A DNA stretch of 64,000 nt from positions 1 through 64,000 of the forward strand of contig VRVR01000041.1 of NCBI GenBank assembly GCA_009859145.1, given 5' to 3'. This document shows, in pieces, positions 1-64,000 of this stretch. A program made the position numbers and the translations under genes. This stretch comes from Andalucia godoyi And28. Its lineage: Eukaryota > Protista > Jakobida. The notes under the pieces are model-generated. The model was given only the letters and a program-made list of their open reading frames with translations. It had not been told where the DNA came from and did no database searches. Every line of letters begins with the position of its first letter. Positions within the stretch are counted from its first letter, which is position 1.

Positions 1-357
1 AAGCGCGCTCAGCTCCTCCGCACGTGTCTGCTCGTCGGTGGGGAAGAGCAGCCGTCTGTGCAGCCGCTCACCATGGAGGAGTTCGCCGACCTCGTGGACC
101 GCATTGCAGAGAACCAGTGTCTGGGTGCTACCGCGACCAGCGAGTTCGTCGCATTCGTCTCTGCAATCCGCCGAACGGGGGAGGTGCCCAACGCAAAGAC
201 GCGCAAGAAAGTGTCGAACGCCGCTCTGCGTGCAAGCCAGCTGTTTCGTGGCAGTTGCTTCACCGATGGGCACAGGCCGAACATCACTGCGCCTCTCCAG
301 CTCAAGACGGAGCGGGAGCTGTGTGCGCTGTACCTCGCCATGCGCGCCGCCCGATGA
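1..357 (+). CDS. 3' part of a hypothetical protein (5'-truncated by the window edge)
   Basis: Frame 1 is open from base 1 to TGA at 355-357 (KRAQLLRTCLL...LYLAMRAAR) with GC-rich codons. No recognisable motif. Confidence 0.5.
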   Translation, partial: KRAQLLRTCLLVGGEEQPSVQPLTMEEFADLVDRIAENQCLGATATSEFVAFVSAIRRTGEVPNAKTRKKVSNAALRASQLFRGSCFTDGHRPNITAPLQLKTERELCALYLAMRAAR

Positions 358-704
358 TCACGCATGGTACAATAAAGAACCCAATCTGGATGCAGTGCTC
401 TGCTTACTCTGTATAACTCAACGGAATGCAACAGGTGACACCCTTCCTGTCTCTTCTCTGCGAGCGTGGTTAGTGTCGCGCCGGGCAAGAAGAAGGCTCG
501 GAACACACGCATGTGAGGGCCCCCGTGCCACATTCCATCACTAGATGCAGCGGCGAGGACAGATTCGTTGTTGAAAAAACATACTGATAGAAAACGACTG
601 TAGTCGGGAATTAGGTAATTAATATTTTACGTATAACTCCTGAACGGCGTCGTCCCCAGGCGATATTTGTGTACCGGACTGCTCGGCGTCCCCGACTCTA
701 CCAG

Positions 705-802
705 TCCCCAGCATCATCTCAGAAAAAGTGCTGTGGACCATTTTCCGTATTTGTCCCCATCATTATCTCAGAAAAGGTGGTCTGGCGAGTTTTCCGTATT
801 TG
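705..802 (+). repeat. Imperfect tandem duplication, 2 x 49 nt, abutting repeat copy A
   Basis: TCCCCAGCATCATCTCAGAAAAAGTGCTGTGGACCATTTTCCGTATTTG (705-753) versus TCCCCATCATTATCTCAGAAAAGGTGGTCTGGCGAGTTTTCCGTATTTG (754-802). Confidence 0.8.
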
Positions 803-1284
803 TTGCCGCGAAGGGGACAGGCCCCAACACGCCCCACGGCGTTCTTCAGATAAATGTTCCGCGCTCCGTTCCCAATCTCGATCAATCGGTGGGCCACTTT
901 CTCAGCGTGACACGTGGTTCTTGAGAAGAGTGCATTTTGATGCTGACGGCCCTAGCAGCAGGCGTAGTGACACGTGGGTCTCTTAGTAGGTCTGCGGGAC
1001 CTAGGAGGCCCTGTATCGAGCGGCGTAGGCGTAGGCGTAGGCGAATGCGTCATCCCAGAGCACCCACGCCCACATTTGAATTAAAAAAGTGAACCAAAAA
1101 AAGTGAAACCAACGAATGATAGAATAGATGGCTACGGATGCTGCGTTAAAGAGTGTCGAAAATGCGGAGCCTGTGAAACCGACTGAATTCTGGCCGAGCG
1201 TGCGTAAGCACGAATTCCTGTGAAACAAACGTGCTAGTGTCGGCCGATGCTTCCGTGTGCATGACAATGACGTGTTATTATTCA
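802..1284. mobile_element. Dispersed intergenic repeat, copy A (putative non-autonomous element or decayed gene-family remnant)
   Basis: Left arm 802-964 and right arm about 1103-1284 align closely with 18941-19104/19380-19564 and 41749-41840/41920-42130. The block 1038-1080 is shared with copy B. The repeat is directly visible; mobility is inferred. Confidence 0.75.
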
Positions 1285-1405
1285 ACGGCGCATTTTCTTT
1301 CCAAAAACAGAATTATAATAATAAAAAATGGGAAAGCACTGCGCAGCACCGTGTTCGTTTGCTGTTGCCACAGATTCTTGTTTCTTGTTTCTCAAACAGC
1401 CCACC

Positions 1406-3379
1406 ATGCTGTCAGAATCCGTCTCGCGTCGCTTCCTTCCGACTATACCCTCCTTCGTATCAGTTTTCTTTTTGAGTGCGGTCTTCTTTTCCGTGCGGAC
1501 GAGTGCGCAGTGCTTTTGGGCCCCCGTTCCGACAAACCTGCCTGTAAGTCCGCTTCCGCAGGTGCTTGCGGCTGCATTTCGTTCTGCAGACGCAGTTTTC
1601 CAAGCACATCAACGGGAAGTCGGAATTCCGGGAACCGTGTATGGAGTCGCGTACAAGGGCCAGGTGTTCCACGTGTTCGGAGTTGGCAATCGCAATGCGT
1701 CCGACCGACTCAGTAGTGCACCAGATGAACGTACTCCTTTCCGTATTGGTTCCATTACAAAAGTGCTAACGACGATTAATCTTCTCCATGACGTACTCTC
1801 TGGCTGTGTAAGCCTCAGCGACTCACTTCAGCATGTTCTGCAGAACTTCTCGATTTCGATGCCGTTCCGCTTTCCTACAAAAGTTACTTTTGCAGATCTT
1901 TTGGGCCAGACGTCCGGTATGCCGCGGCTCACACCTTGTACCTCTGATGTCCAGTGTGAATATTCGACGAAAGAGATTTTGAACCGGATCGCGAGCGCTG
2001 GAATCGGAATGCTCTACACTGCGGGTTTCCGTGGTTCCTATTCAAACCTCGGCTTTAGCTTAGTTGGTCATGCATCCGAATATATCTGTGGGCGCAACGG
2101 GACTATAAGATACGCAGATTTAGTGCGTGAACAGGTGCTGAAGAAATGGTGGCTGAACGACACTGGATTCGTCTTCGACGACGAACTAAAGAGTCGAATT
2201 GCAGTTGGACTGATGCAGGATCCGTTGACAAAGCAATACACTCCCGCTCCACTTTACTCGATCGGCTGGAACAGCCCCTCTGGTGAGGCTTTTTCTACGA
2301 TTGCAGATCTCCTTCGTTTGGCAGATCATCTTATGCATGGCCTTTCGTTTGAAGATCAGCTGCTAAGCACTCCGGAGGCTGGCCTAGCAGCAACTGCGAC
2401 GGATGAGGTACTAGACACGTATTTGCGTCGTGAATTCTTTCGTCCGTCATTTGTGTTCAACGACAACTCTGCTTACGGACACCCGGCGGAGATGTTCGCC
2501 ACAATGAATGGGAATCTGCGAATGTACAGCAAGGATGGAGCAATTTATGGATACGAGTCAATGCTCGTCATGCAGCCTGACATGGATTTCTCCTTGGCTA
2601 TTCTGTCGAATCGGGATTCAACTGGAATGCGCAACATTACCCAGATGCTATCTGACATCATTGTTCCGGCGTTTGTGCAAGCTATCGGTGAAGCGGGGCC
2701 CTATCCATTCCTCGTGCCAGCGAATCCGGCTCAACTGCGTGGTGTCCTGGGCACTTTTTGGCTTCCGCGGCATTTGGGCTCCGTCAAAGTTGGTCTGGTT
2801 GCCAACAGCGGTCCTCTCAACTTTTCCGTCTTCATTGGCAGCTTGCAACTTTCGGGGTATTTGTCGTTCGTGGAGTCCCGATCGATCGTGCTGCCGTATT
2901 TCAACAATGGGGATGTGTTTGTGGCGGACGTTTACAGACTCGTCAATGTGCTGTTCCGTGACCCGACTATCAGTTGCCAAGGAGAAATGGGAGGCTACCC
3001 GATGTCGGAGTTTGTGTTTGCTCCGTGTGGTGCTGCTCAGCCCACCCAATTCTGCTACGTTTTCCATTTGACGATGGCCTACGGACCGAATAATGTTCTA
3101 ACGCGTGATGATGCACGTGACCAGCCTCCTCTGCCTCCTGTTCCTGTGAACCCCGTCGTCCCGCCAGCAATGCCCGATCCCAACAATTTCTGCGGCGATC
3201 GTGGCTGGACAAAGAAAGAAAAAGACGGTGCGATTGCTGCACTGGTGATTTTGGGGGTGTTCTCAGTAGTCTCCGTCGCTGCGAATATTGTGTTTTGGAG
3301 GAAGTCGCGCAAACCCTCCGGTGCAGCAGGCAATCTCTTGGAACCCGCAGATTCAGACTCGATGTACATTCGTTCGTGA
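1406..3379 (+). CDS. Membrane-anchored serine beta-lactamase/PBP-fold hydrolase (class C/LACTBL1-like)
   Basis: SxxK (FRIGSITK, about 1751-1762), YSN (2039-2047) and KDG (2531-2539) triad motifs. N-terminal hydrophobic signal after CCACCATG at 1406 (in-frame upstream ATG at 1328). Pro-rich linker and C-terminal TM helix GAIAALVILGVFSVVSVAANIVFW. Confidence 0.85.
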   Translation: MLSESVSRRFLPTIPSFVSVFFLSAVFFSVRTSAQCFWAPVPTNLPVSPLPQVLAAAFRSADAVFQAHQREVGIPGTVYGVAYKGQVFHVFGVGNRNASDRLSSAPDERTPFRIGSITKVLTTINLLHDVLSGCVSLSDSLQHVLQNFSISMPFRFPTKVTFADLLGQTSGMPRLTPCTSDVQCEYSTKEILNRIASAGIGMLYTAGFRGSYSNLGFSLVGHASEYICGRNGTIRYADLVREQVLKKWWLNDTGFVFDDELKSRIAVGLMQDPLTKQYTPAPLYSIGWNSPSGEAFSTIADLLRLADHLMHGLSFEDQLLSTPEAGLAATATDEVLDTYLRREFFRPSFVFNDNSAYGHPAEMFATMNGNLRMYSKDGAIYGYESMLVMQPDMDFSLAILSNRDSTGMRNITQMLSDIIVPAFVQAIGEAGPYPFLVPANPAQLRGVLGTFWLPRHLGSVKVGLVANSGPLNFSVFIGSLQLSGYLSFVESRSIVLPYFNNGDVFVADVYRLVNVLFRDPTISCQGEMGGYPMSEFVFAPCGAAQPTQFCYVFHLTMAYGPNNVLTRDDARDQPPLPPVPVNPVVPPAMPDPNNFCGDRGWTKKEKDGAIAALVILGVFSVVSVAANIVFWRKSRKPSGAAGNLLEPADSDSMYIRS

Positions 3380-3816
3380 CCCACATTTCCTTTTGTCGTC
3401 GTCGTCTTCTTCTTCTTCTTTTTCTTTTCTCCCTTTCTGTCGTGGCTTTTGTTGTCAACAATCAAGCACCGTTCATTTCAGTGCTTGCACTTGCCCGCGA
3501 GAGATTGCGTGTATGTGTTCTGTCCTTGAAGAGGACAAACTACCATCCTATACCGTGGTTTTGATTCATTACATAAAATACTGACACATACATTCAGCAC
3601 AGCAGCGTTCCGATAGAAATTGGAAAGGACACGCCTTCTTTGTTACTCTGCACTTCTAATCGATTTCTCGCACGCAAAATTGACAACAACGAATAAAACA
3701 AACAAACAAACACTATCCATTGAGAAAAACGGAGGAAGGGGAGGGAAAGAGAAGAGAGAAAAGAGAAAATCCGATATGATACGTGCTCGGCCGTCGTCTG
3801 CCTGGCGAAAACGGAT

Positions 3817-4401
3817 TCATGTGAGCAATCGATCGATTTCGGACTTGGCAACCTTTAATCGCTGCTGGAACCTCCTGCGAACTGCGTCTTCTTCATCACA
3901 AATCGTCTGCCAACTTTCCTTTTCCTTTGAAACGGATTTTGCGAGTTCTCCAATGACGTCCTTTGTTGAAGAACTCCGTTTTTCGAAAGCGTCGAGTCGA
4001 GCTTTCAGGGACGCCAATTCCAGATCCAGCGATGCCATGCTCTTGGAATGGTCAACCCGACACTTGTTAAACGACTCGACGTGGGCATGAAACGACTCTT
4101 TCAGCAGCTCGTCTGATTTGATCCGTGCAGATGATCGGTTCGAACCCGCTCCAGACCCGGATCCAGATCCACCACGAGCCCGCGCTCCACCAGCCATGCC
4201 TGGTTCTGCATGGTTGAGAGACCCACGATAGAAAACACCATCTGTACTGCTGCTTTCGTTGGTTGAACTGGAGTTCGTACGCGGACGTGTGTACGCGGCG
4301 GCGGCATGCGAGAAATCATGTGACTGATCGATGTGCGGAGGCGACGGGAAGTCCGGAGATCCAGTCGAGCTCGCCGACGAACTTGTGGACGTAAACGACA
4401 T
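3817..4401 (-). CDS. Hypothetical protein with Ser/Gly-rich N-terminus and C-terminal coiled coil
   Basis: ATG at 4401, 194-aa ORF with heptad-like LDLELASLKARLDAFEK. An upstream exon cannot be excluded. Confidence 0.6.
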   Translation of the reverse strand: MSFTSTSSSASSTGSPDFPSPPHIDQSHDFSHAAAAYTRPRTNSSSTNESSSTDGVFYRGSLNHAEPGMAGGARARGGSGSGSGAGSNRSSARIKSDELLKESFHAHVESFNKCRVDHSKSMASLDLELASLKARLDAFEKRSSSTKDVIGELAKSVSKEKESWQTICDEEDAVRRRFQQRLKVAKSEIDRLLT

Positions 4402-4948
4402 TGTATGTATGCAAGCACTGTATCCCGTGTGCTATGGTGTGAGCGTCAGCAACACAAAAGATGCGGAACCAGGACTGGAAACCAAAAGACCGCGGTGGGT
4501 CATTTCTTCCGCCAAATCAAAAACGGGATTCGACGAGTCCGGTTTTTTTCCCACCACCGCAGTGTTACTCCCCATCGCAGTTCTCGTTTTTGTCCAGTGT
4601 GGGCGCAGTAGATGAGCAAACGACGCTTGCATCGACGGTCGGTCTGCTCATCCATGTCTGTCATCGTTGACTGTCAAAAATCTGCTGTAGGCAAAATTCC
4701 GCAAAGGAAAACATAAAACGGTTCGCTTAAAACGTCGGGGGAAAACCTCCCGTTTTTTTACTCGTTTATCTATCTATCCAACTTTTTTGTAAAAATTCAA
4801 CATCTTTTTTTTTTTTTTGCGTGCGTTTGAAAAGGAAATTTTGATTGTGCGAATCTCTTCTTTTCCGGTGATACCTGAATGATGCTGTTCGTAGAATTCG
4901 CATCAGCAGTAGTAGCGTCTCATTCAGCTCCGATAAAACACCAGCAGC

Positions 4949-5551
4949 ATGGATCCAATTGAGAGGTTGTCAAAGGAACTGCAGGAAGAGTATGTAAAAA
5001 CGTCGAAGCAGGTTGAAACGTATTTCAGTTTGTTTTCCAAAGTTGACGACAGCCAACATCCGCAGCATCCGGCGTCCTTGGAGCTCTCGGAAGCGCAGAG
5101 ACCAGGTGGGATGGAAGAGGCACGGCGGCATCTGCAGAGGGAGTATGAAGATGCGTTGGTAACCCCAAGAATACCGGACATTCGAAAGGGCGTGGATTTT
5201 TCCAGCCAAGCTGTCGTGCCCGGCAGCACAGGCAGCATCCACGGTTCGTTCGAGACTTGGCTAGCTTCGGATCAGTTCGATGTGAAGCAGGTCGCCGATT
5301 CTATGGGAGCTGCGCAAGAGAAATACATGCAGGATCTGCAGAGTGTCCTGGGCGAGTCGAGAAAATGGAGATCGGCACTCTCTGACCCCAAGATGGACAA
5401 ACAACCGCTGCATAACGGCCGCGACGTCAGCTCGGTCCGCTATGCGCCATATCCCGAACAGCGGAATGCCTCGTTTCGCATGCGCAGCATCAGCGATCGC
5501 GAGCTCGATCTAAGCAACTTCGACATTTCGACGCTGAAAAGAATGCGATGA
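4949..5551 (+). CDS. Hypothetical protein, 200 aa, possibly nuclear
   Basis: ATG-initiated ORF with protein-like composition, RYAPY (PY-NLS-like) and a basic C-terminus KRMR. No family recognised. Confidence 0.65.
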   Translation: MDPIERLSKELQEEYVKTSKQVETYFSLFSKVDDSQHPQHPASLELSEAQRPGGMEEARRHLQREYEDALVTPRIPDIRKGVDFSSQAVVPGSTGSIHGSFETWLASDQFDVKQVADSMGAAQEKYMQDLQSVLGESRKWRSALSDPKMDKQPLHNGRDVSSVRYAPYPEQRNASFRMRSISDRELDLSNFDISTLKRMR

Positions 5552-5687
5552 ACCGGAAAATGCCCTGCCGATGAACGATCTTTCTGCTTTACCACTGGCT
5601 TCTTTTCTTATTTTTAATAATAAAATCTTTTTTTCTTCCCTCACCACCCCCTCCCCCCTTCTCTCCACGTCTCATTCGTTCTTCTAA

Positions 5688-7940
5688 TTAACGTCTGCGA
5701 ATGTGACGAGTCTTGCTCCTCTTCTTCTTTGGTCCATCTCGACTTTCCTTACGCTTGTTGGCCTTCATCTCCTTCATCAGCGTTCCGTCCATTCGCTTCA
5801 GTTTCTTTGGATTCTTGCTTTCAGAATTGGCCTTCTTGTACAGACTATCAAGAGCTCTCGACTTTTCGGATGCCGACATTTCGGAGTTCTCCAAAATCCC
5901 AGAGGTCTTATCTCGAAGCTTGTTCACTTCACGATTGAGATGATGGTGCTTTCGTGCTTTGGCCTCGGCAACCTTCTTGATGGGACGAGAGTTCAGTTCC
6001 TGGAACTTCGCCTTCTCTGCCAAAATCTCAGTCTTCGTTACCGGCGCAATTGCAGTCGAGTAAATTTCCTCCGAGTCACGGAACCACGCAGGAGCAGCGT
6101 CCAGATCGTCGAAGGCGTAGCGATTGTACGCCGCATCAATCATATCCATGCGATTCTTCTTCTTCAGCATTTTCTTACCGATCGCCATGATCATAGCCTT
6201 CTGATCAATCGGCACTTCCTCAAACTCGCCATCGGAGTCGTCGTCGTCTTTTGCAGCGGAAGGCACCTTGCGATTTCTCGAAATCACGCCACGGCCGTCG
6301 TCTTCTGAGTCACTTGCAGAGTCCGAATCGGAGTCAGACTCGCTGATTTCGTCCGAGTCCGCATCACTGTCGTTCTCTGCCTGTTCGCGCGACCGCTTTC
6401 GGGACACTGGCTGCTTGTCAGGAAGCGACATGTCTGCAACGTCAAAAAAGTTCGACGAAAACCACCTGTTGCTCGAAACTCCATTTGCAGCAGGCTTTGG
6501 CAATGTGGAAACGACTCCTGCAGAACCGTCTTCCAAAGGGGCAGGAGCGTTCATTTTTCTCGCTTTGTACATCTGATACATCCGATCAAGGTCGTTTTCC
6601 AAGTCATGGTAGTCCTCATCATCTGACTCCCACTCCAAAGGTTCCTCGTCGTCGGGAATACTGTCGTCCACATCCTCATCGGAAACAGGATCCAAATTGA
6701 CATTTCCCGATTTGGTCGCAGCAGCAAACAGTGAAGCATCTCCATATGTATCAAGGAGCAAAGACGTGTCCATATCATCATTGGTCATTCCTCCCAAACG
6801 GGCTTTCTGTTTCAATTTCTTGTCCCGCTCTCGCTTCTCCTCTTTTCTCTTTCTCTTCGCTTCTTTTTCACGGAATTCGCGCAGTTTTTCGTTGACTGAG
6901 TCAAGTGCATCCTCTTCTTCTTCCACCTCGATCTCTTCGACTGCACTGGCGGCTCTCGACTTCTTTGATGCCGCCGAGTCTTGCATCAGCTTCTTCGCTT
7001 TCAACCGGGACTTCAGCATCGCCTTGAGATCTCTTTTGCCGAGAACGCGGACGTCTTTGAACAACTCAAACAGCTCAGTCGAAAAAACAGAAGCATACTT
7101 CTCCTTCTCTTCATCAGAAACGCTAATCCGGTTTATCGTCGCCAAGAGGATTGCCGGAGAATCGTTCAACACAAAATCTGTAAATGAGACTTCCTTGAAA
7201 AGCAACGTCGCACCCTCCTCATATCCCTCTCGATTTCTTTTTTGTTTTTCATTGATTGTGTGTGGCTTGTTCTCCTCGACGTCTTCAAAGACATGTTTGA
7301 TGTCAAACAGCTTCGGATCAATTTTCTTCGGGCAAATGAAATCCTGGCAAACAACGAATATTTCCGCGGAAACTGCACGGGAAGACGCAGGCTTGGTCGC
7401 ATGCACTTTCTTGAACAATTGTTGGAACACCCAGATCAAAGAGTTGTAGTCCTTGGAGCGGAAGACCTTGGAGACAAACGTGCCTCCCGGTCGTAAGAAC
7501 TCACAGGCCAGCTTCAGAGAGCACAGCACAAGATCCGCCTGCGTGAATGCATCGCTCACCCAAGTTGTACCCATATTTGGCGCACCATCATGCAGAACGA
7601 CGTCTGCATTCCATGTCTTCAGCTCTTTGCGGATTGCTGTGCGACACTTTTCCGTCGTAATGTCCTCCACAAGCGTAATGACATTCTTGATTGGCTTGAT
7701 TGGAACAAGATCTACTCCGATAATAAGCGAACTCACAGGCATGTATTTCTGTGCAACTTGCATCCAACCACCAGGCGCCGCACAAAGATCGATGCACACA
7801 CGAGCAGAGTTCAGAAAGTCAAACTTCTTGTTCAGCTGGATCAGCTTAAAAGCGGAACGCGCTCGAAAACCTTGTTCTTTCGCAAGCACATAGTACTTAT
7901 CCAGACGCTCTTTTCCTGTCTTTTTCCCTTGTTTACCCAT
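5688..7940 (-). CDS. SPB1: Pre-rRNA 2'-O-ribose methyltransferase SPB1/FTSJ3
   Basis: MGKQGKK...RLDKYY...[33 protein letters not shown] and SRAVSAEIF motifs, plus the Spb1 C-terminal [13 protein letters not shown]. The true ATG is at 7940; the track's upstream extension is UTR. Confidence 0.97.
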
Positions 7941-8428
7941 GACAAATGTCCACACAGATAGCCCACCAAACGAATCAAAAAAAGAAGAAAAATCGATCAG
8001 CAATAATAACCCATTAAGAGAGAGAAGAAGAACATTAAAGTAAGAGTTTTTCCACACACGAGAACACAAGAAACGAGATGCGAGCGAGATGTCTGAGAAA
8101 ACAAACTCAAACGCCTTTGCAAAAAGTCGCTCATAGCAGGCATCAAGCAGCGGGGCATCAAGTAGGGCCTTTTTTTTTCCGCGAACCTTTTGATCTTTGG
8201 CTTTTTGGAATTTGGATGCATGTTTTTTCTTTAATCGCATAAACATCCTAATTTCCATACGGATGCTCTCTTTTCTGTTTTTCGTTTTTCTTTGGAATTA
8301 TTAATTTTTTGCGTATTTTGTTTTTTTTATTTTTGTTTTGTTTTTCTTCCTCTTTGTTTTTCGATACTGTTGCTTACATTGTTTCCAATACTTCTGCATT
8401 GGCCATTCGCGGTCCACAGTTCTACTCT

Positions 8429-11400
8429 ATGCCATTGGACGAAACATCACAGCACATCGTTGAGCTGTTTGTATCAACGTTTCAGCTGGTGTCTCCTGCC
8501 GAGCGCAAAGCCGCAGAAGATCATTTGGCAAAGGTATGTGAATGCTGCCTCTTTCACTGATTCTTTGTTTTTTCACTTTTTCTTTCATCTCCGATGTCTG
8601 TCGTGGTTTGTGGTTTTTTTTTTTTTTTTTTTTGTTGTTGCTGCTTCGATGCATGATTGTTGGGCTAATTTTATTTTTTCTTCTCGTATTTGTGTCGACA
8701 TTATGATTACTATGGATATTTATTGTTTTTGCGGGAAAAACATGAAATCTAGATTGGGGAACAACCAGGTGCAATTTCTGCAGTGGGGGCGCTGTTGTCA
8801 CACAATGAGGTGTCTCCACATGTGAAGCAAGCGATTGCGATTTGGCTGAAGAACACAGTGGTCCAGAACTATCGCAAGTTGCATGAGGGCGATCGCAGCT
8901 TTATCCAAAGCCGCGTTCTTGGCTGGATGATGGATTCGGAACAGTCTGTTCGCGTTCAGATGACAACGGTACTGCGAACGATTGCAGACGCCGATTTCAT
9001 GGAGAACCCGATGCCCATCGTGAACACGATCCTGTCGACGATGCCAATGGACAGTCCTTCGAGAATGGCGGGCTCCATTCTTGCATTGCGGACCATTTGC
9101 AAAGCGTATCAGTACCGCAGTGTGGAGCGGCGACAGTGTCTGGGCGAAATCGCACAGGTGATTTTTCCATTGCTGCTGCAGATCGGGCAATCTCTTGTTG
9201 CACAGGATTTGAACGCGATTGCCAATCATCCCGATGTCGAATTGGTTGGCCTGCTACTCGTGCTCATTTTCAAGACGTTCTATTCTTGCACGTTCTTGAC
9301 ATTGCCGGACTACGTACAAGTTCCTGAAAATTTTGCGAACTGGGCGTCGTTGGTTGGGCATGTTTTATCCATGCAGATTCCGCAAGGCACCTATTCCGAT
9401 ATTGCGGATCCCAGAAACACATTGTGGAAAGCGAAGAAGTGGAGCGCAAACATTGTTTGGAGAATGCTGATTCGATATGGCAACCCCAAGACCGCCTCAA
9501 AGGAGTACAAGCCATTCTCGGAGAGATTCATGTCCACGTATGCATGCTCGTTTTTGGACGTCTTCTTGTCCATCATCGCTGCAACGGTTCATCATTCTAT
9601 TCCTCCAAAGATCGTCAATTTCGCGCTGAATTACACTGCACATGCACTTCAATTAGCCATCACTTTCAAGAAGATCAAGCCCATGCTGCCGCAACTGCTG
9701 TTTGAATACTGTTTTCCGATCATTTGCTTGAACAAGGAAGACTTTCAGTTGTTCGAAGAGAATCCAGTGGAGTACATCCGACGGCAAAACGACATCATGG
9801 ATGAATATGAGAATCCATCCAAGACTGCAATGAATTTGTTTACCGAAGTCTGTGTTCTGCGTGGGAAGGACTCGCTGCCTCTCATCACTGGTTTCATCAA
9901 CGAGCATCTTCGCTCGTCATCGCAAATCCACGTTGTCGTCGGAGTTCTGCGAGTTCTCATTGCACTGTGTGATGTCCTCAAATCAGCGCAATTGCCGTAC
10001 CGTAATCACTTGGAGACGATGATCACATCGTCGATTTTCCCGTTGTTCCGCTCGGAATCTCCATTCTTGCGCTCGTTGGCTTGTACAGTTGTCGAAAAAT
10101 ATGCAGATGTGCCTTGGAAGAATGAACAGAACCCTGTCATTGTGGCCCAGTATCTTGTCCAGCTGATTGGAGATAACATACTGCCAGTGCGTGTTAGTGC
10201 TGGCATTGCCCTGCGACCGTACATTGACAAGAAGATGGTGGCAGAGACTGTGATCAAGCCCCTTCTTCCGGAAGTGGTTGCACAATACTTGAAGATTATC
10301 CGTGAAATCGAGAATGACTGGCTGGTCAATTCTTTGGAGAGCATTGTCGAGATATTTGGGCCTGAAGTCACCCCGTTTGCCGCCGATCTTATGAAGTCCC
10401 TGTGTGCTTCTGCGCAACACATGCTGGAAGAGTCCCAAGATGAAAACGGTTCCGAGGACTCTGTCTTTGCCATTCAGTCCTGCTTTTCGACCATGGCAAC
10501 TCTCATTGGTTCCGTCGGAACGGCATTTGCAGAATCCAACAAACCCGTATCGCAGGAACTGTTCAATGCCATCGATGCCATCATGGTTCCTTTCATCGCG
10601 AGCATTTTCCAGTCCCAATATGTCGATCTCCTGGAGGACATGGTGCACTTGCTGGTCCAGCTGACGTTCTTTGCTCCGTCGGTGTCTCCTGCCATGTGGT
10701 CTCTGTATCCATTGATGTGCGATTCCTTTAACACGTGGGCTTTTGATTACCTGGAGGAGTTTTTACCCATTTTTGACAATTATGTCTCGCATGGTATGGA
10801 TGACTTCTGTCTGAACGATCGTCCGATAAGGCTTCTGCAGGTGATTCAGCGCTCCATCTCCTCCTTCTATTTTAGACCAAACTATGAGAATCCCGATGCG
10901 CCAACGCACATTCCTTTTGAGCAACTGCCGCAACTGATGTTGAAGAAGCTTCCTATTGGCACCTCGGAGCGGCCATTGTGGCACCCGTGTCGCCTAATCG
11001 AGGTCGTCGTGCAGCATGTGGGCTCGAAGCTCCCGGAACAGATTCCCACCTTCCTTTCTCTTGCTGTTCCCCTTGTTATTTCCGGTGCACGGACTGTGCC
11101 TCTTCGAATTCTTGCTTCCAACATTGTATGGGATGCTCTGCATGCCGTTCCGGAAGTCTCGCTCAATGCTCTTACGGGAATGCATGCAATGGATCCGCTT
11201 TTCAATCGTCTATGTGCTCGGGTGTTGCCCCATTTGACGAGGGCATATGATTGCAAGGTTGCAGCGTTGGGAATGCTTTCCTTGCTGAAGCTGATGGTAA
11301 CCAGGAGTCCTGCTGTTCCGGCTGATTGGATTGCGACGTTGGATCAGCGGTCTGCAGTCATTCTGGTTTGGATCATCAAGGTGCTGAAGAAGGTCCGCGA

Positions 11401-11983
11401 CACGCAGGCAGAAGGTGAGAACGATAACGGTCGACAACGTTTCCGACGTGCGAACCACAATGGTGACGATGGCGCGGGCGATATCGAGGATGATGATGAT
11501 GACGAAGAAGATGATGTTGGCGGATTTGATCTACACGGAAATGACTTGCAGATTTATGATGTGGACGACGATACCGATGCTGTTTCTGCAGAAGAGGCCG
11601 AGTATCTTGAAAAGCTGAGCCAGCGTATCCGATTCCACAATGAGAAGCAAGAGCAACTAAAGGAAAAGAAAGCACAAGGCCAAGATGCTGATGGCGATGA
11701 TGACGATGCCGAGGAAACGGACGACTTCAATGATTTGGATGATGAGGACGCAATTTACTATTCGGTGATTGACGACATCGACGAATTCATGGACTTCACC
11801 GAATTCCTGGGCCAACAAAACGCTTTCATCCAGCATTTGTGGGGAAGCGGCGTCCTGCATCACACGGCAACGCATTTCGGGCTGGAAAATCTCGAGGCCT
11901 CTGTGGCGGAAATACAACGAGAAGCTGCAGAACGAAAGAAGGCATACGATGAGGAAGCCCAGCAACAACAGCAGCAGCAGTAG
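8429..11983 (+). CDS. IPO7: Importin-7/8 (Nmd5/Sxm1/SAD2) family karyopherin; 2 exons, 8429-8533 and 8753-11983
   Basis: A phase-0 intron at 8534-8752 (GTATGT...TAG) joins ...ERKAAEDHLAK to IGEQPGAISAVG...VKQAIAIWLKN (importin-beta N-terminal domain). WKAKKW and FEENPVEYIRR motifs and an acidic C-terminal loop are present. Confidence 0.9.
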
Positions 11984-12100
11984 TAGTAGTAGTGGTGGTG
12001 GTGGTAGTCGTAGTGGTAGTGCTGGTGGTAGTCGTCGTCGTAATCGTAGCAGTAAAGGTTGGATTGTGATCTTTCGAATGAGGACAGTTAAAACCTGCGT

Positions 12101-15100
12101 TCATCGGAACCACGAAGAAATTAACCCCATCGAGGACGCAGAAGCTTCGATGCTCTTAAGAGCACGCTGCGTTTCCTCATTCGAAAACTGTAACAAAGAC
12201 GATATGACGCGGAGGGAATCACTTCGAACCTCGACATCAGCCGATTCAATGAATTTCAAAATGACATTCTTTAGATACTCCACAGAAAAGCTGTACCCAG
12301 ACTGTTTTTTCAAATCTCTTATCACAGCCTCGTGCTCCTTCTTCAACGCCTCCAACGTCTGCATTTGGCGTTTGGCGCCAAGAAGCTCACGCCGTATGTA
12401 AGACATCTCATCTTCACGTTCTGCTTGCCGATGCGCGTACGCAAGAAGCCAGTCGTCTGCAACCGGAGCAACCGTTTCTGACAGACGGGTGCCTTTTCCA
12501 TCTTTCCCTTCGCTAGACTGGGTCTGCAATGCAACCTCTCGCGAGGTTGTCGGCTGCATTCGTTGGCGAAACCTATCCTTTTCTTCCGAAACCCGCTTCA
12601 GCCGACGACGAAGTTCCTCTATTTCGGTGTTGAGCTCCTGCATCGCACGTTCTGAACTGCTGCGTGCCTCCTGCACATCGCGTGCGCTATCACTAAGCTT
12701 CGACTCCGTGTCCGCGCACCGCTCGACAAGAATTTGCAGTTGTTCCTTGACACTCGTGGCAGAAGAGATCGCTTCCGCATGGTCCTTTTTCAGCTGTTCG
12801 TACCGGGCTTTCCATTGGGATGCCTCGATTTCTAGATCCGACACTGTTTGCGAGCAGCTTGAAACTTTATCGCGAAGCGAAGCATTTTCTGTCGCGTGTT
12901 GCTGCGAGGACGTTTGCAATGCGGCCTTCTCTTCTACTAACAACTCCTTCTCTGCTGAAATGCGATCTGCATTCCTGGAGTGAGTTTCCATTAGCGACTT
13001 GAGATTTTCATTCTCCAACGACAGATGTTGGATCTGCTGAGCTGCCACAACCGCCGAACGCACGTATTCCGAAATCTTGGAGTCCGTCTCGGCGGCGCAG
13101 GCATTCTTCTCGGCCAACTGCTGTCGAAGACCTTCCACAACCTGTGCGCTGACGTTCAGTTCATTGGTAAGCTCGGCGAGAGAAATCTCCTTGTCAACCA
13201 ACAACTGATTCGCAACATCACGAGAGTTTGCTAGTGAGCGAATCTCTTCCGTTTGCTTGGACGATTCTACTTCGGCATGTGCGAGAGAGGAACGCAAAGC
13301 ATCCAGCTGTGTAGTCAGCGCCGTGAGTTCATGGGAAGAGGAATCACACTTTGCATTTGATTCCTCCAGTTGCGTTCGCAGAGACGTATTCAACGACTGC
13401 AACTGGCCGACAATGGCGTCCGAAGCCCCACTGGACTGCCGTACTTGCGAGAGCTCTAGTTCCAATTCCTCGCATCGTTTCTGCAGCTTCTCCACTTCAC
13501 ACAAGAGATCCCGGTGCCTCTGCTGCTCTGCATCCAGCGACGACCGACACAAACCAAACTGCTCAACGGTCTGTTGGAGCTCGGCATTCTTCTCAGAAAT
13601 ACGGTGCTCGAGAGCTTCTTGTATCCTCCGAATTGACTCTCGATCTTGGATCGCAGTCGCGAGCTCGTTCTGGGCATCGGAAAGAGCGGCTTCGACAAAC
13701 CCAACCTTTAAATCGAACAGTTTCCGTTCCTCGGCAGCTCTTGATACGTTATTCGAAAGCGCTGCCTGAGTGATTTCCTCCAAATCTTTCATGGAGGACT
13801 GCAGGTCACGAAACACATTCATCGATGAACCAGAAATGCTCAACCGCAGCGCATCCAAATCCAGTCGAAGACGGCTAACAAGACTTTGCATCTCACTGGC
13901 ACGCTGTGTCAAAGCACGCATACGACCTTCCTGCGCAGTAATTTTGGAATTCTTGCTCTCCACATCGACTTCCAAAGCGGCAAGCTGCGATGCCAACTGC
14001 CTAGTCTGATCCAACAATCCAACATTCGTCTCCTCGACATGCTTGGCTTGCTCTTGGAGAGCCCGCAACTGCATGGCACTCGACGCTGTTTGTTGTTCCA
14101 ACTGATTTTCCAAGTGCATAATCCTGCTCAGCGTCTCGGAGTGATTTTCCTCCAAACTTAATTTAGACTGTACAGTATTGAGGAGATTCGATTGCAAATT
14201 CACACATCCTTTCTGTAAACGTCCTGTGCAAACAGAAATCCTTGACAGAGCACCCTGGAGGCGATCCAACTTCTCGTTTGTAGTGGACATGAAATTCTGC
14301 ACCACGTCTCCATGCGCATGAAATTGAGCGACAATAAACAAGTCCTTGAACGGAGTTCGAGTGCTGCTCGTGCGGTCAACCGAAACGGATTCGCTGTCGT
14401 GTTCTCCGGCCCTGAAGGACCCGTCCGCAGAACAAGCTGCGTCAACTTCTAACAAGCGCTTTTCAAGCTCCACTGACTGCACACGAAGAAAGTCCATTTC
14501 ATGCGTCAGCGATTTTGAAACATCCAACGCCGCCGACAGTCTACCTTTCAGCGCATCCCGCTCCGTGTTTGCGTCCAAGTCGGACCGATGCATCAGAGAT
14601 AATAAAGACTCTGTTTCGAAGGAGACAGAATGGCGTGCTTGCAATAAGCGGTCACGAGCACTCTTGATTTGCTCGGAAAGAGACAAAAGATGTGTACACT
14701 TACTGTTCAACTTGTCCAAAATCACAGTGACTGATGTGGAGTGAGATTGAACCATTTGCGCAACCATACGAGCTTGGAGCTCGGATACTGCAATGAGCTC
14801 CGAAACTTTTTGCACGAGATGAGAATTTTCCCGCTCGAGAACATCGTGTTCGCTCTTCAGCTTGGAGATTTCCTCGGACAAGGCCGTAGCTCGGTTGAAG
14901 GCGTCGGCGTGTGCTGCTGCATTGAGATGGGCTTCCGTCGCACATGCTCTTTCGGCGAGCTTCTCTTGCAACTCCCTCTCGTGTTTCACTGCGCTTTCCA
15001 TATCCAACGTTAAACACTTCAAGGACTGGTTTTCGGATTCTAGGTCTCGGTTCAATGTGGCGAACTTCTCGATTGTTTCACGAAGATCCGACGCAGACGC

Positions 15101-16426
15101 TCGAAGGTCGGCCACCTCGGTGGATAACTCTCGGTTCGCAGCAGAGGCATCATTCAGCTTGCGCAAAACCTCTTCCATATCATTAGAGAACACCTTACCC
15201 TGTTGGATCTCTGCCAAGAGTGCTTCCCGATTCGCATTTGCTGCGGCCAAGTTATCCGTCAGGTCCACCAGCGACCTCTCCAGCTCTTGAATTTGCCGAT
15301 GTTGCTGCGAGCAACGCTCGCGGACATCCGCCAACGTGCCTCTCAGAGCAGACAACTCCGAATCCAACGCTCCAAAGCGTTCCTCCGCCTTCTGCTTATC
15401 CGCTGCGAGAAGTTGCAATTCAGCGGCCAACTGTCGACACTGCTCCTCAAGTCGGCTCTTTTCAGAACGAAGTCCATCCGCTGCACTGGCAGCATCGGAA
15501 GCAGCCGCCCACCACTTTTCCACTTCCTTCCTGTGAGACTCTCCCTCGGCCTTTCGCTTCATTTCAATATGGCGAATTATGTCTTCGTTTTCCCGAATCA
15601 CAGATTCCAGAGATTCGATCATGGCATCCCTTTCCTCCATTCTCCGAACAAGCTCGCTTTCTCGCAGCCGAAAGTCCGTATCCGCAAACTTCACCCCCGC
15701 TTGTATCAAAGATCGACATAGTGCAACATCATCAATCAGCTCCAACCGATTCGACTCTTCTCGCTCGACCGCTGCCAGCAGGAATTCGTCGTGCATATGT
15801 ATCGAGACCGGACGAGGCCCGTTTGAGGGACGCCCCGATGTCTCTTTCGACGATGCTGCTTCCGTGGACAGTGCGGACGGCTGCTGCAACGACGCAATCT
15901 GGGAGTCCTTTTCACGGATTATTTCCTTGACCTTTTCCTTCCATTCCCGTTGCTTTTCCTTCAAATCTGCAATTTCAGCCTCGAGTGTTCTGACGACTTC
16001 GCTCTGTTCCTCGGACACAAGCGGTGACGCCCCCTCTGTGGACGACATCACCGCGCCACCACCATCACTGCCGCTGCCACTACCGCTGCTGCTGGCACTG
16101 TGAGACGCGTTCAGCGCAAGAAGTTCGCGAATTTTTCCCTTTAATTGAGAGTTCTGCATTTCAAACTGTGTGCAAAGATCGCTTCTCTCAATGTACTTTT
16201 TCTTTGCAAGCTCCAACTTGGAAGACATGGACAAGATGTACTCAATTAGCTCTTCGCGAGTCGCAGAATCCAGATTCACGCTCGTTCTCGTGCTTCCGGA
16301 ACCGGGCCCCGAGGACGATGCGGAAGACGATGATGCGGAAGCAGCTTTCGTAGGAGTGTCATCCTTGACTGAAAAATCCTGTATCTTCTTTTGCACTTCA
16401 TCAAACTTCTTCCGTAGTAGATCCAT
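12101..16426 (-). CDS. Long coiled-coil golgin with C-terminal GRIP domain
   Basis: About 1440 aa of coiled coil ending in SVEYLKNVILKFIES...RVISSLLQFSNEE (GRIP signature). ATG at 16426. Confidence 0.9.
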   Translation of the reverse strand: MDLLRKKFDEVQKKIQDFSVKDDTPTKAASASSSSASSSGPGSGSTRTSVNLDSATREELIEYILSMSSKLELAKKKYIERSDLCTQFEMQNSQLKGKIRELLALNASHSASSSGSGSGSDGGGAVMSSTEGASPLVSEEQSEVVRTLEAEIADLKEKQREWKEKVKEIIREKDSQIASLQQPSALSTEAASSKETSGRPSNGPRPVSIHMHDEFLLAAVEREESNRLELIDDVALCRSLIQAGVKFADTDFRLRESELVRRMEERDAMIESLESVIRENEDIIRHIEMKRKAEGESHRKEVEKWWAAASDAASAADGLRSEKSRLEEQCRQLAAELQLLAADKQKAEERFGALDSELSALRGTLADVRERCSQQHRQIQELERSLVDLTDNLAAANANREALLAEIQQGKVFSNDMEEVLRKLNDASAANRELSTEVADLRASASDLRETIEKFATLNRDLESENQSLKCLTLDMESAVKHERELQEKLAERACATEAHLNAAAHADAFNRATALSEEISKLKSEHDVLERENSHLVQKVSELIAVSELQARMVAQMVQSHSTSVTVILDKLNSKCTHLLSLSEQIKSARDRLLQARHSVSFETESLLSLMHRSDLDANTERDALKGRLSAALDVSKSLTHEMDFLRVQSVELEKRLLEVDAACSADGSFRAGEHDSESVSVDRTSSTRTPFKDLFIVAQFHAHGDVVQNFMSTTNEKLDRLQGALSRISVCTGRLQKGCVNLQSNLLNTVQSKLSLEENHSETLSRIMHLENQLEQQTASSAMQLRALQEQAKHVEETNVGLLDQTRQLASQLAALEVDVESKNSKITAQEGRMRALTQRASEMQSLVSRLRLDLDALRLSISGSSMNVFRDLQSSMKDLEEITQAALSNNVSRAAEERKLFDLKVGFVEAALSDAQNELATAIQDRESIRRIQEALEHRISEKNAELQQTVEQFGLCRSSLDAEQQRHRDLLCEVEKLQKRCEELELELSQVRQSSGASDAIVGQLQSLNTSLRTQLEESNAKCDSSSHELTALTTQLDALRSSLAHAEVESSKQTEEIRSLANSRDVANQLLVDKEISLAELTNELNVSAQVVEGLRQQLAEKNACAAETDSKISEYVRSAVVAAQQIQHLSLENENLKSLMETHSRNADRISAEKELLVEEKAALQTSSQQHATENASLRDKVSSCSQTVSDLEIEASQWKARYEQLKKDHAEAISSATSVKEQLQILVERCADTESKLSDSARDVQEARSSSERAMQELNTEIEELRRRLKRVSEEKDRFRQRMQPTTSREVALQTQSSEGKDGKGTRLSETVAPVADDWLLAYAHRQAEREDEMSYIRRELLGAKRQMQTLEALKKEHEAVIRDLKKQSGYSFSVEYLKNVILKFIESADVEVRSDSLRVISSLLQFSNEETQRALKSIEASASSMGLISSWFR

Positions 16427-16651
16427 AATCAACTCCTTATTCGTCCATAATCACACAACTCATAAGTCTTTTAATTCTTTTAATTCATTGCAATGCCGCA
16501 ACAATGGCAAGAATCGCAAGAATCGCAATGAAAACGGACACTCGTCGAGCAAAAGGAAAGTCAAGTTTCCGTACTACCCTCCAACCCAAACTTGATGCTA
16601 GTGGAGAGCATAGCTGGGTTTTTTTTTTACAGCCGTGGATCCCGCTGATGA

Positions 16652-16873
16652 ATGAAGGTCGACCCCAAAAAAAAGAAATGCAAAAAATGCTGCTGCTGCT
16701 TTCCTACGCCTGCGACCCAGGTGGAGGTGGTTTACGAACTGATGGTCGTCGAGGAATCCGGCAAACGACACGTTCGAACGACTGTCTGCGGGCTTCCGGT
16801 AGTGGATGCACATCGAAACTCCGTCGGGTCTGGATGCAATTTGAAAACGCATTCCGGCCACGCAGCAGACTGA
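16652..16873 (+). CDS. Possible small Cys-cluster protein (may be spliced)
   Basis: ATG ORF MKVDPKKKKCKKCCCCFP... A possible GT..AG intron at 16799-16865 would extend it in frame to a TAG near 16976. No homology recognised. Confidence 0.3.
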   Translation: MKVDPKKKKCKKCCCCFPTPATQVEVVYELMVVEESGKRHVRTTVCGLPVVDAHRNSVGSGCNLKTHSGHAAD

Positions 16874-17177
16874 TCTTGAACATTTTTCTGAACCATTCGA
16901 GGCGGTCACGCCCAAAGTCAACCACATCTGCGTACTCTCCGAGAGGGATGATGCTGAAATTCCGAGCAGTGCTTAGGGTACGGATCCAGCATGATTATGG
17001 AACGATGCACGCAACTTTTATCTTACAAACGCCGAGGCACGTGTTGAGTCTTTCCGTCTTCCTTCCCGGTAACGCGGCAACATTGATTTTATGCACAGTC
17101 AGTAACGGTTATGGATGACGAGCGTGCAATGTAGGCGATCGGAAATTTAAAAGGCGGGGAGACTCTTCAACGGTCTT

Positions 17178-18680
17178 CTACTGCATCTTGATGTCGGCGT
17201 CTGAAAGACCGTGGACCTTTGTTACAATCGATTTGAAATTTTCCGTCCAAAGCAGCGCAAGCTTTGAAGACACGATTGGCACCGGAGCAGTAATCGAAAT
17301 CGTCATGGTGCTGTTGACGGTCGCAACCGAAACAGAGAACACAGGGCCATCGTACCGGCTGCCCAGCGAAAAGAAGGCGTGCTTGATCGATTTGTGAAGC
17401 TTCAGCAGTCCGAGATTGGAGATTTCCAGATCTGCGGTCCGCGCATACGGCCGAGAATACTGATTCTTCAACATGAACCGTTGAAGTTCTGGGACACTCA
17501 TCATGGATAGCAGTCCAATCTTGGGAAGCTGTCGCTTTGCAGCGGTTGCAAGTTCTATTCTTGCTGGTCCAGCAAGCTTCCAGTAATCGTCATAGTGCAG
17601 ATCCCCAGCATCGTCGATCTTCTTGATTTGGGAAGTTGAAAAGTGCAAATCGGCGGCCCCGATGAACAATCCGTCGACCTTCCCGGCATCCTCCATGAGA
17701 TGTCTCAGCGACACAGGAACAAACACAGAAACACTGCTTCCATGTCTTCGCTGCATCGCACTGACAGTCTTGTACGTGGCCCACGAAGCAGCAACCGACA
17801 AGGATGAAGTCACGGACGACTGATGATGTGAACATTCCTTCACCATCTGCTCGACCGCTCGACTCGAGATGACCATCAAGAACACCGGTCCATTCTTCAA
17901 CTTGTTCCACGCGGATGGCCGTAGCACCGCAAGATCACAAGCATTAAGAGTTCCAATCGGTTCGCTCGCTTTTGGAGGCATGAATCTCGCCTGAAGCCCT
18001 TTCCACAGTGGAATGCGTAGGTCCAAAACATCCTCGATCGACGGATGGGTGCCCGATACACACACGCCGTTTCGTTCATCCATGCGTTCAGTCGACGGTT
18101 CTATGCATTGACAGATGACCTCATCCATAAAATGCGCTGCCGACAAGGCGTCTGCCACAATATGATGCAGCTTGACAGCCAGAAGCGCAGCCTGCCGATT
18201 GACAACAACCTTGAAGAGCGGTCGCAGATCATCGAGTGAAAAGTCGTCATCATTCGCGACCGCCACATCATCCCAGGACAGCCGTGTACCGGAAACTAGC
18301 GAAACGACCTCCGAATAAGAAACCTCTGCAGGAAGCGGAACAACCTGGTTCTTCGAAACCAGGAATGCAGTTCCGAACTTCGGATATTTGGCTACTGCAC
18401 ATCGAATGGCTCGTGCAAGGCGTGACGAAAACTCGGCGTCGGAAAGCTGTGCTATCTCGGCAGGAAACTCCAAGGCTGCAGAAACTGAAAAAATGTGCGC
18501 GGACGGATGCGCCGCATACCACTTCTCAAGATTCGACAATGGTCTTGGAAGCGCAATGATCGATTGGGAGGACGAAGCATGTCGCGGCTTCTGTCCAAGC
18601 TTCACGAGCAACAAGCTCCCAATCGCAAGTACACCCGCTCCCGCCACAATACCCAACGCCGTCACACTCATCATTCTCAT
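17178..18680 (-). CDS. Condensation-domain/alcohol acetyltransferase-like (PapA5/AATase-type) acyltransferase with N-terminal membrane anchor
   Basis: HHxxxD catalytic motif LHHIVAD (18150-18167), ISNLG motif, C-terminal SVATVNSTMTISI strand, and N-terminal TM ALGIVAGAGVLAIGSLLLV. Confidence 0.8.
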   Translation of the reverse strand: MRMMSVTALGIVAGAGVLAIGSLLLVKLGQKPRHASSSQSIIALPRPLSNLEKWYAAHPSAHIFSVSAALEFPAEIAQLSDAEFSSRLARAIRCAVAKYPKFGTAFLVSKNQVVPLPAEVSYSEVVSLVSGTRLSWDDVAVANDDDFSLDDLRPLFKVVVNRQAALLAVKLHHIVADALSAAHFMDEVICQCIEPSTERMDERNGVCVSGTHPSIEDVLDLRIPLWKGLQARFMPPKASEPIGTLNACDLAVLRPSAWNKLKNGPVFLMVISSRAVEQMVKECSHHQSSVTSSLSVAASWATYKTVSAMQRRHGSSVSVFVPVSLRHLMEDAGKVDGLFIGAADLHFSTSQIKKIDDAGDLHYDDYWKLAGPARIELATAAKRQLPKIGLLSMMSVPELQRFMLKNQYSRPYARTADLEISNLGLLKLHKSIKHAFFSLGSRYDGPVFSVSVATVNSTMTISITAPVPIVSSKLALLWTENFKSIVTKVHGLSDADIKMQ

Positions 18681-18870
18681 AGATAGATACTGTTCGCAGG
18701 CACGGAGAGCGATTTCTGCCTTCTGCCCTCTTATTTGGATAAAATGCGGCGCATCCCCTTTCGACTATCGAGACTTTTGTTTTCTCTGCGTTCTGGTCAA
18801 TTGTGGGCAATGCATCCTCAATTGAGCCTACGCGGACTTGTTTTTCCTTTTCCTCCTTTACCCACATTGC

Positions 18871-19567
18871 TTTCAGCGCCTACACTATACACTGAGCATG
18901 CATATCTACGAACGGACATGCATATCCAATCTTGCATCCCGTTGCCGCGAAGGGGATAGGCCCCCAACACACCTCACGGCGCTCTTCAGATAGATGTTCC
19001 GCGCTCCGTTCCCAATCTCGATCAATCTGTGCGCCACTTTCTCGGCGTGGCACGTTGTTCGTGAGAAGGGTGCATTTTGATTCTGACGGCCCTAGCAGCA
19101 GGCGCTTTTCGTGTCCTCAGTTGCAGCGATTGATGCACCTGGAGATACGAGACGAAGAGGCAGTAGGAAGACGGTGGGGTTTTGCGACTGCGACTGCGCC
19201 TGGTGCACTGGTAGCAGAAAAGCACGAGTTCTGTAAGAGACGGTCCCTGAGGCTTCTGCTTGGGGTTGGCTACGCTGAGTGGAGATCGTGTCTTGGCAGT
19301 GCGCAGCGACTCGGCGGTAGGCGAATGCGTCATCCCAGAGTACCCACGCCCACATTTGAATAAAGAGAGTGAAACCAAAAAACCAAACCAACGAATGATA
19401 GAATAGATGGCTACGGATGCTGCGTTAAATCGTGTCGAAAATGCGGAGCCTGTGAAACCGGCTGAATTTCGGCCGAGCGTGCGTAAGCACGAATTCCTGT
19501 GAAACAAAACGTGCTAGTGTCGGCCGATGCTTCCGTGTGCATGACAATGACGTGTTATTATTCAGCG
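18871..19567. mobile_element. Dispersed intergenic repeat, copy B (longest)
   Basis: Left arm 18871-19104 and right arm about 19380-19564 are shared with copies A and C. Unique core about 19105-19315. TTCAGCG occurs at both boundaries (18872-18878, 19561-19567). Confidence 0.75.
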
Positions 19568-19695
19568 GGGTGTGTCGTTTGCCTTTGTTTTTTCGTTTTC
19601 CGACTTGTTTGCAATTGAATTGAATTGACTTGCACTGCATTTTGTTTTCGGGGGGGGAAAGGAAGGAAAAAAACAGCGACCGAATTGAAAGACGA

Positions 19696-20586
19696 ATGGC
19701 AAACTCGCGATATGAATACGTTCGAAAGTTCGAATCAGACGACACGCTTCTTCCTGGCTGTTGGTTGGTTGTCCGTCTTGATGGAAAGGCATTTTCAAAG
19801 TTTTCGCAGGACCATGCGTTCTCGAAGCCTGTTGATTTGCGAGGAATCAACCTGATGAACAGCTGTGCGGAGGCCGTCATGCGCGAATTTGGGGACATTG
19901 TGTTGTCGTACGGACACTCGGATGAGTTCTCCTTTGTGTTTGCAAAGGATGCGCAGGTATTCAAGCGACGCGCGCAAAAGATCTGCACCACGATTTCGTC
20001 GCTGTTTGCGGCACACTATGTGTTTCAGTGGTACAAGTACTTTCCAGATATGGAGATGCGGTATCCTCCGTCGTTTGATGCTCGTGCGGTGCTGTACCCC
20101 GCAGACAATATTCTGAGAGACTATTTGTCATGGCGACAAGTCGACTGCCACATCAACAACTTGTACAATACTGCGTTCTGGACGCTGGTACACCGAGGAG
20201 GGTGCACCCCGGACGAGGCTAGCAAGGAGCTGGATGGGACACTGAGTGACTATAAGAACGAGTTGCTGTTTACGAGGTTCAACATCAACTACAACGATCT
20301 GCCTGCGGTGTTCCGGAAGGGATCCATTCTCGTTAAAAAGGTCGTCGAAGAGACAATTGAACGGACTCCAGGTGTCTTCGTCCAAAAGAGAAAGCGTGGG
20401 TTTGTGGTGCTGTACGAAGACTTGATCCGGGATCCGTTCTGGGCAGACCATCCAGAGATTCTCGGAGAACTGGCTTCGCAACCGCTCGATGGCAATCGCG
20501 GCGTCCAGGGCTCTCCAACACGCAAGCACTCCATCGTTTCGAATCCAAACCCGTCCAGTCCCACGCGACAAGCGGTTACGATGTAA
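19696..20586 (+). CDS. THG1: tRNA(His) guanylyltransferase
   Basis: MANSRYEYVRKFE, VVRLDGKAF, YGHSDEFSFVF, FDARAVLYP and YLSWRQVDCHINNLYNT are all Thg1 motifs. ATG at 19696. Confidence 0.97.
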   Translation: MANSRYEYVRKFESDDTLLPGCWLVVRLDGKAFSKFSQDHAFSKPVDLRGINLMNSCAEAVMREFGDIVLSYGHSDEFSFVFAKDAQVFKRRAQKICTTISSLFAAHYVFQWYKYFPDMEMRYPPSFDARAVLYPADNILRDYLSWRQVDCHINNLYNTAFWTLVHRGGCTPDEASKELDGTLSDYKNELLFTRFNINYNDLPAVFRKGSILVKKVVEETIERTPGVFVQKRKRGFVVLYEDLIRDPFWADHPEILGELASQPLDGNRGVQGSPTRKHSIVSNPNPSSPTRQAVTM

Positions 20587-20666
20587 GAATAAAAGGGTTG
20601 TGGTTGTAGGGGGAAACGACCTACCTTCCGTTCTCTTTCTTTTGTCTTTTCTTTTGGGTCCGTCGG

Positions 20667-23600
20667 CTATCCTCTGAGGTTCTTCTTTTCGAGGATTTTC
20701 TCTACACTCGCGTCTTCGCTGCTGACCATCCACATCTCGGCGCCCATTCCCACAACAGAAAACACGAAATCACAAACGCCCCTGCTTCTGGCAAAGCCAA
20801 AGACATCAAACACATCCGTCTTCTGCACGCGGTCCAGTGCAAAAGACATACCATCGTCCGAAATGCTGTATGAACAAATCTTCATGTCTCTTCCTAAACT
20901 CACAAGTTTCTTGGACGTTTTGAGATACGTCACTCCGACGACTCCAGCGAAGTGAAAAGATGCTCTGAACGTCCACCGCAGCACTACGGACTCGGAACAC
21001 ACCGAGTACTCAAAACAAGACAGGGCAACATTGGAGTCGTCGCCCCCTGTGACCAATGTAAAGCGCGTCACTGAACCCTCGTGGACAATGCTGACAATAT
21101 CCATTGACGACATCCCCGATAAATGAAGCCCTCGAAATTCCCCCAACACCCTCAAATCCCCCAACAGGAAATGCAAGGACCCGTTCGTAGAGGTGGCTGC
21201 AAAGAGTGGGGCGACGCCAGCCTGCCGGATTTCCAACAAGGCCAGCAACGGCCCAGAAGCAATCGTCTGGCGACAAACAGCGGTCAATGCGAACCGCTGC
21301 GTACAATAATGAAGCTTCATGACTTCCCCTTTCGAAGTTCCACAGAACAAAACAATCAGTGAGTCTTCTTGTGTGCCCATGCCTGAACAAAGACATGAAG
21401 TAATCCGGGCCTTGGACATCGACGCATCGCCAGACGACGGTGCTGTCTTAAATAAGGACGCCAAATTGACGTCTGTCACTATTCGTATACGAATTCCGTA
21501 GCGCCAAACAATGACTTGGAAGTGGGAGTCCTTTCCACCGCAAAATACAAACAGCAAAGAGGAACGCCAGCAACCATCCATGCACTTCTTTTCAGACCCT
21601 CGGTCCCAAGTGCGGTCAAAGACGAGCAAACTGCTACCGGTGGGGTCTTGGCTCACCGCTGAAAATTGAACAGAAAGATCTGCCCCGGCAGTGACCAACA
21701 CCACTGTTTTTGAGACAGGATCTTGCGTGAGAACGCCGCAGCTGATCGGCTTGCCATGGAAGGATTGCTGCACGTCGGAAGCCCCGGCTGAAAAGGGAAT
21801 CTTTTCGAGCCACACCCCCTTCTGCAGGGGAACTGCAATAGACATTTCCTTCTGTCGATTGACACGGGCCGCAACAACCGAGGAATTGCCAACACACGGA
21901 AGCCTGCACAGCGAAAGAAACAAGGATTTGTCCCAGACAACCACATGGGATCCGGAAAACGAAACAACGCGGGTGGATATGTTACGATTCCCAGAGGACG
22001 CAGATGATGGAATTGCAAAGAATTGACGAGGATGCCGGAGAAAGGGAAACATTTCTCGCTGAAGCACGGAAATACTCTGGATGCAACCTTCCCGCAAGGA
22101 AACCTCGTGGAGAAAGAATGATCCGTCGTCTGCTCCAGATTGGATCAATTGGATTTGATTCTGTGGAGGAACGCTGTAGGACTCGACAAGCTCCAAAAGC
22201 TTCGCAGGAACCTTGTCGTGCACCCGAATCCGACAATGAACTTGCAGAGGGTCGGCGAGACTCAGAAAGTACAGATTTCCAAAAATGGAAGACGCAACGA
22301 CCGTGGAAGAAGACTCCCCGCCGCAACAACGTACATTCACTAAAGGTTTGCTGCTCAACTTCCAGATGCAGCGAAATACCAAAAGAGGGCCTGTGGATTG
22401 AAGAGGCGGCTCAACAGGGAAAAATGAAGACGTTGGAGCAAATTGCCTGTCATCGCTATCGCTGGACAGAAACAATTGCAACAGCCACAGCTCACCCATT
22501 TCGGTAGAACAAAGAATGTTGCAGTCTTCGGACACTGTCATCGTATTCACAGTCCCTCTGGAGGTGAGCTTCGTAGTCTCCCCAAGATGCGGCGATGCGT
22601 ATCCCTGATCCCGAATATCAAACCGGACAGGATCCGTCTCGTGAACGGCAATGCTGGAAGCCACCAATTCGCGTCCGCTGTCGATCAAAACCAATGAAAA
22701 CCTTCCATCGAAATGCGCGCACAGTGCAACACTCGGTGAAAGTACCAACATGGCCGAGACGGAAGCAGAATGCGCTTGGCGAACAGTCGACAAGACCGAT
22801 TTGTCGGACGCACGAATCAACACCAAATTTCCGTCTTTCAAAGCCGCAAGGAGAATGTCGTCTGATACAAACGATAGAGCACTTACGTTATGTGGCAACG
22901 GCAACGGCGAGGCACACGGTTGCCAGCACCATTCTTTTGTCGCACCATCATTTCCACCGGCTAATATACGGAGGCATGAGTGATGGGAGTCGACGTGAAC
23001 ATCGCAGTTCCAAACGTCCATAACTGCATGATCATTCCACTCGCACAGCAATGGTGAAGATGCGTTCCAGTGATTCCACAGCCGAACATATCCGTCTTCG
23101 CCTGCACTGATCAGCATCGTACCCATGGATACGACACACAAGTCCCAAATTCGGACAGAGTGCGCAGTGAATGCGGATATGCAGGATGCAGCGCCATCTC
23201 TAGAGACTGTCCACACTCTTATCGACCGGTCGTCGGCGGCAGAAACAAGGGAGCAGATGGCCGCATCTTCACGGTGCTGAGGCTCCTGGAATGCAATCGA
23301 GAATATTGTGCCCTGGTGTCCTGAGCATACTGCAGAAACCGACTTGTCGGAACTCCAGACTAGAATATCATTCCAAATCAGCCCGGATGCAAACAAGGTG
23401 AACGCGAATTTTTCAGAGTAGTGTTTCCGTGCACCACGGTTCGAACTCGAAAATGCGAATGCCGTGATCAGACATGCATACGGAGCGTTCAGCACCAGCG
23501 ATTCGTCGCGCTCCCAATCAATAAAATGCACACGATTCAGAGACGTTGCAAGCATTATCAGAGGCGCCTGCACATGGTCATGACCACTTTGGACCTTTTG

Positions 23601-23879
23601 AATGTCCATTCGATCTGCGCGCTCAAACAAACTCGCGACGCGAACATTCTCAGTCGCAAACGACACATCCACGACATACTCGGCACTGTCTAACCGGACC
23701 ACATGCGACACGACAACCTGCCCATCGTCTTCATTGAGTCTCAGCAAAAACACCAGACTTTGGCCGCCAACGACAAACCACGTATGAACTCGGTCTGCTG
23801 CACACCAAACAACATCACACGAATGAGCCCGGAACGAATGCGTCGCAATGCTCGATCTGCTGTGCACTGTCTTGTCCAT
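20667..23879 (-). CDS. WDR6: WD40-repeat protein of the WDR6/Trm734 (Rtt10) type
   Basis: GHQGTIFSI, SAADDRSIRVW, AHSVRIWD, SAGEDGYVRLW and LVTGGDDSN match the WDR6 repeat pattern. First ATG at 23879. Confidence 0.75.
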   Translation of the reverse strand: MDKTVHSRSSIATHSFRAHSCDVVWCAADRVHTWFVVGGQSLVFLLRLNEDDGQVVVSHVVRLDSAEYVVDVSFATENVRVASLFERADRMDIQKVQSGHDHVQAPLIMLATSLNRVHFIDWERDESLVLNAPYACLITAFAFSSSNRGARKHYSEKFAFTLFASGLIWNDILVWSSDKSVSAVCSGHQGTIFSIAFQEPQHREDAAICSLVSAADDRSIRVWTVSRDGAASCISAFTAHSVRIWDLCVVSMGTMLISAGEDGYVRLWNHWNASSPLLCEWNDHAVMDVWNCDVHVDSHHSCLRILAGGNDGATKEWCWQPCASPLPLPHNVSALSFVSDDILLAALKDGNLVLIRASDKSVLSTVRQAHSASVSAMLVLSPSVALCAHFDGRFSLVLIDSGRELVASSIAVHETDPVRFDIRDQGYASPHLGETTKLTSRGTVNTMTVSEDCNILCSTEMGELWLLQLFLSSDSDDRQFAPTSSFFPVEPPLQSTGPLLVFRCIWKLSSKPLVNVRCCGGESSSTVVASSIFGNLYFLSLADPLQVHCRIRVHDKVPAKLLELVESYSVPPQNQIQLIQSGADDGSFFLHEVSLREGCIQSISVLQREMFPFLRHPRQFFAIPSSASSGNRNISTRVVSFSGSHVVVWDKSLFLSLCRLPCVGNSSVVAARVNRQKEMSIAVPLQKGVWLEKIPFSAGASDVQQSFHGKPISCGVLTQDPVSKTVVLVTAGADLSVQFSAVSQDPTGSSLLVFDRTWDRGSEKKCMDGCWRSSLLFVFCGGKDSHFQVIVWRYGIRIRIVTDVNLASLFKTAPSSGDASMSKARITSCLCSGMGTQEDSLIVLFCGTSKGEVMKLHYCTQRFALTAVCRQTIASGPLLALLEIRQAGVAPLFAATSTNGSLHFLLGDLRVLGEFRGLHLSGMSSMDIVSIVHEGSVTRFTLVTGGDDSNVALSCFEYSVCSESVVLRWTFRASFHFAGVVGVTYLKTSKKLVSLGRDMKICSYSISDDGMSFALDRVQKTDVFDVFGFARSRGVCDFVFSVVGMGAEMWMVSSEDASVEKILEKKNLRG

Positions 23880-24554
23880 ATCCGTCCGGAACACAGTTAA
23901 ATTCGATCCCGCAACTGTGCATCGTCAGCTAACTAAGCAATTCAGAAAGAGGAGAAGGGCGGAGAAGGAAAACAACACGAAAGAAATACGAAAGGAAGAA
24001 GAAGAAGAAGAAGAAGACAGTAATAGTAAAAAGGCACGGGGAAAACACATACAACTTAGCCCATATTTGCCATTCCTTGAATATCGTACAATGGAAACAG
24101 GGACTTTCGCAACAACCTGCACTAGGTTCATTCTGTCTACTCTACCTTTTTTTCTTTTTTTTTCTTTTAATTTAACAACTTAAAAATAATAAGCATACTG
24201 AGTTATTGAATAATGTCAGAATCTGTTATTGAAAATCTGTTTTGGGGTTTTGTTTCGCGCCAGAAGCGGGGAGCGGTGCGGCCTGTGGCTTGATTTTACG
24301 AAAGGTGGAAAAAGGACCGAGGATTGGGGGGAGGGTCATTTTTGATTAGGGTGGAAACAAGAAACGATGGACACTGGACTGGGCGTGAATGGAGAAATAG
24401 GTGAACGGAGCAGCGTTGCCTGAAATGCCTGGGTGAGTGGGATACAGCAGGGATAAAGGAGAGCGGGTTGTCCGGATAGCAAGTTGGAACATACAGAAAA
24501 CGAGATGAGGTTTTACGGATGCGTGCAGTACGATGGATGGCAGCGCTGAAGGAA

Positions 24555-24682
24555 TTAATCGGTTCGTTTGGAAAACATGGACCAGTTCTGCAGAGACAGC
24601 ATATCGAGAGGGTTCTCTGCTCGTCTTCCACCATTCAGAGAATCGGACGACAAGGCCTTTGGAATCGTCTCGCCTAATTCAA

Positions 24683-24713
<31 letters not shown>

Positions 24714-27700
24714 GGGTGTGGACGTTTGCGTTGTGGTGGGCGACGAGGTCATGGCAGTGCTGAACTCGGTGGCGGTGGTTGTGCTCGGAAAGCCGGTAGC
24801 GAGAGAACTGCCATGCTGCGAAGAGACCGTATTGACCAGCACCCACGGCTCCAGTGCTGCTGCTGCTTCGTCCCGGTTGCGGACGAAGGGGAATGAAGGG
24901 ACTGCAAAGACCACTTTCCAAATGAACTGCACCTCGTTGCAGTGCTGCAGTGCGGATTGCAGCATTTGCTGAAACAAATCAAACCACTCTGCAAAACGGC
25001 ACTTGTCGGCAGGAGGAGAGCGCTCAAGATCGCAAGTGTGGGAATGAACAATCTGTCGGAATGATTCGGATTCGGAGATGATGCGTGAAAGAAAGACCGT
25101 AAGTGCCCCTAGTTGTGGATTATGCGGATCCGCAGCAGATTCTTCAAAAGCCTTTGCGAGCCTCGGAATACGTTGCGCACATTCGCGTACCAGAGGCGCA
25201 AGATCGCCTGGAACGGAGTCTGTAAGATACTCGAAATGCTCCAGCAGCCGTCGGCAGACAACCAACAGGGCGTTGTCCTCGGAACTTGTCATCAAGAGGG
25301 GGTCTCCGCCACATGCAACGATCGCACGAAGCATATCTAGTCGTCCGTCAAGCGCGGCACAGTAGATCAGAGACTCGCCTGAATCCGTCTGCGCGTTCAC
25401 ATACATGTCTTCGACTGGTCGATTGGCATCCGGCGGCAACGCTGCGTGTTCAATGTTTGTCGAGAGGTCAAGATACGCAGAATTGGTCGTCAGTCCTTCT
25501 TCCACGCCCGCAGAGTCGCAAACGATCGCGGAGCTCAACTTCGAGTTGAAGCCAGACAGCTTCTCCAGCAACAATTTCTCATTCAAAATGTACCTCTCGG
25601 AGGCAGAATCAATGTCAGATATTATTTTCCCCACAAACTGCTGGCAGGTCGCAGCAGGTTGCGCATACGCATCCAGGCGATCTAGTGCGATGGTTGGATC
25701 CACAAGCCGAGAAGCAAGCTCCAAAATGCTTCTCTGACAAGAATTGATCAAATGATTTCGAAATGCGACTCGAACGCCAGGACTTGAACGAAACATTCGA
25801 TGGAAAAAGATCGTCGCGACAGGTTCCGGAAGATGCTGGAAGAACTTCGCTTTCCATAGTCCCTTCAAATCTTTGCTGAAGTTCCCGTCCACTGCGGCAG
25901 ATCGAAACTGCTGCTGGACATTGACAATGGTATTGCTGGTGTGCTTGACTTCCGTACTCCATGGAGAACTGCGAAACCACTTTCGAAATCCGTTGGCGAA
26001 TCCGTTTCCATGGACGTCCGCATCCCCGTCCTCAACACTCTGTGTTGAGTGTCGTTGTTCATTTTTTTTCTGCTGCCGCCGCTCCCGCTCCTTCTCCTCC
26101 TCTTCTTCTTCTTCCTCCTCCTCCTCCTCCTCCTCCTGTTGCTGCCGCTGCTGCTGGTGCGTCTGTCCTTGCGGCGGTCTTTGCTCTTGCGCCTGCATTT
26201 GCTGGTCAAGGACAAATGTTGCTAGTCTTCGCAGCTCGATGAGGCAAAACAGCGCCTTTTCGTTCTCCACAAAGGACACAATGAGAGGCGTAAAAACAAC
26301 AAGATCATCGTAGAGCTTGGACAGCCGTGGCTGCAGAAACTCCGCGGTCAGTTCTGCCTCTGGATGCGGTCTCCATCGTATTAGATCCAAAGCAGAATCC
26401 ACGGCCATCTCCTCCTCCGCAACATCAAGGCTGTCAGTACTCGCATTCGGCTCCATCCAGGAGACCGCAGTGTCCCTCGGAGATGGAGCCGCCGCCGCGC
26501 GCCTGGAGGGCGCCGTAGCTCCAGTCGACATGCTTGGATTCGAGCATCCGTCGCTCACCAGGTCTTCCAACTCACTGGAGCTCTGCATGCTCAAATACGC
26601 CCTCGCTTCTTCTTGCATGGGTAGCGATTTGCACAGGCGGACTATCAGAAACAAGTCCTCCGGATACTTCCAAATCGGAAGAACCTTTGTCCTTCCGAGC
26701 ATCGGCTGGATTTCCACAAATGCTGCTGGCTCGATACAATCAATGGGCTGCAGTCCTGCCCTGTTTCTAATTTTGGGATCACAGCCCTTTTGCAGCAGGA
26801 ACTGCACCAGCGCAGCGTTTCCGGCGCGGCATGCGTAATGAAGTGCGGAGTTTCCGAATTCATCGACAACCATTGGAGAGACGAAAGAGGCGGTGGCGCA
26901 TGCCCGCAGAAGCACGTCCCGCATCAGATCTTTGCTGCGGACGCCCCAAACATTCTTGTTCTTCGAATGCAATCCCTTGCAAAAACTTTTGAAAGCTTTG
27001 TGACGCGCATCTCCATCGCTTGCGAGGAATTTCTGCCACAGAACCCCGTGTCGTCGGATACGATCGCGGTTACACGAGCGGACGTCTTCCAAGAGGAACG
27101 ATATTCTTGTGTGCAGCCGACGCATCGGGGCGTTTGGAGACATGGATTTTAGCAGATTCGCCCTTGCGGCATGGAGGTATAAAATCACCTGATGAAGATC
27201 CACGATGTCGGACACGCCCTCCAGTGGGTCAGGGACACGTTCATAGATCTCCACCAGCAGCAGCTCAAGCTGCCGAACGCGCAGCGAGCCATCATCAAAT
27301 CTCTGAAGATATACCTCCAGAGATCCTGTGATCGTGGAATCCTTTCCTTGGTCCGCATAATCTGGATCCGCGACATACTGGAGCATAGAACGAAGGCTCT
27401 CGACTTCATCCACGCCATACAGAATCATCGCCGTTCGCGAGTTCGACAAAGGGGAAACCCCATTCTTGGCATCCATATCATCTGCATCCTGCGGCTCGAC
27501 AGAAACACCAAACTTTGCTTCCGCCAACAGATAGCAGGCACGGAGCATCCTGTCCACAACAAGCTCTGCGCGAGAACACACCGTCACATGGGTCCCCAGC
27601 TGCTCCGCAAACGGTTCCAGGAACGAGGCAATCATCGGGATGTCATACAACAATGGCCCAACCATCAACTGGCACACATCCAATGCCGGGTTGATGTCTT

Positions 27701-27935
27701 CCGCTCGAGACCGAGCCTCCTCCGCCCCCTCGCTCTTCTTTTTTACCTTGTTCAGCTTCCGGCGAAGCTGTAGCGAATCGTCACGAGCGGCGGAAATAAA
27801 AAGCTTCTCTTCAAACGAAGAAGCATTCTTTGGAAATAAGGGCTCGACGTTATGAATCACCTTGTCCACTTCTTCCTGTACTGGAAACGGCACCTCTCCT
27901 ATCTCGCTGCGAGAGCCTGAGTTGCGATCACTCAT
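24555..27935 (-). CDS. Large ankyrin-repeat protein of unknown function
   Basis: Two ankyrin clusters (DEFGNSALHYACRAGNAALVQFLLQKGCDP; DSGESLIYCAALDGRLDMLRAIVACGGDP), poly-E/Q tract and C-terminal (TP)n. Confidence 0.85.
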
Positions 27936-28335
27936 TCGACGTAGCCAAGCCCAAAAACCAAAACAAAGAAAATGTACTACTATGAGTATTGTTGTTGTTG
28001 TTGTTACTGTTTGTTATTATTATTGTTGGTGTTACAAGTATTATTTCGAAACTGCCGATATTTCAGGCTTGGTGTCTCCCGCGAGTGAAAAACAACAGCA
28101 GCATGCATGTTGTTGTTGTTGTTGTTTTTTGCTTTTTGCTGTTTTGCTGCTTGCTATTCGCAAGCTTGCCTGTTTTTCTCCGTTTGACTTGGACATTGAA
28201 CTGCAAGTCCTTCGCTTGGAAAGCAGATCATCGCAAGAATATGCGAGCAGAACAGCAGAAGCAAAACAAGACTGCTCACACCATCAGGATGCTAACCCAC
28301 TTGACCTCTGTGAAACAGCGAGAAACATATCTCGA

Positions 28336-28407
28336 TCGGGTGTAGTATAGCGGTTAGTATTCCCGCCTGTCACGCGGGCGACCCGGGTTCGATTCCCGGC
28401 ACTCGAG
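28336..28407 (+). tRNA. tRNA-Asp (GUC)
   Basis: Acceptor stem TCGGGTG/CACTCGA, D-arm TAGTATAGCGGTTAGTA, anticodon arm CCCGC-CTGTCAC-GCGGG, T-loop GGTTCGATTCC. Confidence 0.97.
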
Positions 28408-28668
28408 AATTTTTTTTGTTTCTTATTTGACTTGTCAGCGTTTTCCGTCGGGTGTTTTTATTTTTTTTTTCTTTTTTTGCGAATTTGCATGATGCACCGA
28501 TGCACATTTCTGGAATTCCGATCCGAAATCCCCGACTGCGGGGGGGAGACTGGACATCTGGCATTTTGCAGTCCGTCGGAAAAAGAAATCGCGGTGGGGA
28601 AAAAGAAAAACAAGAACTAAGAAAAAAGCGCATTCAGTATATACGCAGATATTTGGGAGGGGGGAGGA

Positions 28669-31600
28669 ATGCTTCGGAAGCCGGTGCTGTTTGAAGATTT
28701 GGTGGATTCTCCTTTGTGGGGAAGCTCATCTGGGGTGTTTCGAGTGAACCACTACGGAACCGATCAAGCGAGTCTGGATCAATCTCTTGCATCTCTGAGT
28801 TTGGATGATCCAATATGGGCGCTTGATTTTGCAAGTCCAACGGCTGTCCCATCGAGGGAGGATCAGGAGATGCACGTTCGCAGCTTGTTCTGCGTCGAGC
28901 CTCGGTATGACTACGAGCGGAACGGCGCTGCAGAAGTGGAGCACCCGACGGTGCTGGAAAGGTTCTTGGCTTCTGTCAAGTCGAGGTTTCCATGCATCAC
29001 AGCGATCCGCTTTTCAAACAGGGTGTATTTAGACAATCAAACGTTGTCCTTTGTGCTGCGCGAATTTGAATGTCTTCGTTACGTTTCGCTGCGTGACTGT
29101 TCATTCGGACAAGGATACTTTGCAAAGATCTACGCGAAGCCACGCAATCTGGAAATCATCGACTTGTCTGGATTCATGTGCGAAGAACAGCGCGACGAGT
29201 ACTGGCCAGACAGCGACGATGAGAGTGATGGTGCGAGTGTGCACACAAACAGCGATGATGACGACGAAGAAGGCGGCCTCTACTCGGAACAGTTTGGAAC
29301 GAATATCGTCGCAGCGTTTGCAAAGGCTTGCTCCGGTTGCGCGTCTGTGAAGCAGTTTTACATTACGAATTTGTGGTGTGGTTTGGCAGATGACGCCCTG
29401 ACGGCAATTGCGCAATCCTGCCCGTCCTTGGAGGTGCTGTTTGTGACGTCCGCGGACGAAGGCGCCGCCAGAGGTCATTTGGGTGTCACAGATGCGGGCA
29501 TTCATGACATTGCGGACAACTGCTGTCATTTGAAGTCATTGCTTGTTGCACATTCTACTATCCACGGAAGCTGCATCAAGGATCTGTTTGAATCGTGCCC
29601 CAAGCTGGAGTTCTTGGCGCTCTGGTCGTCGGGATTTACTGTCTATGACTCGGAACCGGGATGCGAAAAGGCGCAGTTGCTGAAACCTGCATTCACGAGC
29701 AGCTCATATCCGAGCATGCGGAATCTGAATCTGTATGTGGGCGGTGGGATTACTGCAAGGTTTCTCGCACGTGTACTCGATAAGTGTCCTAATCTAGAGC
29801 GGATTCTCGTTTTCTCCCACAGCCTGTCGTTGGAAGACGTGCCTTCCTTTTCGCAACTCTGCAATCTGCAAGAATTGTTCTTGCAGTCGTCTGCGATTCC
29901 GCCCTCGTTTTTGCAGCAACTGAGCCACTTAAAGAAGCTGCAACAAGTGATCATAGCCCCCATGTCCGATGCCAGCAAGGTGCCCACACCAGCACCTGCG
30001 CTGCTTGAGGATGCGTATATCGAGCTGCTTACGAATGGATCCGCGTGTCTTGCGGCCTTCAATGTCTCAAACTCAGTTCTAACGCCGCTGTTCTGGAAAG
30101 CCCTGGAGGCGAAAGGGGACATGAAGAGTCTGCACTGTTGGAACTGCAAAATCGACGAGGACTCTGCCGCCGCGCTGGAATCTTGCGCGCTGGCAGGGAT
30201 TTCGATTGTGATTAGTACACCACGTGTCGATCTTCTTCCGGGAAACTGGAAGTTTCTGGCGGCAAAGATGCGGAATCTGAAGTTTCAGCCAGCCTGCTCG
30301 CCCTCGGTTATCTCTGCAAGTACGTATGGAGTTCCCCTTGTCCGCACTGCGGAATCCCTGCCGACGTCGTACGATTTTGTGTCGTACAACCACGAAATTC
30401 AGCAGGTGAAGAATCTGCTCTATCATCTCAGGGAAAAGCTGAAGCCCAGTGAAAAGCTCGCCATTTCCTTTCGATTTCAACCTGGGCTGAGCGGTGTACT
30501 CGGAAGCGATGAGGACGGCGGAATGTTCTTGTTTGACGATCACAAGCTAGAAGCGTTCCTGTCAGAAGCCTGTGATGCTTTGTCGCCCCACGAAGTTGTT
30601 TGTTGTTGTGCTTTCAAGTTCCGCGGCTGTGTGTTCACATCGAAGGCCGTCCAGCTGATCACTGAATGCTGCAGCAAACTGCGATCTGCATCCCAGTCTG
30701 TCGTTGAAATCGGGTTTCCGTATTGCGAATTGACCAATGCAGCATTGTCCGCGATTCAGGGACTGCTTTCTGCTTACGAAAACGTTTCTAAGCTGTCTCT
30801 GGAATGCAATGCGTTTTCCGACGAATCAATGTCAAAGTTCATTACGCGTGTGGCGTCTTCTGCGGAATCGAGTGGCCTGAAGTTGCTCCAGATTGGTGGT
30901 CCTCAAATTTCAGATCAGTCCTTCCTTGCGTTCGTACATGCCGTTGAAGCTGGCCATTCCTTGTCCTTGTCTCTCTTCCAGCCTCAACTTTCTGATGCGG
31001 TCTTGGAGCAGTCGTTGCCCAGGTTGATGAAAGCCAGCGTCGAGTTCACAATCACCGCTCCAGCGCTCGCGTCTCCTGTGATTCGCGATATAATTCGATC
31101 GTTCAAAGAAGCCCAAGATGCAGGCCTTCTGTCACCGTTTCGAGTTCGTGTGTTCGTGCTGCCACTACACGAGAACGATGCATTTAACTCTCTGGGGAAA
31201 GAAGCGTTGTGTTTCGACGACATAGAACAAGTCAATAGCGGTATGATTCCTCTGCACATTTCGCTGCAGGCGCCGCACTTTGCGACGCTTGTTCAGTTAC
31301 TGGAGCTGCCTTTCTCAGAGTGGCCTGCCACTCCGAAGCAAATTGAAGACGGTTCGTTTCTGGTGTCCCGAGCCACGAAGAAAGTCCAGCTGCCTCTCGC
31401 AAGTGTCCATGATGGAGCGTCCAATGCGCCGGGCATGACAGGCATTCAAAGTGGACTTCAACAGCCACCTCTATTGGGAGGTTTCATTTTTGAAATCCAG
31501 CCCGGACTCTCGTTTCCCGGTGCGGAACCGAAAGCAGCTCCTTCTGCTTGCGCGACGTCTCTGGGTGGAAACATGGTGGCTGATGAAACTCGGAAGAGCA

Positions 31601-33903
31601 AGAAAAAGAAGCAATCTGGTGCGCAACCAGTGGATGTGACGGTCGTTAAGGAAGGGCAAGTGATGAATCAGCGTCTCTTTTTGGTGTCTGCTCCGCTTTC
31701 CGTACCCCACAGGGCTGGTGGCAGTGGCAGTGGCAGTGGCAGTGGCAGTGGCAGCGGAGACGGTGTCGATTCTGTTGCAGAACCGGTGTTATGTTCAAAA
31801 TTGCTGTGTGCGCCTGAGTGGAAGGGTTGGCTGGGTGCCCCGCAATGGCTGGAAAATCAAAAGACTTTCATAACGCTCGCGTCATCGCAAGCCTCTGAAA
31901 GTGGCTCGAGTACTTTGGCTAGTCTTTATGAAGTCGATTTTGCCTCCATGTCGATTATCAAAGAATATCCGACGTTCTCGACTCCTTACCACGTGGTGTC
32001 TGCTACGGATCGTGCTGTATTCTTCTTGTCATCTGGTACGATCTGCGGTATGGATCGCTCCGGCCGCATGCTGTTCTCCATGGACTTGAACATGGATTCG
32101 CTGAGTTCTTTGGAGACGTCCAACACAAATCACGATGCTGTGTTCATTGGATCGGACAGCAGTTTTTGTGAGTGGAGTCCCGAGTCTCAAAAGTCTGTGT
32201 CGACTGTGCGGCTCCAGGTTGTGTCGTGCAGGTGGGACTCTGCGAATACATGTGTCGTAGGCAGCTGGGACAAGGTCAAGGTGTATGATCGGCGATCCGG
32301 AAAGTTTACGTCCTCGTATTCTACCTGCGGTCAAATCCTGGACGTTCCCTTCGACGAACACACAGTTGTTGCCTGCGGAGGAGACTATTCTGGCTTGCAG
32401 CTGTTTGATCGGAGAATGAACAAGCTGCGTGAAAGCGTGGGACAGCTTACCGCTTGCAAGGGGTGGTACGACTCGTACCGTGCGGTAATTGGTGCTCAAG
32501 ATGGTCGGATCATTTACTACGATTGCAATTCGTCTGCGCGCTGGAAGCCAATCATCGAGGTTGCTGCCGACTCTTGGGTGTGGGGCCTGTCAGTGCACTC
32601 GGAATCGAAAACGGTGTTTGCGCAATCGGAGTCTTTGTATCAACTGGACTTCTCGGAATATCCGAATGCGGTGTTTCAACGTCCTGCCGATTTCGCGTTT
32701 CCGGATTTTGACGTCCTGGCCTCAATGGACAAGGTGAAGCGCACCATTGGAAAGCACGCAAGCACAGGGCGTGCCGAGAAGCTAGTCGCGGACCTAAAGG
32801 CGCTATTTGCAAGTGGAAAGGAGATTTACGAAGAGGCGTACTGCGATTCCGTCGTGGCGGCTCTGGAAAAGGACCACGTCCATGTACTCACAGCGCTGTC
32901 CGTCGAGTTTCCAGTCGACTTCTCACCTTCCAGTATTCTGGAAGCGCACTTTGCGAACTGGAATCCGAAAACGAGTCTGCTGGCCTATGCTGTGACTGTG
33001 AAGGCACGTAAGTGCGTTCCGTTTCTGCTAGCCCACGGTGCGCGATACGTGAACCGTGAAGCGATCGAGCCACCAGCAGACCGCGATGCTGCGCCTCGAC
33101 GCCTGCTCTCGTCCCGCAGCACATGCAATCCGCTGCTACTGGTTGCAAAGGAACTTGGCATGTTGTGGGAGCATCGCAGTGAGTGGGTGGAAATTATGTG
33201 GGGTCTATGGAAGGTAGCGGGCTGCCCTCTGTCTTCTGTTGAAGTCATGTTTGGGAGATCTTTGAGCATTTTATCGTTCCTCTCACTTGGACTGGGAGCG
33301 GAGCAGCGGCTACTGGATCTTGTCCTAGCATTATTGGATGCGGACGATGTCCCTGTTACTGTTGACACGCTTTGTCGTTACTGCAATTCAGCGTCTCTTG
33401 ACATTTTTCAGAAGATTGTCGAGAAGCTCGGAGGCGTCGACGCGACGAAGTCCAAGATTGCCTCTCCATGCGATTTGTTCATTCCTGCTTTAACTCAGCA
33501 CGACTGGAGCATGGTTCAATTTCTTTGCAAGGACTTTGGGCTTGATCGTGATGCTTTCTATCAGTATCGCCCGGGAGAAGCAGATGGGTACTACTTGCTA
33601 ACAGTTGCTGTGAACAACGTGGATGCTCTGAAGGATATGTTGGATCCGTCATACGCCGGAAAGCCTGCGAACCCGAATGTCCACCGAAACGGATACACCG
33701 CGCTGCATGCTGCCGTGAATGTTCGCAATCTGGATTGTGTGAAGTGTCTGCTGCGCCATCCAGGAATCGATCTGACCGTTGTGAATGCGCAAGGCAACAC
33801 CGCGCTGCAACTCGCACGCGCACTTCCAAACGATGCAAATGCCTCCGAGATTCTCGCGGCACTGCAGAACGCATACAAGGAAAAGTGTCTCCCAACAGAC
33901 TGA
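28669..33903 (+). CDS. 1744-aa multidomain protein: LRR + WD40-like propeller + ankyrin repeats
   Basis: F-box/AMN1-type LRRs (IAQSCPSLEVL, IADNCCHLKSL, LFESCPKLEFL), WD-like blades (GSWDKVKVYDRR, GLQLFDRR, GAQDGRIIYYD) and ankyrins (NGYTALHAAV...VNAQGNTALQLA). Confidence 0.85.
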   Translation: MLRKPVLFEDLVDSPLWGSSSGVFRVNHYGTDQASLDQSLASLSLDDPIWALDFASPTAVPSREDQEMHVRSLFCVEPRYDYERNGAAEVEHPTVLERFLASVKSRFPCITAIRFSNRVYLDNQTLSFVLREFECLRYVSLRDCSFGQGYFAKIYAKPRNLEIIDLSGFMCEEQRDEYWPDSDDESDGASVHTNSDDDDEEGGLYSEQFGTNIVAAFAKACSGCASVKQFYITNLWCGLADDALTAIAQSCPSLEVLFVTSADEGAARGHLGVTDAGIHDIADNCCHLKSLLVAHSTIHGSCIKDLFESCPKLEFLALWSSGFTVYDSEPGCEKAQLLKPAFTSSSYPSMRNLNLYVGGGITARFLARVLDKCPNLERILVFSHSLSLEDVPSFSQLCNLQELFLQSSAIPPSFLQQLSHLKKLQQVIIAPMSDASKVPTPAPALLEDAYIELLTNGSACLAAFNVSNSVLTPLFWKALEAKGDMKSLHCWNCKIDEDSAAALESCALAGISIVISTPRVDLLPGNWKFLAAKMRNLKFQPACSPSVISASTYGVPLVRTAESLPTSYDFVSYNHEIQQVKNLLYHLREKLKPSEKLAISFRFQPGLSGVLGSDEDGGMFLFDDHKLEAFLSEACDALSPHEVVCCCAFKFRGCVFTSKAVQLITECCSKLRSASQSVVEIGFPYCELTNAALSAIQGLLSAYENVSKLSLECNAFSDESMSKFITRVASSAESSGLKLLQIGGPQISDQSFLAFVHAVEAGHSLSLSLFQPQLSDAVLEQSLPRLMKASVEFTITAPALASPVIRDIIRSFKEAQDAGLLSPFRVRVFVLPLHENDAFNSLGKEALCFDDIEQVNSGMIPLHISLQAPHFATLVQLLELPFSEWPATPKQIEDGSFLVSRATKKVQLPLASVHDGASNAPGMTGIQSGLQQPPLLGGFIFEIQPGLSFPGAEPKAAPSACATSLGGNMVADETRKSKKKKQSGAQPVDVTVVKEGQVMNQRLFLVSAPLSVPHRAGGSGSGSGSGSGSGDGVDSVAEPVLCSKLLCAPEWKGWLGAPQWLENQKTFITLASSQASESGSSTLASLYEVDFASMSIIKEYPTFSTPYHVVSATDRAVFFLSSGTICGMDRSGRMLFSMDLNMDSLSSLETSNTNHDAVFIGSDSSFCEWSPESQKSVSTVRLQVVSCRWDSANTCVVGSWDKVKVYDRRSGKFTSSYSTCGQILDVPFDEHTVVACGGDYSGLQLFDRRMNKLRESVGQLTACKGWYDSYRAVIGAQDGRIIYYDCNSSARWKPIIEVAADSWVWGLSVHSESKTVFAQSESLYQLDFSEYPNAVFQRPADFAFPDFDVLASMDKVKRTIGKHASTGRAEKLVADLKALFASGKEIYEEAYCDSVVAALEKDHVHVLTALSVEFPVDFSPSSILEAHFANWNPKTSLLAYAVTVKARKCVPFLLAHGARYVNREAIEPPADRDAAPRRLLSSRSTCNPLLLVAKELGMLWEHRSEWVEIMWGLWKVAGCPLSSVEVMFGRSLSILSFLSLGLGAEQRLLDLVLALLDADDVPVTVDTLCRYCNSASLDIFQKIVEKLGGVDATKSKIASPCDLFIPALTQHDWSMVQFLCKDFGLDRDAFYQYRPGEADGYYLLTVAVNNVDALKDMLDPSYAGKPANPNVHRNGYTALHAAVNVRNLDCVKCLLRHPGIDLTVVNAQGNTALQLARALPNDANASEILAALQNAYKEKCLPTD

Positions 33904-34264
33904 GGCGTATTAATAAATAAGCCCACGGACCACTGCTCTGGTCTTCCCCAGCAGCCCGGAAGGGTCCCCGCCAGCTCTATGCTGCTTCCAATTTTTTTGT
34001 TAATCCAGCGGTCGTAGGCGCCCCTGATATCGCGCTCTCCTTTGCTTACCGTTCTTCTGTCTCGATGGGAAATGCTGCTTCTTCTTTTCAAATTGGTTTT
34101 GTTTTTCAGTGATTTATGTAAATGCAGCAGGTCTCTCTTTTTATCCTAGGACCATCCTGGTTTTTTTGGTGATCGCGTATCTTTCCTCCTCGCGAGAAAA
34201 GAAAGATTAATTTTTTTTATTTTAAAGAAAAAAGAAAAAAAAAACACCGAAAGCTTGATAATCA

Positions 34265-35188
34265 ATGAGTCGGCCAGCAGTCAGCGAGAAACCGCAGCTC
34301 GATTCTGGAGAGTTAAAGTCTGTAACGGCTGCAGTCGTCCGATTTGGGCTTGGAGTGACTGCAGCCGTTGCAGGAGTTACAGCTGTCTATCCGTTTGATA
34401 CGATAAAGACGAAATTGCAAAACGAGCGCAAGGTGAAAGCCGATGCGGCAGCTTCGGGTCCGCGATACAATGGGCTTGTTTCGTGCGGGAAGTATGTGAT
34501 GCAGCATGAAGGTGTCCGGGGTTTTTACAGAGGTCTTGGGGCGCAGGCGTCTGGGAAAGGGCTTGAGAAGGGATTCCAGCTGTTTTTCGTGGATATGCTT
34601 CGGCAGGCGATTACGGGACCACCCTCCAAGTCGAACTACTCGATTGGCACCGAGCTCTTTGCGGGTGCAGTGGCCGGAGCTATTCAGGTCGTAACGACAA
34701 ATCCGTTTGAACTTGTCAAGGTCCGCATTCAGACGTCGCAAAAGTCCACGCTAGAGGTGCTGCGAGACGTTGGGTTCAAAGGCCTCTTTTCAAAAGGACT
34801 CTCGGCGTGCTTGGTCAGAGATGTTGCCTTCGCGTCTCTGTATTTTGGTATTTATGCACAATACAAGGTTTCTGTATTTGGGACTCCGCGAGTGAGCAAC
34901 GCCGAAATGTCGCTTCCCCATCTGTTCGTTGGCGGCTCGCTTGCAGGATGCATCAGCGCGTGGGTGACCACTCCAGCGGACGTCATCAAGACTCGGATGC
35001 AGGCCGAACAAAAGGGAATCAGCGAATACAAAACACTTGTCGGCAGCGCAGCAAGAATCCTCCGAGAAGAAGGGTTTACAACGTTCTTTCGAGGCGCGGT
35101 CCCAAGAATGCTGCGGTCCGCCCCGCAGTACGGAGTCATGCTCCTGACCTACGATTGGCTGCAAGGGATTGTGCAAGGGAAGCAATAA
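34265..35188 (+). CDS. Mitochondrial carrier (SLC25), aspartate/glutamate-carrier-like, without EF-hand extension
   Basis: Three Px[DE]xx[KR] signatures (PFDTIK, PFELVK, PADVIK). RDVAFASLYF and RSAPQYGVML resemble AGC/citrin carrier domains. Confidence 0.9.
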   Translation: MSRPAVSEKPQLDSGELKSVTAAVVRFGLGVTAAVAGVTAVYPFDTIKTKLQNERKVKADAAASGPRYNGLVSCGKYVMQHEGVRGFYRGLGAQASGKGLEKGFQLFFVDMLRQAITGPPSKSNYSIGTELFAGAVAGAIQVVTTNPFELVKVRIQTSQKSTLEVLRDVGFKGLFSKGLSACLVRDVAFASLYFGIYAQYKVSVFGTPRVSNAEMSLPHLFVGGSLAGCISAWVTTPADVIKTRMQAEQKGISEYKTLVGSAARILREEGFTTFFRGAVPRMLRSAPQYGVMLLTYDWLQGIVQGKQ

Positions 35189-35244
35189 AACTAAATAATA
35201 ATTAAGTAGAGAAGCATCAAAACAAACCAGAAAATCAAAACGGT

Positions 35245-37950
35245 TTAGGATGCTTGCAATCCGTCCAGTGCGCCAGCAAGCCACAGCTCAAGCGCGGAAA
35301 CCCAATCATCGCGAGTCTTGCTCGAGGATGCTTCCAAATCAAGCGGCCGAGCAGCACTCACAACAGAAAAACAAACGTCTTCTCGCAAGCCACCCTTTTT
35401 CTTGCTTGCTTTCTTTTGGAGGACTTCGGTTTTCAATCCAGAAGAAACGCCGGTGACTTCCGCTCGAAGAATGACTTCCTTTTTCACTTTTGGGTTTCGT
35501 GCATCCTTTTCCGAATCGGCCCATGAAATACCAGAACCATCCGATAGAACGAAAACAAAACGCGATCCATCGGAACCGTTTCGAGCATGCTTGACAAACA
35601 AGGACCCATTCACCATCATCTTCCAAAACGCGACTTTCACTGCAAGTGCCTCCGCAGCAGCCGCCTTCTCCTTCTCCTTCTCCTTCTCCAGGGCTTCCTG
35701 CTGTGCAATATGAGCCGCCTTTTGCTCTTCCGCATCCGCAGCGACCTCTTCATCCTCGTTCTCCAGCCGCTGCTGATGCTTTGATCGCTCTCCAGCAGGA
35801 CTCTTGGCATCTGTCGAAAGACTGTCCTCGTCCTCCTCTCCGTCAACATCAAACTCATCGTGGATTTCGGCAGTCATGGCAGAATCGGAATAATCATCTG
35901 CTGTTGTCTCATCCATCAACCTCCGATCGGAGTCTGCGGAATGGTCATCTGAAAGCGACTGGAGTTCCGGAGAATCCTGCCCGCTAACAGTACGCTCATG
36001 TTGATGATGATGATGCTGGAAAGTAGCCGCAGCATCTGGGAAGAGAACCGCTTGCGAGATACCCGAGGACCCATTGTCTACCGAAGACCCGTGAGACCGC
36101 GCATTTTGTACAGATGCCCGGTTCTCTGCGGAACCTAGAGAAGTATCCTCAATCGTCCTATCCTGAGCACTGTCTTTTCTTTCCAAGACGGCCTCCCTTG
36201 CTCCATTGTCGGCGGTCGTTCGGACGCCTTGATTCCTATCATCATCATCATCATCAACAATAACGCAACTGCCGTGAACTACAACCACATCATCAACAGC
36301 AGTACCATCGACAAAACCACTACCATTGTTGCTGCTGTTGCATTGATTATCATCAACAATCACGTCCACAATGTCATCTTCGATATCAACATCGTCGTCC
36401 GTATGCGACCCCGTATCTTCCACTGCACTTGGATGGACGACAGCCGCCACCGGACTGACGAGCCCCAGGTTTGGATGATGCCCGGCAAGGTTGTTTTCGT
36501 CATTTGGATGTTCCTCGTTGTACCGCTCCTCGGCTTCCTCCATCTTATCCAATTCGTCATCCACATCTGTCGTTTCATCGGCATCTTCTCCATCGTCCAG
36601 GTTCTCAAGCCCGTCGCCGTCCTCATCGTCTTCATCGTCATCGTCATCGTGGATGATGAAATCGTCAGCAACATCTGCATCTTCATCCTCACTTGCGTCC
36701 GCGAACTCCTCTTCGCTCTGGACAATCTCCTTCACAAACACGCGGTCGGAGAAGCTTACGGTGCGCTTTCGCTTTGCAGGAGTATTGAGGTGGTCCACTG
36801 CATCATCCGGTACGGCCGCAAACAACTCGACAATAGGATGCACAACGACGTCGGGCAACACATACAGTTTTGCTTCGTGCTCTAGCACATCCGCTGGCGC
36901 AGCTTCCGGTTGCGGTAGAGAATACATTGAAGTGTTGTTGGAAGACTCCAGTATCCTTGCAACTGCTCGATCAAGCTCTGCCGCGGCAGCATCGCAAGCA
37001 ATCTGTTTCTGAGCAACAGTCGCCAACAAGTCGGCCTCCAGTTTTTCCGCGTGCTGATTGATTGCATCTCGCACGAAGGTTTCTCTGAGATCAGCTTCCA
37101 CTTTCAGCCTCAACACCAGATCCTTCCTGTCCGCCTTCTTTGCGCTCTTCTTCAGCTCGTTCAGCTCCGTGCTGAGAGACTCGATAAGCAAGCTGTACAA
37201 GCTATTCTTCATGTCCTCTGTGATCGACACCACCTTCTTCGCCACGACAGCCTCGGCATGGACACGCGTTGAGGACTTTAGAGAAGACATGTACAATCCA
37301 AGACTCGAGACGGTCTGCTCCAGCTGTGTTTCCTGCATTAAAATTCGCTCCTTGATCGCCGACACAAACACGTCGTGTCGGTTCTTCTCTTCCCTGGTGA
37401 TCTTCTCTGTCGTCTCCCTTTCTGCATTGAGTTGGACCATTTCCGATTGCAACTTGGCGTTATGCAACTCCAAGTCCTCAATTTGCGACCGCAGAGAAGA
37501 CGCTTCCTTTGAAAGCTTGGTCTCCTCGGTAGAAAACGCCCTTTGCGACTCCTCCAATTTCCTCTTCAACCCATCCGATTCCTGGACGATGAAATCCCGC
37601 TGCAACCTTGCCTTTTCAAGCGCTGCCTTGGCCTCGCCCACCTGCTTCTGAATGGCCTCGATCTCTGCAGCCTCTTCCTTCCGATGCATTTCCGACGTCT
37701 TCACCAGCTCATTCCGAACTGCCGTAAGTTTCGCCGTCTTCTCTCGACTCTGGGACACATCCGCTTGCACCAGCTGCAGATCCGACTGCACACCCTCCAG
37801 CTTCGCCTGCTCCTGAGACAGCTGAAACTCAAGCTCGGACAATTCGCTCTGAAGATCCGATTGAGCGCTCTTCAGGGTCGGAATCACCAACGATTCCAAT
37901 TCTAGAATCCGTGCATTCAGCTCCGGAACACTGCTTCCCACCATCGCCAT
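35245..37950 (-). CDS. Coiled-coil protein with acidic low-complexity middle and C-terminal PLC-type PH domain
   Basis: N-terminal heptads, D/E-rich centre, and C-terminal MVNGSLFVKH...VCFSVVSAARPLDLEASSSKTRDDWVSAL (PH fold with terminal Trp helix). Confidence 0.85.
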   Translation of the reverse strand: MAMVGSSVPELNARILELESLVIPTLKSAQSDLQSELSELEFQLSQEQAKLEGVQSDLQLVQADVSQSREKTAKLTAVRNELVKTSEMHRKEEAAEIEAIQKQVGEAKAALEKARLQRDFIVQESDGLKRKLEESQRAFSTEETKLSKEASSLRSQIEDLELHNAKLQSEMVQLNAERETTEKITREEKNRHDVFVSAIKERILMQETQLEQTVSSLGLYMSSLKSSTRVHAEAVVAKKVVSITEDMKNSLYSLLIESLSTELNELKKSAKKADRKDLVLRLKVEADLRETFVRDAINQHAEKLEADLLATVAQKQIACDAAAAELDRAVARILESSNNTSMYSLPQPEAAPADVLEHEAKLYVLPDVVVHPIVELFAAVPDDAVDHLNTPAKRKRTVSFSDRVFVKEIVQSEEEFADASEDEDADVADDFIIHDDDDDEDDEDGDGLENLDDGEDADETTDVDDELDKMEEAEERYNEEHPNDENNLAGHHPNLGLVSPVAAVVHPSAVEDTGSHTDDDVDIEDDIVDVIVDDNQCNSSNNGSGFVDGTAVDDVVVVHGSCVIVDDDDDDRNQGVRTTADNGAREAVLERKDSAQDRTIEDTSLGSAENRASVQNARSHGSSVDNGSSGISQAVLFPDAAATFQHHHHQHERTVSGQDSPELQSLSDDHSADSDRRLMDETTADDYSDSAMTAEIHDEFDVDGEEDEDSLSTDAKSPAGERSKHQQRLENEDEEVAADAEEQKAAHIAQQEALEKEKEKEKAAAAEALAVKVAFWKMMVNGSLFVKHARNGSDGSRFVFVLSDGSGISWADSEKDARNPKVKKEVILRAEVTGVSSGLKTEVLQKKASKKKGGLREDVCFSVVSAARPLDLEASSSKTRDDWVSALELWLAGALDGLQAS

Positions 37951-37975
37951 CTCAACTAACCAGCCTCTGTGCGTG

Positions 37976-37995
37976 GTGTGTGTGTGTGTGTGTGT
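37976..37995. repeat. (GT)10 microsatellite
   Basis: Directly visible in the divergent intergenic region. Confidence 0.9.
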
Positions 37996-38316
37996 ACTAT
38001 GTAATATAATAAACGATAGGAACGCCTACAAAGAGAAACGCAATACCAAAAAAAGATTGGTCGTTGGTGGAGCTTGAATTGCACGCTACGGATTGCATGA
38101 TATGCAGCAGCGGGGGAATTATTCCCGCCTTTTTGTATTACAGTAGATTCGGCGGATCGTCATCGCAATTTTTGTTGGGTTTCGTTTTCTCTTTGCGCTT
38201 TCCTTATTTCCTGCACGTAAGTATGCATGAATTGGGAATTGGCTGGGGAAGAGGGGTTGTGGGTGTTTTTTTTTTTGTTTTTTTGTTTTTTGAAGTAATT
38301 TATCTTGTTTTTGTAG

Positions 38317-41300
38317 ATGGGGCTTCTTGATAAACTTGTATGTAAGACAGCTGGTGGTGCTTCCGTCAATGCACCAATCAAGCGATCTTCTTCGTGGTTT
38401 TGCGACGAAGATGGTGACGAATCGTTGTCGAAAGCCCCGAAAACAGCGCTAAAGCCGGATGTTTCTGTCGCAAAGGTCGTCGCAGCTGCTGCAGCCCCTG
38501 GCCACAACGACGCTCCTAAATCCACAAGTCTGGGTCTTTCCGATTCTGTGAAGCAGATTCTGAGAAGAGCGTCTGCAACGACAGGCGCGCAAGCCGAGAC
38601 TTGCAGCACACGGACACCGAACTCGTCGCAGCCTTTGGCCGTTTCGTTTGACGAGTCTCTCCGGTCGTTTGTGTCACAGCTGCAATCACAGACTCTTCGA
38701 AAAGACGCGGGAGGAAATGTTGCGATCCGGTATTCCGCGGATGAGTGGAAAGGAGCAGCGGCTGCGGCGGCGGCTGCAGAGTGTCGCGGGGAACTGGGGG
38801 GAGAAGATGATAAGGACAATAAGGACGTAGCAAGGACGTCCAAAAAGGGTGCATCTCGAAAGAAGGATTCCAAGAATGAACTAGGAGAAGACATGGCACA
38901 ATTGTCGAAAATTGAGTATGATTTTCGGGCTCGGCAGAATTCGGTTTCTGCACTGCAGAATGCCCGGTTTACGCTGAACACACTTGGATCCGAGTCTGTG
39001 GACCACGTTGCGTCGGCGATTCTCAAGAATCAGCACAAGAGCGGGGGCAGAGTTGCGTCGTTCAAGCGGCTGAAATTGAAATCCAAGAAGAAAGGTGGCT
39101 TCAATTCGTATGGTTCGAAATGGATGGGCAAGAACCGAGTGTACAAATTCTCTCGAGTGTCGTCTGCGAAGCCCATGGCATCTCGTCTGGAGGCACGAGA
39201 GCTGGATGAAGATACGATGTTGGCAGAGTCCACCGTGGACATTGGGATTCCGAAAGCGAAGAATAAGAAGAATCAAAAGGCTGGAAAGAAGACCCGAAAC
39301 ACGTTCGATTTCGTCGGCAGCGAAAGTGAGAACGACAGTGAAGATGGTGGTGACGGTGACGGCGACGAACTGCAGAAGGAGAACGACGAAGAGTTGGAAG
39401 AGACGCTTTCCAAAGTTGTCGAAGCGTTCCATCAAGCATTTTTGAGAAAAGATCATGCTGCCATCGATGCTTGGATTTCCGAGAATCTGCTGCATGTTTG
39501 CCGGGAACTGTTTGGCATTGACGAATTTCGTGAGGGGCAGTACGAGTCGTTTTTCGAATTACTGCACGGGCGCTCTGTGCTTTCGGTGCTGCCAACGGGC
39601 CAGGGAAAGTCGCTGCTGTTTCAAATTGCCAGTGTGCTCCTCCCGTCTTTGGTGATCGTCATCAGTCCTCTTATTTCGCTGCTGCAGGATCAAGAAGAAA
39701 AGCTTCCTCCGTTCATTGATGGTGTCTTCTTTTTTGGAGAGCTGGTTCGAAAACAACGAAAAGCTCTCTTCGATCACATTCTCGATAACTGTGCGAGTTC
39801 TTCCATGTCACCAACGGTGGTTTTCTTGTCTCCAGAACGGTTTGTCAGTGGAGAATTTCAGAATTTGCTGAAGCAGGCGTCCGGCCACATGAGCAACTTG
39901 CTCGTGTGCATCGATGAAGCCCACTGCATTTCAGAATGGTCGCACAACTTTAGGTCGTCGTATTTGCGACTAGGCTCGGCTGTGACGGCTGTCAAGAAAT
40001 CGTTTGAGTGCGTCCAAATATTGGCACTGACTGGATCGGCTACTGTGCGCGCGCAGCAGTCCATCAAAAACGTACTGTTCCCCAGCCATCCGGAAGAATG
40101 CGCTGTTGTTTCATGTGCGCAGTCTGTTCGAGACAATGCGGTTATTCGGATTTACCTGACCGAGGACAAGCGAAAAGCTCTTGACAAGTTGTTTTTGGAA
40201 AAGGAATCGGAACTGCATGGACTGACGTCCGTCATGGTGTACGTGAGTTTTCAACACGAAGCTGATTCGATTGCGGCAATTTTGAGGTCCAGCGGAATAC
40301 GCTCGGACTCGTATCATGCTGGCAAAACATCTGCGGCTCGGAACCGTGTTCAGGAGAATTTCATGTCTGGAAAACTGCACGTCGTGGTCTGCACCGTTGC
40401 ATTTGGAATGGGAATTCACAAAGAGGACGTTCGCGCTGTTGTCCACTATGGACTCCCTCGCTCCTTGGAAGGGTATGTTCAGGAATCCGGGCGGGGAGGC
40501 CGGGATGGCAAGCCGTACTTCTCCATTGTCATTTTTGAGAAGAAGGACTTTGGATTGTTACGAAGTCTGTGTTTTTCTTCTGCTGTGGATCTCAGACAAG
40601 TCCAGCAGCTATTTTTCCACATTCCGAAACTCGCTGCGTTTGACGGTCAGTACATCGTGGATATAATGGACGTCGAAAAGCAGCTTGCGCTTCCGCGGTA
40701 TTCTGTGGACACAATGCTGGCATATGCGTGCATGGAAGCTCCTGAATACTTTCGCGACCCCATCTTTGAGACCGTCTCCTATGATGTATCGTTTCGATCC
40801 GCAGCGCCAGAAGCGTTGGCATCCACGTTCCGGGTTGCAGCTGGCATTGCGGCCACGTCGCAGTGCAGATATGGAACGTACAACACCCGGGCGTTGGAAG
40901 TCTGCAAGCATCAGAAGATGCCATTCGACGAGTTCTTGTTCGAACTGGAGAGCATGTCTGAAGCAGGAAACTGCTATTTGAAACGTGCTTCATCTGGATG
41001 CATCGTCACGTTCAAGTGCTCGGGCAAAGTCTCTGCGCAGATGGCACGCGTGGCAGAAACTGTGCACCAGAGGATATCCGCTATCGAGACGTCTTCAGTC
41101 CACCGACTGCAAGCAATATATTCACTGATGAGCAAATTTGCGAACCGCGAGGAAGACGTATCGGCGCAATTCCAATCGGCGCTCAATGACTACTTTACGC
41201 TCGAAGCTCAATTGCAGAGTGTCGAGATGGATGAGCACATTGGAGAAACCGCGCTTCTCATTACAGACATCAAGGCTGTGCTTCATCAGATGCCGCGCGA

Positions 41301-41637
41301 TGGTATGAACGCGATTACGGTTTCCAAAATCATGCATGGCATTCCTTCTCCTCAGTTCCCTATGGCATCTGGAGCACTTGAAACGTTCTGGGGAGAACAT
41401 GTCAATGTTCCCTTCGAGCAGATCAAGCTCATGGCATCCAAGATCATCCAGCAGATGGACATTGTCGATCTAGCGGGTCCCAGCCGCAAACGCAGTCTAA
41501 CCATTGCGCAAGAAGCCATTCTGCAGGTCCAACACCACGATGACGGTGGCGATGGCAGTGGCGACGGCAGTGGCGACGGCGATGGCGATGATGACAGCAG
41601 TGATGAGGATGAGAATAACAGTGCCGATGAAAAATGA
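38317..41637 (+). CDS. RECQL4: RecQ4-type DNA helicase
   Basis: LPTGQGKSLLFQ (motif I), DEAHCISEWSHNFRSSYLRL (RecQ4-like motif II), VCTVAFGMGIHK and YVQESGRGGRDG. Disordered N-terminus with SFKRLKLK. Confidence 0.88.
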   Translation: MGLLDKLVCKTAGGASVNAPIKRSSSWFCDEDGDESLSKAPKTALKPDVSVAKVVAAAAAPGHNDAPKSTSLGLSDSVKQILRRASATTGAQAETCSTRTPNSSQPLAVSFDESLRSFVSQLQSQTLRKDAGGNVAIRYSADEWKGAAAAAAAAECRGELGGEDDKDNKDVARTSKKGASRKKDSKNELGEDMAQLSKIEYDFRARQNSVSALQNARFTLNTLGSESVDHVASAILKNQHKSGGRVASFKRLKLKSKKKGGFNSYGSKWMGKNRVYKFSRVSSAKPMASRLEARELDEDTMLAESTVDIGIPKAKNKKNQKAGKKTRNTFDFVGSESENDSEDGGDGDGDELQKENDEELEETLSKVVEAFHQAFLRKDHAAIDAWISENLLHVCRELFGIDEFREGQYESFFELLHGRSVLSVLPTGQGKSLLFQIASVLLPSLVIVISPLISLLQDQEEKLPPFIDGVFFFGELVRKQRKALFDHILDNCASSSMSPTVVFLSPERFVSGEFQNLLKQASGHMSNLLVCIDEAHCISEWSHNFRSSYLRLGSAVTAVKKSFECVQILALTGSATVRAQQSIKNVLFPSHPEECAVVSCAQSVRDNAVIRIYLTEDKRKALDKLFLEKESELHGLTSVMVYVSFQHEADSIAAILRSSGIRSDSYHAGKTSAARNRVQENFMSGKLHVVVCTVAFGMGIHKEDVRAVVHYGLPRSLEGYVQESGRGGRDGKPYFSIVIFEKKDFGLLRSLCFSSAVDLRQVQQLFFHIPKLAAFDGQYIVDIMDVEKQLALPRYSVDTMLAYACMEAPEYFRDPIFETVSYDVSFRSAAPEALASTFRVAAGIAATSQCRYGTYNTRALEVCKHQKMPFDEFLFELESMSEAGNCYLKRASSGCIVTFKCSGKVSAQMARVAETVHQRISAIETSSVHRLQAIYSLMSKFANREEDVSAQFQSALNDYFTLEAQLQSVEMDEHIGETALLITDIKAVLHQMPRDGMNAITVSKIMHGIPSPQFPMASGALETFWGEHVNVPFEQIKLMASKIIQQMDIVDLAGPSRKRSLTIAQEAILQVQHHDDGGDGSGDGSGDGDGDDDSSDEDENNSADEK

Positions 41638-41677
41638 CAGCGGTCGTAGGTCGATGGCATGAAACACAAAACCCAAC

Positions 41678-42138
41678 TTTCAATACGCCTACATCATACA
41701 CTGAACATGCATATCTACGAATGGACATGCATATTCAATCTTGCATCCCGTTGCCGGGAAGGGGATAGGCCCCCAACATGCCTCGCGGCGCTCTTCAGAT
41801 AGATGTTCCGCGCTCCGTTCCCAATCTCGATCAATCTGTGACCTACACGCGGGACATGCAGACACTTTGCTTCCGCCGCTCGCGATACTCAGTCGCCTTA
41901 TGGCACAAACGTTGCAAAAAGTGAAACCAACAAATGATAGAATAGATGGCTACGGATGCTGCGTTAAATCGTGTCGAAAATGCGGAGCCTGTGTCGCAGG
42001 CTGAATTTTGGCCGAGCGTACGTAAGCACGAATTCCTGTGAAGCAAAACGTGCTGGTGTCGGCCAGTGTCGACCGTGTCTGTTTATGAATGCTTTCCTTC
42101 CGTATATGCACGACAATGACGTGTTGTTACCTCAATCG
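41678..42138. mobile_element. Dispersed intergenic repeat, copy C
   Basis: Left arm 41678-41840 is shared with B. A different core at 41841-41919. Right arm about 41920-42130 is shared with A and B and carries an insertion near 42065-42100. Confidence 0.75.
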
Positions 42139-42291
42139 GTCCATCATCAATCACGCCCCATTTGCCCGAATGCGTACAGCAAAATTCGTCCAATCAATCT
42201 CCGATCTGGAAAACGATTTCCCGATAATCTTCCCGCAGCAAAAGAAGCCTTTTCTTTTCATACTTTAACACTAATTTTTCCTTTATATGTG

Positions 42292-42311
42292 TATATATAT
42301 ATATATATATA
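42292..42311. repeat. (TA)10 microsatellite within an AT-rich island (about 42250-42420)
   Basis: Directly visible upstream of the GH15 gene. Confidence 0.9.
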
Positions 42312-42462
42312 TTTTTTTAATGTATTTATTTTTTTTAATTATTAAATTAATTAATTGTTTATTTATTTTGTTAATGCAAGTTACGAAGAATTTGAACTTT
42401 ATTGAATTTGTTTTGCTGAAGATTGTTTTCAGGTTTTGAAGAAGGGTAGAAGGAAGAAAGCA

Positions 42463-44331
42463 ATGGGTGCGGATCAGGAGAATGCTGTGCGGTCTGCGTT
42501 GACGCACAATCTTGACTTGTTTGTCGTTGGAAATTGCAGCATTGCAGCGCTGATTGACAAGAATGCGCGGATTCCGTGGATGTGTCTTCCGCGGTTTGAC
42601 GGCGATCCAGTGTTCTGCGACTTGGTGAACCACCCGAAGGACCCTGCTGAGCTTGATGCGTACATGGCGAACCCGAAAGGAGGGTTCTGGGATATCCTTC
42701 TGGAGGACTTCAGTTACTCCGAGCAGAGCTATGAACCGAACTCTGCGATTGTGTCGACTTTCTTGTACGATCGGTTTGGGGGTTGTGTGGAGGTCGTCGA
42801 TTTCTGTCCGCGGTTTGAGCTGCACGGTCGCACGTTTCGACCAGTGATGCTCATCAGACGGATTTTCCGGAAGGCAGGCCAGCCGCGGATTACAGTGCGA
42901 CTGCGCCCATTGTCCAACTGGGGAGCGATCGTTCCGGATATGTCGCATCGTGGATCCAACCATGTGCGCTTTTCTGTGTCTGACTATCCAGCTCGCGTGA
43001 CAACGGATGTTTCCATCTCGTACATTCTTGAAGAACGACCGTTCTTGATCGAGTCACAATGCAACTTCATCCTTGGTCCTGATGAGACCCTTTCAGAAAG
43101 CGTGGCTTCCATCTGCGCAGAATTCCAGAGAAACACCGCTCTGTACTGGAAGTCCTTTGTCCGCTCTCTGTCCATTCCATTCGAATACCAGGGAGCCGTC
43201 ATCCGTGCCGCCATCACGCTCAAACTGTGCTGCTGGGAAGAATCGGGTGCAATCGTTGCTGCATTGACGACTTCCATCCCCGAGCACGACAACTGCGAGA
43301 GGTGCTGGAACTACTTGTTCAACTGGCTGCGAGACTCATACTACACGGTGTCTTGCCTGAATCTGCTGGGCGAAACATCCACTCTGGAAGCGCAACTGTC
43401 GTACATTCTGAATATTGTAGCCGATTACAAGGAGAATGTTGCGGGTCTGCAGCCATTGTTTGGACTCACTCGGCAGACCGAATTGACAGAGTCGACCGTG
43501 GAGTCGCTTGCTGGGTATCGTGGAAACCCTCCTGTCCGAAAGGGGAATGGTGCGTATGTGCAGAAGCAGAATGATTCCTATGGCTCTGTGATTGCTGCCG
43601 TGTCTCAGCTGTTCTATGACGAGCGCCTTGCCGTGCCTGTGGACACCAAGAAACGAGTCTTTGAATCGCTTGAGAAGCTAGGCCGAGTCGCTGTGGATGT
43701 TTACGACAAGCCCGACGCTGGGCTTTGGGAGCTCCGCGGAACGCAGCGCGTGCATACGTACTCTGCTGTCATGTGCTGGGTTGCATGCGACAGGCTTGCC
43801 AAGATCTCGGAAAAGCTCCAGATGCCTGAGAAGCACCGAGAGTGGAAAAACGCCGCAGACTGCATCCATGATTTTGTGTGGAATGCAATGTGGAATTCTG
43901 AATTGAATGCATTTGTGGACTGTGCTGGAGGAAACTCGTTTGATGCAGCCGTGCTCAAGATGGCGGATGTTGGCTTCATCGAGCCGATGCATCCGCGGTT
44001 CTTGGGAACCCTGGATGCGATCGAAAAGAATCTGCGACGCGGAAACCACATGTACCGTTACATTATCCAGGACGACTTTGGCACACCGAAGACTGCGTTC
44101 TTGGCATGCGACTTTTTCTTGGTCATGGCTCTTGCACAGGTCGGCAGACAGGAGGAGGCGCGAGCCATCTTTGAGGATATCCTAAAGTGCAGGACTCGAT
44201 CCGGTCTCCTCTCCGAAGACCTCGATTTCGAGACCAAGGAGCTCTGGGGCAACTTCCCGCAGACCTATTCCATGGTCGGTATTATCATGTGTGCCCACCT
44301 TCTGTCAAAGCCCTGGACCAATGCCTGCTAG
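42463..44331 (+). CDS. Bacterial-type glycoside hydrolase family 15 (trehalase/glucoamylase-like)
   Basis: VGNCSIAALID...WMCLPRFDGDPVF N-terminal domain, WLRD, QNDSYGS, GLWELRG, LLSED and WGNFPQTYSMVG. First ATG at 42463; intronless. Confidence 0.92.
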   Translation: MGADQENAVRSALTHNLDLFVVGNCSIAALIDKNARIPWMCLPRFDGDPVFCDLVNHPKDPAELDAYMANPKGGFWDILLEDFSYSEQSYEPNSAIVSTFLYDRFGGCVEVVDFCPRFELHGRTFRPVMLIRRIFRKAGQPRITVRLRPLSNWGAIVPDMSHRGSNHVRFSVSDYPARVTTDVSISYILEERPFLIESQCNFILGPDETLSESVASICAEFQRNTALYWKSFVRSLSIPFEYQGAVIRAAITLKLCCWEESGAIVAALTTSIPEHDNCERCWNYLFNWLRDSYYTVSCLNLLGETSTLEAQLSYILNIVADYKENVAGLQPLFGLTRQTELTESTVESLAGYRGNPPVRKGNGAYVQKQNDSYGSVIAAVSQLFYDERLAVPVDTKKRVFESLEKLGRVAVDVYDKPDAGLWELRGTQRVHTYSAVMCWVACDRLAKISEKLQMPEKHREWKNAADCIHDFVWNAMWNSELNAFVDCAGGNSFDAAVLKMADVGFIEPMHPRFLGTLDAIEKNLRRGNHMYRYIIQDDFGTPKTAFLACDFFLVMALAQVGRQEEARAIFEDILKCRTRSGLLSEDLDFETKELWGNFPQTYSMVGIIMCAHLLSKPWTNAC

Positions 44332-44476
44332 TCCCTTCTGTCTTTGCCGTTCCACCCTTCCGGCCACCGTTCCGTTGTCGTGCGTCGTCATCTTTGTTCT
44401 GTAAAAAACCATTTCCAAAACCTGCTGTAGGCGGCTCCATCTGGTCCCATCGCTTGCGTTAATTGTACTCGAAGCA

Positions 44477-44698
44477 TCATTGCCTCATTGCAGACCGTCC
44501 ATATATGTATATGCCGTCTTGCATTGGAACCGAAAAATGTGAATCCAATTTCAGAAGGGGGGTGTAGGCTCCCCAGCACTCCGAAGCGCTCTCCCAATAG
44601 ATGTTGAGCGCACCATTTCCAGTCTCCTCCATCCAGAACGGGCATCGGAATGACGATGGACTGCCATGAATGAAAAAAGTCGAGCAAAATAATACCAT
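44477..44698 (-). pseudogene. Diverged copy D of the repeat left arm; decayed RING-like ORF
   Basis: About 44500-44640 aligns with the left arms of B and C (TCTTGCAT, GAAGGGG, CCCCA.CAC, GCGCTCT, ATAGATGTT). The minus frame reads VLFCSTF...RCPFWMEETGNGALNIYWESASECWG versus EIGNGARNIYLKSA in B and C. Confidence 0.6.
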
Positions 44699-44918
44699 CT
44701 GAAATGTCTGGATGAGTGGGGTAAAGTAGAGTTGGTTAAAAGGACCTTATGCGTGCTCTACGGTGGAAATTAAACGTTGCTTATGAATGCTGCTGTCAAA
44801 GATCGTTTTTCTTTTGTTTTTGCTTTTGTTTTCTTGTTTTTGTTTTTTGTTTTGTCTGATTGTAGTTTTTTCCTTCTGTTTGTTATTATCATTTGAGTTT
44901 TTGGGTTATTGTGCAAGC

Positions 44919-47031
44919 ATGGCGTCGGCGCCCAAGAGCAGTGCGAATGTGCCTTTGCACGAGGCAGTTGTGGACTGGTTGTCTCGTATGAAGTATAATC
45001 CTCGTGGTCCGTACATAGGAACGCGACCGCCTTCTGCAGTGGAAATCCGCGATATTTGCAGAGGAAACATGATTCCGATCCTTCAGTTCCTTACGTCGCA
45101 CATCAAACCCAAAGAGTATGTCTCCTTCTTGCTTCTACGTGGCTGTGTGGGACGTGCGCATGTGTGTACATATGGTGTTGGATGATTTACTTATGCATGG
45201 AATGCGGTCGTTTTAAGAGATGCGCTGCTGATTCGAGCGAATGTCTATGCGTATGTTCCTCTTAATATTACTACTACTCTTTTTACGATGATGATGATTG
45301 TGGTGGTGGTGGTGGTGGTGCTTACAGATATATGATTGGTGTTTGTGTGCGTGTGCGTGTGCGTGTAGGAATCGACAGGTGTCGCTTGGCGAGGCGACGA
45401 ATGAGAATGAGAGTGCGATTGCGGATGTCCGTGATCGGTGCGCGCGGATTGAGGCCGAGATGGCGACGCTCCGGTTGGAACTGGTGAATGTGTCGCGGCT
45501 TGTGCGGAAAGAAGAGGACAAGGTTGAGATTCTGACGAAATCGATTGCGGAAATTGCGACACTTGTTAAGGCGGAGGAGTTGCGGTTTCAGTATTTGTGC
45601 GAGTTTGAGACTCGATTAAAGTCGACAGAGGACCGGATGGCTGTGAACAGTGTTGACGGACGGAAGAGGTCCGGGAGCAAGGTCCTTGCACCCGACGGCA
45701 CGTTGGAGTCCGTTGCGGAGCGCGCGATGAAGAGATGCATTGAGGACGAGTCGCAGCGCGCCGTTGTTCCACTGGTTTTGGATCCCAGTCGCGAAGTGGA
45801 GCATGTGTTCCGAGAGCTCTCTGAGTCGCGAGAAGCTCTTTTTTTGCGGTTTTCAGAAAGCGTATCGAGCAACAAGCTGACATTTGGCGAAGTCTTGGAT
45901 GCCTACAAGAGCATTTCAAGCGCCGTGGATCGAAAGCTGGATGAAGACTGGAACCGAGGGGATCTTACTGTGGACAACGGGGTCATTGGGGCTGTAGGGG
46001 ACATTGGAGCACCCGGGGCTGTGGAGAGCGTGGACGATGCACTGCGCACGGAAGGGATTGATGATCTGTTGCATGATCAGCGAAATGACCATTTTAAGAG
46101 ATTCATCGCGAACGAGCAACTGCGAACCAGTGCCAAAAATAAGTCTGTGGTAGACCCAGCGCAAGTGGAAGCAATCGTTCGCTCCACCGTGGAAGATGAA
46201 CTTGCTGCGCTCGAAACAGAGTGTCTGGCCCTCGAGGCTATGCGACAGAACATCGAAAAAGAAAGGGCAAAAATCGACGAGACAGAAACGTACAGAGTAA
46301 CCCTGCTGGATCGGTTCCAAATGCTCGTCTCGAAGAACGCCCAGTTGGCGACTCGGTTGGTTCCGTTGGTGCAGGAAAACTTGGCGTATCTCGAAGGCGC
46401 AATCCCGCTGGACCTGATGAAGACCGTGGATCACGCTCTCGCGACGTTGGAGTCCGGGACAAGCGCATTGGTGGATGGAACAGCACAACAGAGAGCCCGA
46501 CTTGCAGCAGATGCAGACGCGCTGTATGCCGTTCGCTCGGGAAGCTCCATGACTGTCTCTTCTTCTTCTTCTTCTTCTTCTTCTTCTTCCTGTGCCAGCG
46601 CAGCGGAGCTGCACGAACGCATTTCGCAGTTCTTGGGTCCTGCGTGCGATCTAGCGGAATCGGAGGTTTTGGCTCGTGTTAGCCGAATGCGTCAAGAATG
46701 GGCCGCGTTCTCCCTGCAAATGCAGAGCACCCAAGATGCGCTGGCGCGGACGGAGGATTCCATTGACTTTGGTGCCGGAGAGCGGCATGAAGCCCAGGTT
46801 GGAGATGTACAGAGAGATTTGGAGTCCAGTTTATTGGAGATTCTGGAGGAGACGGTGTCGCGACTGAGTGCTGCCGCAGATCAAAGTAGCCTCATGGACG
46901 AGATTCGGACGGAGAGAGAATGTCTGCAGGCCCAAAATGCGGTTCCTTGGAAATCCGTGGATGGGCTTGATGTCCAAGCCTGGAAACGCGAGATCAAGTC
47001 TCTGTTGGTACAACTCGACCAGAAAAGCTAA
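44919..47031 (+). CDS. HAUS5: Augmin subunit 5 (HAUS5/AUG5)-like; exons 44919-45115, 45218-45250, 45369-47031
   Basis: DWLSRMKYNPRGPY...IRDICRGNMIPILQFLTSHIKPKEDALLIRANV resembles the plant AUG5 N-terminus (..ICRGNMIPIW..). Two phase-2 GTATGT...AG introns restore a single frame into the long coiled-coil ORF. Confidence 0.8.
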
Positions 47032-47175
47032 TGATGTTGAAGAAGAAAGAAAAAGAGAAGGAGAAAAAAATAATAAATACTTTGCTTCCAATAGCAGTGT
47101 TCGTGTTTTTGTTTTTGTTTTTCCTTCCACCCATCTTCCTCTCCTTCTTCTCCATGCTACTGTCATGGCGGTTGA

Positions 47176-49557
47176 TTAGAGACGCACAAAATTCTGAAGA
47201 ACGTTGTTCACGTATGACAAGTCCGAGGTCGCCTGCTCCCGAGTTTGACGGATCAGTGTTGCCATAAGAGCCGAGACTTGCAGCATTGCCATCAGCTCCT
47301 GCTGCCGCCACGGGTCCCGCGCGATCATCTGCCGAGCTGTTGGAACAATTTGCGTTTCGAATTTGTCGACAAAGGATGACACCGACTGGCGAACGCACAT
47401 GTCGCGCAACCAGTCTGCTGGGATGTGTCGAACGAGAGCCCTCGGGTCGCAGTAAAGAATCCAGTCTTCGCGAAACAATCCTCCGTGGCCACAACGAGCG
47501 AGAAGAGGATCTACTTCATCAACGTAAAACGTGATGTTGTCCAAGTACCTGGAGACGCAACGTCCGCAAAGGTACACATAGTCTACCGTTTGCACATCCG
47601 CCAATTCAGAAAACCCAGCACAGGAGTCGTGGAACCAGTCCTCGCAGCCATCGCACTGGATCATGTCCTCCGTTAATGTCATCCAGCGAACGAGACGATC
47701 ACAAATGCAAAATCGTGACGAGTAGTTGTGATTGTTCCGGCTCTCTGCTGCAGGGGAATCTCGCTTGTTAAGAAGCAGCGCACACGACGGACCATGGGGA
47801 AAGCAAGCGCTGTCGCCACAGTCACACAGCACGTTTCTTCGGATTCCAATGTTCTCAACATCGTGACCTGCATGACAGCGAGACACACACGATTCGCAGA
47901 TCAGAGCAGGAAGCCCAGACGCCAAACACGTTATGCAGACAAACGCCACTTGGGACGCCGAACCAGCAGCGCTGGAACAGACATTGGGAGGCAGTGTTAT
48001 GGACATGCGGGATGCTGCACCAGACCGAGAGTGCGACAAGGACCCGTCGCCCGTGGTATTGGTCCTCGACGTCGGTGACGAAACCGAATCGGACATTGCT
48101 TCGGATTCTGAAGCCGAAGCTGACGCGGAGGACATGCTTACCCCGCCCTCGATCGGATGCCCAGGACAGTGAGCTGCAGATCCGGGTCCGGAAGGACCTC
48201 TGCGTAACGGGAACATTTCCAAAGGACCAAAGGACACGTGATAGCGCTCGAGATTGGCAAGCTCCGGAAGGTACGACTCAAAAGCTGCCGGAATTTGCAG
48301 CTGATATGGTCTTGTGAAAGACTCAATCCCTGGGGCGCCTTCTTCAACTACTTGAAGACCATTTAGGGTTGTAAAGCAAATTCGAGGTGGGTAATCGATT
48401 CCCGGGGCCGAAGACACGCTGATGATTCCTTCTGGGAACGACTGGCCGTCCGGAAACCTTGTTGAGCAGTCCCAGCGCGCAACCAGTTCAAATGGGTCCA
48501 ATTTTGAGGTGGAAAAAGCGCACAGCGACCCCACGGTTCCGACCAAAACATGTGATCCATCCGGCAGGAAATCAAGGCCGGAGATGCCTGTGTGTGACGA
48601 TGAAACGGCCGCAATGTTCCAGTCCAAAGACACCACCGAGGCAAACGCATCTTCCTCGGACACAACGCGAGCCGAGCTGCGAAATGCAGGATCCGCAGCA
48701 GCAGCTGTCGTTGCTCCTGCTTGCAGCATGGCCTGGACATCATGAATGCAAGCTACGCAGCTCGACTGACTGACGCATACAAGCTGCGTTTGCACCGCAG
48801 GATTGAATCGCGTGTGCAAAACATAGTCTTGATCCCCTGCGAGGGCAAATGATGCTAGAAACGATGCAGAATTCGGCATCCGAACGTCCATCAAAAAGCA
48901 AGACCCATCACGTCTGCCGCATGCAATGAGCCCACAAGGGCTCACATCGACTGCAGAAAGGCAGATTTTCCCAGGTGTTGCGATCCGAATGGCGTCCGTC
49001 CGAAGATCTCGTAAATCACGGAAGCACACGGCATCTCCGCTTCCAAACGCAACCACATGCGGATTTCCATTCAGGAAGGACATGTGAGAAGCTCCGCCCG
49101 TGATGACGTGGCTGGCAGAAATCAGCTGCAACGACGACGCATCCAACGACGCAATGCCGTCTGCATCATCCAACACAATCAGATGCGACCCGTCTTGAGT
49201 CCACGTCATCGCCGATGGCCTTCGCACAGGGAATGCATTCCCGTGCAAGGAATACGAGTACCGGAGGGAAGGGATCGTGTGGTCCACCGACGACGGTCGG
49301 GAAATATCAAATATCGACAAAAACGGACCTGCTGTAAAGCTCGTCACAGCCATCAACTCCGCCTGAAAAGGATGGAATTGTCCGATGCAAGCCGGATATC
49401 GGAGATCCAAAACATGTTGTCTGTACAGAGTTGGTTGGAAACGCGGTGCTGCTGCTGCTGATGCTGCTGCCGATGATGGTAATGGCGATGATGATGGTGA
49501 TGATAAAGACGAAGACGAGACAGAGCTCATTGCATGTTCACGAACAGCCGGAAACAT
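47176..49557 (-). CDS. WD40 + UBR-box zinc finger + PHD-like (UBR7-type module) protein
   Basis: N-terminal WD-like repeats (SAVDVSPCGLIACGRRDGSCFLMD). UBR box CITC...ICESCVSRCHAGHD...LCDCG. NHNYSSRFCIC...MIQCDGCEDWFHDSC...YLCGRC. Start at 49557 or 49530. Confidence 0.85.
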   Translation of the reverse strand: MFPAVREHAMSSVSSSSLSSPSSSPLPSSAAASAAAAPRFQPTLYRQHVLDLRYPACIGQFHPFQAELMAVTSFTAGPFLSIFDISRPSSVDHTIPSLRYSYSLHGNAFPVRRPSAMTWTQDGSHLIVLDDADGIASLDASSLQLISASHVITGGASHMSFLNGNPHVVAFGSGDAVCFRDLRDLRTDAIRIATPGKICLSAVDVSPCGLIACGRRDGSCFLMDVRMPNSASFLASFALAGDQDYVLHTRFNPAVQTQLVCVSQSSCVACIHDVQAMLQAGATTAAAADPAFRSSARVVSEEDAFASVVSLDWNIAAVSSSHTGISGLDFLPDGSHVLVGTVGSLCAFSTSKLDPFELVARWDCSTRFPDGQSFPEGIISVSSAPGIDYPPRICFTTLNGLQVVEEGAPGIESFTRPYQLQIPAAFESYLPELANLERYHVSFGPLEMFPLRRGPSGPGSAAHCPGHPIEGGVSMSSASASASESEAMSDSVSSPTSRTNTTGDGSLSHSRSGAASRMSITLPPNVCSSAAGSASQVAFVCITCLASGLPALICESCVSRCHAGHDVENIGIRRNVLCDCGDSACFPHGPSCALLLNKRDSPAAESRNNHNYSSRFCICDRLVRWMTLTEDMIQCDGCEDWFHDSCAGFSELADVQTVDYVYLCGRCVSRYLDNITFYVDEVDPLLARCGHGGLFREDWILYCDPRALVRHIPADWLRDMCVRQSVSSFVDKFETQIVPTARQMIARDPWRQQELMAMLQVSALMATLIRQTREQATSDLSYVNNVLQNFVRL

Positions 49558-49968
49558 TTCCTATGCATGAGAATCATATTCTGCACAAATTACAAATACA
49601 AAAACAGACGGAAACATCGGAAACGGAACAGGGAAACGCGCGGGCAATTTTGAAGACTTTGGGAGGGAAAAGACTCAAGTGGGGGAGCATTGGATTTTGG
49701 AGAAAGTCGTGTCTCCAAAATTGGGTCCAACTGTTTTGAATTTCAACGTCGTTATTTCCTTCATCCATTTATCTTTTAACTTTCATCTTTTTATCTTTTA
49801 TCTTTCATTCTCGTCTCCTTTTTAACCCACTTGTTTTTCGCTGAGGCTTGCTATGACTTTCTGCTTCCACCATCTTTGAATCTCACCCAGGATCACAGAG
49901 CACTGTTATTCCCGCCCGCGCTCTGCAAAAGGAAACACAGCGGAGCGAGATCTACGCCGCGAGAGAAA

Positions 49969-51984
49969 ATGAGCCTTCCTCCACGGAAACCTGCAGACTC
50001 TCCACTGCATGTGAATGCCCAACGTGCGATATCGTTCAAAGAGACTCCCCATGTTGCGCTGAAGCGAAATGCAGCAGAGAATTCTCAGATGTTGCCAGGA
50101 CCCATGCAAGCCGCGCACTCGCAGTCGCCATCGTTTTCGCAGCACGGACAGCTTGGAGGACCGGCAACGGCGAACAGTCGAGTGGCGGGTCTTCGAATGC
50201 GCATTGCGGAAGCGACCGCCGAAAGGGCACGTTTGGAGAATCTTGCAGAGATGAAGAAGGAGCAGAAAAAGGCACTCGATTCGGAGATTGAACAGATAGA
50301 ATTTCATATGCGAAACACAAAGGAGGTCTGGCAGCCGCTCAAGGCAGAGATGGGCATGGTGGACAAGTTCGTGACCAAGGAAGCCGAACGTCGCGAAGAC
50401 TTCGAGTCCATGATCGCGGAAGCACTCCAGCTGCAGACTCGTCAACGACGGTTCCGCGAATGGGCAGGCGCAGAGGCATCCGAGATGCCAAAGTTTGCAC
50501 AGTGGATCGGATCGAAATTCGAGGTGCTGAAAGACTCGCTGCGGGCTGCGCAGACTAAAATCTCAACAAGAGAGCGTGAAGCAGATCATCTGAAAGAGCT
50601 TATCCCGCAACTCGAAAAGCGCGCCGAAGAACTGAAGATTCGGCAGTACGATCTGGGGGAAACTACCACTTCGCTTGGAGAAGAAATTTCAATGATGAGC
50701 GAGACGATTGCAAACACGAAGAACTCGATCAATGACCTCAAAGCCGCAGAGATGCAGCAGGAAGCGCAAGTCCGAAATCAGCAGCATTTAGTGGATTTTT
50801 ACGCCCCAAAAATTGCAGCGCTCACCGACTTCCGAATTCAAGCAAGACTGCGCGTCCAGCAGCTGCAAGCGCTTTGCATGAAACCAGGATGTGGCAGTGA
50901 ACTGCATGCCGAGCTGAAAGCAGCACAAAACGAAATTGCATTGAAAACTCAGTTGTGCAGCATCAAAAAGCAAGAAAACGAACGGTTAGAGACCGAGATC
51001 AGCAATCTGGCAGAGCAGTGCGCGGAGCTCACAGGAAAATTAGAGGAACTCCAACGTGCCGAACGCGACGAGCTTCAAACGCAAGAAATGCTGCAATCGG
51101 AATTTCGGGAAAATCACCAAATCTTAAAGTCTCTGAATGCAACGATTCAGGAAACGGAAGAAAGCGTGGAGGAAGGAACTCAGCTCTTGGGCTATGGAAA
51201 GGAACAGTATGAACAAGTACGGCAATTGACTGCCAAGGAACGAGATGAAGTTGCTGCAATCACGGAGCGCATTCAGTCTCTCTTTGCAGACGCCGGCCGC
51301 ATCGTCGAAGCTGCACACGCAGAAATCGCAACGACGAAATCCACGCTAGAGTCTGAATTGGTGAATTTCAAGGAAAACATCAAGCAGCTCAAAGAAGAAA
51401 CGCGCAATCTTGAAAATGAAAACAAAAGGTCAGAAAGAGCGATGAATTCTGCAAAAGGCCAGGCGTCCAAGAATGGGCTGAAAGAGTCTCAGCAGGATCA
51501 GGAAAATGCAAATCTGAGGATCGCGATCCAGGGAGGCGAAGCACAGCTTGACCGCAGTCTTCGCACTACTGAAAAACTGAGAGAGATGAAGACTCGGCTT
51601 GAGGCGGCCGACGCATGCAGCCGGAAATGCACAGCAATCCTGGCCGAACTTGCGGTGACTCGCAACATTTCAGACCTCGCAAGAGTGTGTGCAAAACACG
51701 ACACGTTGCACGTCGTTTTTCAATTTGAAAAAGAAAACATCAGACCCAGACACCGTTTGATCGACGACCATGCGCCCAAAAAACAGGTTACATTTGCTCC
51801 CCAGATAGCTCATATCAGCATTCCGCGAGACCGTCCTGGAGACCCTTCTCGGGAAACTCCTCAGACTCGGCGGAATGCGAAGCAGCGAGAATCCCACGCC
51901 CAGTTGCCTCCGCAACCCCCTGCGCCTCGGCGGAAGCCCGCCAGTCGGTTTGCAGCACTTCCCATCGCTAAAACTGCAATGTAG
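49969..51984 (+). CDS. Long coiled-coil protein of unknown function
   Basis: ATG at 49969 (MSLPPRK...), extended E/K/Q-rich heptads and a basic Pro-rich tail. Confidence 0.8.
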   Translation: MSLPPRKPADSPLHVNAQRAISFKETPHVALKRNAAENSQMLPGPMQAAHSQSPSFSQHGQLGGPATANSRVAGLRMRIAEATAERARLENLAEMKKEQKKALDSEIEQIEFHMRNTKEVWQPLKAEMGMVDKFVTKEAERREDFESMIAEALQLQTRQRRFREWAGAEASEMPKFAQWIGSKFEVLKDSLRAAQTKISTREREADHLKELIPQLEKRAEELKIRQYDLGETTTSLGEEISMMSETIANTKNSINDLKAAEMQQEAQVRNQQHLVDFYAPKIAALTDFRIQARLRVQQLQALCMKPGCGSELHAELKAAQNEIALKTQLCSIKKQENERLETEISNLAEQCAELTGKLEELQRAERDELQTQEMLQSEFRENHQILKSLNATIQETEESVEEGTQLLGYGKEQYEQVRQLTAKERDEVAAITERIQSLFADAGRIVEAAHAEIATTKSTLESELVNFKENIKQLKEETRNLENENKRSERAMNSAKGQASKNGLKESQQDQENANLRIAIQGGEAQLDRSLRTTEKLREMKTRLEAADACSRKCTAILAELAVTRNISDLARVCAKHDTLHVVFQFEKENIRPRHRLIDDHAPKKQVTFAPQIAHISIPRDRPGDPSRETPQTRRNAKQRESHAQLPPQPPAPRRKPASRFAALPIAKTAM

Positions 51985-52085
51985 ACCGCAGTCCCATTTC
52001 CACTCCGTGTGTGCATCTCCACCGTCTCTCCCACTTTGTTTCCAATTCAAACAAGAAAAGAAGAAGAAAACACATCCATATAAAT

Positions 52086-52162
52086 AGAGAGAGAGACAGT
52101 GAGACAGTGAGACAGTGAGACAGTGAAAGACAGTGAAAGAAAGTGAAAGAAAGTGAAAGAAA
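52086..52162. repeat. Low-complexity tandem repeats (GA)n, (GAGACAGT)n and (GAAAGAAAGT)n in the convergent 3' gap
   Basis: Directly visible. Confidence 0.8.
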
Positions 52163-52165
52163 GAA

Positions 52166-53221
52166 CTATGCTGATTCATGGCAAGGGTCGATCCATTCGG
52201 CATCGGATATGGATGTGTCATGGGGCAACAAGGAGGCAAATGGATCCGGAGAAACAATGTCGAGTGTTCTCGAGGCCATTCGAAGGCGCAGCTTCCACGC
52301 ATGCAGCATCATTCGCGGTGAATCATCATCGTCCGTATACGTCGCGTCTCCAAGAATCGGATGGCGGATGACGGCCGTGTGCAGTCGAAGTTGATGACGT
52401 CTCCCAGACTTTGGAATGAGCAAAAGCTTGGAAACCTCTTTGCCAAAGACTACCCCACGAGCGAGAACCACAAATCGGGTTTCGGACGTCCTGCCAGGCT
52501 TTCCGCTGTCCAGCGGCCAAAGCACCATTCGAAACCCCATTGGGTCTGTCTCGTCATAGTCGATAAGTCCCTGAATCGACCCTGCATCGCTCTCAACGAA
52601 CCCAAACACTAACGCAAGATAATGCTTGTCCGTTCGCCTCGACTCGAATGCATTTCCAGCCTCTCGGGCCGATTCCCGCGTCAATCCATAGAGAAACACC
52701 CCGGACGTCGCATAGTCTAACTGATGACACGGTCGCAGATGCCGCTGGACCTCGGGATACGTGTGCTCCAGATATCCTTGCACCGTGCTCGGCGGCAATG
52801 GCACATACCGCTGCTCGGCGCCCTTTTCCTTTTCCCTCTTGACATCAATCCGCACATCATACGGCTTGTCCACGCAGATGTACGACTCGTCGCGAAACAA
52901 GATCGGGAACGATGGATTCAAAGGAGGCCGTCGTCCACTGCCTTTGTACTCCGTAGCGGCTGTCGTGCCGGTCGGAGGAACCAAACTCGACGTCAACGAT
53001 GTCATCGCGGGCAGACTCGCTCTGGCTCTGGAATTCGTCAGCAGCAGTTGTCGCACAGGAACCATCCAAAGAGGTCGTCTGCGAGAGCCCTGCCTACAAC
53101 CGCGCACAAGATCTGGGCTTCGCGGACCGTCTTTGCAACCGAACCCAAAGCCCAAAGACGAGCCCAAAAAGAAGAGCCCAAAGACGAGCCCAAAAGAGCA
53201 GGTTTTATGAAAGAAGCGCAT
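52166..53221 (-). CDS. RPUSD1: RluA-family pseudouridine synthase, RPUSD1-like
   Basis: VDKPYDVRID, CHQLDYATSG (catalytic Asp; HQLD variant typical of RPUSD1), SGRRHQLRLH, HPILGDATY and RMMLHAW. The start could be a downstream Met. Confidence 0.85.
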   Translation of the reverse strand: MRFFHKTCSFGLVFGLFFLGSSLGFGFGCKDGPRSPDLVRGCRQGSRRRPLWMVPVRQLLLTNSRARASLPAMTSLTSSLVPPTGTTAATEYKGSGRRPPLNPSFPILFRDESYICVDKPYDVRIDVKREKEKGAEQRYVPLPPSTVQGYLEHTYPEVQRHLRPCHQLDYATSGVFLYGLTRESAREAGNAFESRRTDKHYLALVFGFVESDAGSIQGLIDYDETDPMGFRMVLWPLDSGKPGRTSETRFVVLARGVVFGKEVSKLLLIPKSGRRHQLRLHTAVIRHPILGDATYTDDDDSPRMMLHAWKLRLRMASRTLDIVSPDPFASLLPHDTSISDAEWIDPCHESA

Positions 53222-53295
53222 ATGAGTCGCTCGAGGGTTGAAGGCTAGAGGATTTTTAACTACGGTAGGTACATGAGCCCATTGGAAGGTTTTTT

Positions 53296-53847
53296 CTACG
53301 ACGAATTGGAAAAGTCAATGTCGATGCCGAGAAGGAGGTTGATTTCGTGTTTGAGGAGCGGGAGGAGGAAGACCGACGGGTCTCGAGAGTCAACCCAGTC
53401 CTTACTGCGCGGATCGTAGTCGAACTGCTTCGGCCCTGACAGCGGCGATGACCACCAAATGCGCCGCGTAGCCGCATGTTTGTTGATGACGTATCCGCCG
53501 ACACCCGTCACATCCATAGACAAGACGCCCGCATCATAGTCCACATTGAGCTTCTTTTCCATGCCATCCGTCTCCTGCACAAGCCCATCAAGCCGCGAAT
53601 ACAGCGTATTGATCTGCCGCACCGCCGCCTCATTATACGCCTCTTCCGTCGGAAACGCATACACACCACCACTTGCTGCAGTCGTCGACACGTATCGAAC
53701 ACCGACTGTGAAGCAACCACCGCGACTGCTCCATGGTCGGCTCTTGCTGCTGCTGCTGCTCCTCGTCGTCGTCGCCGTCGTCGTCGCGGTCGTGATCAGA
53801 CGGCGACGGGCCGCCGCAAGTGCAAGCCGCGCCAAAGTCCGATTCAT
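53296..53847 (-). CDS. FXN: Frataxin with mitochondrial presequence
   Basis: VDYDAGVLSMDV...GYVINKHAATRRIWWSSPLSGPKQFDY. Arg/Ala/Thr-rich presequence from ATG 53847. Confidence 0.95.
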   Translation of the reverse strand: MNRTLARLALAAARRRLITTATTTATTTRSSSSSKSRPWSSRGGCFTVGVRYVSTTAASGGVYAFPTEEAYNEAAVRQINTLYSRLDGLVQETDGMEKKLNVDYDAGVLSMDVTGVGGYVINKHAATRRIWWSSPLSGPKQFDYDPRSKDWVDSRDPSVFLLPLLKHEINLLLGIDIDFSNSS

Positions 53848-54163
53848 AACGTCTCCGATATCTTTTTTCGATACTTTCCCTCCCGCAAAAAAAAAAAAAA
53901 CAAGACTCTCAGCCAATCCAAAAAAAAAAATCCACTCCAACAGACGAACCGAAAGACAAGCTGAAGTCTGCAAAGCCAAACCCCTCAAAACCCTTTTTCT
54001 TCTCTTCTCTCACTGTAATTGGGCGCGTGTGTTTCGGAAAAGAGCAGATCCTCAGACCGCCGGACAATGTGTTTCGTCTGATTGTTGTCTGTTTGTATTG
54101 TTTGATTGCTTTGTAGGGGCCGGGTGCTAGTAGGGTTGAGACGGGAGAGACGGGAGAGACGGA

Positions 54164-55072
54164 ATGGATGAGCTATCGCCGCAGTACCGGGAGTTTCTGA
54201 CAAAGTATTTATCGCATGCACGGTCGATGCGGGACCGGCATCTGCGGGAAGTGGACCTCGTGTTTGCAGAGGCGCGTGTGTCGCCTGCGACAACGACGGG
54301 TGCCCAGCTCGAGTCGATTGCGGCTGTGGTTCGCGGCGTTGTGATGAAGGAGCTCGCGAACATGGCGCATGCGAATGCCGAGCTCTTACGCATCGTGCTC
54401 AAAGAAGCGGATGCGTGTCGCGTGTCTCTCGCACTCGACATGCGCACGTTTGAAGACTCGACAGCCGTTCAGGCAATCGCTGCTGCGGACCCCTTCTATG
54501 TACCACCCACTCTCCCTCCTTCTTCTTCTTCTTCTTCTTCTTCTTCTTCTTCTTCTTCCTCGGGTGGCGGAAAGCAGACCAAGCTGGCTCCTTTGGGTGG
54601 TGCAGGTGGAGGTGGTGGGAGTGATCCAGTAGCTGAAAATGCATTGCTGCGGGACAAGCTGACGAAGCTGCAGCTTTCTCATACGCAGCTGATGAAGGAA
54701 CGGGCGGCGCTGCAGGACGAGTTTGTTGCGTCTCATTCACAGGCTGCGGACAGTGCGCGCCGAGTTACGCATCTTGAGGCGGAAAACAGCCTGCTGCTGC
54801 AGAAACTCGCGATGCACGGCGACAAGGAAAGGGACGCCGCAGCGGTGGAGGCCGAGTATGCGAGACAGCAGCGAGACGCACAGACGCAAGAAGAGGGACT
54901 TGAGGACAGGTTGAAGTCTGCACAGAAACGAATCGCCGAGCTGGAATCCGAGCTTGGAAAGCGCGTGTCGGACACCGCGCAGTTCCAAAACCTGAAAAAG
55001 ATGATGGAAGCCAAGAACGCAGAGCTGCGAAAACTCCGCAGTGAACTCGGAAAAGGAAATCCCGACGACTGA
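54164..55072 (+). CDS. LZTFL1: Leucine zipper transcription factor-like 1 (BBS17), BBSome trafficking regulator
   Basis: KYLSHARSMRDRHLREVD, ELANMAHANAELLRIVLKEAD and C-terminal TAQFQNLKKMMEAKNAELRKLR align with LZTFL1. Confidence 0.85.
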   Translation: MDELSPQYREFLTKYLSHARSMRDRHLREVDLVFAEARVSPATTTGAQLESIAAVVRGVVMKELANMAHANAELLRIVLKEADACRVSLALDMRTFEDSTAVQAIAAADPFYVPPTLPPSSSSSSSSSSSSSSGGGKQTKLAPLGGAGGGGGSDPVAENALLRDKLTKLQLSHTQLMKERAALQDEFVASHSQAADSARRVTHLEAENSLLLQKLAMHGDKERDAAAVEAEYARQQRDAQTQEEGLEDRLKSAQKRIAELESELGKRVSDTAQFQNLKKMMEAKNAELRKLRSELGKGNPDD

Positions 55073-55129
55073 ATTAGGAAATAGGACAGTAAAACGATTC
55101 CTTTAAAAAGGAGTTCTTAAACGTTTAAT

Positions 55130-55477
55130 TTACGACTTGTTTTCCTTGTTATTGGCATTGACGGGGTTTGATTCGTCTTCAACCCCCGTCTGCGTCATCA
55201 GGTCGCCGATGGACCGCTCAAGATCGTCGATTCGCGAACCCATTTCGTCAATTCGAGATACAATGGTGTCGGACATTTCCTGGAACCGTGCTTGCTATCA
55301 CTCCCATCAACATCAAACATATACCCATATCAGTATCAGTACCCAACACTGTCAATAACATGCATGGAATAGGAGAGGGAAAATGCATACCATTTGCTGC
55401 AAAAGATTCTGGACAAACTCGGTAAGTTCCTGAGTTCCTTGCGGTTGATTCGAAGCATCGGCCTTGTTCGACGACAT
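55130..55477 (-). CDS. HSBP1: Heat shock factor-binding protein 1; exons 55477-55391 and 55294-55130 (missed by the ORF track)
   Basis: [14 protein letters not shown]|[33 protein letters not shown], with a phase-0 intron GTATGC...GATAG and TAA at 55130-55132. Confidence 0.93.
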
Positions 55478-56283
55478 GATTATTTGATTCTTGAATTTGG
55501 TGCGCTTGACTCGGTTACACAGAGGAAAAGAAAAAGGCCAGAAAAGGGAAGAAAAGAAGGAACAATAAGTAGACCGGGGTTGGCATACAAACAGTACGCT
55601 GAGGGGAAAACCAGGATGAATAACGTATACAGATGCACGGTAAGACATGTACGCTAAAAACTACACGGATGCTTTCATCTGGCTTTTTGTTACAGCAGGT
55701 GAAATGAGCACCCCCCTTCGAAAACCATTCGCTCGGAAAGATCGAACTGAGTCGCAGCATAGATTCTCCAGGTTCTCGAATCTCTGCCACCACCCACCAT
55801 CCACCATCCACCATCCACCATACATCGTCCTTGGGAAATGATCGTGCGTGTAAAGTACATCTGCGGGGGTGCGCTCATTCGTGGCATAGCGGATTGTTCT
55901 GCATAAAGGATTGTTTTCCTGTTTTCTATTGCGCCGCCTGCTGCGACGGAACGGGCAGATATTCCCTTTTTGGTACTTGTTCGTCACGAATCCCGACAAA
56001 ATAGGAAATTTTATGATGGACGGATGCATCTGCAGCGTTTTGAAGATTTCCCGATGCGTTACCACCTGCACGAGATCCGTACTGGCCGCACTGCGTATAT
56101 AAGCTGAGAATCCTGGAAAAACAGGTTTTTTTTCTTCTTGTTTCGTTCTCTTTCTTTTTTTTTTCCTTCTGTCGTTTCTCTTCACATTGCTCCCGAAAAC
56201 ACATCCAGATTTCCATCAGCATTTTGCATCCTGCAAAGAAAAAGAAACGACAACAAAAACCGACAACGAAAACGACAACAGGC

Positions 56284-57069
56284 ATGACTCGCAACTTAGC
56301 AGCTATCAAAACCGCCGACCTCTCCAAAGTCAAGCGCCGCGTCATCAAGGAGCTGAACTGGACCTCCGAGTATGCAGAATCAGCCGTACAAGAGTACCGC
56401 AAGTTCATCTGTCTCGCCGCACACGGATTCCCCGCAGTTCCCTGCAGAGACGTCGACGAAGTCTGGCACAACCACATCCTCTTCACCCAGGACTACACCA
56501 CTTTCTGCGACGACATCTTTGGCTTCTACCTCCACCACGATCCGATGGACAGTTCGGAAACTGTTGTCCCCGTGCAGCAGAAGAATGCCACCGGCGCCGT
56601 TGAAAACGTCACCGGCAGTCCGCACGACGCATACTCGCAAACATTGGAAATGTACGTCAAGGTCTTTGGAACCAAGCCAGATGCCATGTGGGGCTCTCAC
56701 TCTGCAGATACTGCTGCTCTCTGCTTTGCACGCAACACTGACAGCAATGCGGAAAAGGCTGCTCTCTGCTTTGCACGCAACACTGACAGCAGTGCGGAAA
56801 AGGCTGCTCTCTGCTTTGCACGCAACACTGACAGCAGTGCGGAAAAGGCTGCTCTCTGCTTTGCACGCAACACTGACAGCAGTGCGGAAAAGGTCGCAAT
56901 CTGTATCCCTCTACACCAGACTGCCAGCGCCACCAAAGAGCGCACTCTCAGAGTCGACACTCAAATCGAAGACCTGCCACCAATGTTCGTCAAGAACGCG
57001 TCACTGCATGCGAATGTCGGGTCTGAAACGCCGCATTTCACCCACAATGCACCGCTGTCCGTTCAGTAG
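56284..57069 (+). CDS. GRDP-like (PF07173/DUF1399-type) domain protein with a C-terminal tandem Cys-peptide array
   Basis: EYRKFICL...VPCRDVDEVWHNHILFTQDYTTFCDDIFGFYLHHDP and YSQTLEMYVKVFGTKPDAMW, followed by (AALCFARNTDS[N/S]AEK)x4. First ATG at 56284. Confidence 0.8.
   Translation: MTRNLAAIKTADLSKVKRRVIKELNWTSEYAESAVQEYRKFICLAAHGFPAVPCRDVDEVWHNHILFTQDYTTFCDDIFGFYLHHDPMDSSETVVPVQQKNATGAVENVTGSPHDAYSQTLEMYVKVFGTKPDAMWGSHSADTAALCFARNTDSNAEKAALCFARNTDSSAEKAALCFARNTDSSAEKAALCFARNTDSSAEKVAICIPLHQTASATKERTLRVDTQIEDLPPMFVKNASLHANVGSETPHFTHNAPLSVQ
56713..56892 (+). repeat. In-frame 45-nt tandem repeat x4, plus a degenerate fifth unit at 56893-56937
   Basis: GCTGCTCTCTGCTTTGCACGCAACACTGACAGCAGTGCGGAAAAG x4, with only one substitution (AAT/AGT in unit 1). 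Confidence 0.97.
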
Positions 57070-57720
57070 GCAGCGTAAAGTACTGCAGATCAAAAAGAAG
57101 ACGAAAAATACAAACGTACGAATAAAAAACCTCGAGACACGATTAACAGCTTTGTGCATCACCGCTGACCATCAAACAATACGATTTCCCTACCGTAGCC
57201 AAGTCCAGAATTTCTTTCATTCAACACTGTCCTTATTTTCTATTTGTTTGTTTTATCATCGAACCCTCAAGTAGCACCTCTTCATCAAAGACAAGACATC
57301 GCATGGCTCCAAAGAGGAGACCTTCCCAACAAACGCAAAACCGGCCATGCCTGAAGATGCCGAGACCCAAGAAACCTGTTGATTCTCTCTCGTCGGAGGC
57401 GGAGAGCAAGAAGAAGCGATGACCCTTTGATGTCAAGCAATCTGCATTGAAGAGTTTGTGCTCGCCCCCAATTAAAGAAGCATAAAATCATGTGGCTTCG
57501 ATCTGCCATCGGTGACAGCTTAGCCGATGATGAATCAGTAATGGATTCATTTCGACGACAACACGAAAAAGCCAAGTTTCTGGCATCACTTGATGCACCT
57601 GAAACGATATTTCCTCTTTATGTTTTCCTTTTGTTTTTCCATCTTTTATAAAATTTTCTTTTGTCTGTTTAACTGTTTTTGTCGAGTTATACTTTATTTT
57701 GGTTGTGGGCTATTGGAGAG

Positions 57721-58947
57721 ATGAGCGACCCTTTGGATGCAAAGGCTCTCTTTGACTCTGACTCTGAGTCCGAGACCGGATCCCCGCGGCACACGTCTTT
57801 AAATGAGACGCAAGTGGTGAACTCTTCAAAGCATGCTTCCGACGAGCTGTTCGAGTCTTCATCGTCTCCCTCCTCTGCATCCCCATCATCGCCGCCGTCG
57901 TCGTCTCGCTCTGCGTCTCCTTTGCATTCTTCGCAAACACCTGCAAAGAAGTCTTCGCAAAACCAAAGTAAGTCTCGGCGCGAGATTGAAATGGAAGAAG
58001 ATGATGCAATCGAAACTGCGCTGAAACAGTCGATTCCGCTGACTGACGTTCCTATTTCAGTGCCTTCCTGCTATGTTGATGAATCCACAAACTCGGTTTC
58101 GGATGGCCAGAGCATGTTTTTCAGAGCCGTGTTTCCGCCGTCGGTTGGAATTGACACGAAGCCATTCCGTCCTGAGCTGTTTCAGTCGGAGGACTCTACA
58201 TTTCGAGACGCGCGAAACAGAAATGTACACTATGAGGATCTTGTTCGATACAAGATCTCTGCAGATAAGAAGACGGAATCAAATGCGAGGATCGTTGAAT
58301 GGGAAAATGGCGACTATTCGCTCATGATTGGAAGTACGCTGTACAGGGTGATGATGCCTCGAGCGGATTTCGAGTATGTGTATGAAGGAAGCGAGCCGTA
58401 CACGCTCCTTGTGTGCAAGGGACCGATTGCCAAGCGCATGCAGATTGCACAAGCAAGCATCACTTCTTCGTCTCTGGGCGCTGGGTTTGGCGATCGCAAG
58501 AGAAGTCGGCTTGGTGCGTCTGTGCCAACGGGAGACGGTGCGAATAGCAGCAGCACGGGCCATGTACGAGGCGTTCTTGAAACGGCACTTGGTGCAATCA
58601 AGCCACACGAAGAGGTCAAGATTTCTCTCGGAGTGAAGCGGTCTAGAAAGGTCGAAGGGCCGCTTCAAGACTCTTACTACGACGAGAATGGTTGGGAAGA
58701 CGAGGAAGAAGGGGATGCGGGAGAAAACGAAGAGGACGCGGGATACGAAGAAGACGAAGATGACGAAGATGGCATGCGATCCAAGAAAAAGAAGAGGTCT
58801 GGTGTCGCGTTTGTGCGAGTCGTGGATGACTCGGATGGCGAAGAGGAAGACAAGGGGGCGAAGAAGAACGAGCTGGATGCGGACTTCCTGGAAGGAAACG
58901 CAGATGGTAAGCAAAAGAAGAAGCGAGTTGTGGATGACGACGAGTAG
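57721..58947 (+). CDS. LEO1: Paf1 complex subunit Leo1
   Basis: TESNARIVEWENGDYSLMIG (Leo1 signature), with acidic/Ser-rich flanks. First ATG at 57721. Confidence 0.88.
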   Translation: MSDPLDAKALFDSDSESETGSPRHTSLNETQVVNSSKHASDELFESSSSPSSASPSSPPSSSRSASPLHSSQTPAKKSSQNQSKSRREIEMEEDDAIETALKQSIPLTDVPISVPSCYVDESTNSVSDGQSMFFRAVFPPSVGIDTKPFRPELFQSEDSTFRDARNRNVHYEDLVRYKISADKKTESNARIVEWENGDYSLMIGSTLYRVMMPRADFEYVYEGSEPYTLLVCKGPIAKRMQIAQASITSSSLGAGFGDRKRSRLGASVPTGDGANSSSTGHVRGVLETALGAIKPHEEVKISLGVKRSRKVEGPLQDSYYDENGWEDEEEGDAGENEEDAGYEEDEDDEDGMRSKKKKRSGVAFVRVVDDSDGEEEDKGAKKNELDADFLEGNADGKQKKKRVVDDDE

Positions 58948-59082
58948 TCTTCTCTCTCGTCTTTTGGAACAAAGATATGTGAACCTTATACATGTAAATT
59001 CCGAAACCGGACCCTTCCAGGTCTGTGTCTGGGCGTGAGTGCGTATATGAGAGTGCTCTTGTACTTTCTTCTCGTCTGTTCT

Positions 59083-59115
<33 letters not shown>

Positions 59116-59166
59116 ATCTCTTTTATGTTGTTCGTTTTTGTATGTTTTCAATTTAATTATCTATCA

Positions 59167-60645
59167 TTAGAAATTCCATTTGGTGCGAGCCAGGGCTACA
59201 CCGCGCAGAATCCACTTGGAAAAGGTGACGACTCCTGCGGCGATTGCGCAAATGCGTACGAAAAAGTGGGAGAAAGGCATGTGTTCGACGGACCTTACGA
59301 GCTTGAGGGGAGAGATTTCAAAGACAAAGTAGATTCCTGGGAGCATCTGTCGTCTCCGCAAATCAAACTCGGTGGTGTGCTCCGTGACCGAATACACGTA
59401 ACTCGCATGGACGACGTTATCGTGCCTGTCCACCTGCTCAACAGGTACAACCTTGATGAAGTACTTGAAAGCCGCCACATGGTGCTGTGTATGTATGGCC
59501 TTTGTGGAGCCGCCGAGTAGATTCGACATTTTTTCTTCTTCCTTGGTGATCAGCACATTGTCAAAGAGCATTTTTCTCTTGATTCCTGAGCTTGCAGAGC
59601 AGGCGCCAACACCAGACCCGTGGACATACGCTTCGTCTCCATCTTGGCTCGGCTCGCAGAACACAAGTCTCTCGATGCGGTGGGTAGCATTGAACTCGGA
59701 GGCCTCTGCAAAGTCAAAGTTGTGCACATGGCGAGCCATTCCGCCTGCATGATGCTCAAACGAAGCGCCCGGCGCAAAATGAAAATTGCCAGACACGCGA
59801 GCAAGATCGACGTAGCCTGCAAAGTTGCACCCGGCCGTTCGCTTGGTCATTTCCACTGCACACTGGGCAATCGTCGATAAACCAGGAACATGCCAGTTGC
59901 GCTTGGCATACGCAGCAAGAACTTCGTCACACGTGTTGCAACATCCGGTATCAGCACCATAGCAAGAACCGCATGCCTCCTTTTCATGCCCGTGTCCGTG
60001 TTCGTGCCCGCTGTCCTTATCCTTGCCGTGGTCGTCGTTGTGGTCGTCGTTGTGGTCGTCGTTGTGGTCGTCGTTGTTGTGCGCATCACGACCATTGGCG
60101 CCTTTGGGAAGCTTGGGAGTCATAATGACCCGTTCCAACCCATATTCTGGTGCTCGCGAGCCGTCGCTCAGCAGAGGTGTTCGATAGATGTGGTCCGCAA
60201 TCGCGTTGTGCTGCTCGCCGGTGATGTCGAGGACATCGAGGGTGAGTTTCGAGCACGGAATGGACGGAAACGTAATGTTGAACTCCATGCGCAGCGGCTG
60301 CAGGAACATCGAACTCGACGTGCCAGAGCGTCCGGAGTTGCCAGATGCAGCTGAAGCATCGGAATTAACACGCAGTTCATCATGGACAACCGATGAAAGG
60401 TATGCAGAAAGCTCCACATACGTCAGCACAACCAGCAGAAACAGCGTAATATACGTCGCATACGATCCTGCAGTCGAGTGCTCTAACACCACCACATCCT
60501 TCGTCTTTGGAAACACGTCCACTCGTCGTAGTATTTTTGCATACGGAGTGTTCGATAGCTCCGCAGCACGACTCAGCAGCACAGACGACACCGGCCTTCT
60601 TTGACGCGCCAACGCCGACCCGGACATTTCTCCACCATCTGCCAT
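59167..60645 (-). CDS. ERGIC3: ER-Golgi intermediate compartment protein 3 (Erv46 family)
   Basis: LRRVDVFPKT + TM, CGSCYGA, CCNTCDEV..AY...W, GCNFAG...SGNFHFAPG, PGIYFVFEISP + TM. First ATG at 60645; the frame is open upstream to 60723, so an upstream exon is possible. Confidence 0.92.
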   Translation of the reverse strand: MADGGEMSGSALARQRRPVSSVLLSRAAELSNTPYAKILRRVDVFPKTKDVVVLEHSTAGSYATYITLFLLVVLTYVELSAYLSSVVHDELRVNSDASAASGNSGRSGTSSSMFLQPLRMEFNITFPSIPCSKLTLDVLDITGEQHNAIADHIYRTPLLSDGSRAPEYGLERVIMTPKLPKGANGRDAHNNDDHNDDHNDDHNDDHGKDKDSGHEHGHGHEKEACGSCYGADTGCCNTCDEVLAAYAKRNWHVPGLSTIAQCAVEMTKRTAGCNFAGYVDLARVSGNFHFAPGASFEHHAGGMARHVHNFDFAEASEFNATHRIERLVFCEPSQDGDEAYVHGSGVGACSASSGIKRKMLFDNVLITKEEEKMSNLLGGSTKAIHTQHHVAAFKYFIKVVPVEQVDRHDNVVHASYVYSVTEHTTEFDLRRRQMLPGIYFVFEISPLKLVRSVEHMPFSHFFVRICAIAAGVVTFSKWILRGVALARTKWNF

Positions 60646-61100
60646 TCCCTCTTCCACTTCCTCTTCCTCTTCCTCTTCCTCTTCCTCTTCTTCTTCGACC
60701 TGTGATCCTGCAATATCCTCCAAAACAAAAAATATAAAAATGAAAAGAGGCAGTTCCCGCTATTAATCGACGATATTCGCTATATTTTTAATATCTTAAA
60801 AAATGATTATGAATTGAATTACATAAAAATAAAACATGGAAAATAAATGAGCAGTCACCTTTTACAGCCGGTGAGCAGGACGGTGGTTGACAGTTGTCGA
60901 TCATGCAGTTCAAGAGCGTTTCCACTTGGATTACAGTACAGTAGATGTGCAGTACGACAATTCTCTCTTCTTTCCCCCTTTTAATTTTACTTTTATTATT
61001 ATTTATTATTTTATTATATATATTTTTTTTCTTTTGGTTATGTTTTTATTTCGTTTTATGTCTTTGGGAAACGATGAAGAGAGAGTGTGTCGCGTAAAGA

Positions 61101-63908
61101 ATGTCTGAATCGAAGAATGTGGATACGACGGTTTTGACAGTGTTGGTGCTGAATGTGATTATATTTGCGGGATCGGTACTTGTGTTTTTCCTGGTGATCA
61201 AGAACCGGAAGTCTCGAATATCGTCTATATTGAGCTCGGTGTACTCGGATGAGTCAGTGCAACGTGCGTCGTACCAGGTGGACTCTGAGCAGAGCACGAG
61301 TCGCCCGAACAAGCTGCAGTCTGCGCTTGGCAGCATTGCGAAGCTGACGAAACTTCCGTTAGCCGTGGTGTCGTCAATCGTGCATCGCGACTCGGTGTTC
61401 TCCCTGCTTTCTTTCTTCCGGGTTGCGGATGCTACGTACGTTGCAACTGTTGCGGGCCCGCATGCCGCGGCGTACTTGACGTACCAGCGAATTCTGATTG
61501 TGTTTATGCTCGTGTTTACTGTTCTGACGTGCTGCTCGGTGCTTCCCGCGAATGTTCTGTCATGCCGGAGCAAAAAGGAAGACGAGTTCAGAGACTCGGC
61601 ATACATGAGAACGACAATCGGGTGCATCGACACGGATGATGCTGCGGGACAGCAGATGATGTGGGTCCATGCCACGGCGGCCTGCTTCTGCGCAGCCATG
61701 GCCGTCCTTGCCATTCGCGTGTTTCAGAAGTCCCGCGCAACGAGATGGGTTATGCACCCCGTGGAACTGGACTCCATGATGAAGTCGTCGCAGCACGTGA
61801 CGCAGGCGGGAGAGGCACCCGGGGTGGCGAACAGCTCGGTTTGCGGTTCGAGCACTGCGAATCGCGAACGAGTGTCGGACCAAGTCCGCATTTCCCAATA
61901 TGCAGTGATTCTTTCGCACCTTCCAAGCTCGATTGCAACGTCGGAAGATCTGTCCAACTGGTTTCTGGAGCTGTGCAATGACCATTTCAATGGGTCGATG
62001 ACTGTCCGAAGGCAGGATGTGGTGGCTGCAACGGTGGTCGGTGACGTTCGGAGCCTTGTGCACGCTGTTCACTTCTATGAGAATATGCATGCGAAGTGGG
62101 TCAAGGCGGTGAAGAAGGAAAAACAAAGGAAATCAAAAGGGAAGTCAATTCCAAAAGTGTGGACTTTTCATCCATTCGACAGGGAGGAGGCACGCACGGG
62201 ACTCGTTGTCGCCGATGCCGGTGCCACGCATCAAGCCGCGACCAGCCGCGACCAGCAAAAATCAGTCATGGTTTCCATGGTTCCAAGACGAGAGAATGCA
62301 GTCGAGTTTTGGGAATACCGCATGAAGCTAGCTGCTGAAGCGGTACGCGAAGAACAGGCCAAGGCCCGACCGACGAACCGGACCGAGTCCGCGTCAGCAT
62401 CCGAATCCGATGTCGCATCTGGGCATGGGTCTGCATCCCCCAACTCCGCTGGGCGATCGAGTCCGTCCCCTTCGGCCTCAACATCAGCGCCAGTTTCAAA
62501 TCCAAAAACAAAAACAAAGACAAAGAAGGAGGAAAAGGAAAAGGAAATGGAAAAGGTGGCAGAAAATCCAAAACCAAAGGCGGCATCTCGCAACTCTGGA
62601 TTCATCATCCTGTCGTCCGCTTCTCTGGCCGCGACGGTCCTCGAAGCGTTCCCAAACAGCGCCGTTTCTTCTGTGCTTCCACTCTCCATGCTGGCCTCCC
62701 ATGCGAAATCAAAACATGTACGAATTCACCCAGCACCGGAACCAAGCGACATCGAATGGGGGCATATGGGCATTTCCAAGCGCGAGAAGGCCCTGCGTGT
62801 CTTTGGAGTGCATTTGATGCTTGTTGGGCTTCTTCTCTTCTTTTCAACACCGCTTGCAATCTTGCACACCCTGTCAGAATTATTCGGGATTTCATTTGAC
62901 GGCAGCAATTCTGGAGGCTCCGTCACCGGGCTTGGAATTCTGACGTCGATCGTGTTTTCCTTTGTGCCCTCGTTGCTTCTGTACTTGATTTCCCTCATTC
63001 TGCCGTCCCTCATTTGGTTTCTGACCACTCTGGAAGGCCATCGAACTTACTCGCAGATTCAGTACAAATCGAGTCAGCGAAACTTCATGTATATAGTCCT
63101 GTCGTCTCTCGTGCTTCCGACGGTTGCCATCTCCCTCGCAGATTTCATCCAAAAGTACCAGTCCAATGGCAGCAGCTTGGAATCAACGGTCGCGAATGCA
63201 TTTCTACCCGAATCGGGACTTTTCTTTTTCTTGTACGTAATGCAGGCTGCGTTTGTGGGCTCGTCTCTGGATCTCCTCCGCCTCGGAGACGCATTCGTCT
63301 CACTCTTTGAGGACCACGAAGGCGACGAAGAAGACGCCGGAGAAGCGGGCGAACTCAAACAAAAACTGCAACGCCCAGAACAAAAGGTGGAGTTCGAATA
63401 CCCAGTCTTGGTATCCATTGTTGCCGTCTGCTTGACGTATGCGTGGTTTACCCCGCTGATTGTTCCCGTTGGCCTCTTCTACACGGCTTGCAAACACCTT
63501 GTGGATCAGTACCATATTTTGCACATCAGTCAATCGTTCGACAAGGATGCGTGGTCTCCGCTGTCCGACACGGTCTCCAAAATTGTGGATCGCAAGCGGC
63601 TGTTGCTGTGCTGCCGGTTCCTTTTGGAATCCATGGCAATCGCGCTCGTGTACCTCTTCTTGTTTTTCTCTCTTCGATCCCTGTTTCCGCAAGCTTCCAT
63701 CATCCTGCTCGGTGTGTTTTCCACCTTTGCCGTGATTCTGCTTGTCTACTCTGGAACATGGAAATGGACGGCGGATTTCGTCCCGTTTTCGTTTTCCAAG
63801 AATGAAGAAGAGCCACTGCTGCACAGGGAATGCTGTTTGGATCCTATGCTTGCAAAGACTGCGTACGATTGCCCCTATCTCATGTATGAGCTCCATGATC
63901 ACTTCTAA
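61101..63908 (+). CDS. OSCA/TMEM63 (CSC1-like) mechanosensitive channel
   Basis: N-terminal TM, GPHAAAYLTYQR, PAPEPSDIEWGHM, FLTTLEGH, FFFLYVMQAAF and KHLVDQYHIL follow the OSCA/RSN1 topology. Confidence 0.92.
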   Translation: MSESKNVDTTVLTVLVLNVIIFAGSVLVFFLVIKNRKSRISSILSSVYSDESVQRASYQVDSEQSTSRPNKLQSALGSIAKLTKLPLAVVSSIVHRDSVFSLLSFFRVADATYVATVAGPHAAAYLTYQRILIVFMLVFTVLTCCSVLPANVLSCRSKKEDEFRDSAYMRTTIGCIDTDDAAGQQMMWVHATAACFCAAMAVLAIRVFQKSRATRWVMHPVELDSMMKSSQHVTQAGEAPGVANSSVCGSSTANRERVSDQVRISQYAVILSHLPSSIATSEDLSNWFLELCNDHFNGSMTVRRQDVVAATVVGDVRSLVHAVHFYENMHAKWVKAVKKEKQRKSKGKSIPKVWTFHPFDREEARTGLVVADAGATHQAATSRDQQKSVMVSMVPRRENAVEFWEYRMKLAAEAVREEQAKARPTNRTESASASESDVASGHGSASPNSAGRSSPSPSASTSAPVSNPKTKTKTKKEEKEKEMEKVAENPKPKAASRNSGFIILSSASLAATVLEAFPNSAVSSVLPLSMLASHAKSKHVRIHPAPEPSDIEWGHMGISKREKALRVFGVHLMLVGLLLFFSTPLAILHTLSELFGISFDGSNSGGSVTGLGILTSIVFSFVPSLLLYLISLILPSLIWFLTTLEGHRTYSQIQYKSSQRNFMYIVLSSLVLPTVAISLADFIQKYQSNGSSLESTVANAFLPESGLFFFLYVMQAAFVGSSLDLLRLGDAFVSLFEDHEGDEEDAGEAGELKQKLQRPEQKVEFEYPVLVSIVAVCLTYAWFTPLIVPVGLFYTACKHLVDQYHILHISQSFDKDAWSPLSDTVSKIVDRKRLLLCCRFLLESMAIALVYLFLFFSLRSLFPQASIILLGVFSTFAVILLVYSGTWKWTADFVPFSFSKNEEEPLLHRECCLDPMLAKTAYDCPYLMYELHDHF

Positions 63909-64000
63909 GCCGTACTCGTCAACAACGGCTTTTTTCTTGACGTTCAGCGGAAAGAGTATCTCCCAATTCAGTGGCGGGAAAGAGAGTGAGAAGTGAGAGA

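Follow-up and report, generated by a model that had tools for sequence, protein, structure and literature searches.

The window analysed here, which covers the initial 64 kb of scaffold VRVR01000041.1 from the jakobid Andalucia godoyi, contains five copies of an undescribed family of short non-coding interspersed repeats, which are probably non-autonomous mobile elements or the relics of such elements. As far as the literature was searched no characterisation of A. godoyi repeats was found, and the family itself appears to be undescribed. For the early evolution of eukaryotes and for that of mitochondria A. godoyi serves as a key reference species, and its nuclear genome of 20 Mb is described as compact and simple. 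According to the genome paper, subtelomeric transposon or virus-like sequences exist and are unassembled (PMC7050145). The best non-self match to the Thg1 protein encoded in the window is only 61% identical, so the databases contain no near relative. The assembly appears to have few gene models in GenBank; six proteins of the window were found in the protein collection, with an NCBI source for the mitochondrial carrier only.

Three of the copies (A, B and C) lie in one orientation at the positions given by the sequence-only reading, with the right ends of A and B now refined to 1288 and 19568, and two much older copies (D and E) are also present. The left arm is made up of the blocks L0 and L1 and the right arm of the block R; M1, M2 and a core lie between them as follows.

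802 to 1288, plus strand: copy A, with L1 at 802-891, M1 at 892-964, core at 965-1036, M2 at 1037-1097 and R at 1098-1288
18871 to 19568, plus strand: copy B, the longest, with L0 at 18871-18940, L1 at 18941-19031, M1 at 19032-19104, core at 19105-19316, M2 at 19317-19375 and R at 19376-19568
41678 to 42138, plus strand: copy C, with L0 at 41678-41749, L1 at 41750-41840, core at 41841-41914 and R at 41915-42138
17138 to 16975, minus strand: copy D, consisting of a left arm (L0 and L1) that is old and diverged, at about 69% identity to A-C in BLAST (nhmmer E = 1e-13)
44481 to ~44800, plus strand: copy E, an old, diverged copy (nhmmer E = 1e-7), with a left arm at 44481-44640, an A-rich junction and a diverged right-arm start at ~44643-44800
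704 to 801, plus strand: a 49-nt tandem duplication, its units 82% identical, directly adjoining the left end of copy A

The family ranges in size from about 0.46 to 0.70 kb. Copy A has no L0 and so has been either truncated at its 5′ end or replaced there. The tandem duplication beside it was considered as a homologue of L0 and rejected, since the resemblance was seen only with copy A inside the HMM and not independently. No right arm is recognisable in copy D. M2 of copy A has an A-rich block at its end, and R of copy C carries ~30 extra nucleotides near 42069-42098, a segment that has TTATGAATGCT in common with copy E.

The two shared arms on which the sequence-only reading was built are confirmed, L1 being 91-96% and R 90-95% identical across A, B and C. 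L0 is 91% identical between B and C, and M1 and M2 are respectively 90% and 91.5% identical between A and B. In the 100 nt beyond either end of the copies the identity is 59-69%, the value that the same aligner gives for unrelated DNA. The left terminus is the same in B, C, D and E and the right terminus in A, B and C. The element begins with CTTTCA..., preceded by G in B or A in C, and the terminus of the right arm reads ...GTGTTATTATTCARCGG (...GACAATGACGTGTTATTATTCARCGG in A, B and C; ...TTCARCGG). With these sharp common ends and unrelated flanks, the earlier description of the repeat as an unclassified, non-coding dispersed element is upheld. Self-BLAST revealed no other dispersed repeat in the 64-kb window, the five-copy family being the sole one, so the match among the copies is far beyond chance.

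Copies A, B and C differ from one another by 5-10%, and the left arms of D and E are ~69-74% identical to those of A-C (BLAST). There are therefore two or more age classes, which points to amplification repeated over time rather than to one duplication. It is scarcely credible that the copies, instead of constituting a multi-copy family, go back to an intergenic region that was segmentally duplicated once or twice. Just three copies are well conserved, and these share a strand and lie no more than 42 kb apart, as might be expected from such an origin, but the homology ends abruptly on both sides, the body of C is different, and one of the two much older copies is on the other strand. The flanks are unrelated, as are the flanking genes, which encode a beta-lactamase-domain protein, Thg1 and a GH15 glucoamylase, so the element is not a segmental duplication, and the single event of this kind that had been raised as a possible origin is not borne out.

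Between the arms the picture differs from that first proposed. A and B had been thought to share only a 43-nt block, but they have much more in common, M1 and M2 giving 134 nt beyond the arms. The core lengths are 72 nt (specific to A), 212 nt (specific to B) and 74 nt (C). The 74 nt of C are unrelated, their identity with the blocks of A and B being at background, whereas A and B differ only in one indel region, that of their truly different cores. Being a single indel region apart, A and B form one subfamily, and the suggestion that the element exchanges or captures internal sequence is not supported. Within the core of A one part duplicates the M1 block of the same copy (GTGACACGTGG at 907 and 967), the core of C matches nothing else within the window and no protein relative was found for any of the cores. 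Arms that are 90-96% identical around a core that in C is at background are what is typically seen in non-autonomous derivatives of which the ends alone are retained.

No sign of coding was found in the copies. Of 5.8 billion proteins none matched, at E<=10, a single query made from the six-frame translation of the arms of B, a 143-residue sense ORF spanning L1, M1, the core and M2 had no matches among 1.84 billion representatives, and Pfam gave nothing above its cut-off. A 31-codon ORF in R shows 8 non-synonymous and 2 synonymous changes among the copies. The same ORF was also considered as a 5′ exon that would be joined to the next gene by splicing at GTAAG. Copy A offers one in-frame acceptor for such a splice, but ~25 residues would then be placed ahead of an apparent signal peptide (a hydrophobic N-terminus, judged by eye) and the ORF shows no coding constraint, so that a coding exon was rejected. 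ORFs of 85-161 codons do cross the copies, as they might if these were a decayed protein-coding gene family or the coding region of an autonomous transposon. Their frame and extent vary between copies, however, and together with the 8:2 ratio and the empty protein and Pfam searches this makes such an origin extremely unlikely. The decayed multicopy gene family offered by the sequence-only reading fares no better, with no protein match for the arms at E<=10 and no Rfam family consistent across the three copies. Searches with 24- to 25-mers of both arms gave no matches in metagenome contigs and none in viral contigs.

One or both arms might alternatively be genes for small non-coding RNAs, for example snoRNA-like or Sm-class. 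The short hairpin with a GTAA loop, CGTGC-GTAA-GCACG, is present at 1199-1212 as had been described, copy C contains an Sm-like site, AAUUUUGG, and R contains C/D-box-like strings (ATGATAG...CTGA). The Sm-like and box-like strings vary among the copies, however, and the one change to the hairpin in C, from G to A, breaks a pair and does not compensate, so that covariation lends the hairpin no support. Fold energies were no better than those of shuffled sequences (z-scores of -0.40 and -0.58), and folding of the alignments, which with 3-5 sequences has low power, gave double changes in 1/11 and 1/54 pairs with several pairs broken. In the Rfam scans no family reached E<1 and none recurred across the copies, and there was no match to tRNA, 7SL or 5S RNA at E<=10; ARAGORN likewise reported no tRNA in the copies. 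A genuine tRNA-Asp was found by both programs elsewhere in the window, at 28336-28407. Given these results an RNA gene in either arm is very unlikely. Sequences resembling tRNA-like A and B boxes in the head show a weak similarity by eye, without support from any tool.

The termini were compared with those of the known transposon classes. The absence of terminal inverted repeats (TIRs) had been noted from the start and was corroborated when the 70-nt ends were aligned with the reverse complements of the opposite ends, the best local scores being equalled by 82-619 of 1000 shuffles; the repeat search also reported no inverted repeat pairs within the copies. There are no signs of LTRs, the left and right arms being unrelated to one another and the termini not TG...CA. 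At the shared right terminus of A, B and C there is no A-run, the sole A-rich block being internal. That this block is the tail of a retroposon, with R a separate element, was considered and rejected because in the old copy E, too, the head is followed by the A-rich block and this by the beginning of R. In agreement with the sequence-only reading, Helitron-type 5′-TC and 3′-CTRR ends are missing, and the flanks are not A and T. CCTGTGAAAC occurs twice in A and twice in B, also as reported there. The only hairpin, CGTGCGTAAGCACG, lies ~75 nt inside the right end, and Rfam, run on copies A, B and C, gave no match at E<=10 to any HDV-like ribozyme family. The best candidates for a target-site duplication, none of them convincing, are direct repeats at the two ends of the same copy, TTCAGCG (7 nt) in B and TCAAT(C)ACGCC (10-11 nt) in C, with scores that were reached by 49/500 and 39/500 shuffles respectively (p about 0.08-0.1 each); TTCA.CGG is common to the right ends of A and B, so that the repeated bases may be part of the element itself. 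The copies thus bear none of the hallmarks of a transposon class, an observation that counts against reading them as mobile elements.

All 5 copies are intergenic and they occupy 5 of the 7 longest spacers in the window, which has about 23 in all. When A, B or C is excised the length of the spacer falls within the range of the element-free divergent and tandem spacers. The 4 copies in tandem spacers are all in the sense direction with respect to both neighbouring genes (p about 1/16); copy B is in a divergent spacer, flanked by an AATase-like gene on the minus strand and by the Thg1 gene on the plus strand. Every copy points toward the start of the next gene, with the tail 40-325 nt from the next ATG. 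At the other end, copy C begins 40 nt downstream of the stop codon of a helicase gene and copy D, in the sense direction, 39 nt downstream of that of the AATase-like gene.

Such an arrangement is what would be expected if the repeat were a putative cis-acting intergenic module, kept or co-opted for gene expression, in which the head, ~40 nt past the stop codon, might serve as a 3′-end or terminator and the tail as a promoter, as a 5′-UTR or, with GTAAG as its splice donor, as a leader exon. The arms are far better kept than the core of C, and in Leishmania the SIDERs provide a precedent for retroposon relics that act in UTRs (PMC2323293). On the other hand, the repeat is found in only 5 of the spacers and the neighbouring genes are functionally unrelated, copies D and E have drifted as neutral DNA would, and the bias in orientation carries little statistical weight (p about 0.06). 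A regulatory role of this kind is possible but rather unlikely; it would be compatible with non-autonomous mobile elements, as transposition may still have spread the repeat.

Returning to the mobile elements, we infer that the unit consists of a ~165-nt head (L0 and L1) and a ~190-nt tail (R), separated first by a body that can be dispensed with and then by the A-rich block, and that it has been mobile. An autonomous partner would provide in trans an enzyme that recognises the conserved ends in cis, by analogy with SIRE and VIPER or with RIME and ingi. Among the ORFs of the window none contains an RT, YR or transposase domain; the partner would lie outside the window and may sit in the subtelomeric transposon or virus-like scaffolds omitted from the assembly. 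As the body would not be needed for mobilisation it could vary through deletion, tandem duplication and replacement, giving rise to subfamilies (A and B as against C) and old, decayed copies such as D and E. The copies would survive only in intergenic spacers, in the sense direction relative to the neighbouring genes. As to the mode of spread, we lean towards an RNA-mediated, retroposon-like route. LINE-driven retroposition would be expected to truncate copies at the 5′ end, but in copy D it is the 3′ part that is missing, which speaks against that process. It is distinctly unlikely, though conceivable, that the family represents a type of mobile element so far undescribed, with asymmetric, sequence-specific ends, without TIRs, LTRs or poly(A), and inserting in the sense direction between genes, where its head and tail would now be a ready-made terminator and promoter or leader; it would perhaps be driven by the unassembled subtelomeric elements.

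Several known systems resemble the family in part. VIPER is a tyrosine-recombinase retroelement, the autonomous form of which encodes Gag-like, YR and RT/RH proteins. SIRE of Trypanosoma cruzi, a short non-autonomous element, joins 185 bp from the start of VIPER to 220 bp from its end, with ~30 bp of sequence private to SIRE in between (PMC6681497). In both cases two conserved arms, there of nearly the same sizes as here (~165 and 190 nt), enclose a short private core, there are no TIRs and the host belongs to Discoba; the likeness would be one of architecture, and the cores here measure 72 to 212 nt, M1 and M2 not counted.

RIME and NARTc of trypanosomatids are non-autonomous elements in which both end regions, 5′ and 3′, of an autonomous non-LTR element are kept (of ingi and L1Tc respectively). 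The SIDERs are degenerate copies of ~0.5 kb that lie between genes and have effects on mRNA (PMC2323293). The element described here is similar in size to these three, and shares with them a sense-strand bias, an intergenic location and old, degenerate members. It differs in that its A-rich block is internal, before the right arm, whereas theirs is at the 3′ extremity. Their target-site duplication is of about 11-19 bp, and the best same-copy end repeats here are of 7-11 nt (p ~0.08-0.1). Their 79-bp Pr77 signature with its HDV-like ribozyme was checked for through the Rfam families only, none of which matched.

Dimeric SINEs of the Alu type are also short, non-coding and dispersed, have subfamilies and consist of two different conserved modules joined by an A-rich block; unlike them the family here has no similarity to 7SL, tRNA or 5S RNA and lacks terminal poly(A), a clear target-site duplication and convincing A and B boxes. 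Non-autonomous Helitrons similarly combine asymmetric conserved 5′ and 3′ ends with a heterogeneous interior and have neither TIRs nor target-site duplications, but their GC-rich hairpin is 10-12 nt from the 3′ end, as opposed to ~75 nt here, and their 5′-TC and 3′-CTRR ends and insertion between A and T are missing.

Short interspersed repeats are common in genomes, and to find an unclassified one in a protist is in itself routine. If the window is representative, extrapolation from ~5 copies per 64 kb would make the family a major part of the intergenic DNA of A. godoyi. Knowing it would improve repeat masking and the annotation of UTRs and promoters, and could lead to the autonomous element, concealed in subtelomeres that are not assembled. 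The family could then also be set beside SIDER, RIME and SIRE of the related Euglenozoa.

The three copies described in the sequence-only reading were recovered both by direct sequence checks and by self-BLAST of the window. These copies, A, B and C, lie in the same orientation and were split into blocks, with the identity measured block by block. A head, or left arm (L0 and L1), is followed by a body (M1, core and M2) and a tail, or right arm (R):

L0, left extension: B 18871-18940, C 41678-41749; 91% identical
L1, the left arm as first described: A 802-891, B 18941-19031, C 41750-41840; 91-96% identical
M1: A 892-964, B 19032-19104; 90% identical, not in C
Core, private to each copy: 72 nt (A), 212 nt (B), 74 nt (C)
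M2: A 1037-1097, B 19317-19375; 91.5% identical, not in C
Internal A-rich block (AAAAAGTGAAACCAA-like): 1083-1110, 19363-19390 and 41905-41925, just before R in A, B and C; 44668-44690, retained in an old copy, E
R, right arm: A 1098-1288, B 19376-19568, C 41915-42138; 90-95% identical

The A-rich block before R is reminiscent of the linker in dimeric SINEs. The R block of C has ~30 additional nucleotides near 42069-42098, and both the CGTGC-GTAA-GCACG hairpin and the repeated CCTGTGAAAC agree with the original description. GTAAG, a possible splice donor, occurs in the tail at 1204, 19484 and 42022. No counterpart of L0 could be demonstrated in copy A, the left end of which is directly adjoined by a 49-nt tandem duplication (704-801, units 82% identical); a relationship of this duplication to L0 could not be demonstrated. 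Upstream of copy A the motif GTCCCCA occurs four times (651-760).

The 100 nt beyond each end of A-C align at 59-69%, which is the background of the aligner, and the core of C aligns to the M1 block of A and B at this same level (69%). Since A and B share both M1 and M2, the earlier picture of two arms around a variable core fits C compared with A and B, but makes A and B look more different than they are: the two form one subfamily, a single indel region apart. Nor is the suggestion that the cores had been captured supported, as A and B differ by this one region and the core of A is in part its own M1 duplicated (GTGACACGTGG at 907 and 967).

A search for extra copies by sensitive BLAST and by nhmmer, with a profile built from A, B and C, gave two diverged ones:

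Copy D, 17138-16975, minus strand: left arm, nhmmer E = 1e-13
Copy E, 44504-44626: left arm, nhmmer E = 1e-7

Both left arms are ~69-74% identical to A-C and extend to the left terminus that B and C have in common. The right part of D is not recognisable. Downstream of the left arm, E aligns significantly with A (z = 5.4, a score reached by 0 of 200 shuffles) across the A-rich block, which reads GAATGAAAAAAGTCGAGCAAAA in E and GAATTAAAAAAGTGAACCAAAAAAA in A, and on into the first part of R; it also has TTATGAATGCT in common with the extra segment of C, so that E is an old copy in which the order of the parts is preserved. The original observation thus holds, and the number of copies rises to five. 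By self-BLAST this family is the only dispersed repeat of the window, the only other repeat being a tandem array with a 45-nt unit (56703-56927, ~5 copies at 94-100% identity). The array lies inside an ORF at 56372-57274 (+) with no Pfam match, where it would encode a 15-residue protein repeat. Extrapolation from ~5 copies per 64 kb would give a copy number on the order of a thousand per genome.

The left terminus, CTTTCA(G/ATA)CGCCTACA, and the right terminus, TTCA(A/G/AT)CGG, are alike over ~8 nt. Direct repeats are present at the two ends of the same copy in B (TTCAGCG at 18872-18878 and 19561-19567) and in C (TCAAT(C)ACGCC, as TCAATACGCC at 41680-41689 and TCAATCACGCC at 42147-42157). They outscore every cross-copy pair, with a p of only ~0.08-0.1 each, and could reflect either duplication of a preferred target site or a brief redundancy of the termini. 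As the earlier reading had stated, the copy termini carry no terminal inverted repeats and no Helitron ends. The left and right arms are unrelated to each other, hence there are no LTRs, and none of the copies has a terminal poly(A); with these four features absent, the copies fit no recognisable transposon class. Tests of membership were negative for SINEs, the Pol III-type head being absent, and for MITEs, LTR elements and Helitrons.

A protein-coding origin was also considered. The frame and length of the ORFs vary from copy to copy; the six frames of the arms of B, used as one query, had no match at E<=10 among 5.8 billion proteins, a 143-codon sense ORF (L1, M1, core, M2) had none among 1.84 billion representatives, and nothing in the ORFs of the copies was over the Pfam cut-off. 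R contains an ORF of 31 codons (MATDAAL...KHEFL) that is uninterrupted in all three of A, B and C, but a direct reading of the sequences gives 8 non-synonymous and 2 synonymous substitutions within it, which is not coding constraint. The inconsistent ORFs, the lack of protein or Pfam matches and this ratio make a protein-coding reading very unlikely, and the decayed gene family offered as an alternative in the sequence-only reading, having no protein or Pfam relatives, is not supported. A recognisable RNA gene is likewise improbable. No Rfam family reached threshold, and a relaxed scan gave few matches in A, B and C (E 2-9), different in each copy. Folds of single sequences did not outperform those of shuffles (z = -0.40 and -0.58), and alignment folds, which have little power with 3-5 sequences, showed one compensatory pair each and several broken pairs; in C the change in the hairpin breaks a pair. 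Segmental duplication is made very unlikely by the sharp ends of the homology and the unrelated neighbouring genes.

The draft genome of Andalucia godoyi is ~20 Mb in 66 scaffolds, with few introns and closely packed genes (PMC7050145). A close relative was not found in the databases. Contig VRVR01000041.1 (assembly GCA_009859145.1) is 271,106 bp; the window, its first 64 kb, has ~24 genes, mostly intron-less and on both strands, in addition to the tRNA gene below:

Mitochondrial-carrier gene, 34265-35188: same coordinates on NCBI contig VRVR01000041.1
tRNA-Asp (GTC) gene, 28336-28407: between two divergent genes for ankyrin-repeat proteins

A 2.3-kb stretch between two genes (3380-5687), of unusual length for so compact a genome, has no ORF >200 codons and no Pfam match; a gene that contains introns or evolves fast may lie there. 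Shortly after copy E, the gene that begins at 44920 has a likely spliceosomal intron (45120-45370, GTATGT...TGTAG) with a stretch of (GTG)n and (GTGC)n simple repeats, and a (TA)n microsatellite with a very AT-rich stretch (42290-42312) lies between copy C and a GH15 glucoamylase gene.

All five copies are intergenic, and the genes flanking them have no functional relation to each other. Copies A, C, D and E lie in same-strand (tandem) spacers, all four running sense to the genes on either side (p ~1/16). B, in a spacer between divergent genes, is oriented towards Thg1, and no copy occurs where genes of the window converge, the spacers there being short. Five of the window's seven longest spacers are occupied (1049, 1015, 826, 745 and 588 nt). 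Removal of the element would shorten those of A, B and C to ~560, 320 and 365 nt, lengths also seen among the element-free divergent and tandem spacers of the window (74-733 nt, with a single one of 1299 nt); spacers in selected closely packed gene pairs are 44-691 nt, with a mean of 217 (PMC7050145). The longest spacer of the window, of 1.3 kb (55073-56371), has no repeat copy. The elements start 40 nt (C) and 39 nt (D) after the upstream stop codon, and the distance from the right end to the next ATG is ~40-120 nt in A, 127 nt in B and 325 nt in C. From position and orientation only, it might be proposed that the head and tail now serve as 3'-end and promoter/leader signals; this seems unlikely, and would in any case be compatible with an origin as a mobile element.

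On balance, the sequences favour A-E being a non-autonomous mobile-element family, of no assignable class. This part of the earlier interpretation remains plausible, without its core capture or its decayed gene family. The element would consist of a head, a dispensable body, the internal A-rich block and a tail, and would have amplified at different times, with D and E old and A, B and C 5-10% diverged. Recognition of the ends by a trans-acting enzyme would explain why only these are conserved between subfamilies. No ORF in the window has a reverse transcriptase, recombinase or transposase domain, so the autonomous partner must lie elsewhere; it may sit on one of the scaffolds of subtelomeric transposon or virus-like sequence omitted from the published assembly (PMC7050145). 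A retroposon mode specifically is a more doubtful proposition. The sense bias and the lack of the 5' extension in A lean towards an RNA intermediate; caution is called for because there is no poly(A) tail, target-site duplications are not clear and D is missing its 3' part.

In the arrangement of its parts the family most resembles SIRE of Trypanosoma cruzi, in which two end segments of VIPER, a tyrosine-recombinase retroelement, enclose a private 30-bp core; they are its initial 185 bp and its final 220 bp (PMC6681497). Other trypanosomatid elements, namely RIME/ingi, NARTc/L1Tc and the SIDERs, are analogous too, and are characterised by a defining 3' A-rich stretch, an 11-19 bp target-site duplication and a 79-bp signature (PMC2323293). 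The A-E family does not have the defining 3' A-rich stretch; candidates for the duplication are the direct repeats at the ends of B (TTCAGCG) and of C (TCAAT(C)ACGCC), with p ~0.08-0.1 each. The SIRE-like architecture, together with the outcome of the class comparisons, would place the family with two-ended non-autonomous elements, though in no named family.

What the first reader, a model, noticed from the sequence alone, without database searches (positions are those of the whole stretch)
56284..57069. GRDP-like His-rich domain fused to a tandem array of Cys-containing core-like peptides: candidate self-modifying RiPP precursor
Seen: a compact domain with D-x-x-W-H-x-H ... H-H (DEVWHNH, LHHDP), ending in ...FGTKPDAMW. 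It is followed almost immediately by four copies of AALCFARNTDS(N/S)AEK and a fifth variant VAICIPLHQTASATK. Every unit has one Cys followed by a hydrophobic residue and ends in Lys. Established: this motif set matches the GRDP-like family (PF07173/DUF1399), whose biochemistry is unknown to me. Fused enzyme-plus-repeated-core designs are known from plant BURP-domain burpitides, and repeated cores separated by protease sites are known from cyanobactins and fungal dikaritins. Inference: the clustered His/Asp/Glu residues bind metal, and the domain oxidatively modifies or cross-links its own Cys-Phe repeats, which are then released by proteolysis. That would be an undescribed protist RiPP-type system.
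Basis: partly seen in the sequence, partly recalled or inferred. Interest (0 to 1): 0.88.

Follow-up and report, generated by a model that had tools for sequence, protein, structure and literature searches.

The report
His-rich domain fused to cysteine repeats
A protist gene joins a small, conserved, histidine-rich domain of unknown function to five repeated cysteine peptides; relatives from bacteria to plants pair the same domain with cysteine peptides either fused or in the next gene, which suggests an uncharacterised enzyme that works on those cysteines.

Summary
Window 56284-57069 (+) encodes a 261-aa protein. It has a confidently folded 143-aa domain (D58-x-x-W-H-x-H, H84-H85-x-P), then four near-identical 15-aa units AALCFARNTDS(N/S)AEK, a diverged fifth unit (VAICIPLHQTASATK) and a disordered end.

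The domain belongs to the GRDP-like / UCP032817-like superfamily (PF27765; below threshold for PF07173). It has no solved structural relative and no known biochemistry.

Among the 150 closest relatives, 100 of 120 tails carry two or more Cys (7.1% Cys against 1.7% in the domain), and many tails are tandem Cys units. The core A-A-(L/F/Y)-C-(F/A)-A recurs in relatives with different periods. In one relative it is kept unchanged across ten units despite synonymous codon changes.

Bacterial members without a Cys tail often have a small Cys-ended ORF just upstream. Two of these are NHLP-family RiPP precursors that overlap the domain gene. This fused/split pattern resembles burpitides.

The best reading is an enzyme-substrate (or binder-ligand) module acting on Cys. 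The metal, the chemistry, self-modification and proteolytic release are all unproven. The window protein does not match TIGR04222. The system is not specific to protists.

The parts
56284..57069 (+). Complete ORF, 261 aa plus stop: GRDP-like domain followed by a Cys-repeat tail
   Evidence: An identical 261-aa protein is held in the collection. It is the only copy of the domain in the window (tblastn).
56284..56712 (+). Folded GRDP-like / UCP032817-like domain (aa 1-143): six helices plus a beta-hairpin
   Evidence: AlphaFold2 pLDDT is about 85-98 over aa 1-140. PF27765 is the precomputed family. PF07173 is below threshold. phmmer found 8431 cluster representatives at E<=1e-3.
56455..56475 (+). 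Motif D58-E-V-W61-H62-N-H64. D58, W61, H62 and H64 are invariant across 115-117 aligned relatives
   Evidence: Alignments A1, A2 and A4.
56506..56508 (+). Cys75 inside the domain, conserved in at least 90% of relatives
56533..56544 (+). H84-H85-D-P87 (the HH-x-P motif). H85 is invariant; H84 and P87 are conserved in at least 90%
   Evidence: In the truncated model this segment becomes a strand at the same time as C147-R150, at low confidence.
56713..56892 (+). Four tandem 45-bp units, each encoding AALCFARNTDS(N/S)AEK. The Cys codons are at 56722, 56767, 56812 and 56857
   Evidence: TRF reports period 45, 4.0 copies, 99% matches, score 355. Unit alignment.
56893..56937 (+). Diverged fifth unit, VAICIPLHQTASATK. 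The Cys and the terminal Lys are kept
   Evidence: ICIPL resembles the CIPT, CVPS and ACLTLP units seen in relatives.
56938..57066 (+). Cys-free, disordered C-terminal 43 aa
   Evidence: pLDDT is mostly below 50.

Best explanation
The gene encodes a cytosolic two-part protein. The N-terminal 143 aa form a small, mostly helical, His-rich GRDP-like (UCP032817-like) domain. The C-terminal part is a disordered tail carrying five Cys-centred units with the core A-A-L-C-F-A.

I think the domain most likely recognises this Cys hexapeptide and acts on the Cys thiol of its own tail. That would make it an enzyme-substrate fusion, the 'fused' form of a system that also exists 'split' in bacteria (domain gene plus a separate Cys-peptide gene). 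The invariant Asp/His/His/His/His/Tyr(/Cys) set probably forms a metal-dependent active site.

Shown here: the architecture; that the Cys tail is family-wide; purifying selection on the Cys core in a relative; the complementary cis/trans distribution; the pairing with NHLP RiPP precursors; and the absence of any other conserved partner enzyme.

Inferred only: that the domain is catalytic, that it binds metal, what the chemistry is (for example oxidation, cross-link or heterocycle at Cys), and whether the units are later cut out as free peptides or stay on the protein as a modified tail.
For: 1. Family-wide coupling. Of the 150 best relatives, 120 have a tail of at least 10 aa. Of those, 106 contain Cys and 100 contain two or more. 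Cys makes up 7.1% of tail residues against 1.7% of domain residues. After a complete domain, 71 of 86 following segments contain Cys, at a median of 8 residues from the domain end. In several two-domain proteins the first domain is also followed by its own Cys-rich segment.
2. Independent tandem Cys units occur in many lineages: LCQPTG x4, LCVPSG x3, PKCGAPxG x5, SDCK x10, AGCGNCHGK xn.
3. The window's core recurs with other periods: AAFCAA x10 (period 12), AAYCAA x6 (period 12), (S/A)FCAA x5 (period 7-9). In the AAFCAA array, every core codon shows synonymous variants while the amino acids stay fixed and the spacers vary.
4. Split form. 9 of 20 bacterial members without tail Cys have a same-strand ORF within 200 bp upstream with two or more Cys in its last 15 aa. 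The figure is 2 of 21 for Cys-tailed members, and the background for small ORFs is 10.7% (binomial p=3.8e-4; Fisher p=0.012).
5. Two of these upstream ORFs, from different phyla, are NHLP leader-family RiPP precursors (TIGR03793 57.3 bits against a cut-off of 50.9, and 49.3 bits; NHase_alpha 35-41 bits against 27.2). Their cores are ...AKCCP..., they overlap the domain gene (TAATG in L009), and their flanking genes are otherwise unrelated.
6. A census of 108 flanking genes in 33 bacterial loci shows no radical-SAM, YcaO, LanM, MNIO or C39-transporter family among the 25 families shown, which include all that recur in two or more loci. The rest of the window holds only housekeeping genes.
7. 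The invariant polar residues D58, H62, H64, H85 (H84, Y71, C75) look like an active site rather than a passive scaffold.
8. With only two units attached, AlphaFold forms strands at HHDP (84-87) and CFAR (147-150) together.
Against: No biochemical datum exists for any member of the family; literature searches found only plant phenotypes. The fold has no solved relative, so no catalytic precedent can be borrowed. The tail is predicted disordered, and the docking hint has pLDDT of only about 46-53. The window's four units are 99% identical in DNA, so they say nothing themselves about selection and may be a recent expansion. Many members have no Cys tail and no obvious Cys ORF nearby (11 of 20). 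Some of the nine upstream ORFs are short and may be spurious. 64 of 102 Cys tails have closely spaced Cys (CxxC-like), which would also suit plain metal binding. Plant GRDPs are 700-800-aa proteins, unlikely to be peptide precursors (PMC4299439).
Confidence: 0.5

Rival explanations
1. The Cys tail is a working appendage, not a substrate. It would be a flexible metal- or redox-binding arm (a metallochaperone-like, sensor or buffer tail) that captures a metal or shuttles electrons or sulfur to the His-rich site. It would be neither covalently modified nor released.
For: 64 of 102 Cys tails have Cys pairs within 4 residues, and many are Cys/Gly/His-rich (CGNCHGK, CNGCNGTCGG), which resembles metal-binding sequence. 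Some bacterial neighbours have a metal or thiol theme. A TonB-dependent receptor plus TonB sits next to the marine Legionellales gene. EgtB/EgtD-like genes, a disulfide oxidoreductase and FTR1 lie near P0086. Plant GRDPs keep the Gly/Cys tail on large proteins.
Against: The window tail, and 28 others, have only isolated Cys spaced 7-15 residues apart and flanked by Ala or hydrophobic residues. That geometry chelates poorly. Selection acts on a whole hexapeptide, AAFCAA, not only on the Cys. In the split form the partner is a leader-bearing NHLP precursor with a cleavage-type motif, which is a substrate-like molecule.
Confidence: 0.2
2. The domain is not catalytic. It would be a docking, leader or chaperone module that presents the Cys tail to a separate enzyme. 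This has been proposed for bacterial TIGR04222 membrane proteins and MNIO (DUF692) oxidases.
For: PMC12452194 reports that TIGR04222 proteins with C-terminal Cys/Gly/Ser tails are often encoded next to MNIO genes, and suggests that the N-terminal part helps biogenesis. A Lysobacter protein joins a GRDP-like domain, a TIGR04222 domain (106.8 bits) and a GGCGGC tail. Long enzyme-derived leaders such as NHLP and Nif11 are precedents.
Against: No MNIO or other maturase family is among the 25 neighbour families shown for the 33 bacterial loci (these include every family seen in two or more loci), and none is in the window. The NHLP partners already carry their own leader, so a second leader-like protein would be redundant. 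Invariant His/Asp/Tyr/Cys residues are not typical of passive leaders. The window protein has no TIGR04222 domain.
Confidence: 0.15
3. In this eukaryote the hydrophobic-flanked Cys residues are S-acylation (lipid anchor) sites, or form disulfide or structural repeats. On this view the repeat array is a recent, largely neutral expansion of low-complexity sequence with no dedicated chemistry.
For: The four units are 99% identical at the DNA level, as expected for a recent unequal-crossover expansion. The tail is disordered. Ala-rich 12-15-aa units could form helices (weak H156-164).
Against: Cys enrichment in tails holds across bacteria and eukaryotes. The diverged fifth unit keeps the Cys. The homologous core AA(F/Y/L)C(A/F)A is conserved in arrays of different period, with synonymous-only change. 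The split bacterial arrangement is not explained by this reading.
Confidence: 0.1

Closest known systems
Plant glycine-rich domain proteins GRDP1/GRDP2 (DUF1399, PF07173)
   Same: They belong to the same domain superfamily. They also end in a low-complexity tail with interspersed Cys, consensus [CG]GGGCGG[GC] (PMC4299439).
   Different: Plant proteins are 700-800 aa, with an extra N-terminal part of the Pfam model and a central region. Their tail is Gly-rich with closely spaced Cys rather than 15-aa single-Cys units. Only physiological phenotypes are known, and no biochemistry. The window protein scores below the PF07173 cut-off.
Burpitide cyclases (BURP domain, PF03181), in fused and split pathways
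   Same: A small metal-dependent domain acts on repeated core peptides in its own polypeptide (fused) or in a separate precursor gene (split) (PMC11253845). This is the cis/trans pattern seen here.
   Different: The fold and family are unrelated; no BURP hit was found. BURP cross-links Tyr or Trp, not Cys. BURP cores lie N-terminal to the domain and in secreted plant proteins. BURP activity has been demonstrated, whereas here nothing is.
Borosins (OphMA-type self-methylating precursors; from my own knowledge)
   Same: An enzyme domain is fused to its own C-terminal core peptide in a eukaryote (fungi).
   Different: Borosins use a SAM-dependent N-methyltransferase domain, have a single core and are not Cys-directed. 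No methyltransferase domain is present here.
TIGR04222 membrane proteins and bufferin-type MNIO substrates
   Same: They have disordered C-terminal Cys/Gly/Ser tails proposed as targets of post-translational Cys chemistry (PMC12452194). TIGR04222 is found fused to a GRDP-like domain in Lysobacter.
   Different: The window protein and ten relatives do not match TIGR04222. The window protein has no membrane segments. No MNIO gene lies nearby.
NHLP / Nif11 leader-type RiPP precursors (TIGR03793)
   Same: A long conserved N-terminal part is followed by a hypervariable Cys-rich C-terminus (PMC2887384). Members of this family are encoded directly upstream of tail-less GRDP-like genes.
   Different: The window domain is not NHLP-like. 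It keeps an invariant His/Asp set, whereas NHLP leaders have lost the metal ligands of nitrile hydratase.
Multi-core precursors of dikaritins and cyanobactins (from my own knowledge)
   Same: They contain tandem copies of a short core separated by spacers ending in basic residues.
   Different: Those precursors carry no enzyme domain and rely on defined proteases (Kex2, PatA/G), and in fungi on a signal peptide. The window protein has no signal peptide and only single Lys residues. Some relatives (P0019, P0021, P0041) do have signal-peptide-like N-termini and KK spacers.

Membership tests
UCP032817-like (PF27765) / GRDP-like superfamily | Profile match to the family model | tested here: met
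   PF27765.1 is the precomputed Pfam family of the window protein and of essentially all relatives. The model is not in the local hmmscan library, so no score is available.
GRDP-like (PF07173, DUF1399) | Score at or above Pfam's gathering cut-off (22.7 bits) | tested here: not met
   The score is 18.4 bits for the full protein and 20.1 bits for the domain alone, covering only profile positions 90-141 of 143. 34 of 41 close relatives do match, with best E 3e-12. The link is therefore transitive.
GRDP-like superfamily | Conserved motif D-x-x-W-H-x-H-x-L-x-T-x-x-Y ... G-x-x-x-H-H-x-P | tested here: met
   D58, W61, H62, H64, L66, Y71 and H85 are invariant. T68, C75, G80, H84 and P87 are conserved in at least 90% of 115-117 sequences.
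GRDP-like superfamily | Shared fold with other members | tested here: met
   Foldseek against BFVD matched the Harvfovirus 'Glycine-rich domain-containing protein-like' (E 1.4e-5, target TM 0.72), a Gaeavirus protein and a Terrestrivirus protein. No PDB entry scored below E=0.67.
GRDP-like superfamily | Low-complexity tail with Cys following the domain | tested here: met
   The window has five Cys units. 100 of 120 relatives' tails have two or more Cys. The plant consensus is [CG]GGGCGG[GC].
TIGR04222 domain-containing membrane protein | Match to the TIGR04222 model (cut-off 43 bits) and membrane segments | tested here: not met
   The window protein has no NCBIfam hit at E<=1, and ten relatives have none. 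As a positive control, the Lysobacter protein in L041 scores 106.8 bits.
Burpitide (fused pathway) | BURP domain (PF03181) | tested here: not met
   The Pfam scan of the window protein lists only PF07173 and a noise hit.
Burpitide (fused pathway) | Core peptides in the same polypeptide as the modifying domain, with a split variant elsewhere | tested here: met
   The fused form is in the window. Split candidates are found in bacteria. This is a resemblance in design only.
Any RiPP class | Demonstrated post-translational modification of the core and release of a peptide | not testable with these tools
   This needs mass spectrometry of expressed protein. No literature exists on any member.
MNIO-modified precursors (bufferin-like) | Adjacent MNIO (DUF692 / MbnB_TglH_ChrH) gene | tested here: not met
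   None appears among the window's ORFs or among the top-25 neighbour families of 33 bacterial loci. The rest of the protist genome could not be searched.
   The structure tool returns confidence values and secondary structure only, not coordinates. The invariant residues lie on two consecutive helices and the following loop, which is compatible with one site but does not prove it.

The most novel reading that the evidence does not exclude
The GRDP-like / UCP032817-like domain (DUF1399) is a previously unrecognised family of Cys-directed peptide and protein maturation enzymes found across kingdoms. It would work 'fused' on its own repeated cores in protists, fungi and plants, and 'split' on NHLP-type or leaderless Cys peptides in Chlamydiae, Verrucomicrobia-like and Legionellales bacteria. 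The window protein would then be an autocatalytic multi-core precursor with an A-A-L-C-F-A core. This would give DUF1399 its first biochemical function and define a new RiPP-like class.
Probability: 0.3. Interest if true: 0.9.

Novelty: new variant of a known kind. Interest (0 to 1): 0.72.

Why it matters
DUF1399/GRDP proteins affect stress tolerance, growth and seed size in plants, yet they have no known biochemistry. The family has thousands of cluster representatives in bacteria, giant viruses, protists, fungi and plants, and no solved structure. The comparative pattern found here turns 'unknown function' into a specific hypothesis that is cheap to test. The pattern has four parts: a Cys tail fused in cis, a Cys peptide gene in trans, purifying selection on a Cys hexapeptide, and pairing with a bona fide RiPP precursor family. 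If the hypothesis holds, it adds a new enzyme family and possibly new Cys chemistry to peptide natural products, including a rare eukaryotic self-contained example. It would also reinterpret the 'glycine-rich domain' of plant GRDPs as a substrate tail.

Tried and rejected
It appears only as a fusion partner in Lysobacter.
- Searches for solved relatives found nothing usable: sequence and profile against the PDB and Foldseek against the PDB. No fold-based function could be borrowed.
- An exact-match look-up of the window protein on public contigs found nothing.
- I considered that the Nostocales tails (two sACLTLP units) next to NB-ARC-TPR genes might be amyloid-signalling pairs. I rejected this because the NB-ARC proteins start with a sigma-70-region-4/LuxR-type HTH and carry no matching motif.
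- I looked for a conserved partner maturase (MNIO, radical SAM, YcaO, LanM, C39 transporter). None was among the top neighbour families or in the window.
- The first genome scan, with a 41-sequence alignment, failed for lack of a conserved stretch. It was repeated with 10 closer sequences.
- The third homologue search, using full-length eukaryote-like members, was partly swamped by low-complexity words and returned only 20 proteins. It still yielded the AAFCAA and AAYCAA arrays.
- Clustering of the His residues in the model could not be checked because coordinates are not returned.
- Literature searches for DUF1399, PF07173, UCP032817, TIGR04222 and GRDP-like found no biochemical or RiPP study of the domain.
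Full report
**What is in the window**

The + strand ORF from ATG 56284 to the stop at 57067-57069 encodes 261 aa. A public protein collection holds exactly this sequence. Neighbouring window proteins are recorded only from EukProt.

The surrounding genes are ordinary eukaryotic housekeeping genes on both strands. They include Leo1, an ERGIC/ERV protein, HSBP1, a pseudouridine synthase, RSN1, Spb1/FtsJ, Thg1, frataxin, a mitochondrial carrier and a GH15 enzyme. The host is therefore a compact-genome eukaryote with about 50% G+C. Nothing resembling a biosynthetic cluster surrounds the gene. The domain occurs once in the window.

**The observation**

- DEVWHNH is aa 58-64.
- LHHDP is aa 83-87.
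- FGTKPDAMW ends at aa 136.

Tandem Repeats Finder reports a 45-bp unit at 56713-56893 with 4.0 copies, 99% matches and score 355. This unit encodes AALCFARNTDS(N/S)AEK. A fifth unit, VAICIPLHQTASATK (56893-56937), matches the consensus at about half of its bases and keeps the Cys and the final Lys.

One caveat follows from the near-identity of the four copies. They could be recent, and on their own they say nothing about selection.

**The domain**

Pfam's GRDP-like model PF07173 matches below its cut-off (18.4-20.1 bits against 22.7) and only over its last third. NCBIfam, including TIGR04222, gives nothing. The precomputed family of the protein is PF27765, 'UCP032817-like'.

An exhaustive phmmer search with aa 1-143 found 8431 cluster representatives at E<=1e-3 and 1174 at E<=1e-10. 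34 of 41 short relatives hit PF07173.

Alignments of 41 to 117 sequences show which residues are fixed.
- Invariant or nearly so: Y38, D58, W61, H62, H64, L66, Y71, H85.
- Conserved in at least 90%: T68, C75, G80, H84, P87.

AlphaFold2 predicts aa 1-143 with pLDDT of about 85-98, as six helices plus a hairpin, and leaves the tail disordered. Foldseek finds no PDB relative (best E 0.67), and sequence searches of the PDB also find none. Predicted structures of giant-virus 'glycine-rich domain-containing protein-like' proteins do match (E 1.4e-5).

The protein is thus a member of the GRDP-like / UCP032817-like superfamily, whose biochemistry is unknown.

**Is the Cys tail general?**

Yes.
- Among the 150 best relatives, 120 have at least 10 residues after the last domain. 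Of these, 106 contain Cys and 100 contain two or more.
- Cys is 7.1% of tail residues against 1.7% of domain residues.
- After a complete domain, 71 of 86 following segments contain Cys, the first at a median of 8 residues. In several two-domain proteins the first domain is also followed by its own Cys-rich stretch.
- 15 tails hold three or more copies of a Cys-containing word that is not merely C/G/S. Examples are LCQPTG x4, LCVPSG x3, PKCGAPxG x5, SDCK x10 and AGCGNCHGK repeats.

The closest eukaryote-like relatives are 41-52% identical in the domain. One is from the fungus Hyaloraphidium curvatum. They share an A-hydrophobic-C-hydrophobic context: aalCfar, aalClrr, qalCiqp, salCfaa, aagCvpCfg.

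Plant GRDP2 also ends in a Gly-rich stretch with interspersed Cys, consensus [CG]GGGCGG[GC] (PMC4299439).

Tails come in two styles. 64 of 102 have closely spaced Cys, and 29, including the window's, have only isolated Cys.

**Selection on the core**

A further search recovered three proteins whose tails repeat the window's core with other periods.
- P0262: AAFCAA plus six variable residues, 10 units, period 12.
- P0267: AAYCAA..., 6 units, period 12.
- P0265: (S/A)FCAA, 5 units, period 7-9.

In the DNA of P0262, every one of the six core codons occurs in two or three synonymous forms across the ten units. The amino acids of the four central positions (A-F-C-A) never change, the two outer Ala positions each change in one unit, and the six spacer positions vary freely. 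This is direct evidence of purifying selection on the Cys-centred hexapeptide. It makes up for the uninformative near-identity of the window's own copies.

**The split form**

A scan of one genome per bacterial species gave 35 loci. They came from Chlamydiae, a Verrucomicrobiae-labelled MAG, Myxococcota, Legionellales, Nostocales, Moraxella, Lysobacter, CPR bacteria and others. Of 41 distinct domain genes in these and earlier loci, 21 carry Cys in the tail. In Nostocales this is two units of sAC(L/M/I)T(L/I)P.

Of the 20 genes without tail Cys, 9 have a same-strand small ORF within 200 bp upstream with two or more Cys in its last 15 residues. The figure is 2 of 21 for Cys-tailed genes, and the background for small ORFs is 10.7% (binomial p=3.8e-4; Fisher p=0.012).

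The clearest cases are L007/L010 and L009.
- In each, a 99-102-aa gene overlaps the start of the domain gene (TAATG in L009).
- That gene is an NHLP leader-family RiPP precursor. It scores TIGR03793 57.3 bits (cut-off 50.9) and 49.3 bits, and Pfam NHase_alpha 35-41 bits (cut-off 27.2).
- It carries the leader-end motif ELSEMELEKVACG / LSDEALEKMASG, followed by short cores ETQEAKCCPKSPVS / EPQAAKCCPT.
- The genes flanking the pair differ completely between the two loci. The two-gene pair is therefore the conserved unit.

Other candidates are a 50-aa ORF ending ANCSGHCQSGTCMAE about 5 bp upstream of a marine Legionellales member, called as a gene in 5 of 6 contigs. There are also ORFs ending GCGCTCGC, HCGCNHKK and NCYINGCSK.

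NHLP precursors are an established RiPP leader family with hypervariable Cys-rich cores (PMC2887384).

A Pfam census of 108 flanking genes from 33 loci found no known RiPP maturase or MNIO among the 25 families shown, which include every family seen in two or more loci.

**Relation to TIGR04222**

A 566-aa Lysobacter protein combines a GRDP-like domain (aa 105-223), a TIGR04222 membrane domain (106.8 bits, aa 276-510) and a GGGCGGGCGGCGGS tail. TIGR04222 proteins with such tails have been proposed as substrates of MNIO oxidases (PMC12452194). This ties the two families together by fusion. The window protein itself is not a TIGR04222 protein.

**How it most likely works**

The data show a two-part module that is conserved across kingdoms. 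It consists of a His-rich domain and a Cys-centred unstructured peptide, either fused or encoded next door. No other partner is conserved.

The most economical reading is that the domain binds the Cys units and most likely modifies them. In the window protein that would mean acting on its own tail. This is the design known from burpitides, which also exist as fused and split pathways and use a small copper-dependent domain (PMC11253845).

A truncated AlphaFold model (domain plus two units) forms two new short strands, at H84-H85-D-P and at C147-F-A-R, that are absent from the full-length model. Confidence there is only about 46-53. I treat this as a hint and nothing more.

Several points remain inference: catalysis, the metal, the chemistry, and whether peptides are released. 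The window protein has no signal peptide and only single Lys residues at unit ends. Some relatives do have signal-peptide-like N-termini and KK spacers.

**Rival readings**

- The tail could be a metal or redox arm rather than a substrate. Many tails look like chelators, and a few neighbourhoods have metal or thiol themes.
- The domain could be a non-catalytic presenter for another enzyme, as in the TIGR04222/MNIO precedent.
- In this eukaryote the Cys residues could be lipidation or structural sites in a recently expanded repeat.

Isolated Cys in a conserved hexapeptide, the NHLP partners and the lack of a second conserved enzyme weigh against each of these, but none is excluded.

**Verdict**

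The sequence observation is real, and it reflects a strong, previously unremarked family-wide regularity. It is still unproven, it is not specific to protists, and it is not a TIGR04222 case. No step needed referral.

Noticed in passing
window 55130-55648 (-): An HSBP1 (heat-shock factor binding protein 1) gene appears to be split by a short intron. The ORF at 55130-55276 matches only profile positions 21-51. The N-terminus ([29 protein letters not shown]) lies in a separate upstream ORF within 55352-55648. The genome therefore has at least some introns.
   Followed up: partly
window 59167-60723 (-): The ERGIC/ERV-family protein carries an unusual His/Asp-rich insert (NNDDHNDDHNDDHNDDHGKDKDSGHEHGHGHE) between its two conserved domains, and an N-terminal poly-Glu run.
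   Followed up: no
window 28336-28407 (+): A single tRNA-Asp (GTC) gene lies just upstream of the 1744-aa ORF at 28669-33903. It is the only Rfam or ARAGORN hit in the 64 kb.
   Followed up: yes
window 55787-55821 and 54164-55072: There is a (CCACCAT)x5 microsatellite in the intergenic region upstream of the gene, and a poly-Ser run (13 Ser) followed by a Gly-rich stretch in the neighbouring leucine-zipper protein. Low-complexity expansions are common in this genome.
   Followed up: no
L018, L024, L027, L034, L036, L037, L039 (about 3450-6350, - strand): In Nostocales cyanobacteria the Cys-tailed domain gene lies convergent to a roughly 770-aa NB-ARC/AAA_16 + TPR protein with an N-terminal sigma-70-region-4/LuxR-type HTH (not seen in the L027 and L034 ORFs as called). 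This looks like a STAND-type regulator. P0086 (L001) also has a NACHT-HEAT neighbour.
   Followed up: partly
L006 5001-8828; L019 2878-3905; L027 2878-4042: Domain genes occur in small paralogous clusters. One Mb-scale contig has three copies interrupted by a DDE transposase. In cyanobacteria there are tandem pairs in which only the second copy ends in ...AACGVL, a CaaX-like C-terminus.
   Followed up: no
L044-L049 (165-2204, -) and L001 (920-3198, 4430-5824): Some neighbourhoods have a metal or thiol theme. A TonB-dependent receptor plus TonB lies divergent from the marine Legionellales precursor-plus-domain pair. EgtD-like and EgtB-like genes, a pyridine-nucleotide disulfide oxidoreductase and FTR1 lie near P0086.
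   Followed up: no
BFVD hits; L002: Giant viruses (Harvfovirus, Gaeavirus, Terrestrivirus, Orpheovirus) encode the domain. The P0131 contig, with kinase, RING and helicase genes and many orphan ORFs, also looks viral or eukaryotic. Together with Legionellales and Chlamydiae, this points to exchange of the gene within amoeba-associated communities.
   Followed up: no
P0030 tail: The Cys/Gly/Ser tail of one short relative weakly matches the heterocycloanthracin/sonorensin bacteriocin model (TIGR03601, E 0.0016, below cut-off). This is a compositional resemblance to thiazole/oxazole-modified core peptides.
   Followed up: no
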